Shown: positions 1 through 64,000 of the stretch, piece by piece
How positions within the stretch are numbered: position 1 is the first letter of the stretch
How the letters are laid out: every line of letters begins with the position of its first letter
DNA from: a virus
Taxonomy: Duplodnaviria; Caudoviricetes
Reading direction: 5' to 3' (one strand)
Length of the DNA stretch: 64,000 bases
IMG/VR virus record: IMGVR_UViG_3300033463_000012
Made by a program: the position numbers and the translations under genes
Notes under the pieces: generated by a model
The model's database searches: none
Told to the model about the DNA's origin: nothing
What the model saw: only the letters and a program-made list of their open reading frames with translations

Positions 1-159
1 ATGGCTCAAAGAATACTTGGAACCCAGGAACTATGGTGGGTCCTTCTCAAATACAATGACATTGATGATCCGTGGAATGAACTCTACCCCGGACAGATCC
101 TCAAGATTCCTTCGGTCACATCCGTTCAATCCTACGCCATGGACTACGAGGTCAGATAA
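1..159 (+). CDS. Baseplate wedge protein, gp53-like (LysM-type), probably 5'-truncated by the window edge
   Basis: Own translation MAQRILGTQELWWVLLKYNDIDDPWNELYPGQILKIP matches the gp53/LysM pattern 'YG..WW.IL..N.I.DP'. Confidence 0.7.
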   Translation: MAQRILGTQELWWVLLKYNDIDDPWNELYPGQILKIPSVTSVQSYAMDYEVR

Positions 160-1293
160 GTGGCTGTACAAAACAGACAGAACGCTGGCTATTCCATTCT
201 CCTTGACATCAATGGAGAGGAAGTGCCATATCAGAACGTGGACGGGTTGGTCATTCGTGAATCCATATTTTCGATCCTTCCCCGTCTTTCCATGTCGTTC
301 AGGGACGTGGGAGATTTCAGCTCGACCAGGCCAGTGAAGACGAAGGACAAGGTCAGGGTATCAATCGTTTCCAATGCAGGAAAATCAGGTGATGTTCATT
401 GTCCTTTCAGGGTCATGAAGGTCGAAAACCAGAACACTGACCCGAACATGCCGAACACTGCGGCTGTAGGCATCACCGGCATATTGGATTTCCCGGGATT
501 GTTCGATGGACTCGAATCCGTGGTTTTCAATGACAAGTTTTCCAACGTGGTCTCCGAAGTCGCCAAAATCGTGGGAATGAAACCAAAAATAAACATTGCT
601 TCGAATGACAAGATGAAATGGACTTGCTTCGGGGAAAACTACATGAAATTCCTTTTGCACTCCCTGAACCATGTGCATATCTCGGAGAAGGAATGCCCTG
701 TCCTCTATGGAAACAAATCCGGAGAACTGATATTCGATGGACTGAAACGAGCAAGTGAATCTACATCCCGCATATCCCTGGTGTTCGACCCGACAGCCAC
801 AGTGACGCCCACGGACTACAATGGAAAGGACTTTATCAAGAAAGGACAGGCGGAATCCAGGGTGAATGTTCCTTATTCCAACTGGACATTGTTGGACATC
901 AAGGAATACATGAACAAATTCGGTGGCGGCGACGGGATCAGATTGTCATACTTTGATGGAGAACCCGTGGAGAAGGATTGGAAACCTAAGGATTCCACAG
1001 GTGTGACGGAAAGAATGGTATATGGGGTCAAAACCCTCAATGTTCACAAAAACTACTATTCTGCCATGGTGAACAACAGACTGAACAAGAATTCATTTTT
1101 CGGAACCTGCATAACCCTGAATACTGGCCTGTTCGGTTTCAAGCCATTGGACAGGGTGCACGTGACGATACCAGCTGGGAACCTCGGGGACACCTCCAAA
1201 GAACTTTCCGGAGAATATATCATCTTTCAAGTCTTGACCGTATTCAACAGGGACGCGAAAGGAGAAATGGTTTCAATGGCCAAAATTTCATAG
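160..1293 (+). CDS. Probable baseplate hub/tail protein (gp27-like)
   Basis: 377-aa ORF directly after the gp53-like gene; beta-rich with a C-terminal 'LSGEYII..V' pattern typical of hub/late-control D proteins. Confidence 0.45.
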   Translation: MAVQNRQNAGYSILLDINGEEVPYQNVDGLVIRESIFSILPRLSMSFRDVGDFSSTRPVKTKDKVRVSIVSNAGKSGDVHCPFRVMKVENQNTDPNMPNTAAVGITGILDFPGLFDGLESVVFNDKFSNVVSEVAKIVGMKPKINIASNDKMKWTCFGENYMKFLLHSLNHVHISEKECPVLYGNKSGELIFDGLKRASESTSRISLVFDPTATVTPTDYNGKDFIKKGQAESRVNVPYSNWTLLDIKEYMNKFGGGDGIRLSYFDGEPVEKDWKPKDSTGVTERMVYGVKTLNVHKNYYSAMVNNRLNKNSFFGTCITLNTGLFGFKPLDRVHVTIPAGNLGDTSKELSGEYIIFQVLTVFNRDAKGEMVSMAKIS

Positions 1294-1369
1294 GAAATTT
1301 TCATAGTTTCCTTTAATTGGCTATATTTAATACAACAGGAACTCACCAACCACTCAAGGAGAACTGCAG

Positions 1370-2008
1370 ATGAACCTGTTTGAATCCGCTCTTGAAAAGA
1401 AGAATGAACTCAAGGACCTTCGCAAGCAGAGCCGCGGGATGATCAATTCCTACTGCCTGGCCGAATGCGACAACAAGAAGTCGGCCGAATTCAAGGAATT
1501 GAAGAAGGAAGTCAAGCGCTACATGAGTCTGAAGAACAAGATTTCCATTGCCGAAGGCCGTGGCGACGAAGACCCCATTTCGACCTTGTTCGCTCGGGTG
1601 AACGAAACAATCGCCCTTCTCCGCGACATGGGGAAGATTGACAAGCTGAATGAATACCTTGAACAGCTTTCCACTCTTACCGTGGAACTCAAGGATGAAC
1701 AGGCCAGGGTGAAGAATCCGATTTCTGACCTTGAGGATCGGATGAAGGACAATCAGGACGAACAGTTTGAAATCGGCTGCGACCTGAACAATCTTCGCGA
1801 CGAGGCCGAGGATCAGGGGATTTGCTCCAAGTCTCGTTTCAACAAGTTGGTCAAGATCATCCAGGACAGAAATGCAGGGAAGGAAGATTTTGAAGACAAA
1901 CTTCAGGAAGAATACCTGCTGTCCGGGTTGATCAACAAGGGAGCCGAAGCGATTTCTGATCTCATCAACCCAAAGGAAAAACCTGATGCCGACTCTGACG
2001 AAGGTTGA
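1370..2008 (+). CDS. Coiled-coil protein with C-terminal DsbA/GapR-like dsDNA-binding domain
   Basis: 'DLNNLRDEAEDQGICSKSRFNKLVKIIQDR..EDFE' resembles T4 DsbA; SD aggag upstream. Confidence 0.45.
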   Translation: MNLFESALEKKNELKDLRKQSRGMINSYCLAECDNKKSAEFKELKKEVKRYMSLKNKISIAEGRGDEDPISTLFARVNETIALLRDMGKIDKLNEYLEQLSTLTVELKDEQARVKNPISDLEDRMKDNQDEQFEIGCDLNNLRDEAEDQGICSKSRFNKLVKIIQDRNAGKEDFEDKLQEEYLLSGLINKGAEAISDLINPKEKPDADSDEG

Positions 2009-2522
2009 AACATATTCACTGGAAGGGGAAAAGCTGGCCGAGATGATGTATTACGGCCAGAAACCACTTGTCGGTGAAGAAGTTGTGCTATGGGAAAACG
2101 GGGAGGTTCGCGCGATCATCCCCTATGCCCATGGCCGAAAACATGGTGTGGAAAAAGTATTTGACGAAGAAGGCAACCTGGAAATGGAAATACGCTGGAT
2201 AAAGGACAAACAGGGCGGGACCGAGGTCATATACGATGACATTGGCCTCAAGATTCGTTCCTCTCAGTGGAGGGACGGGAAGAAACATGGAAACGAACTG
2301 TTCTACCGACAGAACCAGACCGTATGGAAGTCAGTGGAATGGAAGTGGGGCAAGAGACACGGGGAGGAAAAGGAATACTACTTCCAGGGTCCCGTGAAGT
2401 CAATCCGCCTGTGGCGACGAAACCGCCGTACAGGTTTCGCCCGTTTCTACACCCCTGACGGAAAGAAGGTCAGTTGGTGGCTTCATTTATGGCACGAGGT
2501 CCTCAAGATTTTCCACGTCTGA
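1986..2522 (+). CDS. MORN-variant repeat protein (YwqK-like)
   Basis: Repeated 'G.KHG.E..Y...G' units. Confidence 0.75.
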   Translation: MPTLTKVETYSLEGEKLAEMMYYGQKPLVGEEVVLWENGEVRAIIPYAHGRKHGVEKVFDEEGNLEMEIRWIKDKQGGTEVIYDDIGLKIRSSQWRDGKKHGNELFYRQNQTVWKSVEWKWGKRHGEEKEYYFQGPVKSIRLWRRNRRTGFARFYTPDGKKVSWWLHLWHEVLKIFHV

Positions 2523-2523
2523 A

Positions 2524-3624
2524 ATGAAACACGACAATGACATGTTGTGGCGATATTGCGTTCTTGCAGCTGAACGCATGAATGGGCATAGGTTGTCCGA
2601 GCACAAATTCAACTTCAAGTGCAATGTCTGCGGAGATGGCCACCACAAGAAACGGGGCTATCTCGTTTTTGACACATCCAGGGATTTGATTTACTACAAG
2701 TGTTTCAATGAAGGAGACTGCGCAGCTGCAGGAGACGGGAACACTTGGCACGCCTCAAGATGGCTGAAATTCACTGACAAAAACCTCTATTCCGCCTATC
2801 GTTCCGAACTGAAGGAAAGTCGGGTAAAAAGGATAGGTAAACTGAGGTTCAAGACAGAGAAAAGCGCCCAGAACTGTCCCACATCTCCAGGGAGCCACTC
2901 AGAGCCAGTTTCTGCAAAGGTAGCTATAACTACTAGGGTACCCCCGAAAGTGGCTCAAAACTCATCCTTGGAGCTGACGGACATAGAACGAGAATTCAGC
3001 TCTTTTCTGCCCATAAAGAAATGCCCGGACAATCTCAAAGAACCTGTAAAGAAATTCTGCCTAGGACGGATGCTCCCGAAAGAGAGGATCAAGGAATTTC
3101 GGGTAGCTGTGAACGGGAAGTATCGGAATCGCATAATCATCCCGACTTTTGACGAGAACCACAAGCTGATCTATTTTCAGGCGCGCGCATTGCTTGGACA
3201 AACCCCAAAATATCTCAACTCAGTGGCGCCAAGGGAAAACGTCATCTATGGTCTTGATCGAGTGGACAAGAGCAAGCCGGTCATTGTCCTGGAAGGTCCA
3301 ATCGATTCAATGTTCGTGGAAAACGGCGTGGCCACCATGGGTTGTTCCTATTCCAAGGAAGTGCAGAGCAAACTCGATCAAATGAATTGTCTCTATCTCA
3401 TGGACAATGACAGGGCTGGAAATTCAAAATCGCGTGAATTGCTGCAGACAGGGCATAAGGTGTTCCTGTGGACTAAATTTCTCAGAGGTAATTGCTTGGA
3501 CAAGAACCTGAAGGATTTGAACGAATACGTCGTCTCGCAGAAGGCACGGATTCCTCTTTCCTTTGATTTCCTGTCCAGCTATTTCTCGGATTCACAATTC
3601 AGCATGTCATATTTGACAAAGTGA
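2524..3624 (+). CDS. DNA primase (T4 gp61-like)
   Basis: Zn-binding CNVCGD...CFNEGDC, RIIIP, YFQAR, PKYLN, TOPRIM EGPIDSMF and DNDRAG motifs. Confidence 0.93.
   Translation: MKHDNDMLWRYCVLAAERMNGHRLSEHKFNFKCNVCGDGHHKKRGYLVFDTSRDLIYYKCFNEGDCAAAGDGNTWHASRWLKFTDKNLYSAYRSELKESRVKRIGKLRFKTEKSAQNCPTSPGSHSEPVSAKVAITTRVPPKVAQNSSLELTDIEREFSSFLPIKKCPDNLKEPVKKFCLGRMLPKERIKEFRVAVNGKYRNRIIIPTFDENHKLIYFQARALLGQTPKYLNSVAPRENVIYGLDRVDKSKPVIVLEGPIDSMFVENGVATMGCSYSKEVQSKLDQMNCLYLMDNDRAGNSKSRELLQTGHKVFLWTKFLRGNCLDKNLKDLNEYVVSQKARIPLSFDFLSSYFSDSQFSMSYLTK
2875..2983. repeat. ~109-bp palindromic element, copy 1 (in frame inside primase)
   Basis: Outer IR tgtcc..ctccaggga / tccttggag..ggaca, inner IR gagccagtttc / gaaagtggctc, core ggtagctataactactag. 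Confidence 0.85.
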
Positions 3625-3721
3625 GAAATTAAAGTGTCCGATTTCAAGCGAATCAAGAAAGTTCAGACTGATACCTACAACCGAAAGGGCCGCAACTCTT
3701 TCACAACAAAGGACTGGGAAG

Positions 3722-3928
3722 ATGAAGACATCTACGATGACGAAGACGCAACTGATTTCAGCTATCAAGAATCAGCTGACGATAGTTGGCAATACAATCA
3801 GTGAGGCGAATCTGGCCAAGGGTCAGAAAGGTTTCAAGGCAGCCAACAAGAAACAGTGGCAGATGGGATACCTTGCCGCGCTGAAGGACACTTTGGATTG
3901 GTTGGACAAGGAGTTCACTGAGGTCTGA
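3722..3928 (+). CDS. Hypothetical protein
   Basis: 68-aa ORF with phage-like codon usage. Confidence 0.6.
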   Translation: MKTSTMTKTQLISAIKNQLTIVGNTISEANLAKGQKGFKAANKKQWQMGYLAALKDTLDWLDKEFTEV

Positions 3929-4052
3929 CCTTGTGGGATTGGGCACATTCCCGCTTTTGGAAGGACAAGTTCCTTCTGCTTTTTGATCATCGACTTTTGA
4001 TGGTCAAATATCGAAAGTTCAGGAAGTGCATCATGTCAGAGACGGAGAACGT

Positions 4053-4382
4053 ATGAGCTGGCCTTTCCTAGCCGACTTCACTGACAAACAGGTCAAGTAT
4101 GTCTATGGACTGATCACAAGCATGCTGGACCATTACGGGTTGAATTTCCATTTCAATGACAATTGGAAGGACATCAAAATCGAATTCAAAGATTGTGTGA
4201 TGATGATCTATTTCCAGGACAAATGGATTGAATGGAAGGTATGGTCCGCGAATGGTCAACTTTCATATTACAAAGGAAGACCCGCCACATATTTTGAATA
4301 TGCAGACGCCTACAAAGGAATCCAGGAATTGGATTGGGTCATTTCGCATTTGAAGGATGGACCTAGATTCTTCAAGAGCTAA
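4053..4382 (+). CDS. Hypothetical protein
   Basis: ATG preceded by ggag; its stop TAA lies inside a CTAAATT motif. Confidence 0.6.
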   Translation: MSWPFLADFTDKQVKYVYGLITSMLDHYGLNFHFNDNWKDIKIEFKDCVMMIYFQDKWIEWKVWSANGQLSYYKGRPATYFEYADAYKGIQELDWVISHLKDGPRFFKS

Positions 4383-4385
4383 ATT
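4379..4385 (+). promoter_or_regulatory. Putative late promoter CTAAATT (first listed of about 20 copies)
   Basis: Same heptamer on + at 4379, 7619, 11152, 13039, 16768, 20726, 21869, 25568, 27796, 32031, 33099, 36638, 44104, 48068, 52999, 60667 and on - at 19946, 36615, 48053; most lie 20-50 nt upstream of a start codon. Confidence 0.8.
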
Positions 4386-4413
4386 AGACAAAAGTTTCAA
4401 ACGAGGAACAGAT

Positions 4414-4857
4414 ATGAACGATACAGAAGATTTGATGTACACCAAGGCGAAGATGGACAAGAGAAACCGTATTGACTGGATGAAGGAAGAAACACCCCAG
4501 CAGATGGCCGGCACATCCTGGATGGTGACCTTGATCTACAACATCGGGAAGCAGTTGACCCTGACTCCGGACAAGATTCGCGTGGCTGAATTGAATGTTC
4601 CAGTCGAAGATTGGATCACCACCTATGAAGATTGGGTGGCCGATATGATGGAGAAATACGGAACATCTGCAGTTGATTCAGGTGATGCACTCCAGACCAT
4701 TTACGAAGACCTCATGCGCCACTACGTTTTCGACGCAGTGATGAAGGCCTTCCCCGACGGTTTCGATTACAAGATCACCGAGGACATGAGTGACCTGGCC
4801 CTGGAAAAGGTCAAGAAGGTTTTGGGAACCTGGAAGGATCCAGCTCCCATTTGGTAG
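4414..4857 (+). CDS. Hypothetical late protein
   Basis: ATG with gagga SD, downstream of CTAAATT. Confidence 0.65.
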   Translation: MNDTEDLMYTKAKMDKRNRIDWMKEETPQQMAGTSWMVTLIYNIGKQLTLTPDKIRVAELNVPVEDWITTYEDWVADMMEKYGTSAVDSGDALQTIYEDLMRHYVFDAVMKAFPDGFDYKITEDMSDLALEKVKKVLGTWKDPAPIW

Positions 4858-4883
4858 AAATTGAACAAACAAGGAGAACGAAA

Positions 4884-5267
4884 GTGGAAAATCCCGAAAA
4901 CAAGAAAAAGAAGACAAGAGTGAGCAAAGTCACCAAGACTACAGTGACCAAGACGACTGAAGTCAAGGTCAAGGCGGAACGCAAGCCACGGACAAAGAAG
5001 GAGCCCAAGGTGGAAACCAAGTTGGAAGCCCCGATCAAGCCCGTGGACGAACACATTGATGATTTCAGTGCAAAGCTGACCGTCGGCATTCTGCTGGTCA
5101 TGCTCGTCGTGCTGATCGTTTGGTCAGTGATGAAGAAGGAAACCCCCAAGCCCATGACCATTGAACCTCAGGCGAACATGATTCTCAAAGACACTGTCGC
5201 CAAGGACACCATGGTCACCGTCCTGGATACGGGCAAGGTCGACACGATAGTCACTGCCAACAAATAA
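4884..5267 (+). CDS. Single-pass membrane protein with Lys/Thr-rich N-terminus
   Basis: GTG start after aggaga; TM segment LTVGILLVMLVVLIVWSVM. Confidence 0.65.
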   Translation: MENPENKKKKTRVSKVTKTTVTKTTEVKVKAERKPRTKKEPKVETKLEAPIKPVDEHIDDFSAKLTVGILLVMLVVLIVWSVMKKETPKPMTIEPQANMILKDTVAKDTMVTVLDTGKVDTIVTANK

Positions 5268-5288
5268 GGCAGTATCCAAAATGGAAAC

Positions 5289-5324
5289 AACCTGGCCCCT
5301 TCAACGGGGTCAGGTTATTTCTTT
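5289..5324. terminator. Intrinsic terminator between convergent genes
   Basis: aacctggcccc-ttcaac-ggggtcaggtt hairpin followed by a T-rich tract. Confidence 0.7.
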
Positions 5325-6007
5325 TCCTGCAAGATTGGATATTCGTTGCACGTGGTTTCGCACCAGTATGTATGCCCGAATCTCCTCTCGTCCGGGGTCA
5401 AAAGTCGTTCCAGTCCTTCCTTCGTGTCGGCGGTTCTGGACAGGTCTCGATAGCAAACTCCGGTCGTGTAAGGAACCACAATACAATACTTCCCGAGGTG
5501 CAATGCCTTCAAGGTCTGTTCCTCGGTCAAAGGTTCCCGCTTTTCCACCTTCTCCTTCTCTTCCTTTTCCTTCTGTCTTTCCTTGTCGATTTCCTCGTTC
5601 GGAATGGCGAGATATTTGTCAAGTTCCCCGGTTCGTTCCATTTCGAGAATCTTGTCCTTCCATTCCTTGATGCCAAACCTTGGATTGTCATCGTGGAGGT
5701 CGAGGTACAATTTCGCCAGTGCCTTGCAGGGCTCACAGCAGGCGTCGAGGAATCCGGTCAAGTCTCGATCATCATTCCAAGCGAGACCATATCCACCGCC
5801 ATAGGTGAACAGTTCATTGAACAGATGACCGAGGTGCCACATATCCGGGGCGTCGAAGTCCAAATCCCTGACCACCTTTCGACACTTGAACGCGGCGAAC
5901 AGTTTTGCACTTCGTCCCATACCGGATGAGGTGAGGCGGACGAATTCAGCGAATGCTTCCGGTTTCTTTTTCCGGAATTCCTCGGGATTAGTTATCGGAT
6001 TTCTCAT
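5315..6007 (-). CDS. Hypothetical early protein
   Basis: Last gene of a tightly coupled minus-strand operon. Confidence 0.7.
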   Translation of the reverse strand: MRNPITNPEEFRKKKPEAFAEFVRLTSSGMGRSAKLFAAFKCRKVVRDLDFDAPDMWHLGHLFNELFTYGGGYGLAWNDDRDLTGFLDACCEPCKALAKLYLDLHDDNPRFGIKEWKDKILEMERTGELDKYLAIPNEEIDKERQKEKEEKEKVEKREPLTEEQTLKALHLGKYCIVVPYTTGVCYRDLSRTADTKEGLERLLTPDERRFGHTYWCETTCNEYPILQEKK

Positions 6008-6192
6008 TTTTTCCTTGCCTTCTTTTCCAGCCAGTTTCCGAAAATATCGCACACGTCATCGAACCAATCCGCCATGTGGTCAGAGACGATGAAGGCGAAT
6101 CTTCCGGCGATGATTGCAAGAAAGATGAATACGGCGCACCCGACAAAAAGGATGCTGATCGTAAGTGCGAGACTGGTGATTTCACATTCCAT
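6004..6192 (-). CDS. Small membrane protein
   Basis: Long hydrophobic N-terminal segment; SD aggag. Confidence 0.6.
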   Translation of the reverse strand: MECEITSLALTISILFVGCAVFIFLAIIAGRFAFIVSDHMADWFDDVCDIFGNWLEKKARKK

Positions 6193-6194
6193 TT

Positions 6195-6458
6195 TCAGTT
6201 CTCCTTAATCCAAGTCCATCCGCGTTTCATGCACTCTTTCTGCCACCACGTGTGAAGTCGGTCGAATTCCTTTTCGGACAAACCGACGACTTCAATATAC
6301 CCATATTGTTCACAAATACGAATTTCAATTTTGTCATCTTTGTACACAATGTCATAAGGATCGGGCCAAAGGGCGAAACAGTTGAACAGACCATATTGGC
6401 TATTGTCGAAATAGTGGTCCAGGGTTTGTTTTGCAATGCTATACTTGCTCATTTTCAA
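6195..6458 (-). CDS. Hypothetical protein
   Basis: Coupled ORF in the early operon. Confidence 0.65.
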   Translation of the reverse strand: MKMSKYSIAKQTLDHYFDNSQYGLFNCFALWPDPYDIVYKDDKIEIRICEQYGYIEVVGLSEKEFDRLHTWWQKECMKRGWTWIKEN

Positions 6459-6703
6459 TCCTCCTCGTCTTCGGGATGCGGCTTGTCCAAAAGTTTCATC
6501 TTCGAAATGAGCTGGATGTTCACTTCCGCCAGGTGAAGAAAATACTCGGCATCTCTGACGAGTTCATCTTCGGAGCACGGATCGCCCATGAGAACATGCT
6601 CACCGGTGTGAATGCGAATCATGTCTCGCTCGGCCTTTTCCAACATTCCAATCGCCGTATCCACGGAATGAATCGCACGTTCAATTTTGTTCGTCTTTTC
6701 CAT
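6455..6703 (-). CDS. Hypothetical protein
   Basis: Coupled ORF; SD gaggag. Confidence 0.6.
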   Translation of the reverse strand: MEKTNKIERAIHSVDTAIGMLEKAERDMIRIHTGEHVLMGDPCSEDELVRDAEYFLHLAEVNIQLISKMKLLDKPHPEDEED

Positions 6704-6705
6704 TT

Positions 6706-7095
6706 TCAGTTCTCCTCGTCTTCGAATCCTTCCTTTCCGTTCTCCCACATTTCCATGGTGTCGAGAACGTCCTTTACCATGATGTCCCGAAGTCCACCAA
6801 GGTTGAGTTTATTCCAGGACTTGAATCCGACCTTCTTCAGGGTTTCAAGGCATTCTTCGAACGTCCCATCTTCCAAAGCGCTCTTGCCTTCGTTGACAAG
6901 ACTGAATTTGATCTTGTCCTTGATTTCCTTTGCTGTCCGAGAGGTCATGTCATTGAACGAAAGGGTGAGAGTCCACATGTTGTCCTTGGCCAGGTTGACT
7001 GCGCACCAAAGATATTCCCACATGTGGTTGTCGGCGTCATCCCAGCAACACTTCGCCACGATCTTGTTCGCGGTGATTTCCTTGAATGTCTTCAT
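6706..7095 (-). CDS. Hypothetical protein
   Basis: SD aggag; 129 aa. Confidence 0.65.
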   Translation of the reverse strand: MKTFKEITANKIVAKCCWDDADNHMWEYLWCAVNLAKDNMWTLTLSFNDMTSRTAKEIKDKIKFSLVNEGKSALEDGTFEECLETLKKVGFKSWNKLNLGGLRDIMVKDVLDTMEMWENGKEGFEDEEN

Positions 7096-7128
7096 GCTAG
7101 TTCTCCTTGTGGTTGTGAGAGTTAAGGC

Positions 7129-7497
7129 CTAGTAGTGATGGACATATCCGTCGTCCAGATTGCCTTCACAGGCATCTTCACCGGCAGATTTAGGGAACAT
7201 CATCTGTTCAATGATATTCCTATCATGCATGCTGTGGAATTTCGCACACTTGATCGAGTATTCGGAAGGGCATTTTCCTTCGCTTTCACCCAAAACGTAA
7301 ATAGCGTTTTCTCGAACTTCATATTCAGTGCAATAAGCAGTTCCGGCAGAGTGACGAATCTGACTTCCGGTTTCGATTTCTTCATTTTCTTCAGTGTTGT
7401 TCCCGCCATTGGGGCCGAGAGTGTTGGAAGACCCGTCGGAACAAGCGGACATGGAAATGAGAAGAAGGATCGAGATGAGAGAAAGAATCTTTTTCAT
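7129..7497 (-). CDS. Lipoprotein (possible superinfection-exclusion protein)
   Basis: MKKILSLISILLLISMSA-C lipobox; SD gggagg; first gene after the early promoter; further Cys in the mature part. Confidence 0.7.
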   Translation of the reverse strand: MKKILSLISILLLISMSACSDGSSNTLGPNGGNNTEENEEIETGSQIRHSAGTAYCTEYEVRENAIYVLGESEGKCPSEYSIKCAKFHSMHDRNIIEQMMFPKSAGEDACEGNLDDGYVHHY

Positions 7498-7546
7498 AAA
7501 CACCTCCCGGTTTTGGTTCTTTTCCAGACCTCTATTGGCCTGTCTC

Positions 7547-7573
7547 TTATAATATAATATCTTTTTGGCCAAA
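7547..7573 (-). promoter_or_regulatory. Putative early promoter TTTGGCC-x-AAAAG-x-TATTATATTATA
   Basis: Near-identical to the copies at 17847-17873 (+) and 60607-60633 (-). Confidence 0.7.
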
Positions 7574-7652
7574 GAGTATCGACTTTTTTGAAATTTTTTC
7601 TCGACCTGGCTAAAAGGGCTAAATTTGAAGAATATCAGCAGGAGACGATATA

Positions 7653-10202
7653 TTGCCTTTACCTACACCGGATTTATTGCCTAAGGTAGACCCGTCTGCC
7701 ACAAATGTCCTGGATAATCAGCCGGACGTGAACCTTCCTGATGCCACGGGATCGGTTTCGGGGTCCTTTGACTTTATCACTGCTTTCTACAATAAATTTG
7801 TGGATATTCTCGTCCCACCTATGGTTTCAGATTCTGACAAACAGGACCTTGAAAACATAATCAATGACCCGGACAGCAGTGAAGATGAAAAGAGTGCGGC
7901 GCAAGCGCAATTGGATGCTGCGAACATGGTCAACATGTTCTCGTCTCCTTTGGTGCGGTTGGTCATTCTTACCTACATAATCATAATCATTCTTAACATC
8001 TTGAGAAGAATCCCTGGGGTGTCCGGTGTTCCTTCGATGTCTTCAATAGCCAACAATTTGTTCAACACTGGTTCATATACATGGACTGATAGGATTCAAA
8101 TTGTAGATGGATTCATGACGATAAGCGATGTTCTGAGATATGACACCACTTATGTGAAAGACAATACATCAGCTATTTACGTGAATTATACTGGAGCAGA
8201 GATAGCTGAACAAGGTTCAAATACTTTCCCTCAGAATTATGTTTATTATAACAATGGAAAGCAATACAGAATACCATTGTTTCCAGAAACATTGATTGAA
8301 AAATCATGGATGCATAATTTCATAGTGAAGATAGATGCCAGAGCTGACTATTATTTGAAATTCACCAACGGCAGCATAAACATAGGAACGGAATCCCAGC
8401 CGAATTATTATGAATTGACTTCAGTGAAAAAAGCAACTGATTGTGAACCATTGCTTCTTGGACAGAACAGAAGTGTTGTGCAAAAGGCAAAAGGAAGACA
8501 AGTCAGGTGTACATCTTTTCAGAAAATAAGAAATACATCTGCAACTACAAAAATTTCAGTGACCGGAATTCCTCAGAATGAAGGGAATGACTACACTGAT
8601 CCTATTGGAAATTTGACATTCGTCAAGAATGCAAGAATGGTGGATGGAAACCTTGAACCGACTGATACATTGAAGGTGACTAACATAACATTCGATGAAG
8701 GACAACTTCATTATGGATGGGACATTGAAAATCTTCCTAAGGGAGGATTCAGCAATTACTTGGTCACCTTCGTGATGTCTTCATGGAATCATAGGTCAGG
8801 CGGTTTACCGGAATATGTTCCTAATTGGCCAAGTGGAAACACCATAAAATTTTTAGATCAAGATGGTAACGATAAAACAGGGTATAGAGTCATAAGAGTG
8901 TCAATGGGTGGTTTCAAAAGAATGGATGAAAAGAAACTTCCATTGTATGAGGAAGAGATTCCATATTCACCTAAATACATTGAAATTTGGATAGTGAACG
9001 ATGATCCTGATCAAAGTGGATACAATGATGACCCTGAATTAAACATAATAACCATTGAAGACAAAGATAATGTAGGCAGTCTGTTCCTCAATTCCAATGA
9101 CAAACCTTTTGAAGAATCTGGTCTGAACAATCTCGAGAGCATTTTCACAACTACAGCAGCAAATTCAATTCGATATGATTTGTCTTCAGCTTCAAACAGT
9201 TTTGCTTCTGCGGTTTCGCAATCTGACCCGAACAGCTTCTGGAATAATTTTTCGTCAGCCATGCTTTCTGTTGAATCAGCAAGCAGACGAATAAATGGCT
9301 ATAAAATATATTCAAGTCAGATAGAATATCTGTATGACACTGTGAATGCATTCTACGGTGAAATCAGTTCCTATTATTCATCAAATCGACATGATGTAAT
9401 TCCAAGCGATGTTTCCAAGGTCACTGAATTTTCTCAATTTGCAAACTATTTCCAGAGTGAATCAAACAGAACAGGACAGATATTAGGTAATCGCTACGAG
9501 AATATAGATGAAGGTGATGCTTCTCATATATCTTTGGAGGATTCTTCCTATTACAATGACAGAACGGAAGCTACAGTAATCACTCAACATAGATGGAAAC
9601 CTATGTCAAGTTCCGTTCAGGAGAAACAACAACGCTGGGATGAAATGTACAAAATCATAAGAAATTCAATAAGAGACATTTATCCTAGGTCTGGTGTTGA
9701 ATTCATGCGAGGAACATCATGGGCTTCCTACGAAGAGGAAATCTCGGCTCCAGCAAAGTTGGCTTTCAAGCTGACTACAGAAGGACATGAAAATGTTCAC
9801 TTTATAGGATCACACAATGGAATGTTTGGCTATTTGTACCCGATGACAGCCAATTGGGATGGTTCAGCTTATGTTCATCCGAATTATGGTCCTGACTACA
9901 AGAGACCTCACATAGCGTTCGTAAATGGTTCCGCCACAGTGGAATCTGACATCGGCATAGATGCAATCGGCGAGAAATATCCCCCGCAGGCGATAGTTCA
10001 GGATGTCCCGGAAATGACATTCGAGGCACAGGATCCTTGCACGCAACCTCAATCCTCCATGGAAAAGAAGATGGCCATGCTCCTTGAAAACGATGCAGAC
10101 CAATTCACCGTCATGGCCGCGTTCGGTTGCTGCTATACAGATGACCTGTGGGATAAATTCCAGGAGCTGAAGAAACTCCGCAGACACATGGTGAGGAATT
10201 GA
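7653..10202 (+). CDS. Large late protein with an N-terminal hydrophobic helix (probably virion-associated)
   Basis: 849 aa; TTG start after aggag and CTAAATT at 7619. Confidence 0.7.
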   Translation: MPLPTPDLLPKVDPSATNVLDNQPDVNLPDATGSVSGSFDFITAFYNKFVDILVPPMVSDSDKQDLENIINDPDSSEDEKSAAQAQLDAANMVNMFSSPLVRLVILTYIIIIILNILRRIPGVSGVPSMSSIANNLFNTGSYTWTDRIQIVDGFMTISDVLRYDTTYVKDNTSAIYVNYTGAEIAEQGSNTFPQNYVYYNNGKQYRIPLFPETLIEKSWMHNFIVKIDARADYYLKFTNGSINIGTESQPNYYELTSVKKATDCEPLLLGQNRSVVQKAKGRQVRCTSFQKIRNTSATTKISVTGIPQNEGNDYTDPIGNLTFVKNARMVDGNLEPTDTLKVTNITFDEGQLHYGWDIENLPKGGFSNYLVTFVMSSWNHRSGGLPEYVPNWPSGNTIKFLDQDGNDKTGYRVIRVSMGGFKRMDEKKLPLYEEEIPYSPKYIEIWIVNDDPDQSGYNDDPELNIITIEDKDNVGSLFLNSNDKPFEESGLNNLESIFTTTAANSIRYDLSSASNSFASAVSQSDPNSFWNNFSSAMLSVESASRRINGYKIYSSQIEYLYDTVNAFYGEISSYYSSNRHDVIPSDVSKVTEFSQFANYFQSESNRTGQILGNRYENIDEGDASHISLEDSSYYNDRTEATVITQHRWKPMSSSVQEKQQRWDEMYKIIRNSIRDIYPRSGVEFMRGTSWASYEEEISAPAKLAFKLTTEGHENVHFIGSHNGMFGYLYPMTANWDGSAYVHPNYGPDYKRPHIAFVNGSATVESDIGIDAIGEKYPPQAIVQDVPEMTFEAQDPCTQPQSSMEKKMAMLLENDADQFTVMAAFGCCYTDDLWDKFQELKKLRRHMVRN

Positions 10203-11155
10203 TGAAACCGAATCCAGCAGAATACACCTTATGCGCCTGGGTTGAGTTCGCCTATCAAGCCCTCACCAAGATGATCGACTGGTGCCTTACCTTCATGGAA
10301 ACTCAGCTGAAGGCACTCATCGCTTCGATCAATGCAATCTATGCAGTCCTTGTGAAGCAGATGAGAACGGCTGTGGACACCATAACCGACATCATCACCA
10401 AGTGCATTGACTCCTATTCACCCCAATTCTCCGAAGATGACCTTGCATGGCTGAATGCAGTTCGGGCTTCTTTGTGCGAAATGTTGAAGAAATGCCGGTT
10501 CGTCTATGACATCATTGTGCAAGGCAACCGACAGGACAATGACACATGGCTTGACTTCACCAACCTGGAATCCATAGACACTCCTCCATATTTTGCGGAA
10601 ATGACCGATCCTTACCTTTGGTTCGAAAAGATCATCTGCAATTTCTCCCTCAAGGACTTGGTCAAACAAGCCGGGGAATTGACGAAGGAAACCCTGAAGG
10701 AGATGATGGACAAATACATCCTGGGAGATGGGACCTACGGGTTGAGCTGGGCGAGGACAAAGGCCGAGGAACTATGGGCGGAATGGAACACCTACATCCA
10801 CAAGCCACTTGACAAAATCATTCCATTCCACATGTTCAGCAAGTTTTGGACAAGGATTTTCGGTTGGATTCCCGAGGAAGGAATGGGAATGGAAACAAAT
10901 CCGAAGAAAATGAACATCTTTGACCTCATGGAATTGTTGGACAAGTTGACCCAGTGCGCCTTCTCGATCTGCAACTTCGTGACCTCGGTGATGACCTACA
11001 AGCAGGACAAGAAGACGAAGATGTACATCGACTGGGACAATGAACTTCCGATACCTCCAACGGCCTTGACGGCTATCTACAAAATGGACAATGAGATTTC
11101 GGACCTAGTGAACAGCTGGCGCACTTCCGCTACATCCAGGGCGTGCGTGAGCTAA
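10199..11155 (+). CDS. Hypothetical helical late protein
   Basis: 318 aa, coupled to the upstream gene. Confidence 0.7.
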   Translation: MMKPNPAEYTLCAWVEFAYQALTKMIDWCLTFMETQLKALIASINAIYAVLVKQMRTAVDTITDIITKCIDSYSPQFSEDDLAWLNAVRASLCEMLKKCRFVYDIIVQGNRQDNDTWLDFTNLESIDTPPYFAEMTDPYLWFEKIICNFSLKDLVKQAGELTKETLKEMMDKYILGDGTYGLSWARTKAEELWAEWNTYIHKPLDKIIPFHMFSKFWTRIFGWIPEEGMGMETNPKKMNIFDLMELLDKLTQCAFSICNFVTSVMTYKQDKKTKMYIDWDNELPIPPTALTAIYKMDNEISDLVNSWRTSATSRACVS

Positions 11156-11197
11156 ATTATTTAAACCTATCACTTCATCTTGTATCGAAGGAGAACG

Positions 11198-12022
11198 ATG
11201 AAAAACTTATTCACATTCATGCTAAATGAAGACTACGTCAACACCTATGGCCTTGACCGGGTCAGGGAGGACTTTCGCGACCAGGTTCTGATGACCATGA
11301 AGCGACATCTCCTCCCCGGAAAGAAGCTGGAGGACTTCAAACCCTCCAAACTTCATGGGGGAACCAAGGTCGTCGGCGGGTCCTTCATGTACCTTTGTGC
11401 CGCCGCATTCAAGGTATTCGACGAAGGAATAGTTGAAGACCTCCTCAAGCTGTCCGGTGGAAAACGTCCTTCCGCAGGTCCAGGGGAAATCCTTTTGACC
11501 GCCCTGTTCTCCAATGTTCGCTCTGCGTCCAAGGGTGACGTGGTTATAGATGGTCAAAACTGCGAAATCAAGTCAATCAGAGGCGGTGGTGGTCCCTACG
11601 ACAGATCAGTCCTCAAGGACAAACTGAAGCTATGGTCCAATGAACATCGAGTGAATTTGGACGACATTGAATGGAATCCTTCGGGAATCGGTGCACTCCT
11701 TCCCAAACTCCACAAGATGAACGACGAGGCAATAGCCGACCTGGCTCCTCTTTTGGTGGGCAAGGAAATGGGAAAGGTTGCCTACACGGAATTGAAGAAG
11801 GCGGATGAACTTGGTCCTCGGCTTCTCCTCCAACATCTGGGTGCCTGTCAGCTGAAGAATTACTGTGACAAACAGAATGGCAGTGACCTTTTGGTCGTGT
11901 TCCCGGAGGAAAAGAAATACCTCTGGTGTCCGAATGACAAGGTCCTCCAGGTGGGCGATTACGTCAAATTCGGTGGTTGGTCGCAGGCAGGGTTCATGAT
12001 TTCCAAATTGAACGTGGGGTGA
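11198..12022 (+). CDS. Putative PD-(D/E)xK nuclease with N-terminal 'MLNE' leader
   Basis: GPGE...KGDVVIDGQNCEIKS motif; downstream of CTAAATT. Confidence 0.5.
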   Translation: MKNLFTFMLNEDYVNTYGLDRVREDFRDQVLMTMKRHLLPGKKLEDFKPSKLHGGTKVVGGSFMYLCAAAFKVFDEGIVEDLLKLSGGKRPSAGPGEILLTALFSNVRSASKGDVVIDGQNCEIKSIRGGGGPYDRSVLKDKLKLWSNEHRVNLDDIEWNPSGIGALLPKLHKMNDEAIADLAPLLVGKEMGKVAYTELKKADELGPRLLLQHLGACQLKNYCDKQNGSDLLVVFPEEKKYLWCPNDKVLQVGDYVKFGGWSQAGFMISKLNVG

Positions 12023-12024
12023 GA

Positions 12025-12840
12025 ATGAACAATGAAATCTTCAAAGACTTGCCAAAAGGAACACTATTGTATAGAGGTGGTCGCGACCCAGATTATTTGA
12101 GTTCAAAACAGAAGCAATTTGAAAATCCAATATATTTTTCACTGAATCCTGTCCTAGCTCGTGCATGGGGACGAGTTATGACATATCTGACAAAAAGAAA
12201 ACTTACTGTTCTGTCATTTTTGGTAGATGAACAATCTAGCTCACAGACCAAATCATACAAAAATACATTAAAAACATACAAAGTTGACAATGATGTGTTG
12301 GAAGAACTATTGTCCGAATATGCTAAAAATGTAGGGCTAAAACTGAAATTAAAGGATGTTTTGGAGGTTTTTCGACTAGGTGAGGTGGGAGCATATTACA
12401 GAACAAAATTTGAAAGAACATCTTTTTACAAGTGGATTGTTGAAAATTATGGCGTTGATGGTGTTCTTGTGACTGAAAACAAATCAATGGATGAAGTTGG
12501 CATTTCCGTTTGGTTGGCAAATCCTCCAAAGATGGTTGAAAAAATAGATGACATGAAAAAGTATAGAGATGAACATCCAACAATAACTCAAAAACATAGA
12601 ATGTTGGCTTATGTATATGCATATCCAGACAACACTATGGATGATTGTCTATTTCATCTTTATGGTAAAAAAAGCAATTTTTCCATTTACACGGATTTGT
12701 ACAAAAATGGTTTGTTGAATAGAAAAAAGCAAGGAAGACAGTTTTTGTATTCATTGTCGTATAAAGGTGAAGAGGAGCTGGAAAACATTTTGAGAAAAAC
12801 CAAAATGTCCTATAAGAAATTGATCAATTATAGTGAGTGA
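12025..12840 (+). CDS. Putative ADP-ribosyltransferase-like domain plus C-terminal winged helix
   Basis: LLYRG...IYFS....ARAWG...YGVDG ART-like pattern; C-terminal LYKNGLLNRKKQGRQFLYSLS wHTH; AT-rich gene. Confidence 0.45.
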   Translation: MNNEIFKDLPKGTLLYRGGRDPDYLSSKQKQFENPIYFSLNPVLARAWGRVMTYLTKRKLTVLSFLVDEQSSSQTKSYKNTLKTYKVDNDVLEELLSEYAKNVGLKLKLKDVLEVFRLGEVGAYYRTKFERTSFYKWIVENYGVDGVLVTENKSMDEVGISVWLANPPKMVEKIDDMKKYRDEHPTITQKHRMLAYVYAYPDNTMDDCLFHLYGKKSNFSIYTDLYKNGLLNRKKQGRQFLYSLSYKGEEELENILRKTKMSYKKLINYSE

Positions 12841-12846
12841 TGAATT

Positions 12847-13047
12847 ATGGAACAAATGACGGAAGAGTGCAAGAAGGCCTTCGTGGAATTCATGCAGGCA
12901 CAATTGCACGAAATTGACGTTCACAAATGGATAAAAAGCGAGGAAGCTGGACATGATTTGGGGGACGCGGCCGTCAGGGATTGGATAGACAACCATGCTG
13001 CAGATTTCAGAAAAGAGTGGGAAGAGGCACACAGAAGGCTAAATTAA
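12847..13047 (+). CDS. DUF4032-like small protein
   Basis: EIDVHKWIKSEEAGHDLGDAAVRDWI motif. Confidence 0.6.
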   Translation: MEQMTEECKKAFVEFMQAQLHEIDVHKWIKSEEAGHDLGDAAVRDWIDNHAADFRKEWEEAHRRLN

Positions 13048-13066
13048 GAAACGTTCAGGAGGTTCA

Positions 13067-14701
13067 TTGATGTCAAGATTGGAATATCTTTTTGAATCAG
13101 CCAGGTATACAGCGCCTGATGATCCGTATGCGAAATTCATAAGCGACCTTTCACGTGAGCTGACTGCCAAACACTTTCCTTTGTGGAACTACAGCAAAAG
13201 GGACAAGAAGAACTTCAGAACACCGGCCACTGTTGCGTCGTTCAGAGTTGGTTTTGACAGCCAAAAATTGCCTCATTTCTATACGCTGGATTCCAACACA
13301 CTTGGAATGACTTGTCCAAGAACCGGCGGATGCACTCTTTTCATAGAATCCGAAGGACAGGGTGAAGAACACTTTGTGAACACCAATTCGTATTACAGCA
13401 AAGAGGGCTATAACACCACCGAAAACCTGTATTATCAAGGTCCTACATGGAAGTTGAGGGGAGTCGATGACAAGGAATACTTCAAGACTGGAATTCAGCG
13501 AAATCAACTGGCCGACACCATCATCGAGTTTTTCGAGAAGAATGAGCCTTCGTTCGACATCAAAGGAATCTGGGACAAAATCATCGAAAGATTGAAGGAA
13601 GTTACCAAGTCCAACGAAAAATACTACGAAGACAACACAATGAGGATGGCGAATCCCACGGGTGAATACTCAGATTACAAGGACCCCTCGTTGATAAATT
13701 TCATCCACAAGCAGTTCCGTTCCAATGAACTGGAAAACAAGAGAATAGCAGACGCCCTGGAGGAACCTGCCCTTCCCAAGGACTTGAATTCCTCGGATGC
13801 ACCTGAACGCAAAAAGAAGAGTTGGTTCGGTGGTGAAATTTGGACGACATATCACCCAATGAAAATAAGATGGGTGGTTCCTGCATGGAACAAGAGCGAA
13901 GCGCTGAGGATCATCAAGGACTATTACTGTCCGAAGTCACGCGGAAGGAACAAGGAACAGGAATACGATCCTAAGTCGATCAGACTTTTGTATGAATTCG
14001 ATTCTGAAGAAGAAGCAAAGAAATGGCAAAATTACATAAAGGAAAACAATATGAGACATTTTCATGAACACAGGCATTGCAACTGCCATCACAGATTGGA
14101 CGAAAAGCAGGTCATCTCCACCGTCAACACTACGAGGGTCGATGACGAAGGAATGAAGCGTTGCCCAATCTGCGGAAACGAGGAAATCGAAGAAAGGGAA
14201 CTATGCTTCGGTGACGGCATCTATGACCTTGGCCAGACCATGTATTGCCCCGAATGCGACAAGGAATGGACATCCTGGTGGAGACTCAAATACGACACCT
14301 CCAACGTGAAGAATCGCTACAAGCACGGGGACAGAAAGTGGAGCTACAGGACAATGGACGATGTCGGAATGGTTCCCGGGAATTGTCCTTATTGTGGATC
14401 ACTGGACACTTTCGTCGAAGGAACCAGCACTGACCATGTGAAGAACGTGGTCGTCACCAATCAGTGCGAAAGATGTCATGGACTATGGGACGACATCTGG
14501 GAAATCACTGAATATGTGGACACCAGAATCGATGACCCCGAAGCCGACCAGGCCAGATATGACCATGATCAGTATCACAGGATGGTCAACAAATTCTACG
14601 GGAAGAAGCGTCTCGACAAGGCCGACAAGGAAGAACTCGAAGAAATCGACCGGCTGTACAAGAAGTATGGTGGTGGTCTTGAAATCCCTGGTTATTGCTA
14701 G
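13067..14701 (+). CDS. Modular late protein with C-terminal tandem zinc ribbons
   Basis: N-terminal 'YLFES', internal His-rich linker, CPICG/CPEC and CPYCG/CERC pairs. Confidence 0.7.
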   Translation: MMSRLEYLFESARYTAPDDPYAKFISDLSRELTAKHFPLWNYSKRDKKNFRTPATVASFRVGFDSQKLPHFYTLDSNTLGMTCPRTGGCTLFIESEGQGEEHFVNTNSYYSKEGYNTTENLYYQGPTWKLRGVDDKEYFKTGIQRNQLADTIIEFFEKNEPSFDIKGIWDKIIERLKEVTKSNEKYYEDNTMRMANPTGEYSDYKDPSLINFIHKQFRSNELENKRIADALEEPALPKDLNSSDAPERKKKSWFGGEIWTTYHPMKIRWVVPAWNKSEALRIIKDYYCPKSRGRNKEQEYDPKSIRLLYEFDSEEEAKKWQNYIKENNMRHFHEHRHCNCHHRLDEKQVISTVNTTRVDDEGMKRCPICGNEEIEERELCFGDGIYDLGQTMYCPECDKEWTSWWRLKYDTSNVKNRYKHGDRKWSYRTMDDVGMVPGNCPYCGSLDTFVEGTSTDHVKNVVVTNQCERCHGLWDDIWEITEYVDTRIDDPEADQARYDHDQYHRMVNKFYGKKRLDKADKEELEEIDRLYKKYGGGLEIPGYC

Positions 14702-14712
14702 GAGAAAGACAA

Positions 14713-15606
14713 ATGAACATCGAAAAATTCAAGAACATAGATGGATTCAATCTATCAGAATTCCGAGACAGTTTTCTTTATTACGGTCCTCATTCAAATT
14801 TTATTGAATTCGCGTGCTATGTAAATGAACACCTGCCTGAAGGTTGTACAGCAAAGCTGGTAGCCGGAACTCAGGCAATTAAGGTATCATATAAAAATTA
14901 TACTCTTTCGTGCGCATACATGTCAGTCAATGACAAGGAAATTCATTTAGACAGCGGAAAAAACTTCAAGAAAATGAAGATAAATGGCGACCCAGATGGA
15001 TGTGCGAGAAGATTCCTCAAAACTGTCGTAGAACCTAGGATCCTAACGGCAAAGGAACAGGAACGAAAAGAAGAGGAAGTCAGAGTCGCCAACGCGAACA
15101 AGGTGAATAACTTTTTGTCCTATGTGATTCCAGACGAAAAGGACATCTACAGAGCTGAAACTGCCTGGGAACGAAGCCATGGGCTTCTATCCAAATATAT
15201 TAAGTTTCTTGATCAGCAGTTGAATAAAATCACTGATCCTAACAAGGCAAAGCGTCGTATCAAGGCCTTCTATGATCATCTATTGTCAATGACAAAGGAT
15301 AATGCAGAAGATTTATCTGTCAACAAAACATTAAGTCGCCTTAAAAACAGAATGCTTGATCATATGAATGAGTCATACGTGTTTAATGAATCCGAAGAAC
15401 CGGAATTTGCCTATTTCTTCCGATTCAGTGACCCGGACGAGGCAGCTGATGAAGAATACTATTTCCGGGAAAGTTGGGGCAATGAATACGATTCAGTTGC
15501 AGAACATGAATATGTCGTGGTCGTAGCTGACGAAAAAGGCGCCAAGATTGCAGAGGAATTCTTCAAGAAAAATCCAGTAATGATCAGAGAGATTTCGGAG
15601 GACTAG
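14713..15606 (+). CDS. Modular late protein (KITDP module, MNES/FNES linker)
   Basis: Shares 'QQ.NKITDP.KA.RR..AFY..LL' with 18766..19794. Confidence 0.7.
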   Translation: MNIEKFKNIDGFNLSEFRDSFLYYGPHSNFIEFACYVNEHLPEGCTAKLVAGTQAIKVSYKNYTLSCAYMSVNDKEIHLDSGKNFKKMKINGDPDGCARRFLKTVVEPRILTAKEQERKEEEVRVANANKVNNFLSYVIPDEKDIYRAETAWERSHGLLSKYIKFLDQQLNKITDPNKAKRRIKAFYDHLLSMTKDNAEDLSVNKTLSRLKNRMLDHMNESYVFNESEEPEFAYFFRFSDPDEAADEEYYFRESWGNEYDSVAEHEYVVVVADEKGAKIAEEFFKKNPVMIREISED

Positions 15607-15609
15607 AAC

Positions 15610-15852
15610 ATGTGGATTAAGAGATACATAGATGCCGACAATCTGCAGGACAACCTCTGGGGTCAAGGTCAGAGGAATTATGCAGAATACAAGGAAAGAG
15701 GAGCTACCGATGAGCAGCTCTATGACCTTGCATCTGAATATCTTGCAGATTGGAGCGAAAACAAGGTGATCGACGAAACCAGTCTCAATGACTTTTTCGC
15801 CTATGAATCCAATTTGATCGAAGGTGAATTGAGATTGGAAGGAGAGGAATAA
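15610..15852 (+). CDS. Small acidic hypothetical protein
   Basis: 80-aa ORF in operon. Confidence 0.65.
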   Translation: MWIKRYIDADNLQDNLWGQGQRNYAEYKERGATDEQLYDLASEYLADWSENKVIDETSLNDFFAYESNLIEGELRLEGEE

Positions 15853-15853
15853 C

Positions 15854-16771
15854 ATGGACAAAGAAAAATTGGAAAGAATTCGGGCTGCCAGTGAAGCAAG
15901 AAAAGCCAGAGAGGAAAAGGCAAGGCAGGAAAAGGAAGCTGCAGAAAAAATTGCTCGAGATGAAGAACTAAAACGGAGCAATGCTGCCTGGGAAGCCCGT
16001 GAAGTCAAGGAAAAGGAAGAGGAAGAAAACAGCAGAAAGGAATATGCTTCAGAAGTTTCTGCAGTGGAAAGCAAAGTTCGAGCATTGTTCAAAGAATTTT
16101 CGGAACTTCAAGCTGATTGTGTTGAATATAACAAGTTGTACAAAGAAACTAACAATTGGGATATTGATCCTGATCCAATTGATGTCATTTATGCTGATAA
16201 TAGCGACAAGTTGAAGTATGGACCAGAAGAAAGTGTGCCACTGGATGATCAGGATGTCATTGTAATCAGCACTCCTAATGGTGAAGATTTTTACATGTCT
16301 TGCAAGGATTATGACAGTGATTATTTCTTTACACTTACCGACCGCGTCCTTTATTGCGGGACGGCTCCAGAAGACATTTGGATGATCACTGACACAAGTC
16401 CAGAGTTTTGGCTCGAAGACACTCCAGGTAGATATGTGAAATTCATGAAGGAAAAGGGCGAAGATCCTATCAAGATGCTGGATGAAGTCGAAAGAAGATT
16501 CAATATCATCAAGGACAAAGTCGAATATTTCATAGACGAGAATATGAAGATAATCGAAAAGAAATATGAAGGAGAGGATCTCAATGAATCTGTCGGTTCC
16601 AAGGTCATGAACGCCAAGACAGCCAAGAAATACATGAACAAGATTGCTGACCTGTCCACCGAACTTTCCGAATATGTTTCAGAAAAGGAAGATTGGAATG
16701 ACAGAGTCACACAAAGAGCCGTCAAGTCCTTGAATGGTGCAATTGACCACCTAGAGGATATTGAAGACTAA
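15854..16771 (+). CDS. Modular acidic late protein (LNES linker)
   Basis: 305 aa; SD ggagagg. Confidence 0.7.
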   Translation: MDKEKLERIRAASEARKAREEKARQEKEAAEKIARDEELKRSNAAWEAREVKEKEEEENSRKEYASEVSAVESKVRALFKEFSELQADCVEYNKLYKETNNWDIDPDPIDVIYADNSDKLKYGPEESVPLDDQDVIVISTPNGEDFYMSCKDYDSDYFFTLTDRVLYCGTAPEDIWMITDTSPEFWLEDTPGRYVKFMKEKGEDPIKMLDEVERRFNIIKDKVEYFIDENMKIIEKKYEGEDLNESVGSKVMNAKTAKKYMNKIADLSTELSEYVSEKEDWNDRVTQRAVKSLNGAIDHLEDIED

Positions 16772-16817
16772 ATTCAACGTGGGAAATTTTCCACCCCATA
16801 ACAAAAGAGGTAAAACA

Positions 16818-17753
16818 ATGAAAAGAGAATTGATTGAACGTTGGGAACGCCGTCGCGAACTCAAGCGCAAGATTCGCGAATCTGTGCGTGCCGCTCGTCG
16901 GAAGAAGATGCTTGAATCCATCATGGAACGGAAGGAAATCAGCCATAGCCGTCGTCATGGCCTGGCCGAACGTCTTCACGAGTCCTCCAAGCTTCGTCGG
17001 GAACGTCTCCTGGAAGCCCTGAAGGAACGTCGAAAGAGCCGTCTCGCCGAAGCCGTTGAACGTCGGAAGGCTCATCGCCTCGCCGAAGCCCTCCGTGAAC
17101 GTCGTCGTGCTCGCCTGACCGAAAGCCGGTTTGGTGGTCGTCGCGTCATTGATGGTTCTTCCCGTGGTTTCCGTCGTGAGGACGAATCCCTTGACCTTGA
17201 CAGCAAGCTGAGCCGCAAGTCTCGCATTGCCGCCCTTCTCAACAAGCGTCGCGATTTCACTCGTGGCTATGATGAAGATTGGGAAGATGATGATCTGGAC
17301 GAATCCCGCAAGGAACGTCGCCAGCGCATCATGGAAAAGATCAAGGAACTTCGCAGCAAGAAGGCCCTGAAGGAAGACGAACTGGATGTCGAAATCCAGG
17401 ACGACACTCTCCCCATGGACCCTGAAGCCACGCCCGATGAACTCGGTGCCGATTCAGTTGACGGTGAAGAACTTGACGCTGACCTCCTTCTCGGTGAATC
17501 CAAGGAAGTCAAGGCCGACATCAAGCAGCTCAATGAATCCAAGCGTTTCCAGACTTTGATCAACAAGTATCTTTCCGAAGGCGTCCTTGAAGAATCCAAG
17601 AAGGAAGACAAGGAAGACAAGGAAGACAAGGAAGACGAAGAAAAGGAATGCAAGGACGGCAAGTGCAAGGACAAGAAGGACGACAAGGCCACCGCCAAGA
17701 AGTCCGTCAAGGAAAAGGTCCAGGCCTGCAAGGAATGCAAGTCCAAGAAGTAG
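16818..17753 (+). CDS. Arg-rich/acidic probable prohead core or internal protein with many x-x-E(S/A) sites
   Basis: Own CTAAATT and terminator; strongly biased codons (cgt, aag, gaa); IRES, MLES, LHES, LLEA, LAEA, LTES, LDES, LGES, LNES, LEES. Confidence 0.7.
   Translation: MKRELIERWERRRELKRKIRESVRAARRKKMLESIMERKEISHSRRHGLAERLHESSKLRRERLLEALKERRKSRLAEAVERRKAHRLAEALRERRRARLTESRFGGRRVIDGSSRGFRREDESLDLDSKLSRKSRIAALLNKRRDFTRGYDEDWEDDDLDESRKERRQRIMEKIKELRSKKALKEDELDVEIQDDTLPMDPEATPDELGADSVDGEELDADLLLGESKEVKADIKQLNESKRFQTLINKYLSEGVLEESKKEDKEDKEDKEDEEKECKDGKCKDKKDDKATAKKSVKEKVQACKECKSKK
17601..17636 (+). repeat. 9-bp tandem repeat (aaggaagac)x4 encoding KED
   Basis: Read directly from the sequence. 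Confidence 0.85.
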
Positions 17754-17801
17754 TCCTATTGTATCACTGCCGAAAACAGAATAAGGCATGATCAAAGGAC
17801 G

Positions 17802-17830
17802 GGAGGGCTCGAAAGGGCCCTCCTTTTTTT
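17802..17830 (+). terminator. Intrinsic terminator
   Basis: ggagggctc-gaaa-gggccctcc followed by T7. Confidence 0.85.
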
Positions 17831-17846
17831 GAAAAAAGTTGTACAA

Positions 17847-17873
17847 TTTGGCCGAAAAGTTATTATATTATAC
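17847..17873 (+). promoter_or_regulatory. Putative early promoter
   Basis: tttggccgaaaagttattatattatac, identical to the reverse complement of 60607-60633. Confidence 0.7.
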
Positions 17874-17898
17874 CTAGAACCCAATCAGGAGGCATCCT

Positions 17899-18078
17899 AT
17901 GGAAATCATCTACCGAGCCCTCGACCTCTCGATCATCTTCGCCATCTGGCTTGTCAGCGGGTGCATCGCGGTGGCCATTTTCGACAAAATCGGGAAGAAA
18001 TTGGCCGAACGGAGGCACAGGAAGGAACTGGTCCGCCGAGCCGTTTGGATGACCTGTCGCAACAAAGGGAGGATTTAA
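17899..18078 (+). CDS. Small membrane protein (59 aa, not in the ORF track)
   Basis: SD aggagg; MEIIYRALDLSIIFAIWLVSGCIAVAIFDK... Confidence 0.65.
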   Translation: MEIIYRALDLSIIFAIWLVSGCIAVAIFDKIGKKLAERRHRKELVRRAVWMTCRNKGRI

Positions 18079-18186
18079 CATGAGCGATCAACCGCAGAAA
18101 CCCCAGCCGGAAAGAAGGAATCCCTACCCCAAGTGGACCCCTCAGTGGGTGAACTGGAACATCATTCACAACCACGGGAAGATGAG

Positions 18187-18429
18187 ATGAGCAACGCGGA
18201 CATCAGATTCATCGTCTTCGGAATTTCCTGTTTCATTCTCGGAGTTTCCCTAGCCAAGTATTTCATCACTTCCGCGTATCTGAAGAAGATGGAGGAAGAA
18301 GGAATGGAGGCCTTCACGGAAGGGCTGCTCAAAGCCGCAGAGAAGACCAATTCCATGACGCTCGAGGAATTCAAGGAAACGTTCGGAATCAGTCTCGAAG
18401 TAAAGGAAAAGGAGGATGATCATGAGTGA
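18187..18429 (+). CDS. Small membrane protein
   Basis: TM FIVFGISCFILGVSLA. Confidence 0.55.
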   Translation: MSNADIRFIVFGISCFILGVSLAKYFITSAYLKKMEEEGMEAFTEGLLKAAEKTNSMTLEEFKETFGISLEVKEKEDDHE

Positions 18430-18712
18430 AGAATTTCATTTCGACGTGAGTCAGTGGGCGGATGAGCCCCTCGCCATTGTTCCTCTGCCCAAGCCGAAGA
18501 AAGGGGAAAAGAAGAAGGAATGGTCGCCAGATGATCCCAATCGTCCGAAGAATCCTTGGGAACCGGGTGGGGACGAATACTCGAACTACCTCAACAAGAA
18601 AATCAGGGAAAAGCCCGATTGGATGCAAAAGAGCGATGAGAATCCTCCCAACATTATGGAAATCATCAAGAAGATTGAGGAACGGGTTGGAAAGGACTTC
18701 ATGAAAATCTGA
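18422..18712 (+). CDS. Hypothetical protein
   Basis: SD ggagg; ends at a terminator. Confidence 0.6.
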   Translation: MSEEFHFDVSQWADEPLAIVPLPKPKKGEKKKEWSPDDPNRPKNPWEPGGDEYSNYLNKKIREKPDWMQKSDENPPNIMEIIKKIEERVGKDFMKI

Positions 18713-18718
18713 AAGAAC

Positions 18719-18746
18719 AAGGGGGACCACGAAGGTCCCCCTTTTC
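18719..18746. terminator. Bidirectional intrinsic terminator
   Basis: aagggggacc-acgaa-ggtcccccttttc between convergent genes. Confidence 0.8.
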
Positions 18747-18765
18747 ATATCGCCTCTAATTCGAA

Positions 18766-19794
18766 CTAGGTGTTTTCTTCGAAGCAGTCCATGCAGACCT
18801 CTTCGGTTCCGTCGTCAGTTTCGATTTCCTTGCATTCTTCGTCAGAGAAAATCTTGGAGCCACAAAGGGCGCAGCAGCACTTGACCCGAGGACGGAATCC
18901 TTCAAGAACTGGCCGAGGACGAATTGATTCATTCAGGTTGTCGATGATGCTTTCAATTCTGTCCAAGGCGTATTTCCAACCACGATATTCATAGCTGGAT
19001 TTGTCAGAGGGTTGGTTTCTCAGCAATTCCTTGTAGAATGCGACAGGACGTCTGATTGCCTTTCCGGGGTCAGTGATTTTGTTTATCTGCTGGTTCAGAA
19101 GGTCGACATAATGATACCAGTCACGGGCTCTGCCGACTGCATCACTGGCTCTCATTTCGTCCTTAGGTTCGATATAGGTCTTGTTCACAATCTTCTGAAT
19201 GTGGTCGAACTTGCGTTCCTTTTCCTGTCTTTCGGCCCTTTCCTTGGCTTCGGCTTCCGCCTTCGCCTTGGCTTCCTGTTCACCCTTGACACGATTGTAA
19301 CGCTGGTCACGGGTTTCTTCAGGGTTCCAATTGCGGGTCATCTTTCTGCCCTTCAGATATTCATAAAGCCAATAGCAGTCAGCAACGGTCACTGCATAGT
19401 CCTTGGCGTTTCGGTCGAGATAGGGAACAACAGTAAGGTTCTGTCTGTTCCAATCTCCAAGGTCATCGTCGTTCATGTTGATCTTGACGACCTGCTTGAC
19501 CTTGTTGCCTAGCCATTCCTTGAACTTGTTTTCGTCGAATGTGTATTCGTAATTTTCATATTTCAACCATTCTTCCGGGATGTCATACCATTTCGACCCA
19601 TATCCCTTTTCACTAGATTTGATAGTGAACTCGATGCCCTGAGGAACTTTTTCATAATCGCAAAGGTTCCAATATTTTTCCATGCGAGGGCTGTTTTCCC
19701 AAATGCCGTCCGAGAGCTGACCGAACACCGAACTGATAATGTCATAATAGACGGGGTCCTTTAGCGGGAGGACGAACTTGTATTCTGTTGCCAT
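18766..19794 (-). CDS. Modular late protein (GQLSDG module, KITDP module, LNES linker, C-terminal Zn finger)
   Basis: GQLSDGIWEN; NKITDPGKAIRR; NLNESIRPRPVLEG; CALCG...CMDC. Confidence 0.75.
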   Translation of the reverse strand: MATEYKFVLPLKDPVYYDIISSVFGQLSDGIWENSPRMEKYWNLCDYEKVPQGIEFTIKSSEKGYGSKWYDIPEEWLKYENYEYTFDENKFKEWLGNKVKQVVKINMNDDDLGDWNRQNLTVVPYLDRNAKDYAVTVADCYWLYEYLKGRKMTRNWNPEETRDQRYNRVKGEQEAKAKAEAEAKERAERQEKERKFDHIQKIVNKTYIEPKDEMRASDAVGRARDWYHYVDLLNQQINKITDPGKAIRRPVAFYKELLRNQPSDKSSYEYRGWKYALDRIESIIDNLNESIRPRPVLEGFRPRVKCCCALCGSKIFSDEECKEIETDDGTEEVCMDCFEENT

Positions 19795-19820
19795 ATCTTT
19801 TCTCCATTAATGGTTAAAAC

Positions 19821-19929
19821 TGTCCCACAGCTACAGGGATGACTTCTGGTTCATTTTCCTCAAGGGTAAGTAAAAGATACTAGCCAGAGGTAAAACTGTC
19901 TCAGAATGGCTCCTAGAAGCTGATAGACA
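19821..19929. repeat. ~109-bp palindromic element, copy 2
   Basis: tgtcccacagct...agctgatagaca ends; core ggtaagtaaaagatactag. Confidence 0.85.
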
Positions 19930-20074
19930 AAATCCTTGGACATTGAATTTAGCCAATGATTTTACAATCAGTTGGCACATTAGCTATATTATATACGGGT
20001 GCAGATTGGCCCACCCATCATTAACCCGGGGTTGCCACACCGGGCCAGTCTGCACTCATTTAAAAGAGGACGAT

Positions 20075-20722
20075 ATGGTTGACACCAAAAGCGAATTCAC
20101 CGAAGAGGAATTGGAACAGGCGATCAAAAATCTCACATCGATCATCAAGGGAAAACCGGCGGACAACGCAAACAATTTCGCCGGATTCGTTGATCAGATA
20201 CTTTGGCCTGAGTTCAAACAAATCAAAGACAAGGTCGGGCTGTTCGGTTTCATCAACGGGGAATCCTGCACGGCTTGTACCCAGTATTTGAAGAATCTGA
20301 AAAATCTCGGAAGTCTCAAATCCAAGATGACATTGGTTCTGCTCATGAAAAATCACATGAGTGAAGTTCTGGGGACTGACGGGGTCACTGTTCCATTCAC
20401 GCGAATCTACAATGGCGGAAGTGAGCCGATTTGGGAAGTCCAAGGTGTTCTCTATTCAACTCAGATTGAAAGTCTCTACAAGGCATACAAGACCTTGTCC
20501 GATGGTTCCAATTACCACACGATGGACGAATTCAAGGTGTTTTCGGCCAAGTCGAAGGTAATGGACGTTCAGGCGTTTCAGGTCAAGGAATTCGTCAATA
20601 TGGACATCATGGGCAAGACCGTGGTCGCGCGCCCAGGTCAATATGTGGTTTTCTGGAGACACTCCGGAGCTGTCGACGTGATGGACGAAACCGAATTCGA
20701 CAGTAGGTTCGATAGGGTTTGA
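20075..20722 (+). CDS. Hypothetical protein (C-terminal PGDYG-like motif)
   Basis: SD gagga; ARPGQYVV...F..RF pattern. Confidence 0.65.
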   Translation: MVDTKSEFTEEELEQAIKNLTSIIKGKPADNANNFAGFVDQILWPEFKQIKDKVGLFGFINGESCTACTQYLKNLKNLGSLKSKMTLVLLMKNHMSEVLGTDGVTVPFTRIYNGGSEPIWEVQGVLYSTQIESLYKAYKTLSDGSNYHTMDEFKVFSAKSKVMDVQAFQVKEFVNMDIMGKTVVARPGQYVVFWRHSGAVDVMDETEFDSRFDRV

Positions 20723-20753
20723 AAGCTAAATTGAATAGAAGTTTAAATGCACG

Positions 20754-21419
20754 ATGAAGTGCAAAAGGATTATTATGGAAAAGAAATATGAACTTACAGA
20801 TGAGACAATGGAATTTTATGATGCTGTTCCTCATATTCTTCATAGAATCAGAGCCCTCAAGGACTTCACCCTCAATGGCTACGCGGGTGATGTTAAGGCC
20901 GGGGATCTTGGTGGCTGGATTGAATCTGAGGATAATCTGAGTCAAGATGGCAAGTGTTGGGTAGGGGAAAATGCCAAAGTATATGGAGGAGCCAAGGTAT
21001 ACGAAGATGCCCTGGTTAGTAATATTGCAGTGGTTTCTGAAAATGCCAAGGTATACGGGAAGGCCAAGGTGTGCAGATGGTCCCAGTTGCACGGAAATGC
21101 GGATGTTTCGGGAAATGCTTTTGTGCATGGAAATGCTCATGTATATGAGAATGCCGAAGTATATGGACATGCCGATGTATACGATAACGCCCAAATATAT
21201 GGAAATGCTAGTGTATCTGAAAATGTCTATGTGTATGGAGATGCACAGGTGTTTGGAGATGCTAAGGTTTCCGGTGACATCTGGATTCATGAAGATGCAT
21301 ATGTACAAGGTAATACAAATTTGGATGATTCGTTTGGTAAGTTGGACATCCGCGGTAATGCAAACATTAAATCGGATAAAGATATTGACAAACCCGAAGA
21401 AAGAAGGACATTTCGTTAG
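20754..21419 (+). CDS. Hexapeptide-repeat (left-handed beta-helix) protein, paralog 1
   Basis: KKYELTDE..LHRIRALKDF..GDLGGWIESEDNLSQ head plus repeated (N/D)A.VYG. Confidence 0.85.
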   Translation: MKCKRIIMEKKYELTDETMEFYDAVPHILHRIRALKDFTLNGYAGDVKAGDLGGWIESEDNLSQDGKCWVGENAKVYGGAKVYEDALVSNIAVVSENAKVYGKAKVCRWSQLHGNADVSGNAFVHGNAHVYENAEVYGHADVYDNAQIYGNASVSENVYVYGDAQVFGDAKVSGDIWIHEDAYVQGNTNLDDSFGKLDIRGNANIKSDKDIDKPEERRTFR

Positions 21420-21437
21420 GCAAAAAGAGGTATCACA

Positions 21438-21872
21438 GTGAGACCAGCGTACAATGTGAAGAATGGAATAGCGGACCTCATTGTGGCCACTGTTCCTGAA
21501 TTTCCTGAAGTGATGTTCAACAATCGCAAGACGTTGGACAAGATAGAAGGCGCCAACCTTGCCCATGCTGTTGACCATCACAACACCGAGGACAACACAG
21601 GGAAACGCATTGACATCGAAAAATGTTCAGATGACATGTTTTCCTTCGCTGACCAGATTGTTGACGTGCTGAAGGAAGTGAAATCCGTGGACGAGATGAA
21701 GGAATTGCTGGGAATGATGAGCGTGAAGGACTACATTGACTACATAACCGTGTTGTTTCCAATGATACGTCAACGAGAAAGACCTGCCGTCACGTATCAT
21801 TATGACAGGGAATTCAGAAAATTCTTGAATCTTGAAAGTGTACAAAGGTCCTTGAACTTGATCGAGGACTAA
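21438..21872 (+). CDS. Hypothetical protein
   Basis: GTG start; SD gagg. Confidence 0.6.
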   Translation: MRPAYNVKNGIADLIVATVPEFPEVMFNNRKTLDKIEGANLAHAVDHHNTEDNTGKRIDIEKCSDDMFSFADQIVDVLKEVKSVDEMKELLGMMSVKDYIDYITVLFPMIRQRERPAVTYHYDREFRKFLNLESVQRSLNLIED

Positions 21873-21898
21873 ATTAAACAAACATTTAGGAGCATAAA

Positions 21899-22384
21899 AT
21901 GGACAAAGCAAAAGTAATGGACGTATTCGAAGACGACAAGAGATTCGACGGGGACAAGATTTGGCGCCGGGTGTTCAGAAACCTTGAACCTGACGAAGGA
22001 TATGATGTCCTCAAGGCTTCATTCGGGGACGAGGACGTGACCCGGTTCCCTGATTCCGAAAAGCCGAAGTTCCCTGGTTCCGCGTTCGACAAATTCACTG
22101 ATGCCCTGGCCGAAAAGATCGCCACTTTCAAGGACATTGACGAAGCGAGCGAAGACCTGGAATTCGACATTGAACTTGACGTTTTGGACAAGTTGGAACC
22201 CACCGTGATCGAAATCAATGACAAGAACATGGTCGATCATGCTGACGCCAGAATCGTAAATGAAGTAAATGAACTGAAGGAAGCGATCGAAAACAATGAC
22301 AATTGGAAGGGAATCCTCAATGGTGACTTCTCCTTGTTCATTGAAGAATTGAAGGAATTCGTCGACACTTGGGAAGTTGATTAA
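21899..22384 (+). CDS. Acidic late hypothetical protein
   Basis: After CTAAATT; SD aggag. Confidence 0.7.
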   Translation: MDKAKVMDVFEDDKRFDGDKIWRRVFRNLEPDEGYDVLKASFGDEDVTRFPDSEKPKFPGSAFDKFTDALAEKIATFKDIDEASEDLEFDIELDVLDKLEPTVIEINDKNMVDHADARIVNEVNELKEAIENNDNWKGILNGDFSLFIEELKEFVDTWEVD

Positions 22385-22393
22385 GGAGAACCA

Positions 22394-22699
22394 ATGATCC
22401 CTGGCTACATCACATTCATGGAATCAAAGTCCACTTCGGCCATGTTCTTGGATTCGGAGATTCGGCTCATAAAGAAATACTGCAATGACAATGACGGCAT
22501 TGTTCGCTTCAATTTCATCGGGGATTCACAGGTCGCCAATATGCAGTTCGGGCCCTCGCTTTATGACCGGGTGGAATTGATCAGACGTCCGGATTGCTAC
22601 AGATTGAGAATGAAATCCAATGACATAGACACAAAGCCGGTCAGCGAGGATTTCAAATCGTTCAAGGAAGCGCTGAAGTTCCTTGAGGAGGAAAGTTAG
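22394..22699 (+). CDS. Hypothetical protein with 'FMES' leader
   Basis: SD aggag. Confidence 0.65.
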   Translation: MIPGYITFMESKSTSAMFLDSEIRLIKKYCNDNDGIVRFNFIGDSQVANMQFGPSLYDRVELIRRPDCYRLRMKSNDIDTKPVSEDFKSFKEALKFLEEES

Positions 22700-22700
22700 G

Positions 22701-24284
22701 ATGAAGGAAAATGTTGTAATTTTCGCGTCCCCGCTATTGGGCAAGCTCGTAAAAACCCACCTCAGGATTTATACTGAGCTATTGGAACGCGGGGTCAAGG
22801 TTTATTCAATTGACTGCCGAACCGCAAAGGTCCTTGAACCAGGGAAGATTCAGGGCAAGGTCGCCAAGATGGAAGGGGATCAGATCATCGAATTCGACCC
22901 CAATTGCACTGCCTGTGTGGTTTCCAATGGCATAGTCGGAAACAAACATGCTTCCGAGTTCGTTGATGACCTGGAGGACATGGGCGTCTATGTGGTCAAT
23001 TCCCTGGAAGGCATCAACATCGCCAGAAACAAGGAAAACTACGACCGCATTTGCAAGAAGTTCGACATTCCGGCACCCAAGACGGTTTTGGTCACAAACC
23101 CTGGACAACTTGAAACAGTCCTTCCTGAATTCAATTTCCCGATTGTTTGCAAGACCACCACTGGTTCCTTGGGTGTAGGTGTCTTCAAGGTCGACAAGGC
23201 GTCCCTGGTCAAGCCGATATTCCAGGCCATGTGGAAACTCAATCCCGACTTGAAGAACGACGGCATTCTCATTCAGGAATTCGTTCCCAATCATGGTGAC
23301 ATCAGAACGATTGTCGTCGGTGGAAACATCGTCGGTTCAATGAAGAGAATTGCAAAGGAAGGGGATTTCCGTAACAACTTCTCCCAGGGCGGTTCAGTGG
23401 AAAACTATGCACCGTCCTATGAAGAACAGCAGGTAATCCTGAAAGCCGCGAAACATTCCAAGTGCGAAATCTGCGGTGTTGACCATATCCTGGCGGAAGA
23501 TGGAAAGCCCTATGTTATCGAAGTGAACTCCTGCCCCGGGACCGATGGCTTCAAGCAGGTCCACCCGGAAGTCATTGAACGCATGGCCGACTTCGTCCTT
23601 TCCAAGTGCAAGGAATCGACCAAGACCCGGATTATCGGAGCCATGGAAAAGGTCGACCTGGAGGAAATCGGGGAACTTGAAGCCCTGATGGACATGAGTG
23701 AACGGCAGAATTCAGTTTTGGACGCACGGGACATTGACCTTGATGACCAGTTCGTGACCTTCACCTCCAACCAGAGACGGGTCAAACTTCCGGTCCATGA
23801 CGTGAACACCTACATCGTGAACGGGAACTACAGAAAGGTTCCTGTGGTCAAGCTGGACATGAAGATGGGCGGAACCACTTTCGAAAACATTTCCTTTGAA
23901 TTGGTGAACCGCGAAAACAAGAAGACCCCGGTCCTCCTGTCCAAGTCCTTCCTTACTGGTCATAAATACCTTATTGACCCGAACAAGACCAACTCGCTCC
24001 TGAAGGAATCCGTGGAAGAGGATTTGGACGCCGAAATGCTGGACGAACCGAGTGCCTCCTTCTCCCCGGATTTGTCGGACGAAGCCCTGGTCGCCCTGTT
24101 CTCGCTCACGCAGAAGGGTCCGGTCGAGGAAAAGCCATTGACTCAAGCAGCGATCGATGAACTGAAAATGCACGAATTCATCACCGAAGACAACGAACTC
24201 ACCGAAGGCGCCTGGGAATACCTGACTTCGGATGCATCAGTTGAACGTTTGGAAAATCTGCGCAATGGCATGGAAGAGGCATAA
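22701..24284 (+). CDS. RimK-family ATP-grasp ligase fused to a retropepsin-like (RimB / 'ATP-dependent Zn protease') domain
   Basis: ARNK, FPIVCKTTTGSLGVGV, LIQEFV, DIRTIVVGG, DFRNNFSQGG, GVD, EVNSCPG; then IIGAME.V.L..IGELEA.MD...SVL and R....PVLLSK.FL. Confidence 0.85.
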   Translation: MKENVVIFASPLLGKLVKTHLRIYTELLERGVKVYSIDCRTAKVLEPGKIQGKVAKMEGDQIIEFDPNCTACVVSNGIVGNKHASEFVDDLEDMGVYVVNSLEGINIARNKENYDRICKKFDIPAPKTVLVTNPGQLETVLPEFNFPIVCKTTTGSLGVGVFKVDKASLVKPIFQAMWKLNPDLKNDGILIQEFVPNHGDIRTIVVGGNIVGSMKRIAKEGDFRNNFSQGGSVENYAPSYEEQQVILKAAKHSKCEICGVDHILAEDGKPYVIEVNSCPGTDGFKQVHPEVIERMADFVLSKCKESTKTRIIGAMEKVDLEEIGELEALMDMSERQNSVLDARDIDLDDQFVTFTSNQRRVKLPVHDVNTYIVNGNYRKVPVVKLDMKMGGTTFENISFELVNRENKKTPVLLSKSFLTGHKYLIDPNKTNSLLKESVEEDLDAEMLDEPSASFSPDLSDEALVALFSLTQKGPVEEKPLTQAAIDELKMHEFITEDNELTEGAWEYLTSDASVERLENLRNGMEEA

Positions 24285-24295
24285 GGAGCAACTGG

Positions 24296-24655
24296 ATGGC
24301 AGATCGTAAGGACCAAGTTTCAGATGTCGTGATGGCTGTTTTGATCCGCAAGTTGTTGAAGCCAGCGGGACAGACCAAGGCATTTCGCTTGGGCCTTATT
24401 GACAACCAAGGACATCAACTGCGGGAACCGAAGAATCAGACCGAAGCCAACGAAATAACCTCGTTCGACAAGCTGGTCTGGAAACTTCAACGAATGCTCG
24501 GTCCTCGTGTGAATCAGCTCGCCCAGTTTGCCTACATGAATTCGTTCCCAGAGGAAATCGAAAAATATCTCTATGCTCGTGGGTCGATTTGGAGCAGAAC
24601 GCAGGTACAGAGAGCAAAGAAGGACTTGGAGAAATTCGATCAAAAAGGAAGATAA
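24296..24655 (+). CDS. Conserved T4-superfamily hypothetical protein
   Basis: KLLKP...TKAFRLGLIDNQG pattern, which I recognise from T4-like phages. Confidence 0.6.
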   Translation: MADRKDQVSDVVMAVLIRKLLKPAGQTKAFRLGLIDNQGHQLREPKNQTEANEITSFDKLVWKLQRMLGPRVNQLAQFAYMNSFPEEIEKYLYARGSIWSRTQVQRAKKDLEKFDQKGR

Positions 24656-24661
24656 AACAGG

Positions 24662-25036
24662 ATGCACATCTATCGTAATTTCAAACTAACCGAAAAGAAA
24701 AAGCCAGTCAGCAGGACAGTGGCTGTAAATGCATCCTGGAAGGCGATCCTTACTGAACGCGGAATGATCATTCAGCGTTTGCTCGGGGACGAAAGATTGA
24801 AATTGGCCGACATCAACTATCCTTCCATGGTGGAAAACGTGATGGAATTGATCGAGGACGGAGATGAATATTCACTTGAAAACATAGCTGATGACTATGT
24901 TGACCTTCTGGACATTCTTGAACAATCGAAAAACTATATGAAGGAAAGTGTATACAATAGGACAAGAACGGACGTAGAGGACATTCTTGCCCTGATCGAT
25001 GAAGGAAATGAATGGAAGGAGAGGAAGGAAACATAG
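24662..25036 (+). CDS. Hypothetical late protein
   Basis: 124 aa with LTE and MKES motifs. Confidence 0.6.
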   Translation: MHIYRNFKLTEKKKPVSRTVAVNASWKAILTERGMIIQRLLGDERLKLADINYPSMVENVMELIEDGDEYSLENIADDYVDLLDILEQSKNYMKESVYNRTRTDVEDILALIDEGNEWKERKET

Positions 25037-25596
25037 ACCTTAGTGAATTTGATGAACCGATCAGGGGAGAGGATTCATCCAAATCCTCTCGCACTGACTA
25101 TTTCAAATTCCTCAAGGAATGCATCGATCCGGTGAATGACATGCGGGTTGGGCTGTTCTATGCCTTCACCTACAACTCTCAGGCCAAGGAAGAAACGGTC
25201 AACCAGTTTGCATTCACTGACTTCAATCCATTGATTTTCCTGTATGGACCCGTAGGCAAGGACAAACTCGAGGCATTGAATTTCCATTTTCTGCCAGTGG
25301 AAGTGAGATTGACTTGGTTGGACATAGTGGACAAGATGAGTCAAGGAGCCATATCCAATGACGGAAGAGTGACCATTCCCATGTACATGTTGAAGAAACT
25401 CGGCGTGAAATTGGAATTCGCCAGAAGAGTGTATGACGTGAAAGGGATAAAGGAATGGAGAAGGGTCTATTCGTCCACTATGTGGGACCTTTGCAAATTC
25501 ACACCGAACACCTATGGTGGAGCGAACTACGAAACAGTGGCCAGGGCCTTCAACATTTTCAATCCTTCTAAATTAACAAACGGCTCAAGAGGATAG
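25012..25596 (+). CDS. DNA end protector protein (gp2-like)
   Basis: G.FY.FTY...D.NPLIF.....LNFHFLP..R motif. Confidence 0.7.
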   Translation: MEGEEGNIDLSEFDEPIRGEDSSKSSRTDYFKFLKECIDPVNDMRVGLFYAFTYNSQAKEETVNQFAFTDFNPLIFLYGPVGKDKLEALNFHFLPVEVRLTWLDIVDKMSQGAISNDGRVTIPMYMLKKLGVKLEFARRVYDVKGIKEWRRVYSSTMWDLCKFTPNTYGGANYETVARAFNIFNPSKLTNGSRG

Positions 25597-25602
25597 TGTC
25601 AA

Positions 25603-27288
25603 ATGAATCTGCAGAACCTCAACCCATTTTCTTCTCAGTTCCTCAAATTCGCTGGGGACGCTCCAAAGAAGATTGAGCAGATCGGGAAGAACTCGGTCGG
25701 CGAAGGCATCAATGACCAGCCAATAATCGGTGACATTCTCCTGACGAACATGACCTATGGTGGACAATACGACACCACGGGAGTCACCTTCGGTCAGTAT
25801 TTCGAGAACAAGGCCAGCCGAATCAGCCAATACAGGACCATGGCGAACTATCCCGAAATCGCTTCTGCAATCTATATGATCTGCGACGAGGCGATCAATG
25901 AAAACAACGTCGGTGACTTCATCTCCTTCGACATCAAGGACACCGATGGATTGAAACGCAAGACCATTCGTGACCTGAAGGAAGAATGGAACATCGTCAT
26001 CAATGAATTGTTCAACTTCAAGGAAACCGGCTGGGAATTGTTCAAGTGCTTCATGGTCGAGGCGGAACTCTATTTCGAAATCGTGTTGAGTGACCCGGAC
26101 GAGAAGGGAAATCAGGAAATCATCGCCTTCAAGCAGCTTCCGGCCTACACCATGACCCCGGTATACAAGAACGGGGCTATCATCAAATATCTTCAGGTGA
26201 CCGAAGATGGGACAAAGACATTCCAGGAAAACCAGATCCTCTATGTGAACTACGGTGAATACGGTGACAACAAGATGGACATTCGTGGCTATCTTGACCC
26301 CGTCATCGCGATCTACAATATGATCAGAAACCTTGAGGACTCGGCCGTCATTGCACAGATAGTCAGGGCACCGGAACGTCGCGTGTTCAACATTGAAGTC
26401 GGCAAGGTTTCCCCTGGGCGCGCCGAACAGATTCTGCAGAAGACGATGCATAACTACAGAAAGAACCTGAAGTTCGACCCGACCACAGGGCTTTTGAATG
26501 CAGGTGACAGATTCCAGGCCATGACCGAGGACTTCTTCTTCGCCAAGTCTGATGGTCAGGGATCCTCGGTCGAAACCCTTGCATCAGGACAGAATTTGGA
26601 ACAGCTCATAGAATTGCCCAACTATTTCCTCCGCAAGATGTACAAGGCACTTCACATTCCTTCGACAAGATGGGGTGGCGGGGTCCTTGCTGGTGCATCC
26701 GAGGGCGGTCAGGGTCAATACAACAACAAGATGGACATTGAACGTGAGGAACTGAACTTCACCAAATTCATTGAACGTCTCACCCGTCGGTTCTGCAAGC
26801 TGTTCTACAAGGCATTCATTTTCGACATCACGTTGAAGAAATTTGACCCAGCTACTCTTGTTCCCTTCAACTACAACATTCGTATGAACCCGAACAACCA
26901 GTATGCTCAGTATCGGGAACTTGAACTGATGAAGGAAAAGCTGGACATGTTGAGTCAGTATGGAGACCTGCGTTTGACGGCGGAAAACCCGAATGCAGTC
27001 TTCGCCAATGAATACTTCCTCAAGAACATCTGCGGATTCACTCAGTCTCAGCTCGAAACCAACGAGGACATGAAGGCGGAGGAAAAGAAGGAATTGCAGA
27101 TGCAGCAACCCGAAGGCGAAGAAGTGGAATTCGGTGGTGAATCCGACTTCGGCGGAGGTGGTGACGGCGGATTCGGAGGCAGCGACTTCGGCGGTGGTGA
27201 CGAAGGAGCAGGCGATTTTGGAGGTGGACCCAGTGAAGGACCAGGAGAAGGCGGTCCAAGCGAAGGTCCAGGGGAACCAGGGATGTAG
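25603..27288 (+). CDS. Portal protein (gp20)
   Basis: YRTMANYPEI, LEDSAVI...RAPERRVFNIEVG, MTEDFFF, YF.RKMYKALHIP.TR, REELNF.KFI; Gly/acidic tail. Confidence 0.96.
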   Translation: MNLQNLNPFSSQFLKFAGDAPKKIEQIGKNSVGEGINDQPIIGDILLTNMTYGGQYDTTGVTFGQYFENKASRISQYRTMANYPEIASAIYMICDEAINENNVGDFISFDIKDTDGLKRKTIRDLKEEWNIVINELFNFKETGWELFKCFMVEAELYFEIVLSDPDEKGNQEIIAFKQLPAYTMTPVYKNGAIIKYLQVTEDGTKTFQENQILYVNYGEYGDNKMDIRGYLDPVIAIYNMIRNLEDSAVIAQIVRAPERRVFNIEVGKVSPGRAEQILQKTMHNYRKNLKFDPTTGLLNAGDRFQAMTEDFFFAKSDGQGSSVETLASGQNLEQLIELPNYFLRKMYKALHIPSTRWGGGVLAGASEGGQGQYNNKMDIEREELNFTKFIERLTRRFCKLFYKAFIFDITLKKFDPATLVPFNYNIRMNPNNQYAQYRELELMKEKLDMLSQYGDLRLTAENPNAVFANEYFLKNICGFTQSQLETNEDMKAEEKKELQMQQPEGEEVEFGGESDFGGGGDGGFGGSDFGGGDEGAGDFGGGPSEGPGEGGPSEGPGEPGM

Positions 27289-27303
27289 CAAGGTAGGACA
27301 AAA

Positions 27304-27669
27304 ATGAACGAAATGTTTGCAACTTTCAACTCTGCGTGGGCGGCAATCGGTGGCGTGGTCCTGTTGGTGATATGGTTCTACAGAATCAGAATAGACACCA
27401 ACGTGAACACTTCAAGGATAAACAGCTTGACTAACGAGATGAGGGATCACAAGACGTATGTCGACAACAAGCTGACAAACACTGAAAACTCAATAAGGGC
27501 CGAAATCTCCAAACTTCGTGAGGAGGTCCAGCTTCAGTTGAGGACTCATCAGGCCGAACAAAAGGAAAAGATGGAAACCTTGTCTGAACAGATTTCCCGT
27601 CTGACCGAAGCCGTGACCGACCTGAGAATCGAGATCAAGTCATTCAATCACCTCACGGAGGACAAATGA
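27304..27669 (+). CDS. N-terminal TM plus coiled-coil protein (possible holin-like)
   Basis: WAAIGGVVLLVIWFY followed by heptads. Confidence 0.5.
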   Translation: MNEMFATFNSAWAAIGGVVLLVIWFYRIRIDTNVNTSRINSLTNEMRDHKTYVDNKLTNTENSIRAEISKLREEVQLQLRTHQAEQKEKMETLSEQISRLTEAVTDLRIEIKSFNHLTEDK

Positions 27670-27814
27670 ACGATAGGAAATTCATCGAAATTGTGGATGA
27701 ATTGAAACGTTGTCTGATTGACGAGATTGAAGACCTGGTTCCAGATGAACTCGAAGGCAAAAAGATGATAATAGATATGGCACTGAAGCAGGTATCTAAA
27801 TTCTACGGCAACAA

Positions 27815-27924
27815 GCTATAGGAGGTCATAGGAGAGCCAAGGAGCCATTTTTCACTGAGGTAGCTATAACTTACTAACCTTAGGCAAAAGTGGCTCAGAA
27901 GTCATCCTAGACAGCCAGGGAGCA
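27815..27924. repeat. ~109-bp palindromic element, copy 3
   Basis: gagccatttt...aggtagctataacttacta...aaaagtggctc...tcctagacagccagggagc. Confidence 0.85.
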
Positions 27925-27927
27925 TAT

Positions 27928-28524
27928 ATGGCAAGTTTCATGTTTGACGAGTATATCAAATCGGTCGGGCACAACACGACCAATATTCCTGTCCCGATCA
28001 CTGAAACGTCGGGTGTTGGCTTTTGTCTGATCGTCTCCGGTGAAACTGAACTCAAAAAGACGGACAGCTTTGGTGCGGTTCCAGATAGTGAAGGAAACAC
28101 TAATGACACCATTACCGAAAGAATTGCAATCGACGAAACCGATGGAGCCAAGGCGATCATCCCTTTGAACACTTCGGAAACTCATATTCATTTCAAGGAC
28201 ATCCCGACTGAATATGACGACGAAGTGGACATCACGACAAATGGATATACGATGATCAAAGCCCACTCGGCCAAATTCGGAAAGAATCCAAGCGTGACCA
28301 CCATAAAGGACGTGATAGGTGCAGTCATGTTTGCCTATTCCGGGTCTGATGTTCCGAGCACTTTGACTGGAAATGCAATTCCAGTTTGCTATGTGGATTT
28401 CAATGGAACGGTCAATTCTTCGGCTGGTCCATTCAAGGTGGTTTTCAAGAATGGAACACCTGACCAAGAGGACGACCCGGCTACTGTTCCGGATTCTTAT
28501 GGAACAATTTTCATCATGAAGTAG
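27928..28524 (+). CDS. Hypothetical structural protein
   Basis: 198 aa, beta-rich; late promoter upstream. Confidence 0.65.
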   Translation: MASFMFDEYIKSVGHNTTNIPVPITETSGVGFCLIVSGETELKKTDSFGAVPDSEGNTNDTITERIAIDETDGAKAIIPLNTSETHIHFKDIPTEYDDEVDITTNGYTMIKAHSAKFGKNPSVTTIKDVIGAVMFAYSGSDVPSTLTGNAIPVCYVDFNGTVNSSAGPFKVVFKNGTPDQEDDPATVPDSYGTIFIMK

Positions 28525-28529
28525 GAGTA

Positions 28530-29219
28530 ATGAAAATGAGATTTATGAATGAAGACCTAGCAAGCATTAGAAAGCGCGTAGATGACCAGACGGAAGCACT
28601 CAGAAAGCGTTCCGAACGTTGGTCTCGACATCAGGAAGAAGCTGAAGCCGAGGAAGAGGCACAAACTGAACGAATCGCCAAAAGGGTGGAATTCCTAGCC
28701 AAGGGTTTGAACAAGAGATTGGCCGAAATTCTGGAAACCTGGAAGGGTGTTTGTGAAATAGTGGGGAAACCGGAAGGAGTCAAAATCATTGCAGATGAAA
28801 ACTCGTCCATAACTGCAGATGAATTCAATGATGAATTTTTGAGTGACCAAGTCGGAGATTACACCGAGATTTGCAGATTGCTCGAAACAGGTGAAATCAT
28901 CCTACGCCCTGCAGATTTCGGAACGATATTCACATATTCTACTGATGAAGGTTCCATTGGCGCATGGTTGGATGCGACCGTCGGGGCTCCCAGTGGCAGT
29001 AGTCCTTCACATAGGTGGTATTTCGTGAATCTCAGTGATGATGCCAGCAGCTATGTGGAAGAATACCTGGGATGGTTAGGAAGCGATGAAGATGACGAGA
29101 TAATCGAAAGCGTTTCCGATCTCAAGCCGCTGATAGACGAACTCGAAAATGCGGTCGAAACCTGGGCAGAAAATGAGCTGAATGACAATGAACAGAAAGT
29201 CATTCGCAAAAGAGGCTAA
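28530..29219 (+). CDS. Acidic late protein with 'MRFMNE' leader
   Basis: SD aggag. Confidence 0.7.
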   Translation: MKMRFMNEDLASIRKRVDDQTEALRKRSERWSRHQEEAEAEEEAQTERIAKRVEFLAKGLNKRLAEILETWKGVCEIVGKPEGVKIIADENSSITADEFNDEFLSDQVGDYTEICRLLETGEIILRPADFGTIFTYSTDEGSIGAWLDATVGAPSGSSPSHRWYFVNLSDDASSYVEEYLGWLGSDEDDEIIESVSDLKPLIDELENAVETWAENELNDNEQKVIRKRG

Positions 29220-29238
29220 ATAACGAAGAGGTAACAAA

Positions 29239-29478
29239 ATGGAACCAGAAAAGAAGACACACGTAAAGCTGGACACGGAATCCATCAAGAATTTCCTTGA
29301 ACTCCCTGTGTGCATTGAAACGGCGAACAAGGTTGACGACTTGGTGATGGATTTGATCCTCAGCTATATCGACAGCTCAGCCGACAATGGATATGCCACG
29401 GACGAAGAGATCAAGGAATTCTTTGACAATCATAAGTTCGAACTTCTCCGTGCCGTGTATGGCAGGGGTGACATCTAG
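29239..29478 (+). CDS. Small hypothetical protein
   Basis: After CTAAATA variant; SD gagg. Confidence 0.6.
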   Translation: MEPEKKTHVKLDTESIKNFLELPVCIETANKVDDLVMDLILSYIDSSADNGYATDEEIKEFFDNHKFELLRAVYGRGDI

Positions 29479-29498
29479 AATTCCCAGGAGATTACGTC

Positions 29499-29690
29499 AT
29501 GGACACTTCGAAATTCCTCAAGACTTCTGACTTTGACCAATTCAACGGCACCCTCATCTCTCGTGTGATGATGGAGAAGGACTACATCGGCCTTGAACGT
29601 GACCTCGACGCCATAATCAAGGGCAAGATCGAGGAGCGCAAGAACCAGGCCCGGGAGGAATGGAAGGAAATGATGAGAGGGGAGGAATAG
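29499..29690 (+). CDS. Small helical protein (possible gp67-like core protein)
   Basis: 63 aa; lies between portal and protease; SD ggag. Confidence 0.4.
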   Translation: MDTSKFLKTSDFDQFNGTLISRVMMEKDYIGLERDLDAIIKGKIEERKNQAREEWKEMMRGEE

Positions 29691-29692
29691 GG

Positions 29693-30625
29693 ATGATAGA
29701 CGAAAAGGAAATACCCGAAGAGCTGGTCAAGGCCGTGAATGATGCCCATAGACCTTGGCATTATACTGATAATATGAATTATACCAATGCTGATAAAAAA
29801 TGGGCAATTAAAGTCATCAAAGAAGCTATTCATACAATACACAGTTTGATGAACAAGGGGGTTGACCCTGCAGAAAAACAGACTGGACATAGCTCAAATC
29901 ACTATATAGAAATACTAGATTGGATGGGTCTTGATGCTGACTGGGAATCCTTTTTCGCTGAACTTTGTAATCAAACCTATTCTCAGAAGGAAATTTTTTA
30001 TCTGTATATTGATGGAAAAAAAGACCAGGTTTTTGCCAATTTCGATGATGCCAAAAATGAAGCAGATATCATATATTCGTATGGAAACTTTACAGATTCA
30101 GTTAAAGTGAAGGATGAAAAAGGCGAAGTGTTTTATGATCCTAGTGAGTATGATGAAGAAGATGAGTCATATGAACCTATTATGTATAATGTTTTCTTTG
30201 ATTCTGTTTCTGGAAAAGAATGGTATTATCTGCACACCTTCAGAACTCTGGAAGATGCAAAGGATTATGTATGTAAAGACACAGGCAATTACAAAATCAA
30301 AAATTCTTTTGGTGAACTTATTTTAGATACAGATGATATTGAAAAGTTACGTCAGGAACGTAGCAATATTTCCGAATCCACCAACATCTTTGAATCCTTC
30401 CTCGGAAACAGGCAGAAGGGTGGTTTCGACGCTGCAAAGGTGGTCAGAAACCTAAAGGACGGAAGATACGACAGCGAGAATGTCATAGCTGCCTGCGTGT
30501 CGGCCCTGGAAGAAAGACAGAAGTCGGCTCTTGCTCAGAAGTTGGTCAAGCAGTTGCAGTCCGACGGAATCCTGGCCAAGGTGTTCAAGCGCAGTGGGGA
30601 ATTCGGGACGAAGGAGCAACAATGA
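29693..30625 (+). CDS. Modular late protein (ISES/IFES linker)
   Basis: AT-rich middle and GC-richer C-terminal module after 'NISESTNIFES'. Confidence 0.7.
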   Translation: MIDEKEIPEELVKAVNDAHRPWHYTDNMNYTNADKKWAIKVIKEAIHTIHSLMNKGVDPAEKQTGHSSNHYIEILDWMGLDADWESFFAELCNQTYSQKEIFYLYIDGKKDQVFANFDDAKNEADIIYSYGNFTDSVKVKDEKGEVFYDPSEYDEEDESYEPIMYNVFFDSVSGKEWYYLHTFRTLEDAKDYVCKDTGNYKIKNSFGELILDTDDIEKLRQERSNISESTNIFESFLGNRQKGGFDAAKVVRNLKDGRYDSENVIAACVSALEERQKSALAQKLVKQLQSDGILAKVFKRSGEFGTKEQQ

Positions 30626-32034
30626 GAATCGATGAAGCATTTAGCAAGCCAAGACAGATCAAGCAGAAATACCGTCTTTCTGCGGAGAAGATGACACTTA
30701 AAGGTGGAACTATCCTTCATCGTATTGTCGCCATGAGAGATTTTGGTGATGTAAAAAAAGGCGATAAGGGTGGCTGGGTTGAATCCGATGATAATTTGAG
30801 CCACGATGACGATTGCTGGATTTATGACGATGCCAAAGTTTATCAAAATGCACAAGTTTATGATAATGCACAGGTGCGAGATAATGCTATCATATTAGGT
30901 GATTCCAAAATTTTCGATAATGCAAAAATATATGGAAATGCAAAGGTATATGGAACCAATGGTTTCAATAGATGTAAGGTATATGGAAATGCACAGGTAT
31001 ATGAAAATGCGCAAGTTTTATTCTTTGCAGAAGTGTATGGAAATGCACAGGTATATGGCAATGCCGAAGTGGGTGGAGAATCCAAAGTATATGGAAATGC
31101 TAAGGTATATGGAAATGCCAAATTAGAGCGGGAACCTATTATACACGGTGATGCCAAGGTATACGAAGATGCCACTGTGCGTGGTGAAGCGGAAGTATAT
31201 GAAAACGCTAAGGTATATGGACATGCACAAGTACACGGAGATGTAAAGATTTATGGCTATGCCCGTGTATATGGTAATGCCGAAATATATGAGGATGCCA
31301 AAGTGTTTGGGTCATCCTTTGTGTATGGTGATGCCAAGGTATATGGTGATGCCACAGTTGAAGAATCTGCGCATATATACGAAAACGCTGTAGTAGAACA
31401 TTATGCGCATGCATTCGGATACATTCACGGAAATGCACATGTCTATGGTGGTTATGTAGGTGGCAACATATATGAAAACGCCAGAGTATATAGTGGGGTC
31501 ATCGGTGATTCGGAAGTTTATGGTGAAGCAATGATTGGCGGCGAAAACGTGAAAATATTAGAAGGATCAAAAGTGTTCGGCAAAGCAGAAGTTACTGGAG
31601 GAAAGATTCTGCATTCATTTGTATATGAAAATGCCGATGTATCCAATTGTAATAAAATTTCATGGTCATATATTCATGGAAATGCTCACATAAGAGAAAG
31701 TGCCAATATACACAGCTATGCTGATATATATGGACATGCTGAGATTTCTGGATATGCCTGGATAGAAAATGGTTCGAAAGTGTTTGGAAATGCAAAGATT
31801 TCTGGAAAAGCAAGATTAGAAAGATATTCAACTGTTCTTGAAAATGCTGTAGTATGTGATAATGCTTTCATTAAAGAATCAACAGTGGGTGGACATGCAA
31901 AGGTATGCGATAAAGCGCAGTTGTATCATTCTGAAGTTGGTGGAAGAGTCACTATTGATGAAGATATTGAATTAGATAAGGCAAAAATCTATTCAGGCCT
32001 TGACTTGGCAGACTACCTGGAGGAACAACTCTAA
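30622..32034 (+). CDS. Hexapeptide-repeat protein, paralog 2 (long)
   Basis: LHRIVAMRDF..GDKGGWVESDDNLSH head plus dozens of NA.VYG hexads. Confidence 0.85.
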   Translation: MRIDEAFSKPRQIKQKYRLSAEKMTLKGGTILHRIVAMRDFGDVKKGDKGGWVESDDNLSHDDDCWIYDDAKVYQNAQVYDNAQVRDNAIILGDSKIFDNAKIYGNAKVYGTNGFNRCKVYGNAQVYENAQVLFFAEVYGNAQVYGNAEVGGESKVYGNAKVYGNAKLEREPIIHGDAKVYEDATVRGEAEVYENAKVYGHAQVHGDVKIYGYARVYGNAEIYEDAKVFGSSFVYGDAKVYGDATVEESAHIYENAVVEHYAHAFGYIHGNAHVYGGYVGGNIYENARVYSGVIGDSEVYGEAMIGGENVKILEGSKVFGKAEVTGGKILHSFVYENADVSNCNKISWSYIHGNAHIRESANIHSYADIYGHAEISGYAWIENGSKVFGNAKISGKARLERYSTVLENAVVCDNAFIKESTVGGHAKVCDKAQLYHSEVGGRVTIDEDIELDKAKIYSGLDLADYLEEQL

Positions 32035-32054
32035 ATTCACAAGAGGTAGACAAA

Positions 32055-32693
32055 ATGAAGCTAATAGTCGAAACAGTAGAACCAAATGAAATCAACGTCC
32101 TCAATGAAGCGACCGAGGACGGGAAGAAGCATTGGTATATTTCCGGCCCCTTCATGCAGGCGGACACCAAGAACCGCAATGGCCGAATCTACCCGAAGAA
32201 GATCCTTGAACGCGAAGTGGAGAAGTATATCAAGGAAAAGGTGAACACCAAGCAGGCCATGGGCGAACTTGACCACCCCCCGCAGACCACGATCAATCTT
32301 GAACGTGTTTCCCACTTGGTCGAATCCCTGAAGTTCGAAGGGAACAACGTGATCGGCAAGGCCAAAATCCTGGATACCCCCTGTGGCAGAACGGTTCAGT
32401 CCCTGCTCGATGGAGGGGTCAAGTTGGGTGTTTCCTCCCGTGGAGTCGGCTCGCTAAACGAAGACACTGTGGCGGATGACTATTCCCTCGTTTGCATTGA
32501 CATCGTGGGTGATCCTTCGGCCCTTTCCGCTTATGTGGACGGGATTTACGAATCGGTCGACTACATCGTTTCAGGTGACAAATTCGTGGAAAAGGCTGTC
32601 GACAATCTGAAGAAAGAATTGGACAAGAACGGCTCCAAGAGGATTTATGAGGCGATGAGCCAGTTCCTCAAGGACATCCAGAAGACGCTTTGA
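32055..32693 (+). CDS. Prohead core protein protease (gp21)
   Basis: GPFMQAD.KNRNGRIYP, GELDHP, KILDTP.G, GVSSRG.GS, DIVGDPSA. Confidence 0.96.
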   Translation: MKLIVETVEPNEINVLNEATEDGKKHWYISGPFMQADTKNRNGRIYPKKILEREVEKYIKEKVNTKQAMGELDHPPQTTINLERVSHLVESLKFEGNNVIGKAKILDTPCGRTVQSLLDGGVKLGVSSRGVGSLNEDTVADDYSLVCIDIVGDPSALSAYVDGIYESVDYIVSGDKFVEKAVDNLKKELDKNGSKRIYEAMSQFLKDIQKTL

Positions 32694-32705
32694 TAGGAGA
32701 AACAA

Positions 32706-33095
32706 ATGGCCAATTTTCTTGACTACTTGAATGGAGGAGAACCAGAGAAGGACAAGGAGACCATCGAAGACGTGGGCGCCAAAGACCTTCTGAACCGAAT
32801 CCTCGCTGAACTCATATCCCTTCATGAAACCGTGGAGGACCTAACGGACATCGTGACTGATCTCAAGGAAAAGAACGCCAATGCACAAGTCCTTCCTCAG
32901 GGCAATGTTCAGCCACTGATGACAGAACCAAATTCATATGCAAAGGGATCAAAAGAAGTGAATCCCTCCTTCAACGAAAATCTGAACTCTCCTATTCAGG
33001 TTTCCGGAGCAATGAACACGGACTTCACTGAACACGTAGGAGAACTTTTTGAAGCCATGGTCACAGAATCGAACAACAGGGCTTCAATTCATTAG
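32706..33095 (+). CDS. Hypothetical head-region protein
   Basis: Between protease and scaffold; MANFLDYL leader. Confidence 0.6.
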   Translation: MANFLDYLNGGEPEKDKETIEDVGAKDLLNRILAELISLHETVEDLTDIVTDLKEKNANAQVLPQGNVQPLMTEPNSYAKGSKEVNPSFNENLNSPIQVSGAMNTDFTEHVGELFEAMVTESNNRASIH

Positions 33096-33136
33096 GATCT
33101 AAATTAAATGAAAGAACTCCATAAGGAGAAAAGATT

Positions 33137-34300
33137 ATGCAGATTTACGAAGTTTTGAAAGGATTGATCACCAAGGAACAGCTGGAGGAATTCCAGTCCG
33201 AGGTCAAAAACGTAATCGAAGAAGCGGTCGCCAAGCGGAAGAAGGAAGTCGAAGACCTTTCTGAACGCTATGTTGCAGAAGCAGTAAAGGAACAGGTCGC
33301 CAAGATTGAAGAGGACATCAAGGCCAAGTATGAAGAAAAGGCGGCGGCTGACCAGAATTCCTTGACTGAATCTCAACAGGAGGTCGAAAACTCCCGCACT
33401 GCAATGGAAGCCGAACTCGCCGAGAAGGAATCTCAGCTGGTCGACCTCTATGAACAGAAGAACACCGAGTTGAATGAACAGGCCGAAGCCAAGGCAGCCG
33501 AAGTCGAAGAACAGAAGAAACGGCTCCAGGAAGAATATGCAGCCAAGGAACAGGCACTTCAGGAAGAATATGAAGAAAAGGAATCCAAGCTGATCGAACT
33601 CTACGAAGAAAAGAACGACAGATTGGAACAGGAATACAAGGACAAGGTGGTCGAACTCACCGAAGAACACAAGGCCGAAATCGAGGCCCAGTTGATCGAG
33701 GAAGGAGTGGTCACCAAGGAAAAGTTCGAGCAATTCCGCAAGATGTTCGAAGAAAAGGAAGAACACATGGTGGATGCGCTCAACAAGTTCCTGGATGAGC
33801 AGATAGCGAGCAAAATCTCCGACAAGCTCATCAGGGAATCGGTGGTGTCAGAGGAAATGACGTCTCTTGTCGAAGGCATAAAGATGCTGTTCGAAGAGCA
33901 TTATTCTGGTATCGACGCCACTGCTGGAATTCGCAAAATCCGCGAAGAAAACGAACAACTCAAAGAATCCTATGAACGGTTGGTGAGCGAGAAGGCCGAC
34001 CTGAGCCAGAAGCTGGAATCTGCCGCCACGAGGATTCTGATCACGGAAAAGACGCAAGACCTATCTGATGTCCAGAGGGAGAAAGTGATGACTTACTTCG
34101 AAGGACGGGATTTTGACTTCGTCAACTCCAGGATCGACAATTTCATACAGCTGACCGAAAATGACAACAGGTCCAAGAAGGCACTCCGTTCAGAAAGACG
34201 CATTCAGCGTTTGGACGAAGTGAATTCAGGTTGCCTTCCCGAAAAGAAGCCGCAAACCAAGGACGCTGATTTCATGAATGCAGTCAGCAAGTATATGTAA
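33137..34300 (+). CDS. Prohead core scaffold protein (gp22-like)
   Basis: Long Glu/Lys coiled coil between gp21 and gp23; VDALNKFLD, GIKMLFEEHY. Confidence 0.85.
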   Translation: MQIYEVLKGLITKEQLEEFQSEVKNVIEEAVAKRKKEVEDLSERYVAEAVKEQVAKIEEDIKAKYEEKAAADQNSLTESQQEVENSRTAMEAELAEKESQLVDLYEQKNTELNEQAEAKAAEVEEQKKRLQEEYAAKEQALQEEYEEKESKLIELYEEKNDRLEQEYKDKVVELTEEHKAEIEAQLIEEGVVTKEKFEQFRKMFEEKEEHMVDALNKFLDEQIASKISDKLIRESVVSEEMTSLVEGIKMLFEEHYSGIDATAGIRKIREENEQLKESYERLVSEKADLSQKLESAATRILITEKTQDLSDVQREKVMTYFEGRDFDFVNSRIDNFIQLTENDNRSKKALRSERRIQRLDEVNSGCLPEKKPQTKDADFMNAVSKYM

Positions 34301-34325
34301 ACCATTATCCATAAAGGAAAACAAA

Positions 34326-35804
34326 ATGAGCATTCTATCCGAAAAGTGGTCCCGCGCAAAGGGACTTGGACTGGACGACATCAAGGACCAGTCCGTCAAG
34401 AACAACATGGCGCAGCTGCTCGAAAACCAGATGCGCGAACTCGGTGGCCGTGGATTCCTGACCGAAGCTGACACCGGGATGGGCGGCAACTTCGCTACCG
34501 GTATCGGTGACGGTGGCAATCCTGCTGGCGAATCCGGTATCGCTATCGGTGCCAAGCCCACTGGCAACCTCCCCGCTGGTGGCGACAACATGGGCGCTCT
34601 CGCTCCTATGTCCTTCGCTCTCCTCCGTCGTTCGTTCCCTGCCCTATTCGCCAACAAGGTCGTAGGTGTCCAGGCCATGAACGGTCCCGTGTCCCTCATC
34701 ATGGCCCAGCGCTATGTCTATCAGGGCACCAAGGACGAAGCCGGTTGGGACAAGGTTCCCTCTTACGCTGGCTTTACCGGCAACTTCAACGGCATGACCG
34801 GTGTTGATGCAGCTTCCGCCAAGATTATGGCTTCCGCTGCCGCTCAGGACCCCCAGATCGCTGAAGCTTGGAGACTTCGTGCTCCTATCGCCGACGCCAA
34901 CGATGGCCCTGTCACTGATTTCGGTGGTGACCTCAACAAGTACCCCGAACTCACCGTCCACATGTCCCGCGTTCCGGTTCTCGCCAAGACCCGTAAGCTG
35001 GGCGCTTCCTACTCTCTGGAAGCCGTCATGGACGCCAAGGCCGTTCTCAACCTCGACCTGGAAAAGGAACTCCTTTCCACCATCCAGTATGAACTGGTTG
35101 CCGAACAGGACCGTGAAATCATCGCTCGCCTGAAGAAGGTTGCCCAGGATGAAGGCAACATTTCCACTGGCAACGAAGAAGCCGGCTACATCTACGAAGG
35201 TTCGCCCTTCCAGACCACCATGGCTTACCCCAACGGTGGTATCGCTGGCCTCGGCATTGACCTGACCACTCTTGACGGTGAATCCAACAAGCAGCAGGAC
35301 GCCATTTCCTGCCTGATCACCTACATCATGGGTCTGGCCAACTCCATCGCGGTCGCAACTCACCGCTCCGCTGGCAACTTCGCCATTGTCAGCCCCGGCG
35401 TTGCCACCCTCCTGCAGTGCGCTGGTCCTATCTGGAACCGCGTCGCCTCTGCAGTCAATCCTCTCGAAGCCACTCCCGAAATCGGCACCCTCGGTGAAAA
35501 CATCAAGGTTTACCGTGACCAGTATGCCCTCGAAGACTACGTCCTCGTTGGCTACAAGGGCTCCTCGAACCTCGATGCCGGTATCTTCTACGCTCCTTAC
35601 GTCACCGGACTTGAAAGCCGTGCGGTCAGCGCTCAGAACTTCGCTCCTCGTATCGGGGTCATGAGCCGCTACGCCATCGTGGACAACATCCTCGGTGCTG
35701 GTAGATACTACCGTTACGCCAAGGTTAAGATCCCTGCTAGCTTGTTCAACAAGGCCGAAGTTGACAACACTGTGGCTAGCATGTTCAAGCCCGTCGGATA
35801 CTAG
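34326..35804 (+). CDS. Major capsid protein (gp23)
   Basis: EKW, LLENQ, FLTE-A cleavage site, RRSFP..ANKVVGVQAMNGP, AKTRKL, VGYKG, DAGIFYAPY, PRIGVMSRYA. Confidence 0.97.
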   Translation: MSILSEKWSRAKGLGLDDIKDQSVKNNMAQLLENQMRELGGRGFLTEADTGMGGNFATGIGDGGNPAGESGIAIGAKPTGNLPAGGDNMGALAPMSFALLRRSFPALFANKVVGVQAMNGPVSLIMAQRYVYQGTKDEAGWDKVPSYAGFTGNFNGMTGVDAASAKIMASAAAQDPQIAEAWRLRAPIADANDGPVTDFGGDLNKYPELTVHMSRVPVLAKTRKLGASYSLEAVMDAKAVLNLDLEKELLSTIQYELVAEQDREIIARLKKVAQDEGNISTGNEEAGYIYEGSPFQTTMAYPNGGIAGLGIDLTTLDGESNKQQDAISCLITYIMGLANSIAVATHRSAGNFAIVSPGVATLLQCAGPIWNRVASAVNPLEATPEIGTLGENIKVYRDQYALEDYVLVGYKGSSNLDAGIFYAPYVTGLESRAVSAQNFAPRIGVMSRYAIVDNILGAGRYYRYAKVKIPASLFNKAEVDNTVASMFKPVGY

Positions 35805-35832
35805 TATTCGACGCTTGAACTGACACGAACTC

Positions 35833-35858
35833 GAGGGAGCCTTCGGGCTCCCTCTTTT
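35833..35858 (+). terminator. Intrinsic terminator after the capsid gene
   Basis: gagggagcc-ttcg-ggctccctc-tttt. Confidence 0.9.
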
Positions 35859-35889
35859 ATTGTCAATTCAATTTTGCTATATTATAAGT

Positions 35890-35940
35890 ATGAAGAAAAT
35901 CACTTGCAAGATTTGTGGCAGAGAATATAGTGGTCATTGA
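35890..35940 (+). pseudogene. Truncated zinc-finger ORF (possible homing endonuclease remnant)
   Basis: MKKITCKICGREYSGH* directly after a ttgtca..tatattata promoter-like sequence, between two terminators. Confidence 0.4.
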
Positions 35941-35951
35941 CAAATAATATG

Positions 35952-35981
35952 AAAATAGGGAGCCCGAAGGCTCCCTATTTT
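35952..35981. terminator. Bidirectional intrinsic terminator
   Basis: aaaatagggagcc-cgaa-ggctccctatttt. Confidence 0.85.
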
Positions 35982-36002
35982 GTCGTGTTCATTCAATTGT
36001 TT

Positions 36003-36572
36003 TTACATGCGTTCATTCATTTTGTTGATGAATTCTTCCTTATTTTCATTGAATTCATACACTTCATCACTTATGTCAGGTATCAATTCAAAAGTCAAGG
36101 TGATGTCGTGTAGATTCAATTCATAGGTATTGTAATCTTCTTCTTCACTGTTTTCATCGAATTGGTCAATAAGAACCTGTGCCCCGAAGACAACGGAAAT
36201 CAAAATATTATTTTCGCTGCTAACTTTGGCTTTGACGTTTTTGGTGTAAAATCCACCATATATGCCATAATTTTCAATGTCGAAATCGGAACCAAATTCA
36301 CCCTCTTCCTGGCCTAGAGTGTACGTATTCAATTTATCGTATAAATCTTCAAAAGAACGACACCGTGCTGCGTTTCTAGAAAGAATTTTTGAATACTTGT
36401 TAATCAGTTTTTCAATTTGACGAATTACCTTATTGTTTACAACAAGTTTTTCCGGATCATCTGTTCCGGCAATTGCCTCTGCTGTTTCTGCAGCAGCCAG
36501 AACTTCATTTGGGTCAAACGTATAAAGCACATTATCTACCAGGCGTATCTTCAATTCATTAAAATCCATCAT
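36003..36572 (-). CDS. Hypothetical late protein (AT-rich)
   Basis: Downstream of reverse CTAAATT at 36615; ends in 'KMNERM'. Confidence 0.7.
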   Translation of the reverse strand: MMDFNELKIRLVDNVLYTFDPNEVLAAAETAEAIAGTDDPEKLVVNNKVIRQIEKLINKYSKILSRNAARCRSFEDLYDKLNTYTLGQEEGEFGSDFDIENYGIYGGFYTKNVKAKVSSENNILISVVFGAQVLIDQFDENSEEEDYNTYELNLHDITLTFELIPDISDEVYEFNENKEEFINKMNERM

Positions 36573-36658
36573 ATCCTATCCTTTTTTGCATTCATCATGC
36601 AGTTGAACTTGTCTAATTTAGCTAGTTCGATGTATGGCTAAATTGACCAGGAGGACCT

Positions 36659-37099
36659 ATGGCGGTCAACAATGAATACATCAGACTGAATCGGTTCAAA
36701 CGAGAGGATCGTTATTGGATTCAAGAAGTGCCGGAGAAATCTGTCCCGGTCAAATCCAACTTTGCCTATGACCTTTCCTTGAATCCCACCAAAGGCGAGA
36801 TTGTTGACTATCAGGCCATAAATGCCTCCATATTGATGATAATCCTTTCCAATTTCGGTGAACATCCTTTCCGTCCGAACCTGGGATCCTCTGCTCAGAA
36901 CATGCCTTTTGAATCATTTCAGTTGAACCAGAACTATGACGGACTTGCAGGGGAAATCGAAAGGATAGAGACAAGGATCAAGGTATTGGACATAACAGTC
37001 GAAGCTGATCCTGACAATCATTCACTGAAACTAAATATACCATATATGGTTTTGAACACAGGCGAGGTAGCCGAGTTCGACCAGCGTTTGTCCATGTGA
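36659..37099 (+). CDS. Baseplate wedge protein (gp25)
   Basis: AINASI..I..SNFGEHPFRPNLGS, E.RIKV motifs. Confidence 0.88.
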   Translation: MAVNNEYIRLNRFKREDRYWIQEVPEKSVPVKSNFAYDLSLNPTKGEIVDYQAINASILMIILSNFGEHPFRPNLGSSAQNMPFESFQLNQNYDGLAGEIERIETRIKVLDITVEADPDNHSLKLNIPYMVLNTGEVAEFDQRLSM

Positions 37100-37108
37100 G
37101 GTTCATGA

Positions 37109-39499
37109 ATGGCAGAACAAAGCGTACAGAACAATCTCAACTACACCAACCTCACTTTCCAGAACATCCGGGAAAAGATGGATGCAATAATCCGCTCCGA
37201 TCCCCGTTTCTCGAAATTGGTTGAATCCGCCGTCTACAAGGTCCTGCTCGACAACTGGGCCTCGATGACCGACCTTACCAACTACTACATCGAACGGACT
37301 GCAGAAGAATCGTTCCTGGAATCCGCCCGACACCTGTCCTCCGTAATCATGGGGGCGAAGCAAATCGGTTATGTTCCCCGGCGTCCGATAGGTTCCAACG
37401 CCAACCTTCATTTCACCCTTTCCAACCCTTCCAATGCCCATACATTCGTTGCCGGGGAGAAACTTCGGATAAACGCAGGAAAGGACACCGTGACCTTCCA
37501 GGGTGACAACTTCGTCTTCTTCTCCAACTACACCTACACCATTACGGAAAACGACGCCCTGATTTTGAACGGTGGCGGGAAGATTGAAATCGCCGACGCT
37601 GTTCCTTCCGAAATCGAAGCTGATCCAGAATTCCAGAGCAAGACCGAAGAGGAAAAACTCAAATATCTCGTCCCCATAAAGATTGTGCAGGGTGACAGAA
37701 AGACCTTGACGTTCTATCCTGGCGTTTTGGCTGGACGGAAATTCCAATCCTACAAGGTGGACGATCCCAATTTCTCCAACTTCTACGGCTCCGAGGACAA
37801 CTACGACCCGAAGCCCACCTGGAACATGGACACCGAGTGCGTGGAAATGGAAGGAAATCCGGCCATGTTCACCAGGGTTTTCATCGTGGACGACCAGAAT
37901 GAAGTCGAATACCACGTGAATCGCCGTAGCTTGTATGTGGAAGACTGGACAAACGAGGCGATCGAGGTGGCCAAGAACAATGATCACACCCCGGAAAAAC
38001 TCCCCGTCTGCCTCATCACCACAAACAGGGACACCACGGTCAGCATTGTCTTCGGGGATGACTCGCTGACGAAGACCGGCCCGACCTCCCTCCAATACGT
38101 CAAGCTGGAATATCTCTCGACCAATGGTTCCTCCTCCAACAAATACGGGGTAATCGGTTCCGTGGTCGAATTGAACTCGTCCTCCAACTTCGAAACCCAG
38201 GGCGCCGTAATCGACTTCCCCGGAGAAATCGAGGTTCGTCTCGACTCCAACCTCATCGGCGGTTCGGACTTCGAGGACATTGAATCCATAAGAGTGAACG
38301 CCCCGCAGGTATTCCAGTCCCTCGAACGACTGGTCACCAAGAAGGACTACGTCGCCTTCGCCAAGACCATTACGGACCCCGTGGAAGTGAGATACGCTTC
38401 GGCCTGGGGCGAGTCGGAGGAATGCAAGAGGACAAAGAAAGACGCCATCTACGGCCTTGTGAACTGCGCTCTGGTCACCGCCCTTGGTTCTCCCTACTAC
38501 AAGGACGAAAACGGGAACTGGCAGGAAGTCGACCTGGACAATGAAGACGAAATGGCCAGAATGTTCATAGAAGGCGCTTCATGGGAAGACCTGAAGACCG
38601 TGACCTACTTCGACGTCTATCTGAAACAGAGTGCACTTGACTATGAAGAATACCTGGCCAACATATCGGACACTGACGTGGTTTCCAAGGATTCGGCCAA
38701 GAGGGTCAAGACCTTCACTGATCAGCTTGACAAGAAATCGCAGATAACGGTCACCAATCTCTACATTCCCCCGTCGGTTCACGAATTCAAGTTGGGTGGA
38801 CAAATCACGGTGGCCAAATTCTGTGACAAGAATGATTTGGCGGTCAGGATGCAAAACGCCATATACCAGTGGCTGAACGCAAACCTGGACTTCAACAAGA
38901 AGCTGTATCTGTCTGACATTCAGGCGGTGGTTCAGTCGTTCCCCGAAGTCAAGAACTGCACGCTGAAGTTCATTCCAAAAGCCGATGAAATCCCGGCCGA
39001 CCAGAGGGACATCACGCTCTACACCTACGACACTCCTCCATCGGACCCGGCATACACTGACATCGTAAATGGAATTGTTCAGGAATTTTGGAATGACTAT
39101 GTGTCCAACAGCATGCAGGACTACAAGTGGTCAGTCAGTGATTCCTCCAATTTGTTCCTCTACACCAATGCTCAGCCACCGATCAGCTATTCTGCATATG
39201 AAGAGGAAAGATACCTTCGCAACGGTTTCTCGCAATATGAATATCTGAACGACTTCCTGACTCCTCTATGGAACAAGATAGTCGGTCTGGCCAATGGCAT
39301 GCATGGTGACCCGGCCTGCAAGGAATATCGGAACAATCCGCAGAACTATCAGCATTTCATCAAGACCACTTGCGCATTGCTGGAAAGGTTGTTCTGCTTT
39401 TCCATGATCGACAAGGACGGAAACATAACCGACTTTTCCTTGGACAATGAGCTGGCTTACGTGAAATTCGATGACGGAATTTTGAGATACGAGGACTAA
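37109..39499 (+). CDS. Baseplate wedge protein (gp6)
   Basis: ESFLESA...SSV...AKQIGYVP, FGD, YLSTNG, GG.D.E.IESIR.NAP..FQS.ERLVT..DY. Confidence 0.92.
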   Translation: MAEQSVQNNLNYTNLTFQNIREKMDAIIRSDPRFSKLVESAVYKVLLDNWASMTDLTNYYIERTAEESFLESARHLSSVIMGAKQIGYVPRRPIGSNANLHFTLSNPSNAHTFVAGEKLRINAGKDTVTFQGDNFVFFSNYTYTITENDALILNGGGKIEIADAVPSEIEADPEFQSKTEEEKLKYLVPIKIVQGDRKTLTFYPGVLAGRKFQSYKVDDPNFSNFYGSEDNYDPKPTWNMDTECVEMEGNPAMFTRVFIVDDQNEVEYHVNRRSLYVEDWTNEAIEVAKNNDHTPEKLPVCLITTNRDTTVSIVFGDDSLTKTGPTSLQYVKLEYLSTNGSSSNKYGVIGSVVELNSSSNFETQGAVIDFPGEIEVRLDSNLIGGSDFEDIESIRVNAPQVFQSLERLVTKKDYVAFAKTITDPVEVRYASAWGESEECKRTKKDAIYGLVNCALVTALGSPYYKDENGNWQEVDLDNEDEMARMFIEGASWEDLKTVTYFDVYLKQSALDYEEYLANISDTDVVSKDSAKRVKTFTDQLDKKSQITVTNLYIPPSVHEFKLGGQITVAKFCDKNDLAVRMQNAIYQWLNANLDFNKKLYLSDIQAVVQSFPEVKNCTLKFIPKADEIPADQRDITLYTYDTPPSDPAYTDIVNGIVQEFWNDYVSNSMQDYKWSVSDSSNLFLYTNAQPPISYSAYEEERYLRNGFSQYEYLNDFLTPLWNKIVGLANGMHGDPACKEYRNNPQNYQHFIKTTCALLERLFCFSMIDKDGNITDFSLDNELAYVKFDDGILRYED

Positions 39500-39502
39500 C
39501 GA

Positions 39503-42058
39503 ATGGCCGGAGTCAAGCATTTCTACGTAGGAGAATATGTCGAGGGGAGCACGCCGGGCGACCCTTCTGAATACTACAAGTTCATCATGGACGTTCAACG
39601 TGCGTTCAAGAACTACTTTGCAACGGAGCAGGAAGAGACTGACGCCGAGATAATGTTCGTCCAAAACTACACGGACTATGCGACCGGGTATGGCGAAGTC
39701 CCGTTGTTCATAGGAACCAAATCAGGGGGCGGTGCCAATGCTGGAATGCCCAGATACTGCCAGAACCTTGTCTACACTTCGTTGGCGTGGGAACGGCACA
39801 GAGGCACAATAACCTTCGCCCACAGGAGCTATTATGATTCCCCGTTGGTGATTTCTCCCGTCGATTTGGACCACGGTACAATAACAATCAGGGGCATTTC
39901 GTTCTATCGAAACCCACCGGACAGTGGAAATGCTGGCACCAACGTCTGCAACTATTTGTCGGCCTCCACTGAAACCACTGTCATTCCGATTGTGTTCGAG
40001 AACTGCCGATTCGGGAGCTGGGGTACATGTGGTGGCTCCTGCATGAACATGTCCACCCACAACAAGAAGGTCAGCACGTTCAACGGAGAGGCCCTGGTCA
40101 TTTGCAAGGCATGTGTTTTCGACGGAACACAGAAGGCAACGGTTGGGATGTGTCTTAACATAACACCCCCGGCATACGTAGCCCCTCAACCTTTGTTCGT
40201 GGCATACAACTGCCTATTCAGGGGTGCCATGAACTCGCAAATTGGTGGTGTCATCACTGTTCAAAGCGCCAGCAACATGGAAGCGCACGACGCACTTCAA
40301 TGTGGCATATACAACTCATACATCTGTTGCAATTTGTATGCGGGTATGTGGGATATGCCGAAGGTTCAATCCAACTGCGAATTCATCAACTGCGTCTTCG
40401 CCGACAAGCTGTATTATGACAACTATGGGATGAAGTTCAACCCGACTGGCACAAATGGCTATCGGTTTACCTATAACACTTCATACACAACGTCCACGCA
40501 TCACCCGACGTTGAAGAACTGCTCAGTGATAGGCGGAAGTCTGGTGACGGGGAACCAGGCGTCATTGGTCAACGTGATAGATTGCCAGACGAATATCAAC
40601 CCGAAGCCAATCTACACCGAAGAGGGAAACTATAAGACGGTCTTCGGGGTGCCCACAAATCCAAATAATGGCTATTGGCTGACTGGGGCGAACAACTGGA
40701 ATGCAGGAAATACGAACAGGGTTATTTTCTGCAACCCGAGCACCTACCCTAATGACGAATACCACAAATTCGTCTATTTCGGAACTCCGATCAAGGGAGG
40801 GAAGCTGGACGACAAGGGGTCAATGGAAGTGTTTACAGATCCCAGGATTCTCGGCTATTTCGGAACTTCCTATCCAAATTTCCTGAACGAACCGAAAATC
40901 CACCGCGGCTACTCCAATGCACTGACAAACGAACACCCGACTGACCTCCTGCCCGACGAGTGGTATGACGAATATAAGAGGTTCCGTGGCTCTTCAGTGG
41001 ATATCGGGATGGTGGAATACACGCCCTACTACATCACAATGTCGGTATCCCCAGAATATACTGGAGATGAAGAGGATTTCGGCACATTCAAATTCAACAC
41101 CATTCAAGATGCAATTGACCATTACATTCAAACACATCAGGGAATCGACTATACTGGTTGCAAGATAGTGGTCGAACAGGACATGGAAGTTCCTCAAATC
41201 AAATTCAATGACGACAGGTTGATTTCCGCGGCCACTCAGATGTTTGTGATTTGTGGAAGACGCGCTGAACCTTATGTCGACAATCCTCAGATCAAACTCA
41301 CTTGTTCCGGTGCCTCCATGTTCGAATTCGAATCCACCGGAGAAGGATCAATCCCGGATGGCCTTGAATTCCGTGACATTGAATTCATAGGTTCAGGTGC
41401 CTCGAGCGTGATCAAGGTCGGAGAGGATTCCACTGTCAAGCTGCTTTTCCAGAGATGCAAATTCACCGCTACAGGAAAGAACACGACACAGGCGTTCATC
41501 TCCGGGACTTTAAACGGTTCGTATCCTCAGAACGCCCCGTCAAGAATCATCGTGGACAACTGCGCGTTCGAAGGCAAGGCGGTCGATTTCAAGACGGATG
41601 GTTCAGGGAGCAACATCGCCTTCGTGAACACAACCTTCATGGGAAACAAGACAGGGAAGACAGCCGAGGTTTCCGTCACCAATTCCATTCAGCGTTTCAT
41701 CAACTGTGGATTCTGGCGGTGCGAAAAACCCGTGGACGGAACATTCGAGATGATCAACACTTGGCTCTTCAACTGTCCTGAACAGGATTGGAAAGCGGCC
41801 AGCAAGTTGACCAATTGCGCGACTGACCTTTCCTCCTTTGGACAGGCCACTGCATCCAATTGCAAATACGAACTCAACCCGGATGAACAGTTTTATTCAT
41901 ACGGCAAATACGGGTTGCTTAAATTCTTTCCAAAGGAAGGATCAGACTTGACTACAGGAGCGACGACCGATGTCCTCAAGGACTTCTCCATCTACGTATA
42001 TGCCGGGTTGGCTCCTGAACAATACGACCCAATCGGAACAGGGAGGCCTTTGAGATGA
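39503..42058 (+). CDS. Baseplate-associated right-handed beta-helix protein (possible adhesin/depolymerase)
   Basis: Repeated (F/I).NC.F rungs; 'DEYKRFRGSSVDIGMVEY' motif; located between gp6 and gp7-like. Confidence 0.6.
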   Translation: MAGVKHFYVGEYVEGSTPGDPSEYYKFIMDVQRAFKNYFATEQEETDAEIMFVQNYTDYATGYGEVPLFIGTKSGGGANAGMPRYCQNLVYTSLAWERHRGTITFAHRSYYDSPLVISPVDLDHGTITIRGISFYRNPPDSGNAGTNVCNYLSASTETTVIPIVFENCRFGSWGTCGGSCMNMSTHNKKVSTFNGEALVICKACVFDGTQKATVGMCLNITPPAYVAPQPLFVAYNCLFRGAMNSQIGGVITVQSASNMEAHDALQCGIYNSYICCNLYAGMWDMPKVQSNCEFINCVFADKLYYDNYGMKFNPTGTNGYRFTYNTSYTTSTHHPTLKNCSVIGGSLVTGNQASLVNVIDCQTNINPKPIYTEEGNYKTVFGVPTNPNNGYWLTGANNWNAGNTNRVIFCNPSTYPNDEYHKFVYFGTPIKGGKLDDKGSMEVFTDPRILGYFGTSYPNFLNEPKIHRGYSNALTNEHPTDLLPDEWYDEYKRFRGSSVDIGMVEYTPYYITMSVSPEYTGDEEDFGTFKFNTIQDAIDHYIQTHQGIDYTGCKIVVEQDMEVPQIKFNDDRLISAATQMFVICGRRAEPYVDNPQIKLTCSGASMFEFESTGEGSIPDGLEFRDIEFIGSGASSVIKVGEDSTVKLLFQRCKFTATGKNTTQAFISGTLNGSYPQNAPSRIIVDNCAFEGKAVDFKTDGSGSNIAFVNTTFMGNKTGKTAEVSVTNSIQRFINCGFWRCEKPVDGTFEMINTWLFNCPEQDWKAASKLTNCATDLSSFGQATASNCKYELNPDEQFYSYGKYGLLKFFPKEGSDLTTGATTDVLKDFSIYVYAGLAPEQYDPIGTGRPLR

Positions 42059-43101
42059 ACATTTTCAGCATTGGCCCGTTTGAACAATTCGATGTACCCA
42101 GGAATCCGGATGACCCCTATGTCCCGATTGACCCACCCGATGATGATGGAAATCCTTTTGAATGGGTATATGACCACACGCAGAGGGACAAGCAGGGTGA
42201 CCCGATCAAGATAGGTCCATGGAATGACAGATTGACCGACATCGTGAACTGGATTCCCGGTGCATTAAGGGACACTGAACTGACGGAATTCGTCTCTTTG
42301 TATCAGGACTTCTTAAACAAGGGAATGTACACCACTCCCTGCAAATGGGACGAATCGGAACTCGCCACCTCGATGCTCAAGAAAATCGAGAGGATTTTGG
42401 ACTTCCGGGATCCTTCCGAAATAGATGAGAATTTGATACAGAACTATGCAGACCTTCTTGGCTTCTCTGCGTCCGACATGAAGAAAATCAGCGAGATGAA
42501 CAAGGGCGAAGAAGGGGATGAATCACTGGATGACGTCTACAACAGATGCAGAGAACTCATCCGTTCCATTCCTTTCCTGGAAGCCAACAAGACGACTGAA
42601 ATCGCCATGATGCTCTTGATCGGCATACTCGGAAAAACCTTTGAATTCAAGGTCATGTATCTCGGGAAAGGAAGGACAGGGCAAGACTATGACAACTGCT
42701 ATTGGGAGGACAAAGGAAACCCGACTCCTCACTTCGGCCTGGAACTCCCTCTGGGCAAAAGTTTGGACGATGCTACTGCAAAAGTGGTCAACCAGATAAT
42801 CGAATCCATTCGGCCTATCAACACTGTCTATGAAGGAATAACTCAGTCAGAAACAATCGACGTGACATTGGGTTCGAACACCAAGGACGAGGAAGGGTGG
42901 AAGAACGCTGACACCATGAAGATCAGCTCGACCATATACAACAACCAGTTTATGGATGTCACTGAAGGGACCATCTATGTCAATCCGAATCCTCAGGTAT
43001 CAAACAGAAATTCGACAGAGGAACCTATATTGACCAAGGCAGCAAACAGAAAAGTTGAGAAATTGGACACTGATATGCTTTTGGATAAAGAGGAAGAGTA
43101 G
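42055..43101 (+). CDS. Baseplate wedge protein (gp7-like)
   Basis: FV.LYQDFLN, DFRDP.EID..LI..YA.LLG, IRPINTV; follows gp6. Confidence 0.65.
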   Translation: MNIFSIGPFEQFDVPRNPDDPYVPIDPPDDDGNPFEWVYDHTQRDKQGDPIKIGPWNDRLTDIVNWIPGALRDTELTEFVSLYQDFLNKGMYTTPCKWDESELATSMLKKIERILDFRDPSEIDENLIQNYADLLGFSASDMKKISEMNKGEEGDESLDDVYNRCRELIRSIPFLEANKTTEIAMMLLIGILGKTFEFKVMYLGKGRTGQDYDNCYWEDKGNPTPHFGLELPLGKSLDDATAKVVNQIIESIRPINTVYEGITQSETIDVTLGSNTKDEEGWKNADTMKISSTIYNNQFMDVTEGTIYVNPNPQVSNRNSTEEPILTKAANRKVEKLDTDMLLDKEEE

Positions 43102-43118
43102 TAAATTAATGGATAAAT

Positions 43119-43227
43119 GGTCCCTGACTGCATAGGATGACTTCTGAGCCACTTTCGGGTGAGGTAAGTAAAAGATACTAGACATAGGTAAAACTGGCTC
43201 AGAACGCACCAGAAACAGTGAGGGAGA
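43119..43227. repeat. ~109-bp palindromic element, copy 4
   Basis: tccctgactg...ttctgagccacttt...ggtaagtaaaagatactag...aaactggctcagaa...cagtgaggga. Confidence 0.85.
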
Positions 43228-43240
43228 AGGTAGGTAAGAT

Positions 43241-44107
43241 ATGGCAACTTGTGGATGTTCAGGCGTAGGTTCAGGGGATTGGATATTCACTGAAATTTGT
43301 TCAATCCAAGAATTAGCTGCCTATTGCAAAAGAAAATTGGGTGCGGGCGTTTTATGCGTCCAGCTCACTGATCAGCACCTTCTGGACTGCTGCTGTCAGG
43401 CAATCCGAATGGCCTACCGCTATCTCTACGGCGAAGCGACCAAGCGCGACTACCTCATCATGAAACTTCTGCATGGACAGACTCATTATCGGGCTGCACA
43501 CAAGGACAAGGATGGGAACGAGGTCGAAGGCAACGTCTATACCCTGATTTGGAATGACATCGAAAAGAAATTGGAAGAACAACCAATCGACCCGGAAGAA
43601 TGGTGCAAATATACCTATGCCTGGGACTTTTCGATCATGAACCTGTTCGGCGGGATCAACACCCTTCACTCGGCCGAAAACCTGCTGTTGTCTGACTGGG
43701 CAAGGAATCTGACGAAGAATGGCGGTGGCCTGGTTTCCTATGATGCTGCAATGACTTGGCTGAAGCAGGTGGACAATCAGTTTGGCGCACATTTCCAGGC
43801 GTCAATGCATGAACCTTCTCATACTTTGACCGTTCTGCCTATGCCGAAATATGACACTTGGGCGCTGTTGCAGATATGGAAGAAAGCGGAAGTGCACGAA
43901 ATTTTGAACAACCCCTTGGTCATGGACTTGGCCCAGGGATATTGCTTCATGCAACTAGGTGTGATTTTGAACAAGTATACAGTGACTCTTGCCGGTGGCG
44001 GGTCATTGAACGGGTCGGATTTCTACAGCCAGGGCAAGGAACTGGTGGATTCGACCATGGAACGGTTGAGGGGAGAAGCCGATCCTCCGCTGTTCTTCAT
44101 AGGCTAA
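43241..44107 (+). CDS. Neck protein (gp13-like)
   Basis: EL..YC.RKLGA.V..VQLT.Q..DC, L.KY...L.GG..LNG, P.FFIG C-terminus. Confidence 0.9.
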   Translation: MATCGCSGVGSGDWIFTEICSIQELAAYCKRKLGAGVLCVQLTDQHLLDCCCQAIRMAYRYLYGEATKRDYLIMKLLHGQTHYRAAHKDKDGNEVEGNVYTLIWNDIEKKLEEQPIDPEEWCKYTYAWDFSIMNLFGGINTLHSAENLLLSDWARNLTKNGGGLVSYDAAMTWLKQVDNQFGAHFQASMHEPSHTLTVLPMPKYDTWALLQIWKKAEVHEILNNPLVMDLAQGYCFMQLGVILNKYTVTLAGGGSLNGSDFYSQGKELVDSTMERLRGEADPPLFFIG

Positions 44108-44137
44108 ATTGAACAAACAACCAAAAGGAAATTTCAA

Positions 44138-44395
44138 ATGATCAGACGCAGAAGACTTTACGAAGAAGACGACTATGTTAGAGGTAAAGAGTGGACCCAT
44201 GCTAATTTGAACTATAAAAGCGGTTATCATGATGCGCTGAAATTCGTTGTCAATGTCGCTGAAGATTACGATGATATTGATGGATTTCGTGTATGGATAA
44301 ATCATGCTATTACAAAAGCTAAAAAAGAACTGAGTGAAGCGGGTGAATCATGGGCAAAGATCAGAGGCCTTAACCAAGAGAAAACAGGAGTATAG
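44138..44395 (+). CDS. Small late protein with 'MIRRRRLYE' leader
   Basis: After CTAAATT; SD aagga. Confidence 0.65.
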   Translation: MIRRRRLYEEDDYVRGKEWTHANLNYKSGYHDALKFVVNVAEDYDDIDGFRVWINHAITKAKKELSEAGESWAKIRGLNQEKTGV

Positions 44396-44396
44396 A

Positions 44397-45386
44397 ATGA
44401 TCAGACACAGAAGAATGATGGAATCTAGAATAAGCGATAAGGCACAAGAAATAATAAATGCCAAGAAGAAACGTCAGGATAGGCGTTCCTCCAAAATGTC
44501 ATACGAAGAGACTCAAGAGGCCGAAAACAAACGTCGCATTGAGCGGATATTCATGATAAAGGTCAAGAAGCTGTACGGTCTTCTTCCTGAGATATTGAAA
44601 GATGTGGAAACTGTTTATCAGGTAACAGGAAAGGCCATAGATGAGGAAGCTGGTGACGAGACTTTTCCTGATATGTTTTTCGGTATCTCAGACAATGAGC
44701 CTTATGTTGAGGTTGAAGCCGACTTGGTAGCTAGGGTTTCCGGGGAAACAGGAAGAAAGCATTTGATTTTGCAAAGTAAATATGACGGTTATTCTCTAAA
44801 TATCGATATAAACGGTGGCAGAGTAATTTACTCTTATATTCTTAAATTCGCCAGGAGCCTAGAGGATGTTGATGAAAGCGAGAGCGACAAGGACGCCATA
44901 GAACATCTTTTCAAACAAATCTCTCGGTGTATTGAAATTGTAGAAGATGATGCTGATGAAGTGAGCAAGAAGCTGGAAGGAATCCTTGACGAATACGACC
45001 GTAAGGAAATTCGTGGAATGAAGGAATCCTACAGACGTCGTGGTCACATGCTTCGTGAAGGACTTCTCAGTCAAGCCAAAGAAGAAGCCGAAAAGAGAAA
45101 GAGCAATGGAAAAATCATTCAGGAAAGGGCAAAGGAATTCCTGAAAGTTTTGAAAGAACTCTATCTGCACGCCGGTTATCATTTTGATTGGGATGAAGCC
45201 GAATGGACATCAGACAATGATCTCAAAATTCCATACGACATCAATGACGAAAAGACCGAAAAATTGGTCAATGAACTTTGCAGATATGGATGGATTTCCA
45301 AATGGAACAAATACAAGATTTGGGTCAAAGCAAAAGAATTTGCGGATGATGACCGTTTTGAAACCCTAATGGGTTGGTTGTCCTAA
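44397..45386 (+). CDS. Modular late protein (leader MIRHRRMMES; 14-aa linker)
   Basis: Internal MKESYRRRGHMLRE at 45018-45059. Confidence 0.75.
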   Translation: MIRHRRMMESRISDKAQEIINAKKKRQDRRSSKMSYEETQEAENKRRIERIFMIKVKKLYGLLPEILKDVETVYQVTGKAIDEEAGDETFPDMFFGISDNEPYVEVEADLVARVSGETGRKHLILQSKYDGYSLNIDINGGRVIYSYILKFARSLEDVDESESDKDAIEHLFKQISRCIEIVEDDADEVSKKLEGILDEYDRKEIRGMKESYRRRGHMLREGLLSQAKEEAEKRKSNGKIIQERAKEFLKVLKELYLHAGYHFDWDEAEWTSDNDLKIPYDINDEKTEKLVNELCRYGWISKWNKYKIWVKAKEFADDDRFETLMGWLS

Positions 45387-45411
45387 TGAAGGTTATTGAT
45401 CAAAAGGAGTT

Positions 45412-46620
45412 ATGAACATGGATTCATTTTGGAGCACAGAAGCATATTTATATCGCGAAGAAGATGATTTCTATTGCTTCAATTGTCTGGGTGATGAAGC
45501 GTCACTTGACATATTCATCGACAAGGAAACATTGGATTCCAGTTATGCCTTGATCATTGGTGATGAATATGCTATCGGGGACAAAGACAATCATGTTTCC
45601 GAAGACGTGATTCTGACCAAAGGAAATGAATTACTGGAAAGCGTGATCGGGGAATATGCAACACTGACCAAAGATCAACTCATGGAGATGACATACAATG
45701 CATCAACCCAGGTCACTTCGGAATACAATGACCTAGGAACCGATACCAGAACAGGGCTTCCTTGGGGTCAAACCGAAGACATGAATGAATCCACTGAACC
45801 GGAAAAACTCGACGAAAGACTGGAAATAGATGACAATTTCAGAGTCATGTGGGGTGGACATTTGACCAACATCGCTGACACTCTGTATGCAATCTACAAG
45901 GGTGGAGACAACTTCAACAGACAAGAATTTCAAGACGGAATGGTAAGAAGCAGAAGTCTGAACAATGCCATGATGTATTTGAACATCTTTTCTGCTCTGC
46001 AACGCAAAGGTTGGCTGACAAAGGAACGTCAGGGTCGTCATTTCAAGTATCATCTTACACCCGAAGGAATGAAACAGGTTGATCGTGTTCTCGCCGCTTT
46101 GGGTGAAAAGAGAAATGACATCAAAACAGCAAAGCCAGAAACAAAGCCGGAAAGCAAACCCGAAACAAAACCAGTGTCCAACAAGATTTCCGTGATGCCT
46201 TTTGAACAGTGTTTCTTCGCCTCAATGGTTTTGGATGCCGAAGATTACAGTGGACCACGTGAATGCTCCTGGATCAGTCCCAGTAATTTGCGTGAAGTGC
46301 TTGAAACATATACAGATGAAGATGACAATCCTTTGAATGTAAATGAACTCAAGCGGCTATATGAAGAATATAAGGCAAAAATCCTCAATGGTGAATCCAA
46401 AAGCAATGCAAAACTTCATAAGGTTGGTTATGACTATGGGGAAATTTCCAGCAGATGCATTCCAGACATCACCGAATATGGAAAATCTTGGCCCGAATAT
46501 GACAGACGGCAGGCACGTGTTCAGCTAGAAACCACACTTTGGATGCTTGTTACAACTTCCAGAGACGATTGGAAATTCAATGACAATGAATGGGATAGTT
46601 GCCCTGTCAAGAAAAAGTAA
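45412..46620 (+). CDS. Modular late protein with a winged-helix module
   Basis: MNESTEPEKLDE linker; LQRKGWLTKERQGRHFKYHLT wHTH; (KPE[TS])x3 spacer. Confidence 0.75.
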   Translation: MNMDSFWSTEAYLYREEDDFYCFNCLGDEASLDIFIDKETLDSSYALIIGDEYAIGDKDNHVSEDVILTKGNELLESVIGEYATLTKDQLMEMTYNASTQVTSEYNDLGTDTRTGLPWGQTEDMNESTEPEKLDERLEIDDNFRVMWGGHLTNIADTLYAIYKGGDNFNRQEFQDGMVRSRSLNNAMMYLNIFSALQRKGWLTKERQGRHFKYHLTPEGMKQVDRVLAALGEKRNDIKTAKPETKPESKPETKPVSNKISVMPFEQCFFASMVLDAEDYSGPRECSWISPSNLREVLETYTDEDDNPLNVNELKRLYEEYKAKILNGESKSNAKLHKVGYDYGEISSRCIPDITEYGKSWPEYDRRQARVQLETTLWMLVTTSRDDWKFNDNEWDSCPVKKK

Positions 46621-46628
46621 GGAGAATA

Positions 46629-47264
46629 ATGAACATGAAGGAAAGTGTATTTGACAAAGGCATGCCAGAACACGATTATGTTTGGACAATCTTTGACTAT
46701 GATACTGGTGATTCAGAATACGAAGCGGACACCAGTTTCGAAACAGTTGAAGAAGCCAAAGCCGATGGTTTGGATTTCCTGAAAGGACTGACTGATGGAC
46801 ACTATGTGCTCAAGGTCTGGAATTTCTATGAAGATGAAGGCCCATTGGAAGATGGTGGTGTCCTTTGGATTGAAAGTGACCATGGCGAAATAAAAGATGA
46901 CATGGACGAATCTGTCGAAAGCCACGGTCAGATGCTTAATGAAGATGAATATCTCAGCAATCCTTTCAAGGTCGGGGACATTCTTGCAGGTTCATACAAC
47001 TACCGTGTCATAATTCCTCACTTCACCCAGGTCATTGCAGTCACACCGAAATCAGTGAAGTGCAGAGATTTGGTCGGTCAGGGAATGTCCGGCATGTTCG
47101 GTAACACCGCATACGCCGAAAAGGACGTATTCGACACCAGAGAACCGATTTGGACCGCTCGTGTCAAATACTACCGTGATGGTGATAGTCCACATGTCTA
47201 TCATGGACAGGTCTCGTACAGTCTATGGGACGGCAAGCCCATGCAATACGATTATATGGATTAG
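46629..47264 (+). CDS. Modular late protein (leader MNMKES; 14-aa linker)
   Basis: MDESVESHGQMLNE at 46902-46943, followed by an SH3-like FKVGDIL module. Confidence 0.75.
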   Translation: MNMKESVFDKGMPEHDYVWTIFDYDTGDSEYEADTSFETVEEAKADGLDFLKGLTDGHYVLKVWNFYEDEGPLEDGGVLWIESDHGEIKDDMDESVESHGQMLNEDEYLSNPFKVGDILAGSYNYRVIIPHFTQVIAVTPKSVKCRDLVGQGMSGMFGNTAYAEKDVFDTREPIWTARVKYYRDGDSPHVYHGQVSYSLWDGKPMQYDYMD

Positions 47265-47288
47265 CTGACAAAGAATGAACATAAGAAG

Positions 47289-47315
47289 AGGCCCCACGAA
47301 AATGGGGCCTATTTT
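47289..47315. terminator. Intrinsic terminator between convergent genes
   Basis: aggcccca-cgaaaa-tggggcct-atttt. Confidence 0.75.
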
Positions 47316-47339
47316 AATCAATAAATCAGAAGCATGTTT

Positions 47340-48026
47340 TTAATGATATTTGTCTTCCTTCAACATTTTTCCACGATAACGACGAGATTCCTTCATGTTC
47401 CTATGCATTTTGGCGAGTTTCTGTTTCTGTTCAGTCGAAAGAAGTTTCCAATAATTGTTTGGATTGGTGTAGCTCTTGACAGTTTTGTACAATTTGTCGA
47501 CAAGGTTTTTGTATTCATTCAAAAGGTAAATAGTTGGAACAGTAACAGCTTCAATAGTCGGAGTATCAAAATACTCTTCACGACAATCTTCATAGCAACA
47601 AACCAAAAAGTTATACAATTTATCTGGACTGCTAATACAATTTGAGTATTCCAAAGAAGTATCACCACCGGTTCTTGACCAATAAATAGTCAGTGGATAG
47701 TGTACATTAGGGTCATATTCTACATACCACCACAGGTCTGATGGACCAATTACTATAAATCCTTCATGAGTTATTCTGCAAATTTTGTATTCTTTCTCTG
47801 GTTTACTCAATTCTTCAATTAAATCATATTCATCCTGAGGATCTTTTTCAAAATTATCAAGACCATTGCACTTTATTGTCTTTTTATGTTCATCATAAAG
47901 TTCTTCCCAAATTTTATGAATTTTCCTACATTTGTCTTCAATGTAATCTGTAATTTCAGAACATTCCCAAGCTGCATCATGCAACTTCCGTTCTTCCTCT
48001 TCAGTGAATTCATATTCATCACGCAT
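47340..48026 (-). CDS. AT-rich late protein ending in the 14-aa linker
   Basis: Reverse CTAAATT at 48053; C-terminal MKESRRYRGKMLKE at 47355-47396. Confidence 0.75.
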   Translation of the reverse strand: MRDEYEFTEEEERKLHDAAWECSEITDYIEDKCRKIHKIWEELYDEHKKTIKCNGLDNFEKDPQDEYDLIEELSKPEKEYKICRITHEGFIVIGPSDLWWYVEYDPNVHYPLTIYWSRTGGDTSLEYSNCISSPDKLYNFLVCCYEDCREEYFDTPTIEAVTVPTIYLLNEYKNLVDKLYKTVKSYTNPNNYWKLLSTEQKQKLAKMHRNMKESRRYRGKMLKEDKYH

Positions 48027-48095
48027 ATTCGAATCCTTTTGGTTGTTTATTCAATTTAGTCCCGTCTCTAAATTGGTCAAGAGAGGTGCAATGTC

Positions 48096-49055
48096 ATGAA
48101 AAGATCTGGTTGGCCATATTTCTACAGCTCCAGCATACGCAGATTGTTGGTTGCCTTTATGACCACTTTCTCTGACATCAAGGTTCGTAGATATGATGAC
48201 TCTGGTCTGAAGACACCAGAGCATTACAAGGAAATCCTGGTTCCTATCAAGTTCGGTCCTATGTCAAAGTATTTCCAGAGACGGACTGAAGACGCATCAG
48301 GGCAAAGGTATTACATTCAGCTCCCTGCAATGGCCGTCACATTCTCGTCGTTCTCCTTTGACAATGCACGTTCCACTGCCTCAAGACAAAGACGATTCCT
48401 TCTTGACCCTGACAAATACACCGTTCCTGCTGAATTCCTGACCGACATGATGCCTTCCCCCTGGGACATCAACTTCACTTTGGCCATAAAGACGGAATCA
48501 TTCCAGGACTTCTGCCAGATAATCGAGCAAATCGTTCCCTGGTTCAACCCGGCAATCCACATCAAGGTCAAGGAATTCGAGACTGTCAACTTGGAAAGGG
48601 ACATTGAAGTGATCTTGAACGGGATGAGCACTGACATCACGGAAGAAGTTGAGGAAGACGGCAAGCGATATGTTTCCGGAACCTTGGACTTTGTCGCCAA
48701 GGCCTGGATGTACAAGCCAATCTCAATGGCCGACAACATGATCAAGGTCATCCATACCCACTACGGTTTTGACCCCGAATTCAATCTCGACGGGGAGAAT
48801 TTCGTGACCAAGGGAATGAAGCTGGAAGAGGCAATGGACAAGAAGGAATATCCCATGAAACCTGCGAGAACACGTGGGGAAGTGGACAAGATGGATGTGG
48901 AAAATGCACCTGAAGACTTGCCGGACATGGGATACATCAATGACAAAACCACCGACGGAAGGCCGAATCACGTGCCTTACAATGTCGAAGTGAAGCCGGA
49001 TGAAGCGGAAATGGAATTCAATGCAGAGGATGCAGAAGGAGAAACGAATGGCTGA
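48096..49055 (+). CDS. Tail sheath stabiliser / tail terminator (gp15-like)
   Basis: YFY.SSIRR..VAF..FSDI.V.R, VPIKFGP..K, LP.M, P.PWDI.F.L, QIIEQI.PWF.P. Confidence 0.9.
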   Translation: MKRSGWPYFYSSSIRRLLVAFMTTFSDIKVRRYDDSGLKTPEHYKEILVPIKFGPMSKYFQRRTEDASGQRYYIQLPAMAVTFSSFSFDNARSTASRQRRFLLDPDKYTVPAEFLTDMMPSPWDINFTLAIKTESFQDFCQIIEQIVPWFNPAIHIKVKEFETVNLERDIEVILNGMSTDITEEVEEDGKRYVSGTLDFVAKAWMYKPISMADNMIKVIHTHYGFDPEFNLDGENFVTKGMKLEEAMDKKEYPMKPARTRGEVDKMDVENAPEDLPDMGYINDKTTDGRPNHVPYNVEVKPDEAEMEFNAEDAEGETNG

Positions 49056-49860
49056 TGTTGAAATCTATGTATGTGCATCCGATAAAAATCTCAAGGACAT
49101 AACCAGATTGAAATTGCCTTCAAACAGAAAAGTCATTACAACAGAAAAATCTGGATTTAAAGACAATATTGACAATTTGAATCCTTGGTATTGTGAAGCA
49201 TCTGCTCTGTATTCTTTGTGGAAAAATTCAACTGCTGACATAATCGGTTTGGAACATTATCGCAGATTCTTTGTATCAAATGGCAAAATATTGAATGAAG
49301 AACAGATAAAGTCAAAGCTGAAAGAAAATGACATTATTGCCTGTGAAATGAAACTCAAATCTCCTACGATAGATGCTGGTTTCAGAAAAGGATTTGTTGG
49401 ATTCCCGTGGACAAAAGAAAAAAGATGTAAAATTCATTGGATGTTGACAGACTTTTTGAATCATCTTTCCGCCACTGAAAAGTATGCAGAGATGTCAAAA
49501 TTCATGCAAAATGAATTGAATCATAGCAGTGCATTCTTCAAGGGAAACATGTTCATTGCCAAAAGGTCTGTAGTTGAACCTTGGTTTGAAATGATGTTCA
49601 CTGAGTTGGAATCCTATCTGAAGTCAAAAAATATAAAATTGGATGAATCGAACCTTAGGTCAATTGGTTGGTTGTTCGAATATCTGTTTTTGCCGTGGTG
49701 TCATTATATGAAATTGAAGATTGCACCATGTAATATCCGTGAATATGATAAATGTCTGAAAAGAATTGATACTGACATTCATGCTATTGTTCATAAAAAG
49801 ATTGTAATAAAGGCAAAGAAAAGAACTACAAGTAAAATTCAAGATGATTGGGAGGACTAG
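49048..49860 (+). CDS. DUF4422-family glycosyltransferase-like protein 1
   Basis: DNI..LNPWYCE.SALY..WKN..ADIIGLEHYRRFF, NMFI, R..G..FE. Confidence 0.85.
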   Translation: MADVEIYVCASDKNLKDITRLKLPSNRKVITTEKSGFKDNIDNLNPWYCEASALYSLWKNSTADIIGLEHYRRFFVSNGKILNEEQIKSKLKENDIIACEMKLKSPTIDAGFRKGFVGFPWTKEKRCKIHWMLTDFLNHLSATEKYAEMSKFMQNELNHSSAFFKGNMFIAKRSVVEPWFEMMFTELESYLKSKNIKLDESNLRSIGWLFEYLFLPWCHYMKLKIAPCNIREYDKCLKRIDTDIHAIVHKKIVIKAKKRTTSKIQDDWED

Positions 49861-50649
49861 ATGAGATTCGGAAGGGAAGTAAAGGAAAATCCTAGGACAT
49901 TTCAAGAAAAGCTGATCTGGCTGCAATTCTATGACAAAATGAATTGGCTGAAGCCTATATGTTCCGACAAAATAAAAGTCAGGGAATATGTGAAGGAAAA
50001 GATAGGATCAGACATCTGCGTTCCTCTTCTCAAGGTTTATGATTCTCCCGATGACATCAAGCTGGAAGAATTGCCCAATCATTTCATTCTGAAGACAAAT
50101 CACGGAAGTGGTCAATTCATCAGATGCAGAGACAAATCAAAGTTCAATCTTCAGGAAGCGAAATCCAAACTAAAAACCTGGTTGTCTCGTCCTTATGGTG
50201 TCTCCACTTGTGAACCTCATTATTTCTACATAGACAGAAAATGCTATGCCGAGGCACTTCTGGAAAACACCAATGGAAACAACGTGGATGACTACAAGCT
50301 ATACTGTTTCAATGGAAAGCCAAAGATGGTTCAGATGGAATGCGACAAGGGAACACCCAATGCTCGTTTCCAATATTATGACATGAATTTGAAGTTCATG
50401 AACATTTGCAGGACTGATCATAAGAGTCGGAAGGACCTTGTCAAAAAGGATATTCTGCCGAAGCACTTGGACATTATGAAGGAATATGCAGAAAAGTTGG
50501 CCGCACCTTTCAAATTCGTTCGGGTTGACTTTTATGAAGTGAACGGAAAGGTGTATTTTGGCGAAATGACATTTGTCCCAGGTGCAGCTAATTTTTCATT
50601 TACGAATCCTAATGTATCATTGGAATTGGGGAAGTGGCTCAATATATGA
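49861..50649 (+). CDS. TupA-like ATP-grasp amidoligase
   Basis: TFQEKL.WL, DK..VREYV, FILKTNHGSG, DYK.YCFNG.P, FVRVDFY, YFGEMTF.P. Confidence 0.9.
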   Translation: MRFGREVKENPRTFQEKLIWLQFYDKMNWLKPICSDKIKVREYVKEKIGSDICVPLLKVYDSPDDIKLEELPNHFILKTNHGSGQFIRCRDKSKFNLQEAKSKLKTWLSRPYGVSTCEPHYFYIDRKCYAEALLENTNGNNVDDYKLYCFNGKPKMVQMECDKGTPNARFQYYDMNLKFMNICRTDHKSRKDLVKKDILPKHLDIMKEYAEKLAAPFKFVRVDFYEVNGKVYFGEMTFVPGAANFSFTNPNVSLELGKWLNI

Positions 50650-51476
50650 AGTATTCAATCCTTACATACAATTTCGGTGGCTATGACAATCCAAGGAAAC
50701 CACAGGAAGTTTCCAAGGAAGCTGAATATGTTTTCGTGACAGATTCCAAGGGTTCAGTTGCTCCTTTTGTCAGGAAATCATTGAACATCAAGGGAACGCC
50801 ATTGGCCAAGTGTCAATATGTGAAGCATCATCCTTTCGAGTTCGTGTCATCTGATTGGGTCATAGTCATGGACTCGAGCATTGAAATTCAGCAGGACTTG
50901 ACCCCTTTGGTCGAATATTGTCAAGAAAAGGGAATTGAAGCAATGTTCATTTCCTCTCCATACGCCACTACATGGAAAACTGAAATCAAACCGAATCCAG
51001 TCTGGCAGAAAAGGAATCCCAATCTCAAGAAGGAAATCGATTGGCTTTGGAAGACATTCCCAGATGACAGATTAAACATAGAAGGGATGTTCTACATATT
51101 GCACAAAACTGATTTGGTGAACAGCATATTCTCATCTATTGTAGCTCACTGTAATGACTTGAAGAAACATGGCAGTGATCCGCGTCCTTGTCAGGTGATC
51201 TATTCCGGGACAGTGGCCAATGAATTTGCAGAAGAAATCAAATCCGGCAAAATCTCCTTTATGTCCTCATATCAGATTCGTGGTGCAGGTACAATGATGT
51301 GCATCTACCAACATGGGTCAAATAGGAAGTTTTCTGTTCTGAAATGTAGAGACGGAGTGAACATCATAGGTCTTGACTACAAACCACTTACTTTTAAGTG
51401 GCTGGATAGAGTTAAACCTTCAAAACCGGAAGTTCAAAAGAAACATATTTCAGGATTTGAGGAGTGGGATGAATGA
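50646..51476 (+). CDS. DUF616/TOD1-like glycosyltransferase
   Basis: YT.NFGGYD, YVFVTD, VK..P, MDSS. Confidence 0.6.
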   Translation: MKYSILTYNFGGYDNPRKPQEVSKEAEYVFVTDSKGSVAPFVRKSLNIKGTPLAKCQYVKHHPFEFVSSDWVIVMDSSIEIQQDLTPLVEYCQEKGIEAMFISSPYATTWKTEIKPNPVWQKRNPNLKKEIDWLWKTFPDDRLNIEGMFYILHKTDLVNSIFSSIVAHCNDLKKHGSDPRPCQVIYSGTVANEFAEEIKSGKISFMSSYQIRGAGTMMCIYQHGSNRKFSVLKCRDGVNIIGLDYKPLTFKWLDRVKPSKPEVQKKHISGFEEWDE

Positions 51477-52216
51477 TCAGAATAATGTCATTAGGCAGTA
51501 ATTGTGCAGACCTTTCATATCTTGGTGATTTTCGGGTTCCTGGTCCTGTTGACAATTGGGTGGCCAATCATGGATTTGAAGATGCATTGCATCTTTTCAC
51601 TGATTTCAAACAACAGATAGAAAGTGGATGGTTGGAAGCAAAACCAAGAATAAAAGCATTTGCTGAAGACAGTGACATAAATTTCAGATATGAGTCTTAT
51701 TCATGCATTCATCTTGACATGAGAAATCCTGATATTGTCAAGAAGGTTTTCAAACGTTATGAAACAATGATTGAATTTGCAGAAAAGGTGAAGGCCGACC
51801 CGGAATGCTATTTTTCGTATACCTTGGGGTGTCATGATATTTGCAAAGAGAAAGGATTGTTCGTATTAAAAAAAGAAACTGTAAATGCAATCAAAGAATT
51901 TGGCAAGACATTTCCATTGAACAAACTCATTCTGGTCGGGACGACAAAGGTCAAAGTGAAGGGTGGATATTTCAATGGTTATATTGAAAAGAAACCAGAA
52001 TTTGCCAATTATGTTTTCATACCGGATATATCAGTGTCTGCAAGAAAGTTGACCAAGAAAGAAAATTCAGAATGCATGCGAAAAAACATGGATCATATAA
52101 ATGATCCGGGTGGAATACCTTTTAAGAAACCTTCAGATTTCATTGAGCATAAAAAGGTAATAGTCAAAAAACCTGTACATAAAAGGACTGTAAAATACGA
52201 TGATTGGGACGACTAA
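51473..52216 (+). CDS. DUF1796-like protein (putative papain-like, glycan-locus associated)
   Basis: IMSLGSNC...R..GP.D.W N-terminal motif. Confidence 0.55.
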   Translation: MIRIMSLGSNCADLSYLGDFRVPGPVDNWVANHGFEDALHLFTDFKQQIESGWLEAKPRIKAFAEDSDINFRYESYSCIHLDMRNPDIVKKVFKRYETMIEFAEKVKADPECYFSYTLGCHDICKEKGLFVLKKETVNAIKEFGKTFPLNKLILVGTTKVKVKGGYFNGYIEKKPEFANYVFIPDISVSARKLTKKENSECMRKNMDHINDPGGIPFKKPSDFIEHKKVIVKKPVHKRTVKYDDWDD

Positions 52217-52997
52217 ACTCGAAATCACTGTCTGCACACCACTTGACAGAATAGACACCATCAAGCAAAAGGGCATGCCTCCTAATCGTGTCCTCTATGT
52301 TCCAGGAATCACTGACTCAAAAGGTGGCATTCCTGACCTCAATCCCTGGTATTGCGAAGCCACTGCCCTCTATTGGATGTGGAAGAAATCGAAGGCAAAG
52401 ATTGTAGGCCTTGAACATTATCGCAGATTCTTCGTGGACAATCAAAACAAATTCCTGACCGAGACTAAAATCCAGGACCTTCTCAAGGTTCATGATGTCA
52501 TAGTCGCGGAACATAGATACCTAGGCAAACCCGAAACCTGGCCGATTGTCGCCCAGTCCATTGTCACTGGTTGGGAAGGCAGAAAATTTCAGGCATACAA
52601 GATGATATATGGCTTCATTCTTCATCTGGCCAGGAATCCGAAGACCTATGACTTCGCCAGATTCGTCCTCAATGACCTATACGATGAGCAGACTCTGTAC
52701 AAATGCAATATGTTCATAGCCAAGAAAAAGCTGTTGAACGAGTGGTGCGAGTTCATGTTCCCTGCACTTGATGAATGGTTCAAGACCGACGGGATGGTCC
52801 TTGATCAAACTAACATGAGATTGGTCGGATATGTATTTGAACATATCTTTGGTTCTTGGCTCAAATGGAAGGAATACAAGATATATGTCAGTCCCTATCT
52901 GGTGTTCGACAAGGAATTGAAGGAAGTCGACCCATTACAGATGGGAGTGGACGGGTTGAAGTATCTGCAGCCGACAAGCAAGGTCAGATACTTGTGA
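52200..52997 (+). CDS. DUF4422-family glycosyltransferase-like protein 2
   Basis: LNPWYCEATALYWMWK...VGLEHYRRFF, CNMFI, RLVGYVFE. Confidence 0.85.
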   Translation: MIGTTKLEITVCTPLDRIDTIKQKGMPPNRVLYVPGITDSKGGIPDLNPWYCEATALYWMWKKSKAKIVGLEHYRRFFVDNQNKFLTETKIQDLLKVHDVIVAEHRYLGKPETWPIVAQSIVTGWEGRKFQAYKMIYGFILHLARNPKTYDFARFVLNDLYDEQTLYKCNMFIAKKKLLNEWCEFMFPALDEWFKTDGMVLDQTNMRLVGYVFEHIFGSWLKWKEYKIYVSPYLVFDKELKEVDPLQMGVDGLKYLQPTSKVRYL

Positions 52998-53028
52998 GCT
53001 AAATTGAATAAACATTAAGGAGTGTATT

Positions 53029-53808
53029 ATGAGAAAGAAATATGAACTAACAGATGAAACAATGGAATGGAAAGGACATACCTTGCATCGGATTCGTGCT
53101 CTCAAGAATTTCAAATACACCGAAGAAGGTAATCTTGGTGGTTGGGTTGAATCAGAAGACAACTTGAGTCAAGAAGGCAATTGTTGGATATATAGCCATG
53201 CCAAGGTATATGACAATGCGGTAGTAATGGACAATGCTGATGTATCTGGTGATGCTCAAGTATATGGTAATGCAGTCATAAAAAAAGAAGCGAAAGTAAG
53301 TTATAATGCCAAGGTATATGGTAATGCCACGATTGAAGGAGATTCCTTAGTATTTGGAAATGCAACCATTTGCGACAATGCCAAATTACTGTGGCATGCT
53401 GAAGTGACAGATCATGCCATTATAGCCGATAATGCCAAGGTATCTGGTAATGCCAAGGTATATGACGATGCTGTAGTAAATGGATATGCCGAGATACACG
53501 ACAGTGCCGAAGTATATGGTAATGCTCATGTATCTGAAAAAGCATGGGTATATGGTGAAGCAAGAGTATATGATGATGCTCATATATACGGAAGTGCTCA
53601 GGTTTATGGAATTTCCAAAGTATATGAAGAAGCACAGGTATATGAAAATGCAAAGGTGTCAGGTGATATTTGGATCAATGGCAAAGCCGATGTTCACGGT
53701 GATGTTATTCTTGGGCCTGCTGTTGGTCAGTTAGATATTTGTGGAACTGCAAATATTGAATCGAATGATGATGTCAATATTCCCAGAGGTAGAAAAACAA
53801 TTCATTAG
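53029..53808 (+). CDS. Hexapeptide-repeat protein, paralog 3
   Basis: KKYELTDETME..LHRIRALK.F..GGWVESEDNLSQ; C-terminus similar to paralog 1. Confidence 0.85.
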   Translation: MRKKYELTDETMEWKGHTLHRIRALKNFKYTEEGNLGGWVESEDNLSQEGNCWIYSHAKVYDNAVVMDNADVSGDAQVYGNAVIKKEAKVSYNAKVYGNATIEGDSLVFGNATICDNAKLLWHAEVTDHAIIADNAKVSGNAKVYDDAVVNGYAEIHDSAEVYGNAHVSEKAWVYGEARVYDDAHIYGSAQVYGISKVYEEAQVYENAKVSGDIWINGKADVHGDVILGPAVGQLDICGTANIESNDDVNIPRGRKTIH

Positions 53809-53829
53809 GATTTTGAAATAGGAGCATAT

Positions 53830-54771
53830 ATGAAGCAACCAATAATGGTCAATGAATTCGATGAAGATTTGTTCGATTCCTTTTATGAAGGCAGTGCATT
53901 GACTTTCCTTGGAATGGTCCCGGAGGAAGCCCAGAATTATCTTGACTATTTCAAGGACTATACCGACGTCGATGACAATGTCCAGTGCTACATCGTCAGC
54001 GGAAGTGCAATGAATGACGGGTATGGCCTGCGGGGATCAAACAGATATCCGGATGACCTTCATATCTTCATTGTCCCCCTGGAAGCGTTCGGTGATGTAG
54101 GCAAGATCGCCATTCCTCGGTTCCAAATCGGTGGCCGTTGGTTTGATGACGTAGTCGACAACAATGCTCGGAAAAACATGGAGGAATCCTGTCATTGTCG
54201 TGGTCATCAACTCAATGAACGATGGAGTTCAGACGAAGATACGGTTTATTCATGTCTTCATTATTGTAATAAATATGAAAAGCCAATATGGTTTGCAGAA
54301 TTGAATGACGATGAGTATTATTTTGACCTGTATTTAAACATAGGCCGTTTGCTTGGAGAAGCCAAACCGCTCATTCCTTCCAATCTGTTGAAAATATGGG
54401 AAGCATTAGCAGATTATGAATTCGAAGACGAAGATGCAGATACCATAGATTTTGCATACAATTATGTTAAGACTGGAGATAATGGACACTATGGCAATGA
54501 CCCCGATGCAGAAGGTTATGCTTATGCAAAGTTGAACATAGATGGAAATATCAATATAGAGGATTACATTATTCCGGTGATTGAAGGCGCTTTGGGCATA
54601 GTGAATGATCCTAGCAATGGCTTTATTGACAAAGATGCTAGTTTAAGTGAAGATGAACTTCTGTCTGCAGAAAATATCTTCATCGATGCACTTGTCAAAA
54701 CATATAATTCAAATGGATATGACAAAGAATTGAACGATTTGGATGGAAAAGAATTCGAGGAAAATTTTTAA
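53830..54771 (+). CDS. Modular late protein (14-aa linker)
   Basis: N-module ...GGRWFDDVVDNN; linker MEESCHCRGHQLNE at 54178-54219; AT-rich C-module. Confidence 0.75.
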   Translation: MKQPIMVNEFDEDLFDSFYEGSALTFLGMVPEEAQNYLDYFKDYTDVDDNVQCYIVSGSAMNDGYGLRGSNRYPDDLHIFIVPLEAFGDVGKIAIPRFQIGGRWFDDVVDNNARKNMEESCHCRGHQLNERWSSDEDTVYSCLHYCNKYEKPIWFAELNDDEYYFDLYLNIGRLLGEAKPLIPSNLLKIWEALADYEFEDEDADTIDFAYNYVKTGDNGHYGNDPDAEGYAYAKLNIDGNINIEDYIIPVIEGALGIVNDPSNGFIDKDASLSEDELLSAENIFIDALVKTYNSNGYDKELNDLDGKEFEENF

Positions 54772-54795
54772 GGTAGTCAAAAGATGATAAATACA

Positions 54796-54828
54796 AACCC
54801 TGCCCCTCAAAAGGCAGGGTTTTCTTTT
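54796..54828 (+). terminator. Intrinsic terminator
   Basis: aaaccctgcc-cctcaaaa-ggcagggttt-tctttt. Confidence 0.75.
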
Positions 54829-54884
54829 GACCCTTCATCCAAATTTTTATTATATTATACTCAGGAAAACCACTCGGAGGTTCC

Positions 54885-55760
54885 ATGACTCTATTTCTTG
54901 ACTGGTCAAACTACATGTATCGGTGCCTGTTCGTCTCCCGAAATCAGGATCCTTTTGACGATGAGTTCAAACTTTGGCGCCATATCATTTTCCGCTGCCT
55001 CATGGATGAAATCAAGTCATTCAATCCCGACGAGGTGGTGATCGCGGGGGACGGCAGAAATCCTTGGAGAAAGGCGATTTATGCAGATTACAAGGCCGGC
55101 CGAAACAAGGGAAGGGAGGAATCCCCAGTTGATTTCGACAAATTCTTTCAGGTTGCAGAAGAGTTCTGGCTTGAATTGAAGGAATCTTTCCCCAACATCA
55201 AGTGGCTCAAAAAGGAAAGAATCGAAGCCGACGACATCGTGGGGGTTCTGGTGAAGAATCTGCATAAAGATTGCATGGCCATTACCACGGACAAGGACTA
55301 CATTCAGCTCCTCAAATACCCGGGCTTCAGACTGTTCAACCCGATCAAACGGGAAGATGTGAAATCCTTGAATCCCAAAATGGATTTGGATGTCAAGTGC
55401 ATCTGCGGAGACGGGTCGGACAACATCTCCGGAATCAAGCGCGGAATCGGTCCTAAACGTGCGGAGAAGTTGCTGACCGAAGGAAAGCTGGACGAATTTC
55501 TGAACAAGGACGAAGAAGCGAAAAATTCCTATGTTCGCAATCGTCAGCTGATCGACATGGACAACATTCCTCAGGACATTCAGCTGGAAATCCTGAACGA
55601 ATACAAGTCCTATCCAGTTCAGCGGTTCGACACGGAAAGGTTCAAGAAGTTCATTATGAAGAACAGCCCAAGCATGATCCTTGAAACATCCTCCCTCGCA
55701 GCCAGTCTTTCCAAGGTCGGCAGTGTTCCGATATCCAATATAGACAGTTTCATCCAGTAG
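54885..55760 (+). CDS. rnh: RNase H / 5'-3' exonuclease (T4 rnh-like)
   Basis: LFLD, WRK.IY.DYK..R, EADD, D.DY.QL, GD.SDNI.G..GIGPK.A, RN..LID. Confidence 0.92.
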   Translation: MTLFLDWSNYMYRCLFVSRNQDPFDDEFKLWRHIIFRCLMDEIKSFNPDEVVIAGDGRNPWRKAIYADYKAGRNKGREESPVDFDKFFQVAEEFWLELKESFPNIKWLKKERIEADDIVGVLVKNLHKDCMAITTDKDYIQLLKYPGFRLFNPIKREDVKSLNPKMDLDVKCICGDGSDNISGIKRGIGPKRAEKLLTEGKLDEFLNKDEEAKNSYVRNRQLIDMDNIPQDIQLEILNEYKSYPVQRFDTERFKKFIMKNSPSMILETSSLAASLSKVGSVPISNIDSFIQ

Positions 55761-55868
55761 GCTCCCTGGCTGTCTAGGAGCCACTCAGGGGCCATTTCTG
55801 ATGAGGTAGCTATAACTTACTAGCTCTCGAACAAATGAATCCTAGACCATCCTGGAAGCTGTAGGAGA
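55761..55868. repeat. ~109-bp palindromic element, copy 5
   Basis: gctccctggctgtctagga...ggccattt...aggtagctataacttactag...aaatg...tcctggaagctgtaggag. Confidence 0.8.
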
Positions 55869-55875
55869 GTTGTAG

Positions 55876-56187
55876 ATGATAGCAGAGCCATTTGAGCAAC
55901 AATTGTTTGTAAAAATCATTTCAAAGAAATTGGAAGAGTTCGGAATATCGCTTGTTAGTTGTCGCTATGAGTATGACTCGATTACTTCTACTCCTGTGAA
56001 GTTTAATAATTTCATATATTTTATAGATTTTAGTGATGAAGATGAATTAAAGGTAGTGCACATCACCTACCCCAATTTTCCAGTTCCTATGCAAATTTCG
56101 TCTTTTAAGGAAAAATCAATGAAAGAAATAATCGAAAAGGTGACTAGATTCTTTGTAGAACATAAAGACGATTCCAGGTTGATCTGA
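55876..56187 (+). CDS. Hypothetical protein
   Basis: Its SD (aggag) is supplied by the end of the palindromic element. Confidence 0.6.
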   Translation: MIAEPFEQQLFVKIISKKLEEFGISLVSCRYEYDSITSTPVKFNNFIYFIDFSDEDELKVVHITYPNFPVPMQISSFKEKSMKEIIEKVTRFFVEHKDDSRLI

Positions 56188-56537
56188 TGAGTTTCCAAAC
56201 TTCACTGCTAATCAACATTCTGCAAAAGAAATTGGCAGAACATGGTTGGGAAATCGACATCAGTTTTGATTCAGTGGTTCCCGGTTGCACATTCTTTTAT
56301 GTCTGGACAAAAGATGATAAAATAATGTTCCGGATTCATGTGGAATTCAATGGAGATATCGGCCACGTGTTCATCAGAAAAATATGGAAGGACGGTGTAT
56401 CTCATAAAATTCCTGACATCTGGTCCAAAGAGGAAAGCGAGCTGATCAACAAGACAATCGAAGCGATGGAAAACGAAAAACATCTCAAGACAAGGGTGAA
56501 GAAGAAGGATGTCTTGAATAGGATAAAGGGGAAATGA
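56187..56537 (+). CDS. Hypothetical protein (weak paralog of the upstream gene)
   Basis: Similar N-terminus 'Q..L..I..KKL.E.G'. Confidence 0.6.
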   Translation: MSFQTSLLINILQKKLAEHGWEIDISFDSVVPGCTFFYVWTKDDKIMFRIHVEFNGDIGHVFIRKIWKDGVSHKIPDIWSKEESELINKTIEAMENEKHLKTRVKKKDVLNRIKGK

Positions 56538-57556
56538 TAGCTGCACAGGCATTCTTCACTCGCAGCAATGGTGGTGTTCGTGGGGACATGACACAGGACT
56601 TTTGGTTTCATGTCGGATTCAAGGACACTGACATAAAGATGATACAATATGCTAAGGACAATCCTGATGACGTGGACTTTGTCCTTTCTGGTCGGTCTCC
56701 TTTCCTTGACGATTTCATAGCCAGGGACATGATGGAATATCTTGACAAACGACCTGGCTGCAAACTCATCTTGATCGAAGGTGGTCGTTTCCCTGAATAT
56801 CATTTTCCTGAGTCTGGACCTTGTCGTGAAATTCTGTCCCGAGTCAAGTTGTTTCTGCACAACTCCGAATTTCTGTCAGAAGATTGGGACGTAATTTCTC
56901 ATACAGTGAAATCGAGTCAGATAAAGATGACAAATCTCAATGTATTCACTCCGAGTTTCCCTGACATCATTCCATTGGAAGAACGCTTGCCTAATGTGTT
57001 CATGTTCGGAGCGGTTTCGGAATACAAGGGAACATTGGACTTTTGGCACAACTTTGATTCCTACAAGAATGACAAATATGCCTTTGGTTCCGCAGGTTCA
57101 GTTGGTCCTCATGTCATGATGCAGAACAAGATTGAATATGTCAAGGCGCAGATGAATCAGCCACTGAACAAAAACATATTCAATTTCGTCGGTGCATACG
57201 AGAAGGGATGCAAATGGATTGAATGGTTCCTTCCTCATACTCGGTTCGCATTGTTCGGTTGGAAGCCAAGGCCTTGTATGATCGAGGCACCTGAGTATTC
57301 CTTTCTTGAATGCATTGACAGAGGAGTTCCGGTTGTGGTCAGGAAGGACTGGTTGGACTCGATCAAGGTATTCGGGCGGAAACCTGACATTCAGAATTCG
57401 GGAATCATCACCTTTGAAGATTGGTCAGAGTTGAAGGACTTGGACAAATACGAGCCAGACTACACTGACATCATTCAAAAACAGCGAGACTTCCTTTCCA
57501 AATGGTGGGGAAAATCCGTAGCGGAAAACTTGGAAAAACTGTTCAGCGAGGCATAG
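56534..57556 (+). CDS. DNA alpha-glucosyltransferase-like GT-B enzyme
   Basis: FG....YKG and PEYSFLE...G..V..K......SGII.F resemble T4 Agt (IGR...WKG; LEYTHLE...G...SGIIWF); replication-gene context. Confidence 0.65.
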   Translation: MIAAQAFFTRSNGGVRGDMTQDFWFHVGFKDTDIKMIQYAKDNPDDVDFVLSGRSPFLDDFIARDMMEYLDKRPGCKLILIEGGRFPEYHFPESGPCREILSRVKLFLHNSEFLSEDWDVISHTVKSSQIKMTNLNVFTPSFPDIIPLEERLPNVFMFGAVSEYKGTLDFWHNFDSYKNDKYAFGSAGSVGPHVMMQNKIEYVKAQMNQPLNKNIFNFVGAYEKGCKWIEWFLPHTRFALFGWKPRPCMIEAPEYSFLECIDRGVPVVVRKDWLDSIKVFGRKPDIQNSGIITFEDWSELKDLDKYEPDYTDIIQKQRDFLSKWWGKSVAENLEKLFSEA

Positions 57557-57592
57557 AATAGTTATATTTGGCCTATAAGGAGAAAATCATAG

Positions 57593-58549
57593 ATGAGTGC
57601 TTCTGACATCTGGGTTGAAAAGTATCGCCCGTCTCACGTGAAGAATGTCGTCATGCCTGAACAATATCACAAGTTCTTTCAGGACATGGTGGACGAAGGT
57701 ACATGCAAGAACGTGTTGCTTTACAGTTCCACCCCTGGTTCCGGGAAGACTTCTTTGGCCAAGGCGATTGTGAATGACCTCAAAGCCGACTGCAAATACA
57801 TAAACATTTCGGCTCAACGAGGCATCGATGTCCTAAGAGATGAAATCACCACCTTTGCGACCACCCAGTCATTTGTGGCCGATGGAAAGAAAATCATCAT
57901 CTGTGATGAGTTCGATGGAGCTACGGTCGCACTGCAGCAGGCACTTCGTGCAGCCATTGAAACCTACGAGAAGAATTGCAGATTCATTCTCACCTGCAAT
58001 TACGTGGAAAAGATCATCCCGGCTCTGCGTGAAGGTCGACTGCAGATGTTCGACTTCAATTTCCAGGACGAGAAGTTCAGGAAGGAATTGCGGCCGAAGA
58101 TGATCGAACGTGTTTCCGGAATCCTCAAGCACGAGAATGTCGAATTCGAGCAAGAGGCAGTGAACGAGATAGTGGACAAAAACTATCCCTCGCTCAGAAA
58201 GATGTTGTCCATGGTTTCCAAGGTAGCCAGCATGTACGGGAAGGTTACCCTGGAGAACATATCCACATCCGAGACACTTCGACAGCAGTTGTACAAGTTG
58301 ATCGAAGACAAGGATTTGACGGGCGCGCGGAAGTTCGTCATAAACAACTCCTTGGACGTCGGCGAGCTGTATTCCCAGATGTGGCGGGAATGGGTGAACG
58401 ACATGGACATTCAAGTTCAGGCGGTGTTGATCCCGAAGCTGGCTACCTATCAGTATCAGCACAACTTCGTCTTGGACCCTGAGTTGAATTTCACCGCTTG
58501 CATCCTGGAAATCATCAGTGCACTCTGCGAGGTCAACGACAAGCAATGA
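57593..58549 (+). CDS. Clamp loader large subunit (gp44)
   Basis: WVEKYRP, Walker A PGSGKTS, DEFD, QQALR, RFILTCNY. Confidence 0.95.
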   Translation: MSASDIWVEKYRPSHVKNVVMPEQYHKFFQDMVDEGTCKNVLLYSSTPGSGKTSLAKAIVNDLKADCKYINISAQRGIDVLRDEITTFATTQSFVADGKKIIICDEFDGATVALQQALRAAIETYEKNCRFILTCNYVEKIIPALREGRLQMFDFNFQDEKFRKELRPKMIERVSGILKHENVEFEQEAVNEIVDKNYPSLRKMLSMVSKVASMYGKVTLENISTSETLRQQLYKLIEDKDLTGARKFVINNSLDVGELYSQMWREWVNDMDIQVQAVLIPKLATYQYQHNFVLDPELNFTACILEIISALCEVNDKQ

Positions 58550-59073
58550 CCAGTTATGAGGTCTTCAAGATAATTCTCAACTTCAGAGCCAAGCACTGTG
58601 GTTGTGGAATCAGACTTCCTATTTGCGACAAGTGGGAAAGGGAAAACAGAAACCCGAAGTCGAGCATAATCTTCATCTGCAATCAATTGTCAAACTTGTC
58701 TCAAACCAAGGAAGACATTGAATTTTTCGTGGGTTTGGCTCATGTGAAGTTCGGTGATCCTTGGGAAAATATGAAAAAATTTCTTGAAAAAAACACTCCA
58801 CTCTCCCTCAAGAAAGAGCTATATTTAAGAACAGAACAGGACAACAAGTCCTTGGACAAACTTCTGAAAACCTCCAATATGTCCCTGTATGACCTCTTCA
58901 AATCTCCTCCGGGTGGAAACTCGATAGCGACCGCCCTGCTGAGGAATTTGTTGATAAACCCGTGGTGCTACGTCAATCACCTCAACGTAGTGGACGGACT
59001 CAAACTCAAAAAGGATGAGGTGAAAACATTGCGCATAGTAAAGGAGATAACACATGCCAAGAAACAACATTGA
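58546..59073 (+). CDS. Probable helicase loader (gp59-like)
   Basis: MTSYEVFK....K.H N-terminus; immediately upstream of gp32 as in T4. Confidence 0.5.
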   Translation: MTSYEVFKIILNFRAKHCGCGIRLPICDKWERENRNPKSSIIFICNQLSNLSQTKEDIEFFVGLAHVKFGDPWENMKKFLEKNTPLSLKKELYLRTEQDNKSLDKLLKTSNMSLYDLFKSPPGGNSIATALLRNLLINPWCYVNHLNVVDGLKLKKDEVKTLRIVKEITHAKKQH

Positions 59074-59923
59074 TTTTTCGTCCCTCAAAGCCCAGATTGA
59101 CCAGATGTCGCATCGTGGTCCGAAGCGTCAGCCGTCAGACCCTCGCTTCTACGATCTCACTTTCCCTGAAGGCGAGACTCGTGCCACCGCGATCATCCGT
59201 TTCCTTCCTTCCAAGATTGGCGATCCTAACTGCTTCGTCAACGTGAAGTCGCACTGGTTCAAGTATTCGACCCCGGAAGGAACCCGCAACTTCTATGAAC
59301 CCTGCCCTCGCACCATCGGTCATAAGTGCCCCATTTGTGACTACGCCTTCGCCCACAAGGACGACAAGGGGAAGATGGCCGGCGACGCCTTCATCACCAA
59401 CATCATGGTGATCAAGGATCCCAACAAGCCCGAGAATGAAGGCAAGGTTTTCCTGTTCCGTTTCAAGAGGGACGTCTGGAAGAAGATTCAGCAGGTGATT
59501 TCTCCTGAAGACGGCATTGATGAACCCGCGAACATCTTTGACTTGGAAAGCGCTCCCAACCTCAAGTTGGTTTGCACCAAGCGTTCCGTTCCTGGTTTCG
59601 TCCGCCCTGTCGCTCGCTACGATGAATCCGCTTGGACTTCTCCCACCCCGATCATCATCAAGGGCGAGAAGATGTCCGAGGAGTTCTTGGACAGCATCAA
59701 CGACAAGGTCTATTCCCTGGAAGAATTCATCGCTCCTGACAAGTTCAAGAGCTATGAAGAATTGCAGGGCAAGTTCGACCTCGCCGTGAACACCCTCTCG
59801 GAAGTTCCCAATGAAGCCGAAGCGCCTTCTGCAGAAATTCCGGAATCCTCCCCCAAGACTGACTCCAACAAGTTCGTGAAGGGTCAGGACACCGTCGGGG
59901 AAGATTTCTTTGACAACCTTTAG
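59054..59923 (+). CDS. Single-stranded DNA-binding protein (gp32)
   Basis: D.RF, AIIRFLP, H.F, CP.TIG..CPIC, NI.VIKDP..PENEGKVFLF, acidic C-terminus DFFDNL. Confidence 0.95.
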   Translation: MPRNNIDFSSLKAQIDQMSHRGPKRQPSDPRFYDLTFPEGETRATAIIRFLPSKIGDPNCFVNVKSHWFKYSTPEGTRNFYEPCPRTIGHKCPICDYAFAHKDDKGKMAGDAFITNIMVIKDPNKPENEGKVFLFRFKRDVWKKIQQVISPEDGIDEPANIFDLESAPNLKLVCTKRSVPGFVRPVARYDESAWTSPTPIIIKGEKMSEEFLDSINDKVYSLEEFIAPDKFKSYEELQGKFDLAVNTLSEVPNEAEAPSAEIPESSPKTDSNKFVKGQDTVGEDFFDNL

Positions 59924-59946
59924 TGTGTAAATCCTCTCACACCGTC

Positions 59947-59977
59947 GGGGGCTCCTAACTGAGCCCCCTTTTCTTTT
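59947..59977 (+). terminator. Intrinsic terminator
   Basis: gggggctc-ctaact-gagccccc-ttttctttt. Confidence 0.85.
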
Positions 59978-59999
59978 GTCTCCATTATTCAAAAGAAAG

Positions 60000-60108
60000 G
60001 CTCCCTGACTGCACAGGAAAGTCAAGGAGCCACTTTCTGATGATGCTAGTATAAACTACTAGGCCTATGTACAAATGGCCTAGGACTCATCCTGGTCAGT
60101 GTCAGAGA
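60000..60108. repeat. ~109-bp palindromic element, copy 6 (overlaps the 3' end of the minus-strand gene)
   Basis: gctccctgactgcacagga...gagccacttt...ctagtataaactactag...aaatggcc...tcctggtcagt. Confidence 0.8.
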
Positions 60109-60577
60109 ATTTCTCCCTGGACTTGCGAACATTCTCGTCCAGCTTGCGGATGCATTCCCAGTTGGCCATGGGGACGATGGTGTAATTTCCGAGACAGGGA
60201 AGACTTTTCTTTTTCGACTGAGGAAAAACCTCCTGTCCGATGAGGAAATTCTTGATGAGTCCTTCGACGGAAATGTCCAGAGAGGGATCAATTTCCTTGG
60301 CTTCGTTCAGGATTCGGTCGACCTTCGCTTCAATCCACGGGGTCAACTTGAAATACTTCCCGCGGCCCACCTGCTTGTAGACGAAAAAGCCACCGCTCAC
60401 CATGGCGGCGACCAATTCATTGCAGGAAATGTAGCCCTTGGACTTGAACATGATGGAATCCGCGTTCACCCCTTCCGGAAAGCAATAGGGGACGAAAAGC
60501 ATCTTCATGTAGGTGGAAAATCTCACCTTGCCGTTTTTCACGGTATATGGCGTCTTGAAAGTAGGAACATTGACCAT
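60080..60577 (-). CDS. Hypothetical early protein
   Basis: SD aggagg; downstream of the conserved early promoter. Confidence 0.7.
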   Translation of the reverse strand: MVNVPTFKTPYTVKNGKVRFSTYMKMLFVPYCFPEGVNADSIMFKSKGYISCNELVAAMVSGGFFVYKQVGRGKYFKLTPWIEAKVDRILNEAKEIDPSLDISVEGLIKNFLIGQEVFPQSKKKSLPCLGNYTIVPMANWECIRKLDENVRKSREKFSDTDQDES

Positions 60578-60606
60578 AGTGGCCTCCTGACATAGTGTGG
60601 TTCTAT

Positions 60607-60633
60607 GTATAATATAATAACTTTTCGGCCAAA
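60607..60633 (-). promoter_or_regulatory. Putative early promoter
   Basis: 27-bp identity with 17847-17873. Confidence 0.7.
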
Positions 60634-60712
60634 TGGTATACAAAATTTGAAGAAAATTCACCTGGACTAAATTGACCAGGAAAAGGATCAAATCGTATTC
60701 AGGGTAGGATAT

Positions 60713-63700
60713 ATGGCCAATTCATACGATTACAACGAAGTTCAGCCGGGTGCATCTGACATTGACCGTGAGGCTTGGCCCGTCATGTATGACCCCTATG
60801 GGGACGATGACGGGTTGAAGGAAGTATCAACCAAAGACACGAACACGGTGGACTTGTCGGGGAAGGGGACATCCAACAGCAAGTTGTCCGCGGACGTGAA
60901 GGTGAGCAAGCAGGAAAACAATGCCTTGAAGGCCTTGTCCGATGGCTTGTATGTGGCGGACAAATCACCTGTCCTGTCGATCAAAGGTTCAGAATTCATT
61001 GACGTTTCCTCGGCGGAGCCACAGCGTCCAGTCATTTCATTGAAGAAATCCGAAGATGAATCCAATGACCTCGTGGACAATGGTGGGCTTTATGTTCATG
61101 TTCCGGTGAAGGAAATTCAGGGTTCCGACACGGTGGACGTTTCCAAGGAAGATGACACTTGGTCAATAGATGTGAAACTTGACCCGAATCAAGGAAATGT
61201 CATTCTGTCCACCGAAAATGGACTGAAGGCGGAGATAGCTTCCGGGGTGATCACAGAGGTCGAGGGTTCCAATTCAATCTCGGCCACAAAAAGCGGGAAT
61301 GTCTACACTCTTGACACACTGATTTCGACCGCAACCGACAATGCCCTTCAATCCACGGAAAACGGGTTGTATGTTCCTAATACCGTGGTCCCTGAAGATT
61401 TCATCAAATCCGTGGACGACACCGACTCGATCACCCTCACGGTTGACGAGAATGCAAAATTGACTGCAGATGTCAAGGTGGACAACACCAATCCTGGAAA
61501 CGTGACTTTCTCCTTTACTCCGAATGGTTTGAAAGGCGAAGTCGAAATTCCTGCGGATTATGTCACTGGAGTTCAGGACACGGCCGACGTCAAGTTGTCA
61601 GTGAATGAAGGAATCCTGAGTGCAGAAATCGCTTCAGGGGTGATTCCTGAAATTCGTGGTTCTGAGTCAATAGACGTTCAGACTTCTGGGAACGTGAATG
61701 TAATCACGACCAACATATCCAGTGCAGCTGACAATATGATTTCAGTTGCAAGTGGTGGCCTGTATGTTCCTCCGACCGAAATCCCAGATGTTCCTGTGAA
61801 GAGTTTGGTCGAAGGCAATTGTATTGAAATAACTGAAAATCCTTCTGGAACATTTGAAATAGGAACGAAAGTTTCAGAATTTTATGACAATGACCTGACA
61901 ACCAAATCCGATGGACTTTATGTAAGGGTTCCTGTAAAGGAATTCACCGAAGGAAATGGCATAGAAATCAATGACTATGGTGGTGAAGGGAATTTCACCA
62001 TTGGACTCAAGGGCTATTCAATAGAAAACCTTGATGGTGAAAATGGCGTAAATGTTCAATCTGATGTCGATGAAACCAGTTGGACAATTTCAGCCAATAT
62101 CTCGGAAGACGAGGGAAACAAGGTCGAAATCAGTGAAAATGACCAAGGTCTTTATGTAGGTCCAGAACTTCCCTCTGGTGGTTCAGTCGGCCAGGTGCTG
62201 AAGAAAACCGCAAATGGTTCCGAATGGGGAGATGAACAAACTCAGTATGTCTCGGGAATCACAGACTCCAACACAATTTCCTTGGCTGTTGATCAAGGTC
62301 AGCTTTCCGCCTCTGCAAACATTTCCAATGAATCCGGAAACATCCTTGAGGACAGAAACGGTCTTTATGTTCCGAATTCAGTGATTCCCCAGGACTTCAT
62401 TCGGTCGGTCGGAAACACTGATTCAATTTCCCTGAATGTGGATGCAAATGGGGAACTTACAGCTTCGGCCAGAATAGACACCAACAACCCCGGTAATGTT
62501 CACCTGAGCATCACTGAAGATGGCTTGGTGGCTTCTGCAGACATTCCCGAGGACTACATCAACAACGTGGTCGATTCGGAAACCGTTCATCTTTCAGTGG
62601 ATGACGGGGACCTCTCGGCTTCGGCAAAGGTATCTTCAAAGGGAGACAACCAGACTGATCCCGCGAATGCCCTGGAAATCGAACAGGACGGCCTTTGGAC
62701 TCCCACCCTCTACCTTGGACCATTCGATTCCTCGGCTCGTCCTTCTGAAGCGATAACTGGTCAATACATTTTCGACACTGACCTTGGATATTGTCTCTAT
62801 CGTCATGGAGGTGCATGGGTCAACTCAACCGGCGCCATAGTCGAAGGAAACGTTGAACCCACAGGTCAGGCGGTGGATTGGCTGGTGAATCCGATGACCG
62901 CCTATGGAGACTTGCTCGTGGGTGGACCTAGCGGAACTCCAAGTGCAATGCATGTCGGGCCTTCTGGAGCCTATCTCAAATCCGGTGAAAATGGTCTTGA
63001 ATGGGGAGAAGTGAATTCCCTGGTCCTTTCCGACCTGGCCGACAACACAGCCACCGTGATTGAGGATGGACAACATGATGGCCTCTATGTTCCTCCTAGC
63101 TCACTTGAAGGAATGATAACCACTGCAGGTGATTTGATTGCAGGTGACGCCAGTGGTGAACCTGATACATTGTCCAAGGGAACAGTCGGGCAAGTCCTTA
63201 CCTCGACCCAGAACGGAATTGAATGGCAAACCGGTATCCATGCACCCAATGTGGAAATCGCCTCAACCAACAGCACTGACTTGACCTTGTCCTCCCGTAA
63301 CGCCAAGTGCCAAATCTACACTGACTCCTCTGAATCCATTTACATAAAGACTTCGGACGATGCACTTTCGGCCAAGATGATCAACATCATCTCCGAACAG
63401 GAATATGGCGACCCGGACCAGTATGGAAACAGGGCCCGGTATCAGTCCTATGTGCAAATTCTGGACACTTATGGCGTCTACATGGCGACGAACAATGGAA
63501 CCATTAACATTTCCAATTACTCGAACAACCTCAACTCCTACATCCAGATAACCAACCAGGGCTCGTCCAATATCAAAATCTACGGTCAGAACGGGTTGAC
63601 TATCGGTGCTTTGAACGATAACTGCAAGACCTACTATGGCTGGAGCGACACCCTGATGGAAGGCGGTTTGGTCAACGTCAAGTCGAAGAGCAACACGATG

Positions 63701-64000
63701 ACCATAGACGGATACAGCAACACCTTCATTTACAGCCGAAACGGATATGTTCGTCTGGAAGGCAAAAACGGTATTTATCTGAACCCCAACACCAATGCCG
63801 GGGTATACGCCAATACCAACAATGGAGGAAACCCGAACACCTCCTACTACGGCGCCTCGTTCTCTTTGACCACCTCCTCGTTCAACACGCAGACGATGTA
63901 TATGGCCAACCACGGAACGGCGAGCGAAATCAGCTCCTCGATCGTGGTTTCACAGTCTTACGCCGGGGTTTCCATAGTATCGCAGAACCCCTATGATGGG
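60713..64000 (+). CDS. Long tail fibre / fibre-like protein (runs off the window end)
   Basis: Not in the ORF track, presumably because it has no stop in the window. My translation of the N-terminal part, MANSYDYNEVQPG..., shows repeated 'S...N.L....DGLYV' units; later 'G..GQVL.....G.EW' and 'MT..GDL..G' fibre motifs; CTAAATT at 60667. Confidence 0.8.
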   Translation, partial: MANSYDYNEVQPGASDIDREAWPVMYDPYGDDDGLKEVSTKDTNTVDLSGKGTSNSKLSADVKVSKQENNALKALSDGLYVADKSPVLSIKGSEFIDVSSAEPQRPVISLKKSEDESNDLVDNGGLYVHVPVKEIQGSDTVDVSKEDDTWSIDVKLDPNQGNVILSTENGLKAEIASGVITEVEGSNSISATKSGNVYTLDTLISTATDNALQSTENGLYVPNTVVPEDFIKSVDDTDSITLTVDENAKLTADVKVDNTNPGNVTFSFTPNGLKGEVEIPADYVTGVQDTADVKLSVNEGILSAEIASGVIPEIRGSESIDVQTSGNVNVITTNISSAADNMISVASGGLYVPPTEIPDVPVKSLVEGNCIEITENPSGTFEIGTKVSEFYDNDLTTKSDGLYVRVPVKEFTEGNGIEINDYGGEGNFTIGLKGYSIENLDGENGVNVQSDVDETSWTISANISEDEGNKVEISENDQGLYVGPELPSGGSVGQVLKKTANGSEWGDEQTQYVSGITDSNTISLAVDQGQLSASANISNESGNILEDRNGLYVPNSVIPQDFIRSVGNTDSISLNVDANGELTASARIDTNNPGNVHLSITEDGLVASADIPEDYINNVVDSETVHLSVDDGDLSASAKVSSKGDNQTDPANALEIEQDGLWTPTLYLGPFDSSARPSEAITGQYIFDTDLGYCLYRHGGAWVNSTGAIVEGNVEPTGQAVDWLVNPMTAYGDLLVGGPSGTPSAMHVGPSGAYLKSGENGLEWGEVNSLVLSDLADNTATVIEDGQHDGLYVPPSSLEGMITTAGDLIAGDASGEPDTLSKGTVGQVLTSTQNGIEWQTGIHAPNVEIASTNSTDLTLSSRNAKCQIYTDSSESIYIKTSDDALSAKMINIISEQEYGDPDQYGNRARYQSYVQILDTYGVYMATNNGTINISNYSNNLNSYIQITNQGSSNIKIYGQNGLTIGALNDNCKTYYGWSDTLMEGGLVNVKSKSNTMTIDGYSNTFIYSRNGYVRLEGKNGIYLNPNTNAGVYANTNNGGNPNTSYYGASFSLTTSSFNTQTMYMANHGTASEISSSIVVSQSYAGVSIVSQNPYDG

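Follow-up and report, generated by a model that had tools for sequence, protein, structure and literature searches.

Background

Rickettsia RPEs are dispersed palindromic repeats of about 100-150 bp which can lie in frame within genes, where they are translated as an extra peptide. The Neisseria Correia elements (CREE/NEMIS) and the pneumococcal RUP (107 bp) are imperfect palindromes of about 105-155 bp, with combinable arm types and without a transposase of their own. Their terminal inverted repeats are well conserved, their target duplication is TA, and beside genes they donate promoters, terminators or processing sites. These three groups, by analogy, appear closest in kind to the elements described here. 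Baculovirus hrs, which function as enhancers and origins, are built of about 70-bp units repeated in tandem and contain 30-bp palindromes. Integron attC sites carry the R''/R' boxes (RYYYAAC ... GTTRRRY) at the base of a hairpin and are served by the integron integrase.

Related repeats have been reported from viruses. The PeSLs of T4-like phages are repeated intergenic motifs that end in a ribosome-binding site, are associated with variable gene content and are thought to recombine with one another (Arbiol 2010; Comeau 2014, PMC4122927); each consists of a short stem-loop, a sigma-70 early promoter (-35/-10), a ribosome-binding site and a start codon (PMC4122927). Viral MITEs (vMITEs) are found in only about 0.01% of viral sequences and are usually linked to host copies (Nadal-Molero et al. 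2024, PMC11602168).

The repeat family and its architecture

The window, that is, the whole stretch of 64,000 nucleotides analysed here, comes from an uncultured T4-like myovirus of the bovine gut. A preliminary description had reported six dispersed palindromic copies in it, and all six were recovered at the same coordinates by alignment and by a covariance model on both strands of the window:

2875..2983, plus strand: c1, in frame inside the primase (gp61-like) ORF 2524-3624; covariance model 106 bits
19821..19929, plus strand: c2, core B, in the leader of the minus-strand gene 18766-19794 (start 19794); 105 bits
27815..27924, plus strand: c3, core A, between a small ORF (27666-27823) and a gene starting at 27928; 112 bits
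43119..43227, plus strand: c4, core B, between a 348-aa gene (ends 43101) and gp13 (ATG 43241); 112 bits
55761..55868, plus strand: c5, core A, in the gap between a 5'-3' exonuclease gene and a 103-aa early gene; 100 bits
60000..60108, plus strand: c6, variant core, between the convergent gp32 (ends 59923) and a minus-strand 165-aa gene; 111 bits

The first model, built from the six copies and run with filters off, returned the same six only, with 99.6-112.4 bits (E 1e-25 to 1e-29) against 12.7 bits for the next match, so the formal check proposed with the preliminary description found the window loci significantly similar. A second model, from 10 copies, again returned the six (89-112 bits over the two models), and nhmmer agrees with both on the copy set. 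The six loci can be aligned over about 110 nt with a mean column identity of 67-71%. They recur every 4-17 kb, have no ORF of their own, and each is a single unit, not a tandem array.

The motifs described earlier are all present: the outer TCCC..CTG..AGGA arm with its complement, the inner GAGCCA(N)TTT / AAA(N)TGGCTC boxes, and the core, of which the alignment contains the variants GGTAGCTATAAC(T)TACTAG and GGTAAGTAAAAGATACTAG. Two of the finer claims need qualification. The proposed resemblance of core B to the reverse complement of core A is marginal, with 12 of 15 matches in the inverted sense versus 10 of 15 in the direct one, as counted from the sequences. The symmetry ascribed to all six copies holds overall but not for the left outer arm of c3 (27815-27824), which is unrelated to its counterparts in the other copies. 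The end of the small upstream ORF has overwritten it, and the c3 element proper therefore starts near 27825.

Conservation is highest in the 19-nt core and the inner GAGCCA-N-TTT / AAA-N-TGGCTC boxes, and across 10 copies the symmetric inner positions (these boxes together with GGA and TCC) and the core again come first. Six copies, drawn from two genomes of about 75% DNA identity, have exactly the same 19-nt core. The outer arms are the least conserved part and belong to two or three unrelated types, the invariant positions being internal; the element ends read TGTCC..GGACA or GCTCCC..GGGAGC. The right arm of c3 is the exact complement of the left arm of c5, and the arms are only about 60% complementary.

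Neighbouring features

The contexts of the copies are mixed and include coding sequence, late-gene leaders on either strand, a cistron gap and gaps between convergent terminators. Three copies, c3, c4 and (on the minus strand) c2, start 8-16 nt after a late-promoter motif, which may point to a function. CTAAATT itself occurs 20 times versus 7.75 expected, in most cases 20-40 nt ahead of a late-gene start. The following landmarks are used below:

27796..27802, plus strand: late-promoter-like CTAAATT, 12 nt upstream of c3
59947..59978, plus strand: gp32 intrinsic terminator, an 8-bp GC stem plus TTTTCTTTTG (terminator scan), just upstream of c6
59979..59989, strandless: empty site, 11 nt between the T-run landmarks TTTTCTTTTG (59969) and CAAAAGAAAGG (59990)

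Copy c2 sits between a minus-strand late-promoter motif and the gene start at 19794, with CTAAATT on the minus strand at 19946-19952 and a sigma-70-like plus-strand promoter (19961-19990) beyond it; because it lies in the leader of a minus-strand gene, it is antisense to the leader transcript. The right end of c3, GGGAGC, is 6 nt before the downstream ATG, and c4 begins 8 nt after a GTAAATT variant of the late promoter at 43104-43110. The entire spacer between the exonuclease stop (55758-55760) and the early-gene ATG (55876) is made up by c5, whose right end, AGGAGA, is the ribosome-binding site of the 103-aa gene and is paired with CTCCCT at the left end. At the c5 core, Logan contigs of the source sample are interrupted. 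The right arm of c6 encodes the last ~6 codons and the stop of the minus-strand gene 60080-60577, and tblastn homology of the 165-aa protein ends at residue 159; on the minus strand c6 presents a hairpin and then a T-run, with a terminator-like call at 60020-60001. Orientation is non-random. All 11 copies seen in plus-strand gene blocks are plus-oriented, and the sole minus-block copy found, in the main relative (capsid protein 93% identical, DNA about 75%), is minus-oriented, which hints at a transcription- or replication-linked constraint.

RNA hairpins or DNA sites

When folded as RNA, five of the six copies are far more stable than shuffles, with z values of -2.2 to -5.2 (c5, -0.9); as DNA, the fold is similar on either strand. 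Such strong predicted folds might belong to cis-acting mRNA hairpins, serving as 5' stabilisers of late transcripts, in RNase III-type cistron processing as in T7, or in translational coupling by hiding a ribosome-binding site. The late-promoter motif CTAAATT precedes c3, c4 and c2 (minus) by 8-16 nt, which would place the 5' ends of late transcripts at the base of the hairpin. This reading also accords with the pairing of a GGAG-type right end with a CTCCC left end in c5 and partly in c4, with the abutment of c5 on the upstream stop codon, and with the minus orientation of the copy in the relative's minus-strand gene block. However, the stems have no excess of G·U over A·C: G·T and A·C mismatches number 18 vs 19 on the common structure and 24 vs 32 on each copy's own arms. 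Paired cells amount to 73.5% vs 70.3% in shuffles, covariation is weak (0.174 vs 0.145 shuffled, with 46 of 500 shuffles reaching the observed value), and the arms are imperfectly complementary. No Rfam family is matched by the element. These results speak against a structured RNA or RNase III site, covariation being barely above shuffles. The positions of the copies also speak against hairpins. While c3 and c4 are sense to the late transcript, c2 is antisense; the core type differs between same-site copies; one copy is inside coding sequence; one copy of the relative is flanked by two convergent terminators, a location at which transcripts should be scarce; and c3 has lost the left arm with which its ribosome-binding site could have paired. 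We consider mRNA hairpins unlikely.

The test of covariation against conservation proposed earlier thus came out for DNA conservation and against RNA covariation. Weak covariation, the absence of a wobble bias and the conserved core and boxes together indicate that selection seemingly acts on the DNA sequence, not on the RNA fold, and suggest that some protein may recognise the centre of the element. This keeps alive the rival view that the copies are DNA sites for a dimeric phage or host protein, i.e., enhancers, origins, topoisomerase or nucleoid sites in the manner of baculovirus hrs, or entry points for late transcription. The inner boxes and core are the most conserved parts and base pairing is poorly kept, the dispersed copies share one orientation, three of them adjoin late promoters, and c2 and c4 have kept their sites despite about 25% DNA divergence. 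Against this, individual copies are dispensable: the relative lacks c3 and c5, and at the gp32 site the copies are not co-positioned. In addition, one copy lies in a protein-coding linker, where the right-hand box of the element has degenerated in the lineage of the relative, the units are single, no candidate binding protein was found, and within about 10 kb on each side of the capsid gene no copy was found in relatives of 82% and 70% capsid identity that share the core genes. A DNA-site explanation has, in our judgement, a small probability.

Insertion in the primase gene

The copy c1 is translated at primase residues about 118-153, which fall in the linker joining the Zn finger to the catalytic core, and the primase ORF runs uninterrupted through it. 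It adds about 27-36 residues to the linker. In the alignment of homologues, 26-31 extra residues are found only in P0001 and P0123 and are absent from P0124 and all more distant homologues (11 others). In the DNA alignment at this locus L014 is occupied, L015 lacks about 80 nt, and L015-L017 are all without the insertion. The core of c1 has a private 1-nt deletion (ACT ACT AGG vs ACT TAC TAG) by which an in-frame TAG is removed. Judged from these alignments, c1 is evidently a derived in-frame insertion in an essential gene. As with RPEs, a palindromic repeat is here translated in frame in a permissive segment of a conserved protein.

Site occupancy and exchange between copies

Comparison of orthologous loci, suggested by the preliminary description as a search for empty sites, did reveal them, at c3 and, for primase, in L015-L017 and the 11 homologues. 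Four of seven sites differ between the window phage and the relative, in both directions. At the c3 site of the relative the stop TAG, GGAGA and ATG are directly consecutive, and CCAAATT (in L008) is read at the position of CTAAATT 27796..27802. At the c5 site the relative has no element and has unrelated genes of 42 and 109 aa, vs 103 and 116 aa in the window. Downstream of gp32 each phage has a copy, the positions being about 20 nt apart: the copy of the relative (114 nt) lies between the T-run landmarks, where the window has 11 nt, and c6 is located past the second landmark, at a place occupied by a terminator hairpin in the relative. Among close relatives, single sites have evidently acquired or lost a copy, and downstream of gp32 the two lineages have to all appearance undergone separate insertions, some tens of nucleotides from each other.

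Other sites are more stable, c1, c2 and c4 persisting across substantial divergence. The relative has an orthologous copy with core A at the c2 site (L071 5770-5888) and another at the c4 site (L008 18201-18319 = L072 8979-9097), the latter with different arms and only 55% identical to c4 in spite of conserved flanks. The junction repeats are inconsistent (AGAAC at c1, TAG at c5, CTCCCTG at c6), the genomes being too diverged for exact boundaries, and a target-site duplication was definable at none of the junctions examined.

Copies within the relative's lineage are 69-77% identical, with 87-90% in the left arms (L014 being assigned to this lineage by inference), whereas same-site copies of the two phages are 52-72% identical. 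A copy is thus closer to others in its own genome than to its same-site counterpart in the other phage, a pattern that points to gene conversion or turnover. The identical core B is shared by c2 and c4 in the window, vs core A at both sites in the relative. Exchange between copies would explain why arms and cores are mosaic and why same-site copies have different core types. In all likelihood, copies within a genome exchange sequence, i.e., undergo concerted evolution.

Exchange between copies is also compatible with portable homology modules for cassette shuffling, a palindromic counterpart of the PeSLs, in which case the elements would be recombination hot spots and not transposons. In T4-like genomes, PeSLs recur between genes and adjoin indels (PMC4122927), and c5 and c6 border segments that differ between the window and the relative. 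However, the large difference after gp13 (about 44.3-48.0 kb vs one 670-aa gene in the relative) has no element at its downstream border, and c1, c2 and c4 lie between conserved genes. Furthermore, the elements contain no sigma-70 promoter, and the window has a separate PeSL-like early-promoter repeat (I2/I3/I18). We regard this explanation as improbable. Identity with PeSLs as such was rejected, the only promoter-like site in the elements being one weak minus-strand match at the left edge of c3.

Distribution and search for a mobiliser

The preliminary description noted no transposase or recombinase, and this holds for the 30 window ORFs (Pfam) as well as for the Pfam tables of the same 182.5-kb genome and of the relative. 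A tyrosine recombinase was not found in the window and the element ends are without GTTRRRY; integron attC sites were rejected on both grounds. TnpB genes of relatives sit in loci without the element, and no copy was seen in the TnpB-bearing primase relative. The element has no match among deposited phages and no matching paper in the published literature. Pattern scans of IMG/VR, JGI metagenomes and GTDB genomes gave no confirmed copy; the genome scan covered 185,579 species genomes with one exact pattern, a narrow test. The family appears to be restricted to a sub-clade of uncultured rumen T4-like phages.

Discussion

We interpret the elements, with moderate confidence, as selfish MITE-like phage-borne non-coding imperfect palindromes of ~110 bp, partly co-opted. 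Among the possibilities raised in the preliminary description, the MITE/REP-like one is favoured by the occupied and empty sites, the primase insertion, the adjacent insertions at gp32 and the homogenisation within genomes. A protein-bound site is retained as a rival, and a replication origin, packaging or segregation site finds no support. The elements are short, non-coding, multi-copy (six per 64 kb) and without a transposase of their own, and they have occupied and empty alleles, as classical MITEs do, but conserved terminal inverted repeats at the very ends are absent. The conserved centre, the lack of a definable target duplication and of a transposase in the window, the orientation bias, the three copies close to late promoters and the persistence of c1, c2 and c4 also count against a MITE-like element.

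Under the MITE-like interpretation, homogenisation would result from T4-type homologous recombination and double-strand-break repair, probably helped by hairpin breakage, with other copies as repair templates. Spread to new sites might depend on some enzyme or on microhomology-mediated recombination; several junctions fall at TAGGAG / CTCCCTG, sequences to which the element's own ends are similar. Selection would then retain only harmless or useful insertions. The surviving copies are at gene ends and in short leaders, and copies appear to donate ribosome-binding sites (c3, c5), stop codons (c6), leaders of late genes and a protein linker (c1).

It is conceivable, but rather doubtful, that the system is phage-autonomous, one phage protein recognising the core and GAGCCA boxes both to copy the element and to put it to use during infection by the phage. 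The element could then act, depending on its orientation, immediately behind late promoters, as a 5'-terminal leader or as an entry or pause site of the late-transcription and replication machinery, or it could be a programmed recombination hot spot that swaps neighbouring gene cassettes. To our knowledge, no such combination of copying and function in a palindrome has been described for T4-type phages.

A MITE-like family in a lytic-type T4-like phage is unusual because transposable elements, above all MITEs, are very rare in phages (PMC11602168) and host copies were not detected. It would mean that a streamlined phage genome tolerates and re-uses junk DNA, the primase copy being translated and others providing ribosome-binding sites, stops and possibly a terminator. 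The family also offers a tractable case of concerted evolution through phage recombination and marks hot spots of genome change. In practical terms, the repeats break short-read assemblies of these phages. Many copies may have a cost, since long palindromes can trigger host defences; in one report, viral palindromic DNA is a trigger of the DdmABC defence (PMC11707656).

Comparison with known systems

The elements resemble baculovirus hrs as dispersed imperfect palindromes in a large dsDNA virus genome. The comparison, made in the preliminary description, fails on architecture, as the phage loci are single units instead of tandem arrays, and they are dispensable between close relatives. They differ from PeSLs as 110-bp palindromes located in late and core-gene regions, one of them inside a gene. 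With vMITEs they share the form of short non-autonomous inverted-repeat elements inside phage genomes, but this family has at least 6 copies per genome and no confirmed copy in the species genomes covered by the exact-pattern scan.

Like the Correia elements and RUP, the phage element is a gene-adjacent imperfect palindrome of similar size, with mixed arm types and without a transposase. In contrast to them, its termini are the least conserved part and its centre the most, no duplication is definable, and the hosts of Correia and RUP are bacterial chromosomes. RPEs likewise reside in a bacterial chromosome and have no sequence similarity to the phage element, whereas the phage family is found in a lytic-type T4-like genome, is mostly intergenic and shows ongoing exchange. 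The likeness to RPEs lies in what the copies contribute to proteins: c1 lengthens the linker of the primase, and another gene takes its final codons and stop from c6.

Six copies of a conserved palindrome

Six imperfect palindromes of about 110 bp are dispersed through the window:

2875-2983 (+), copy c1
19821-19929 (+), copy c2
27815-27924 (+), copy c3
43119-43227 (+), copy c4
55761-55868 (+), copy c5
60000-60108 (+), copy c6

The six loci are mutually alignable over about 110 nt. A covariance model built from the six copies and run with filters off on both strands of the window returns exactly these loci, at 99.6-112.4 bits, the next-best score being at most 12.7 bits. The same six were recovered by a second covariance model (10 copies) and by an nhmmer profile. 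The reverse strands of the copies score 31-56 bits with the first model, as expected since the elements are palindromes. The preliminary description, which had listed six copies of about 109 bp with outer and inner inverted motifs, is thus confirmed in number, position and motif content, except for the left arm of c3. The first ~10 nt of c3 show no homology to the remaining left arms, and its right arm is the exact complement of the c5 left arm; c3 is therefore a copy that has lost its 5′ end to the tail of a small ORF lying upstream. The suggestion that core B, one of the two variants of the central 19-nt core, resembles the reverse complement of the other, core A, holds only marginally: the match is slightly better inverted than direct.

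No already described family was found in Rfam (gathering scan of the window) or among deposited phages (blastn with c3). A full-text literature search for the core sequences matched only an unrelated C. elegans primer. Wider pattern scans produced candidates that were rejected. Seven IMG/VR loci carry the inner-box pattern, four of them without a model match at E <= 1; the strongest candidate, L003, amounts to one isolated 32-bit palindrome on a contig of 146 kb, and L006 (19.7 bits) and L001 (14.8 bits) are weak. None of the 53 loci from a core-pattern scan of JGI metagenome contigs was confirmed by the model, and all 10 matches in GTDB species genomes are chance matches, including one in an Acidaminococcaceae MAG from buffalo rumen, which inspection showed to be unrelated.

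DNA sequence or RNA fold

Selection acting on a single strand as RNA should leave G·U well above A·C. No such excess was found in the element stems: there are 18 G·T and 19 A·C mismatches on the common 26-pair structure, and 24 and 32, respectively, when each copy's own arms are aligned. Pairing on the common structure occupies 73.5% of cells versus 70.3% after shuffling, the covariation score (0.174 versus 0.145 in shuffles) was reached by 46 of 500 shuffles, and only about 60% of arm positions are complementary. The invariant positions are the core and the symmetric boxes GGA, GAGCCA-N-TTT, AAA-N-TGGCTC and TCC, and the DNA folds of both strands are alike. Given the weak covariation, the lack of wobble bias, the invariant boxes and core, the alike strands and the lack of an Rfam family, we read the pattern as that of a decaying palindrome whose DNA sequence, and not an RNA fold, is conserved. 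This is the outcome of the contrast between covariation and conservation that had been proposed as a check.

The phage and its relatives

The window comes from a contig of 182,555 bp, and its sequence is contained in bovine gut metagenome runs. Its genes are densely packed, most of them on the plus strand, and include the following:

T4-type portal, prohead protease, gp23 major capsid protein, baseplate wedge, gp13, gp15, gp32
gp44-like clamp loader, RNase H-like 5′-3′ exonuclease, gp61-like primase

Among isolated phages, the best relatives of the capsid protein in the capsid-protein search are cyanophages, at only about 33% identity, and a peptide-pattern search with it in IMG/VR gave no match. 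Deposited phages contain no DNA match for the 8-kb structural region, and a tRNA scan found no tRNA genes in the window. A large protein with PF09603 (Fibrobacter succinogenes major paralogous domain), encoded just past the window end at about 69-70 kb in window coordinates and at L087 3186-5276, is possibly a hint, but only a hint, at a rumen Fibrobacter host. Three paralogous genes (20754-21419, 30622-32034 and 53029-53808) have an N-terminal segment in common and 18-bp repeats; the encoded hexapeptide repeats are beta-solenoid/bactofilin-like, and they are the main contributor to the direct-repeat output.

The capsid-protein search also yielded a graded series of relatives, all uncultured. 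Lineage R (capsid 93% identical, other proteins 65-87%, DNA about 75%) was sampled over about 75 kb and the lineages with 82% and 70% capsid identity in pieces, and primase-bearing contigs were added. Among the lineages sampled, only the window's lineage, R and the primase-bearing contig L014 carry the element; none was found in the regions sampled of the 82% relative, the 70% relative and the lineage of three other primase-bearing contigs (L015-L017). The L014 primase is 79% identical to that of the window, and the left arm of the L014 copy is 90% identical to R copies; L014 is therefore probably R or close to R. Clustered at 90% identity, eight flanking proteins are all singletons and so yield no near-identical strains for exact element junctions. 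In the 70% relative, an intein that contains a LAGLIDADG domain splits the gene for anaerobic ribonucleotide reductase NrdD (L009 16566-20102), and nearby lies a gene for a TnsA-like endonuclease.

Occupancy of orthologous sites

Comparison of orthologous loci, which had been suggested for finding empty sites, showed that four of seven sites differ between the window and R, in both directions.

Table. Element sites in the window and its relatives (site; window; relatives)
Primase linker (c1); occupied; L014 occupied, L015-L017 and 11 more distant homologues without insertion
c2; occupied, core B; R occupied at the same position, core A
c3; occupied; R empty, small ORF stop TAG directly into GGAGA, then next ATG
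c4; occupied, core B; R occupied, core A, flanks alignable, elements only 55% identical
c5; occupied; R without element, two downstream genes unrelated
gp32 downstream site a, between T-runs; 11 nt only; R 114-nt copy
gp32 downstream site b, beyond second T-run; c6; R minus gene's terminator hairpin
Extra R copy, L089 13507-13618 (+), exactly filling the space between two convergent genes, from stop codon to stop codon
Extra R copy, L089 17294-17382 (-), inside a block of minus-strand early genes

The primase insertion is derived, since the L015-L017 contigs and the more distant homologues lack it. Downstream of gp32, both genomes have the gp32 terminator T-run and an inverted T-run, CAAAAGAAAGG, in common; the R copy lies between these landmarks and c6 beyond CAAAAGAAAGG. 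Insertion or replacement has thus happened twice and separately, at places about 20 nt apart. In the copies seen (11 plus, 1 minus), orientation matches that of the gene block around them. A tRNA-Leu(CAA) gene (L089 17149-17233, minus strand), preceded by an early promoter, lies immediately downstream of the minus-strand R copy. A large replacement separates the two genomes between gp13 and gp15, where four genes in the window (44334-48026; 350, 402 and 221 aa, and 228 aa on the minus strand) correspond to one 670-aa gene in R (L072 10001-12013); no element lies at its downstream (gp15) border.

Exchange between copies

Within R's lineage, with L014 counted in it, identity between copies is 69-77%, rising to 87-90% for the left arms of those in the primase, at c2 and at the gp32 site, versus 52-72% for same-site copies in the window and R. 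Moreover, c2 and c4 have an identical core B in the window, and R has core A at both sites. Gene conversion or replacement thus homogenises the copies of a lineage. This accounts for the seeming interchangeability of the arms, with the left-arm variant of one copy being the reverse complement of the right-arm variant of another. A flip-flop inversion of the element's interior was also considered, but alignments in the direct and the reverse-complement orientation score too similarly to favour either.

Within the c5 core (window 55796-55824), the Logan contigs from the probable source sample break off and resume, and the loose ends there carry left arms of other copies; short-read assemblies of this phage are therefore broken up by the repeat family. 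These contigs show breaks and loose ends at the repeated core and are uninformative on inversion or excision.

Genomic context

The motif CTAAATT occurs 20 times in the window versus 7.75 expected, nearly always 20-40 nt upstream of late-gene starts on the matching strand. Examples of CTAAATT(A/G) among the 20 are:

Plus strand: 7619, 13039, 25568, 33099, 36638, 52999, 60667
Minus strand: 19946, 36615, 48053

The motif is probably the form that the T4 late promoter TATAAATA takes in this clade. Starting 16 nt (c2, minus strand), 12 nt (c3) and 8 nt (c4) after this motif, three copies occupy late-gene leaders, c2 being antisense to its transcript. The c3 promoter and the promoter-less, element-less site of R are one synonymous base apart. 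Copy c5 takes up the space from the exonuclease gene to a downstream early gene, and its AGGAGA end, which pairs with its CTCCCT end, is the ribosome-binding site of that early gene. Copy c6 comes after the gp32 terminator, and it encodes the final codons and the stop codon of the gene that converges on it. Copy c1 is translated, a private 1-nt deletion having changed ACT TAC TAG to ACT ACT AGG and thereby removed the stop codon. No sigma-70-type promoter was found inside the elements. Contexts as mixed as these are to be expected if selection has filtered the insertions and some have been co-opted. Given that orientation follows the gene block, that three copies adjoin late promoters and that some sites are old, the element may have a function or insert by a strand-biased mechanism.

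Distinct from the palindromic elements is a repeated early-promoter-like module of about 58 nt (TTGTAC.. N.. TATTATATTATAC, with a conserved GGCCGAAAAG spacer), often directly downstream of a terminator hairpin. It looks like the counterpart, in this phage, of PeSL cassettes. Its sites are:

7548-7593 (-)
17824-17881 (+)
54830-54860 (+)
60599-60656 (-)

Mobility and classification

As the preliminary description had noted for transposases and recombinases, a domain search of 30 ORFs of the window found no transposase, recombinase or nuclease domain; nor do the precomputed Pfam tables list one for this genome and R across the stretch equivalent to 3-80 kb. A link to TnpB/IS605 was considered and rejected: TnpB occurs in the relatives' loci L015 and L014, the window has no TnpB, and L015-L017 have no element. 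The L015 gene is a full-length TnpB (IS605 OrfB) at 3710-4942 (-), near the primase region, and L014 1602-2342 encodes a 246-aa protein in which a homologue of window 4026-4346 is joined to the TnpB zinc-ribbon domain.

No target duplication is definable at the junctions. Several junctions lie within TAGGAG or CTCCCTG, sequences similar to the element's own ends, which would be consistent with new sites arising via microhomology-guided recombination. The earlier proposal of a selfish MITE/REP-like element fits the behaviour of the family, with its occupied and empty sites and exchange between copies, but not its conservation, which is higher in the centre than at the ends, the opposite of a classical MITE. 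We therefore file the family as MITE/RPE/Correia-like in behaviour only, outside any described family.

What the first reader, a model, noticed from the sequence alone, without database searches (positions are those of the whole stretch)
44397..54771. A fixed 14-aa double-cleavage linker joins unrelated modules: candidate protease-processed polyprotein cassette system for head-packaged effectors
Seen: four otherwise unrelated late proteins carry the same-length linker M-x-E-S-x4-G-x-x-L-x-E. They are MKESYRRRGHMLRE (45018-45059), MDESVESHGQMLNE (46902-46943), MKESRRYRGKMLKE (47355-47396, minus strand, at the C-terminus) and MEESCHCRGHQLNE (54178-54219). The DNA is also similar (atg.a.gaatc....cgtggtca..). 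In 53830..54771 base composition visibly changes across the linker. Established: T4 gp21 cleaves after (L/I)-x-E, and this phage's gp23 has the canonical FLTE-A site. Inference: the linker is a portable capsid-targeting/cleavage tag with two gp21 sites. It would let foreign domains be fused, packaged into the head and released as separate proteins for injection. Its conserved DNA could also act as a recombination joint for module swapping.
Basis: partly seen in the sequence, partly recalled or inferred. Interest (0 to 1): 0.88.

Follow-up and report, generated by a model that had tools for sequence, protein, structure and literature searches.

The report
Conserved linker joining shuffled phage modules
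A distant relative of phage T4 joins unrelated small protein modules with one conserved 14-residue peptide that looks like two cutting sites for its head protease, so these late genes are probably polyproteins cut up inside the capsid, although no cutting or packaging has been shown.

Summary
M-x-E-S-x4-G-x-x-L-x-E occurs exactly four times in the window, always in frame in long ORFs. No copy appeared in any shuffle, and only about 5e-6 copies are expected from the hit rate in 596 Gb of genomes.

The four proteins share nothing else. All sit behind a late-promoter-like CTAAATT motif.

The peptide marks module boundaries. In the 53830-54771 protein it directly follows a widespread ~120-aa stand-alone domain. 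In a related phage protein (P0003) that domain is joined, through a variant linker, to a module that is a separate gene here (14695-15606). So modules do swap at the linker.

Both halves fit T4-type head-protease sites (hydrophobic-x-Glu). The phage has a gp21 homologue, and its gp23 keeps the T4 site FLTE|A. The core RRRG-x-x-(L/F)-x-E recurs in the scaffold-position protein of another T4-like phage.

Best reading (about 0.55): a protease-processed linker, CTS-like in function, in capsid-cargo polyproteins. Cleavage, packaging and injection remain untested.

The recombination-joint idea is weak, because identical DNA runs are at most 10 nt.

The scan already noted this linker family on adjacent DNA of the same genome (e1-5824538). 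Its follow-up reading agrees with mine.

Novelty: new variant of a known kind.

The parts
45018..45059 (+). Linker copy 1, MKESYRRRGHMLRE. Internal in the 44397-45386 protein, at residues 208-221 of 329.
46902..46943 (+). Linker copy 2, MDESVESHGQMLNE. Internal in the 46629-47264 protein, at residues 92-105 of 211.
47355..47396 (-). Linker copy 3, MKESRRYRGKMLKE. C-terminal in the 47340-48026 protein and followed only by DKYH-stop.
54178..54219 (+). Linker copy 4, MEESCHCRGHQLNE. It lies between the conserved N-domain and the low-GC C-module of the 53830-54771 protein.
44397..45386 (+). Two-module late ORFan (329 aa). Its N-terminal leader MIRHRRMME-S is shared with the upstream ORF. No homologue was found.
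44138..44395 (+). 85-aa ORF, first gene behind the CTAAATT motif at 44104. Its leader is MIRRRRLYE; 17 of its first 18 nt match the start of the next gene.
45412..46620 (+). 402-aa multi-module ORF carrying a degenerate linker, MNESTEPEKLDERLE, at 45781-45825. A MarR-like winged-helix lead starts right after it. The degenerate copy is not statistically separable from chance.
46629..47264 (+). Two-module late ORFan (211 aa). Its N-terminus, MN-MKESVFDKGMPE, is a partial linker copy. The C-module has a weak match to phrog_37844 that starts 4 residues after the linker.
47289..47310 (.). Bidirectional terminator hairpin between the convergent 46629-47264 and 47340-48026 genes.
47340..48026 (-). 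228-aa late ORFan with the linker as its C-terminal tail. It has its own CTAAATT motif at 48053-48059 on the minus strand. No homologue was found.
53830..54177 (+). N-domain (residues 1-116) of the fourth protein. It belongs to a widespread ~120-aa stand-alone family with 370 cluster representatives. The model is confident (pLDDT above 90) and ferredoxin/ACT-like, with no assigned function.
54220..54771 (+). C-module (183 aa, net charge -30, GC3 0.30) with essentially no homologues: almost all hits stop before the linker, and three (P0018, P0039, P0040) extend to residues 168-174.
52999..53808 (+). CTAAATT motif plus a beta-solenoid gene (53029-53808) that heads the unit containing 53830-54771. 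It is a paralogue of 30622-32034, which lies in the head module just upstream of the protease gene.
32055..32693 (+). Prohead protease, a T4 gp21 homologue and the proposed processing enzyme.
   Evidence: phrog_207, E 4e-71
34452..34469 (+). G-F-L-T-E|A in the major capsid protein. The pentapeptide is identical to the T4 gp23 maturation site F-L-T-E65|A66.
14695..15606 (+). Stand-alone gene whose residues 11-229 are 61% identical to the second module of P0003. The homology ends exactly at the M-N-E-S junction (15364-15375), which is followed by YVFNE-S and an unrelated tail.
16818..17753 (+). Arg-rich protein made of tandem 12-mers, [S/A]xxxRRxxxLxE. It has 12 hydrophobic-x-E-[SAG] sites against 1.4 expected. 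The units resemble the inner 11-mer of the linker.

Best explanation
The 14-residue element is a processing linker for the phage's T4-type prohead protease (the gp21 homologue at 32055-32693). It consists of a first site, Met-x-Glu|Ser, then a short spacer that is usually basic and contains Gly, then a second site, Leu-x-Glu|. It joins independently folding, independently evolving modules within single late ORFs, and once it forms a C-terminal tail.

Inferred mechanism: the precursors enter the prohead core, perhaps helped by the basic spacer, which resembles elements of scaffold proteins. The protease then cuts at both sites, releasing the modules as separate internal proteins and discarding an 11-mer.

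Shown here: the motif and its statistics, its position at module boundaries, module exchange at the linker, late-promoter context, and the presence of a conserved protease with a conserved capsid-protein site.

Inferred only: cleavage, packaging, ejection, and any function of the cargo.
For: (1) There are four exact copies against none expected.

(2) The linker sits at boundaries. All 150 listed relatives of the fourth protein's N-domain align to query residues ending at about 111-133 in nearly all cases, and the linker starts at 117. In the AF2 model the domain is confident to about residue 120, and residues 121-135 are low-confidence coil. GC3 changes across two of the three internal linkers.

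(3) Module swap. P0003, from a 193-kb contig, consists of the N-domain (58% identity), then TNESIEHRGMNKMNE, then a module 61% identical to window gene 14695-15606 (E 5e-95). That homology ends at M[T/N]ES, after which the tails are unrelated. A third copy of the module, in 18766-19794, ends at LNES.

(4) Protease fit. The phage has a gp21 homologue (E 4e-71), and its gp23 keeps FLTE|A as in T4, where mature gp23 starts at residue 66. T4 gp21 cuts after Glu at L/I-x-E. T4 Alt is cut at both ends, at ITE-6 and LTE-619 (PMC5694885, PMC9026906).

(5) In multi-domain relatives of the N-domain, [LIMVF]xE[SAG] lies within 25 residues of the domain edge. Downstream this holds in 12 of 23 against 2.7 expected; upstream in 14 of 37 against 3.7 expected.

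(6) Across the window, [LIMF]xES occurs 38 times against 19.8 expected (z = 4). The controls [LIMF]xDS (16 against 17.9) and non-hydrophobic-xES (56 against 76) show no excess.

(7) The only metagenome pattern hit lying in a T4-like context is L085, in the 636-aa ORF between gp21 and gp23. That ORF holds MKESQRRRGDVFLE, SRRRGRMFFE and RRSRRLFE|A, and has 18 sites against 4.6 expected. Its C-terminus matches the scaffold-position gene of Flavobacterium phage immuto.

(8) All four genes lie behind CTAAATT. This motif has 20 copies against 7.75 expected, and most sit 21-38 nt upstream of structural-gene starts.
Against: There is no proteomic or biochemical evidence of any kind.

Met at P3 of the first site has no experimental precedent in T4, where P3 is L or I.

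The related protein P0003 has Thr in place of that Met, so the first site may not be required.

A bare hydrophobic-x-Glu site does not explain why Ser4, Arg/His8 and Gly9 are conserved, so something beyond cleavage is under selection.

The T4 CTS is N-terminal, whereas these elements are internal or C-terminal.

The boundary and enrichment statistics use homologous proteins that are not fully independent. Tandem repeats inflate the site counts in 16818-17753 and in the L085 scaffold.

The L085 ORF is called a scaffold from its position and from a shared C-terminal segment only. It shows no similarity to the window's gp22.
Confidence: 0.55

Rival explanations
1. The element is a docking peptide that is not cleaved. 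On this view it is a short linear motif that binds one partner, such as the scaffold core, portal, capsid interior or a host protein. It tethers or recruits the modules, and the Glu residues serve binding rather than cleavage.
For: Conservation goes beyond what a hydrophobic-x-Glu site needs: Ser4, Arg/His8 and Gly9 are conserved in the four copies, and E, S, R and G are kept in P0003. The element works in N-terminal-like, internal and C-terminal positions. RRRGxxFxE recurs in a scaffold-position protein.
Against: Both ends coincide with hydrophobic-x-Glu followed by a small residue, as at the gp23 site. Simpler junctions in relatives keep only the site-like part, for example MNES, LNE|A and LDE|S. 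A pure docking motif would not need to sit exactly at module boundaries.
Confidence: 0.2
2. The element is a relic of gene fusion, or an internal start. On this view the motif is the conserved N-terminal leader of once-separate genes, with Met as their start codon. It was brought inside ORFs by loss of stop codons, and may still serve as an internal initiation site that makes the downstream module separately.
For: All four copies begin with Met. The 46629 gene starts MN-MKESVFDKG, which is a partial copy. Two adjacent genes share a leader, with 17 of 18 nt identical. T4 gene 21 itself has an internal start (PMC9026906).
Against: No consistent Shine-Dalgarno sequence precedes the four ATGs, whereas real starts here have AAGGAG-type sites. 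The copy in 47340-48026 is followed by only four codons. P0003 has Thr, not Met. No gene in the window starts exactly with M-x-E-S.
Confidence: 0.1
3. The element works at the DNA or RNA level. On this view the 42 nt act as a recombination joint, a regulatory RNA or a nuclease target, and the peptide is incidental.
For: Arg codons in the copies are CGT in 7 of 8 cases against 20% genome-wide, which hints at shared DNA descent. Modules have been exchanged at this point.
Against: Identity between copies is about 55-70%, with identical runs of at most about 10 nt. 'GAATC' follows from codon usage. Variation is concentrated at third codon positions and at the x positions of the peptide. RNA folds are no better than shuffles, with z from -0.5 to +1.3. 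All copies are in frame inside ORFs.
Confidence: 0.05

Closest known systems
T4 capsid targeting sequence (CTS) and gp21-processed internal proteins IPI, IPII, IPIII (Mullaney and Black 1996, as reviewed in PMC9026906)
   Same: Both are short conserved peptides ending in hydrophobic-x-Glu, shared by otherwise unrelated and fast-evolving accessory proteins of a T4-type phage. In T4 the peptide is removed by the prohead protease. The review proposes the CTS as an evolutionary device for loading varied proteins into the capsid.
   Different: The T4 CTS is about 10 residues and strictly N-terminal, with one site and one cargo per gene. Here the element is 14 residues with two sites and is internal or C-terminal, so it joins two or more modules in one ORF. 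There is no sequence similarity to MKTYQEFIAE. Targeting and cleavage are untested here.
T4 Alt, processed at both termini (ITE-6 and LTE-619; PMC5694885)
   Same: It is a packaged protein with a C-terminal as well as an N-terminal propeptide removed by gp21. This parallels the C-terminal linker tail of the 47340-48026 protein.
   Different: The propeptides of Alt are not a repeated conserved cassette and do not join separate modules.
T4 scaffold/core proteins gp22, gp67 and gp68, cut into short peptides
   Same: These contain many hydrophobic-x-Glu sites. The window's gp22, the L085 scaffold-position ORF and the Arg-rich 16818-17753 protein show dense arrays of such sites, and the L085 ORF contains the linker core RRRGxxFxE.
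   Different: Scaffold fragments are disposable assembly material. Here the pieces between the sites are folded domains that also occur elsewhere as stand-alone proteins.
Multiply cleaved propeptides of phiKZ, 201phi2-1 and SPN3US head and ejection proteins (PMC5694885, PMC10052503)
   Same: In these phages many head-internal proteins are processed after Glu at a short motif, with redundant sites, and paralogues share N-terminal leaders.
   Different: The cleavage motif differs ((S/A/G)-x-E), as does the phage group. Propeptides are removed there, rather than two cargo modules being separated by a fixed linker.

Membership tests
T4-type CTS-bearing internal head proteins | The phage encodes a gp21-family prohead protease and a gp23 with a conserved maturation site. 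| tested here: met
   Match to phrog_207 with E 4e-71. The window gp23 has GRGFLTE|AD and T4 has GSFLTE65|A66.
T4-type CTS-bearing internal head proteins | The targeting peptide is a leader of about 10 residues at the extreme N-terminus. | tested here: not met
   The four copies lie at residues 208, 92 and 117 and at the C-terminus. Only the leaders MIRRRRLYE and MIRHRRMME and the partial copy at 46635 are N-terminal.
T4-type CTS-bearing internal head proteins | The peptide ends in (L/I)-x-Glu, followed by the mature protein. | tested here: met
   All four copies end in L-x-E. The first site is M-x-E|S.
T4-type CTS-bearing internal head proteins | The protein is found inside the head and is cleaved by gp21. 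| not testable with these tools
   This needs virion proteomics or a protease assay.
T4-type CTS-bearing internal head proteins | Late expression together with the head genes. | tested here: inconclusive
   CTAAATT precedes all the relevant units and most structural genes. That it is the late promoter is an inference, and TATAAATA is absent.
Viral polyproteins cut by a virus-encoded protease | One ORF contains several modules that fold on their own and also occur separately. | tested here: met
   The N-domain is mostly a stand-alone protein of about 120 aa. The second module of P0003 is a separate gene in the window. The AF2 model shows a confident domain followed by a coil.
Viral polyproteins cut by a virus-encoded protease | A recurring site consensus at the module boundaries that matches the protease's specificity. 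| tested here: met
   Four identical-format linkers are present. Hydrophobic-x-E-[SAG] is enriched at domain edges in relatives.
Viral polyproteins cut by a virus-encoded protease | Cleavage products have been demonstrated. | not testable with these tools
   No experimental data are available.
DNA-level shuffling cassettes of T4-type genomes (conserved non-coding promoter/stem-loop elements; recalled from the literature, not read here) | A conserved nucleotide element, intergenic and structured, with long identical runs. | tested here: not met
   The element is coding and in frame. Identical runs are at most about 10 nt, and there is no RNA structure.

The most novel reading that the evidence does not exclude
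The linker is a position-independent tag that mimics scaffold elements. It both addresses cargo to the prohead core and is excised at two sites, so that one late ORF delivers two or more distinct proteins into the capsid and on into the host. The cargo repertoire would then evolve by swapping modules at the tag. This would amount to a polyprotein cargo system in a T4-type phage, which I have not seen described.
Probability: 0.3. Interest if true: 0.8.

Novelty: new variant of a known kind. Interest (0 to 1): 0.62.

Why it matters
Phages of the T4 type are known to load a few accessory proteins into the head through an N-terminal tag, with one protein per gene.

If this lineage strings modules together and lets the head protease separate them, two things follow. 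First, polyprotein processing would be part of how large phages build and diversify their injected protein sets. Second, many long 'hypothetical' late ORFs in metagenomes should be read as several proteins.

The linker also gives a simple sequence handle for finding such cargo, and a testable natural design for packaging foreign proteins in phage heads.

The module swap seen between two phages shows that the junction is a real evolutionary seam.

Tried and rejected
- **Close relatives:** none were found in cultured phages or in IMG/VR via gp15. The 44397-45386 and 47340-48026 proteins have no homologues among 5.8 billion proteins.
- **Family libraries:** Pfam and PHROGs give nothing for the four proteins.
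- **Pattern scans:** IMG/VR gave 3 distinct hits, all probably chance. The metagenome scan gave 88 hits, all but L085 apparently chance. Genome contigs gave 45 chance hits, none T4-like.
- **N-domain loci in IMG/VR:** a first attempt with the 109-sequence alignment failed for lack of a conserved stretch. The retry with a smaller alignment found only stand-alone copies, in phages that are not detectably T4-like. The link between polyprotein forms and T4-type proteases therefore could not be tested.
- **Structure of the N-domain:** Foldseek against PDB and BFVD gave no match. VIA-align gave only generic ferredoxin/ACT/RRM-like matches with Z of at most 4.5.
- **Single-sequence AF2 of 44397-45386:** the model was poor, with pLDDT 52.
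- **Complex prediction:** the protease with the C-terminal 44 residues of 47340-48026 gave no verdict (score 0.01). This is neither support nor evidence against binding.
- **Other checks:** TATAAATA is not this phage's late promoter. The RNA-structure idea was rejected. 'GAATC' as a DNA signal was rejected. Degenerate extra linker copies (45781, 46635, 24938 and one in 15854-16771) cannot be separated from chance by PSSM.


Full report
**Observation**

A six-frame regex for M.ES....G..L.E finds these four and nothing else in 64 kb. The matching degenerate DNA pattern gives 4 hits against 0.00 in 100 shuffles. The same pattern gives only 45 hits in 596 Gb of prokaryote genome contigs, none of them in a T4-like context. 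That rate implies about 5e-6 expected per window.

A PSSM built from the four copies scores them at 41-47 bits. The next best site in the proteome scores 13.9, which lies inside the shuffle range. So there are four sharp copies. The looser look-alikes cannot be told from chance. These are MNESTEPEKLDERLE at 45781, MKESVFDKGMPE at the N-terminus of the 46629 gene, and MKESVYNR at 24938.

The carrier proteins share no other similarity. They have no Pfam or PHROG family.

**Context**

The window comes from a distant T4-type phage. Recognisable genes are:

- portal, 25603-27288;
- prohead protease, 32055-32693 (E 4e-71);
- scaffold, 33137-34300;
- major capsid protein, 34278-35804;
- tail sheath stabiliser gp15, 48096-49055.

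gp15 is only 25-32% identical to its counterparts in cultured phages.

TATAAATA is absent. Instead CTAAATT occurs 20 times against 7.75 expected. Most copies lie 21-38 nt upstream of structural-gene starts, including portal, protease, scaffold and gp15. I take it to be the late promoter element, but this is an inference.

Copies of the motif precede each unit that carries a linker:

- the unit 44138 / 44397 / 45412 / 46629;
- the convergent gene 47340-48026;
- the unit 53029 / 53830.

A bidirectional terminator at 47289-47310 closes the two convergent units. On this reading all four linker proteins are late genes.

**The linker marks module boundaries**

The 53830-54771 protein gives the clearest case. 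An exhaustive HMMER search found 370 cluster representatives related to its first ~116 residues. Most are stand-alone proteins of 110-135 aa. Nearly all of the listed alignments stop at about query residues 111-133, and the linker begins at residue 117.

An AF2 model built with 108 relatives is confident up to about residue 120, with block-mean pLDDT of 91-98 over residues 11-120. Its last helix covers M-E-E-S. Residues 121-135 are then coil with pLDDT near 50.

GC3 falls from 0.54 before the linker to 0.30 after it. The fold of the N-domain is a generic ferredoxin/ACT-like sandwich with no functional assignment.

**Modules swap at the linker**

P0003 is a 430-aa protein from a 193-kb contig. 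It has these parts in order:

- the same N-domain (58% identity);
- TNESIEHRGMNKMNE, a one-residue-longer variant of the linker that keeps E, S, R, G, a hydrophobic residue, N and E;
- a module 61% identical to residues 11-229 of window gene 14695-15606 (E 5e-95).

In the window that module is a separate gene about 39 kb from the N-domain gene.

The homology between P0003 and 14695-15606 ends exactly at M-T-E-S / M-N-E-S. After that point the two continue differently: RIDRRSLIE-S in P0003 and YVFNE-S in the window, each followed by unrelated tails. A third, partial copy of the module, in 18766-19794, ends at L-N-E-S and continues into a Cys-rich tail.

Three homology breakpoints therefore fall on hydrophobic-x-Glu-Ser junctions. 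Two of the three are double sites, like the 14-mer.

**Fit to the head protease**

T4 gp21 cuts after Glu in (L/I)-x-E. It removes the N-terminal CTS of the internal proteins, cuts Alt at both ends, and fragments the scaffold (PMC9026906, PMC5694885).

The window's capsid protein reads ...ELGGRGFLTE|ADTG. This matches the T4 site FLTE65|A66. The mature T4 chain in the PDB is 456 of 521 residues.

Both ends of the linker (M-x-E|S and L-x-E|) fit this pattern. Met at P3 is unproven.

Three statistics show that the tetrapeptide is under selection rather than being a by-product of composition:

1. In the window's proteome, [LIMF]xES occurs 38 times against 19.8 expected (z = 4.0), and M.ES 9 times against 2.5. 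The controls show no excess: [LIMF]xDS is 16 against 17.9, and non-hydrophobic-xES is depleted at 56 against 76.
2. In multi-domain relatives of the N-domain, a [LIMVF]xE[SAG] site lies within 25 residues downstream of the domain in 12 of 23 proteins (2.7 expected). It lies within 25 residues upstream in 14 of 37 (3.7 expected). Several of these proteins begin with leaders such as MNLYE|S or MSRLIE|S.
3. Stand-alone members of the family lack such leaders.

These proteins are partly related to each other, so the p-values are optimistic.

**A link to scaffold proteins**

A scan of metagenome contigs with the DNA pattern gave 88 hits. Nearly all look like chance.

One hit, L085, is a head locus of another T4-type phage. 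Its gp21 is 46% identical and its gp23 29% identical to the window's proteins. The hit lies in the 636-aa acidic ORF between the protease and the capsid gene.

That ORF contains MKESQRRRGDVFLE, SRRRGRMFFE, RRSRRLFE|A and TRRRNNILAE. It has 18 hydrophobic-x-E-[SAG] sites against 4.6 expected. Its C-terminal 110 residues match the gene in the scaffold position of Flavobacterium phage immuto, which lies between the protease and gp23 and is annotated there as 'DNA polymerase phi-like'. It shows no similarity to the window's own gp22, so calling it a scaffold rests on position and on that shared segment.

The core RRRG-x-x-(L/F)-x-E is thus shared by the window's first linker (RRRGHMLRE) and by a presumed protease substrate in a distant relative.

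Two further observations point the same way. The Arg-rich protein 16818-17753 consists of tandem 12-mers, [S/A]xxxRRxxxLxE. The scaffold ends with SERRIQRLDE.

I infer that the basic spacer mimics scaffold elements. It may help the mostly acidic cargo modules, with net charges of -2 to -30, to enter the core.

**N-terminal versions**

ORF 44138 begins MIRRRRLYE and the next gene begins MIRHRRMME-S. Of their first 18 nt, 17 are identical. The 46629 gene begins MN-MKESVFDKGMPE. These look like N-terminal relatives of the linker and are the closest parallel to the T4 CTS.

**What is not supported**

The DNA of the four copies is alike mainly because the peptide is alike.

- 'GAATC' follows from codon usage, since GAA-TCN makes up 71% of all Glu-Ser pairs.
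- Identical runs are at most about 10 nt.
- The RNA does not fold better than shuffles.

Only the Arg codons suggest common DNA descent: 7 of 8 are CGT against 20% usage. A present-day role as a homologous recombination joint is therefore unlikely, although past exchange at this seam is documented.

No module has an assigned function. A MarR-like winged helix right after the degenerate linker of the 45412-46620 protein is only a lead. 'Effector' is therefore a guess. Cleavage, packaging and ejection are all inferred. The complex prediction gave no verdict.

**Comparison and verdict**

The nearest known system is the T4 CTS with its gp21-processed internal proteins. Alt (cut at both ends) and the multiply cut propeptides of phiKZ-type phages are further parallels.

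The element fails one defining feature of the CTS: it is not an N-terminal leader. I therefore do not file it as a CTS. It probably works like one, combined with a polyprotein linker.

I found nothing in the papers read that describes a fixed internal double-site linker joining cargo modules in a T4-type phage.

I could not read that DNA. The agreement is not independent evidence.

Final scores: observation confirmed, interpretation partly supported, a new variant of a known kind, confidence in the protease-linker reading about 0.55, and interest 0.62.

Noticed in passing
window-wide, e.g. 25568, 32031, 33099, 44104, 48068, 48053-48059 (-), 52999: CTAAATT occurs 20 times against 7.75 expected. 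Most copies lie 21-38 nt upstream of structural-gene starts, while TATAAATA is absent. It is probably this lineage's late-promoter element. The leaders after 44104, 48059 (-) and 52999 are nearly identical (CTAAATTGAAyAAAC).
   Followed up: partly
16818-17753 (+): A protein with a very Arg-rich first half, built of tandem 12-mers [S/A]xxxRRxxxLxE. An acidic stretch follows, then a Lys/Cys-rich tail. It has its own CTAAATT motif. It could be a precursor of small basic head peptides.
   Followed up: partly
22683-24284 (+): A RimK-like ATP-grasp ligase (phrog_2599, E 7e-18) sits in the late head region. RimK adds Glu to a C-terminal Glu, and protease cuts after Glu would create such ends. This link is pure speculation.
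   Followed up: no
30622-32034 and 53029-53808 (+); L104:14230-15080: There are two beta-solenoid paralogues. One lies just upstream of the protease gene and the other just upstream of the fourth linker protein. In a 272-kb IMG/VR contig, a homologue lies about 4 kb from a stand-alone copy of the N-domain gene.
   Followed up: partly
53830-54177 (+): The N-domain belongs to a large uncharacterised family (motifs SALTxEG ... GGRWFDDIVDNN). There are 370 cluster representatives, mostly proteins of about 120 aa. It has no Pfam family and a generic ferredoxin-like fold.
   Followed up: partly
L096:4044-5126 and 6092-7333 (Flavobacterium phage immuto): The gene in the scaffold position is annotated 'DNA polymerase phi-like protein', probably because of its acidic repeats. 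The ORF between portal and protease contains KEHFIAE|A, close to the T4 CTS ending QEFIAE|A.
   Followed up: no
11977-12840 and 45412-46620 (+): The two genes share a 38-residue stretch (E 0.001) lying in the putative winged-helix part of the 402-aa protein.
   Followed up: no
43241-48096: The four ORFans plus ORF 44138 form a low-GC insert (GC 0.34-0.44) between the gp14-like gene and gp15, which are adjacent in T4 as I recall. This looks like a hyperplastic region.
   Followed up: no
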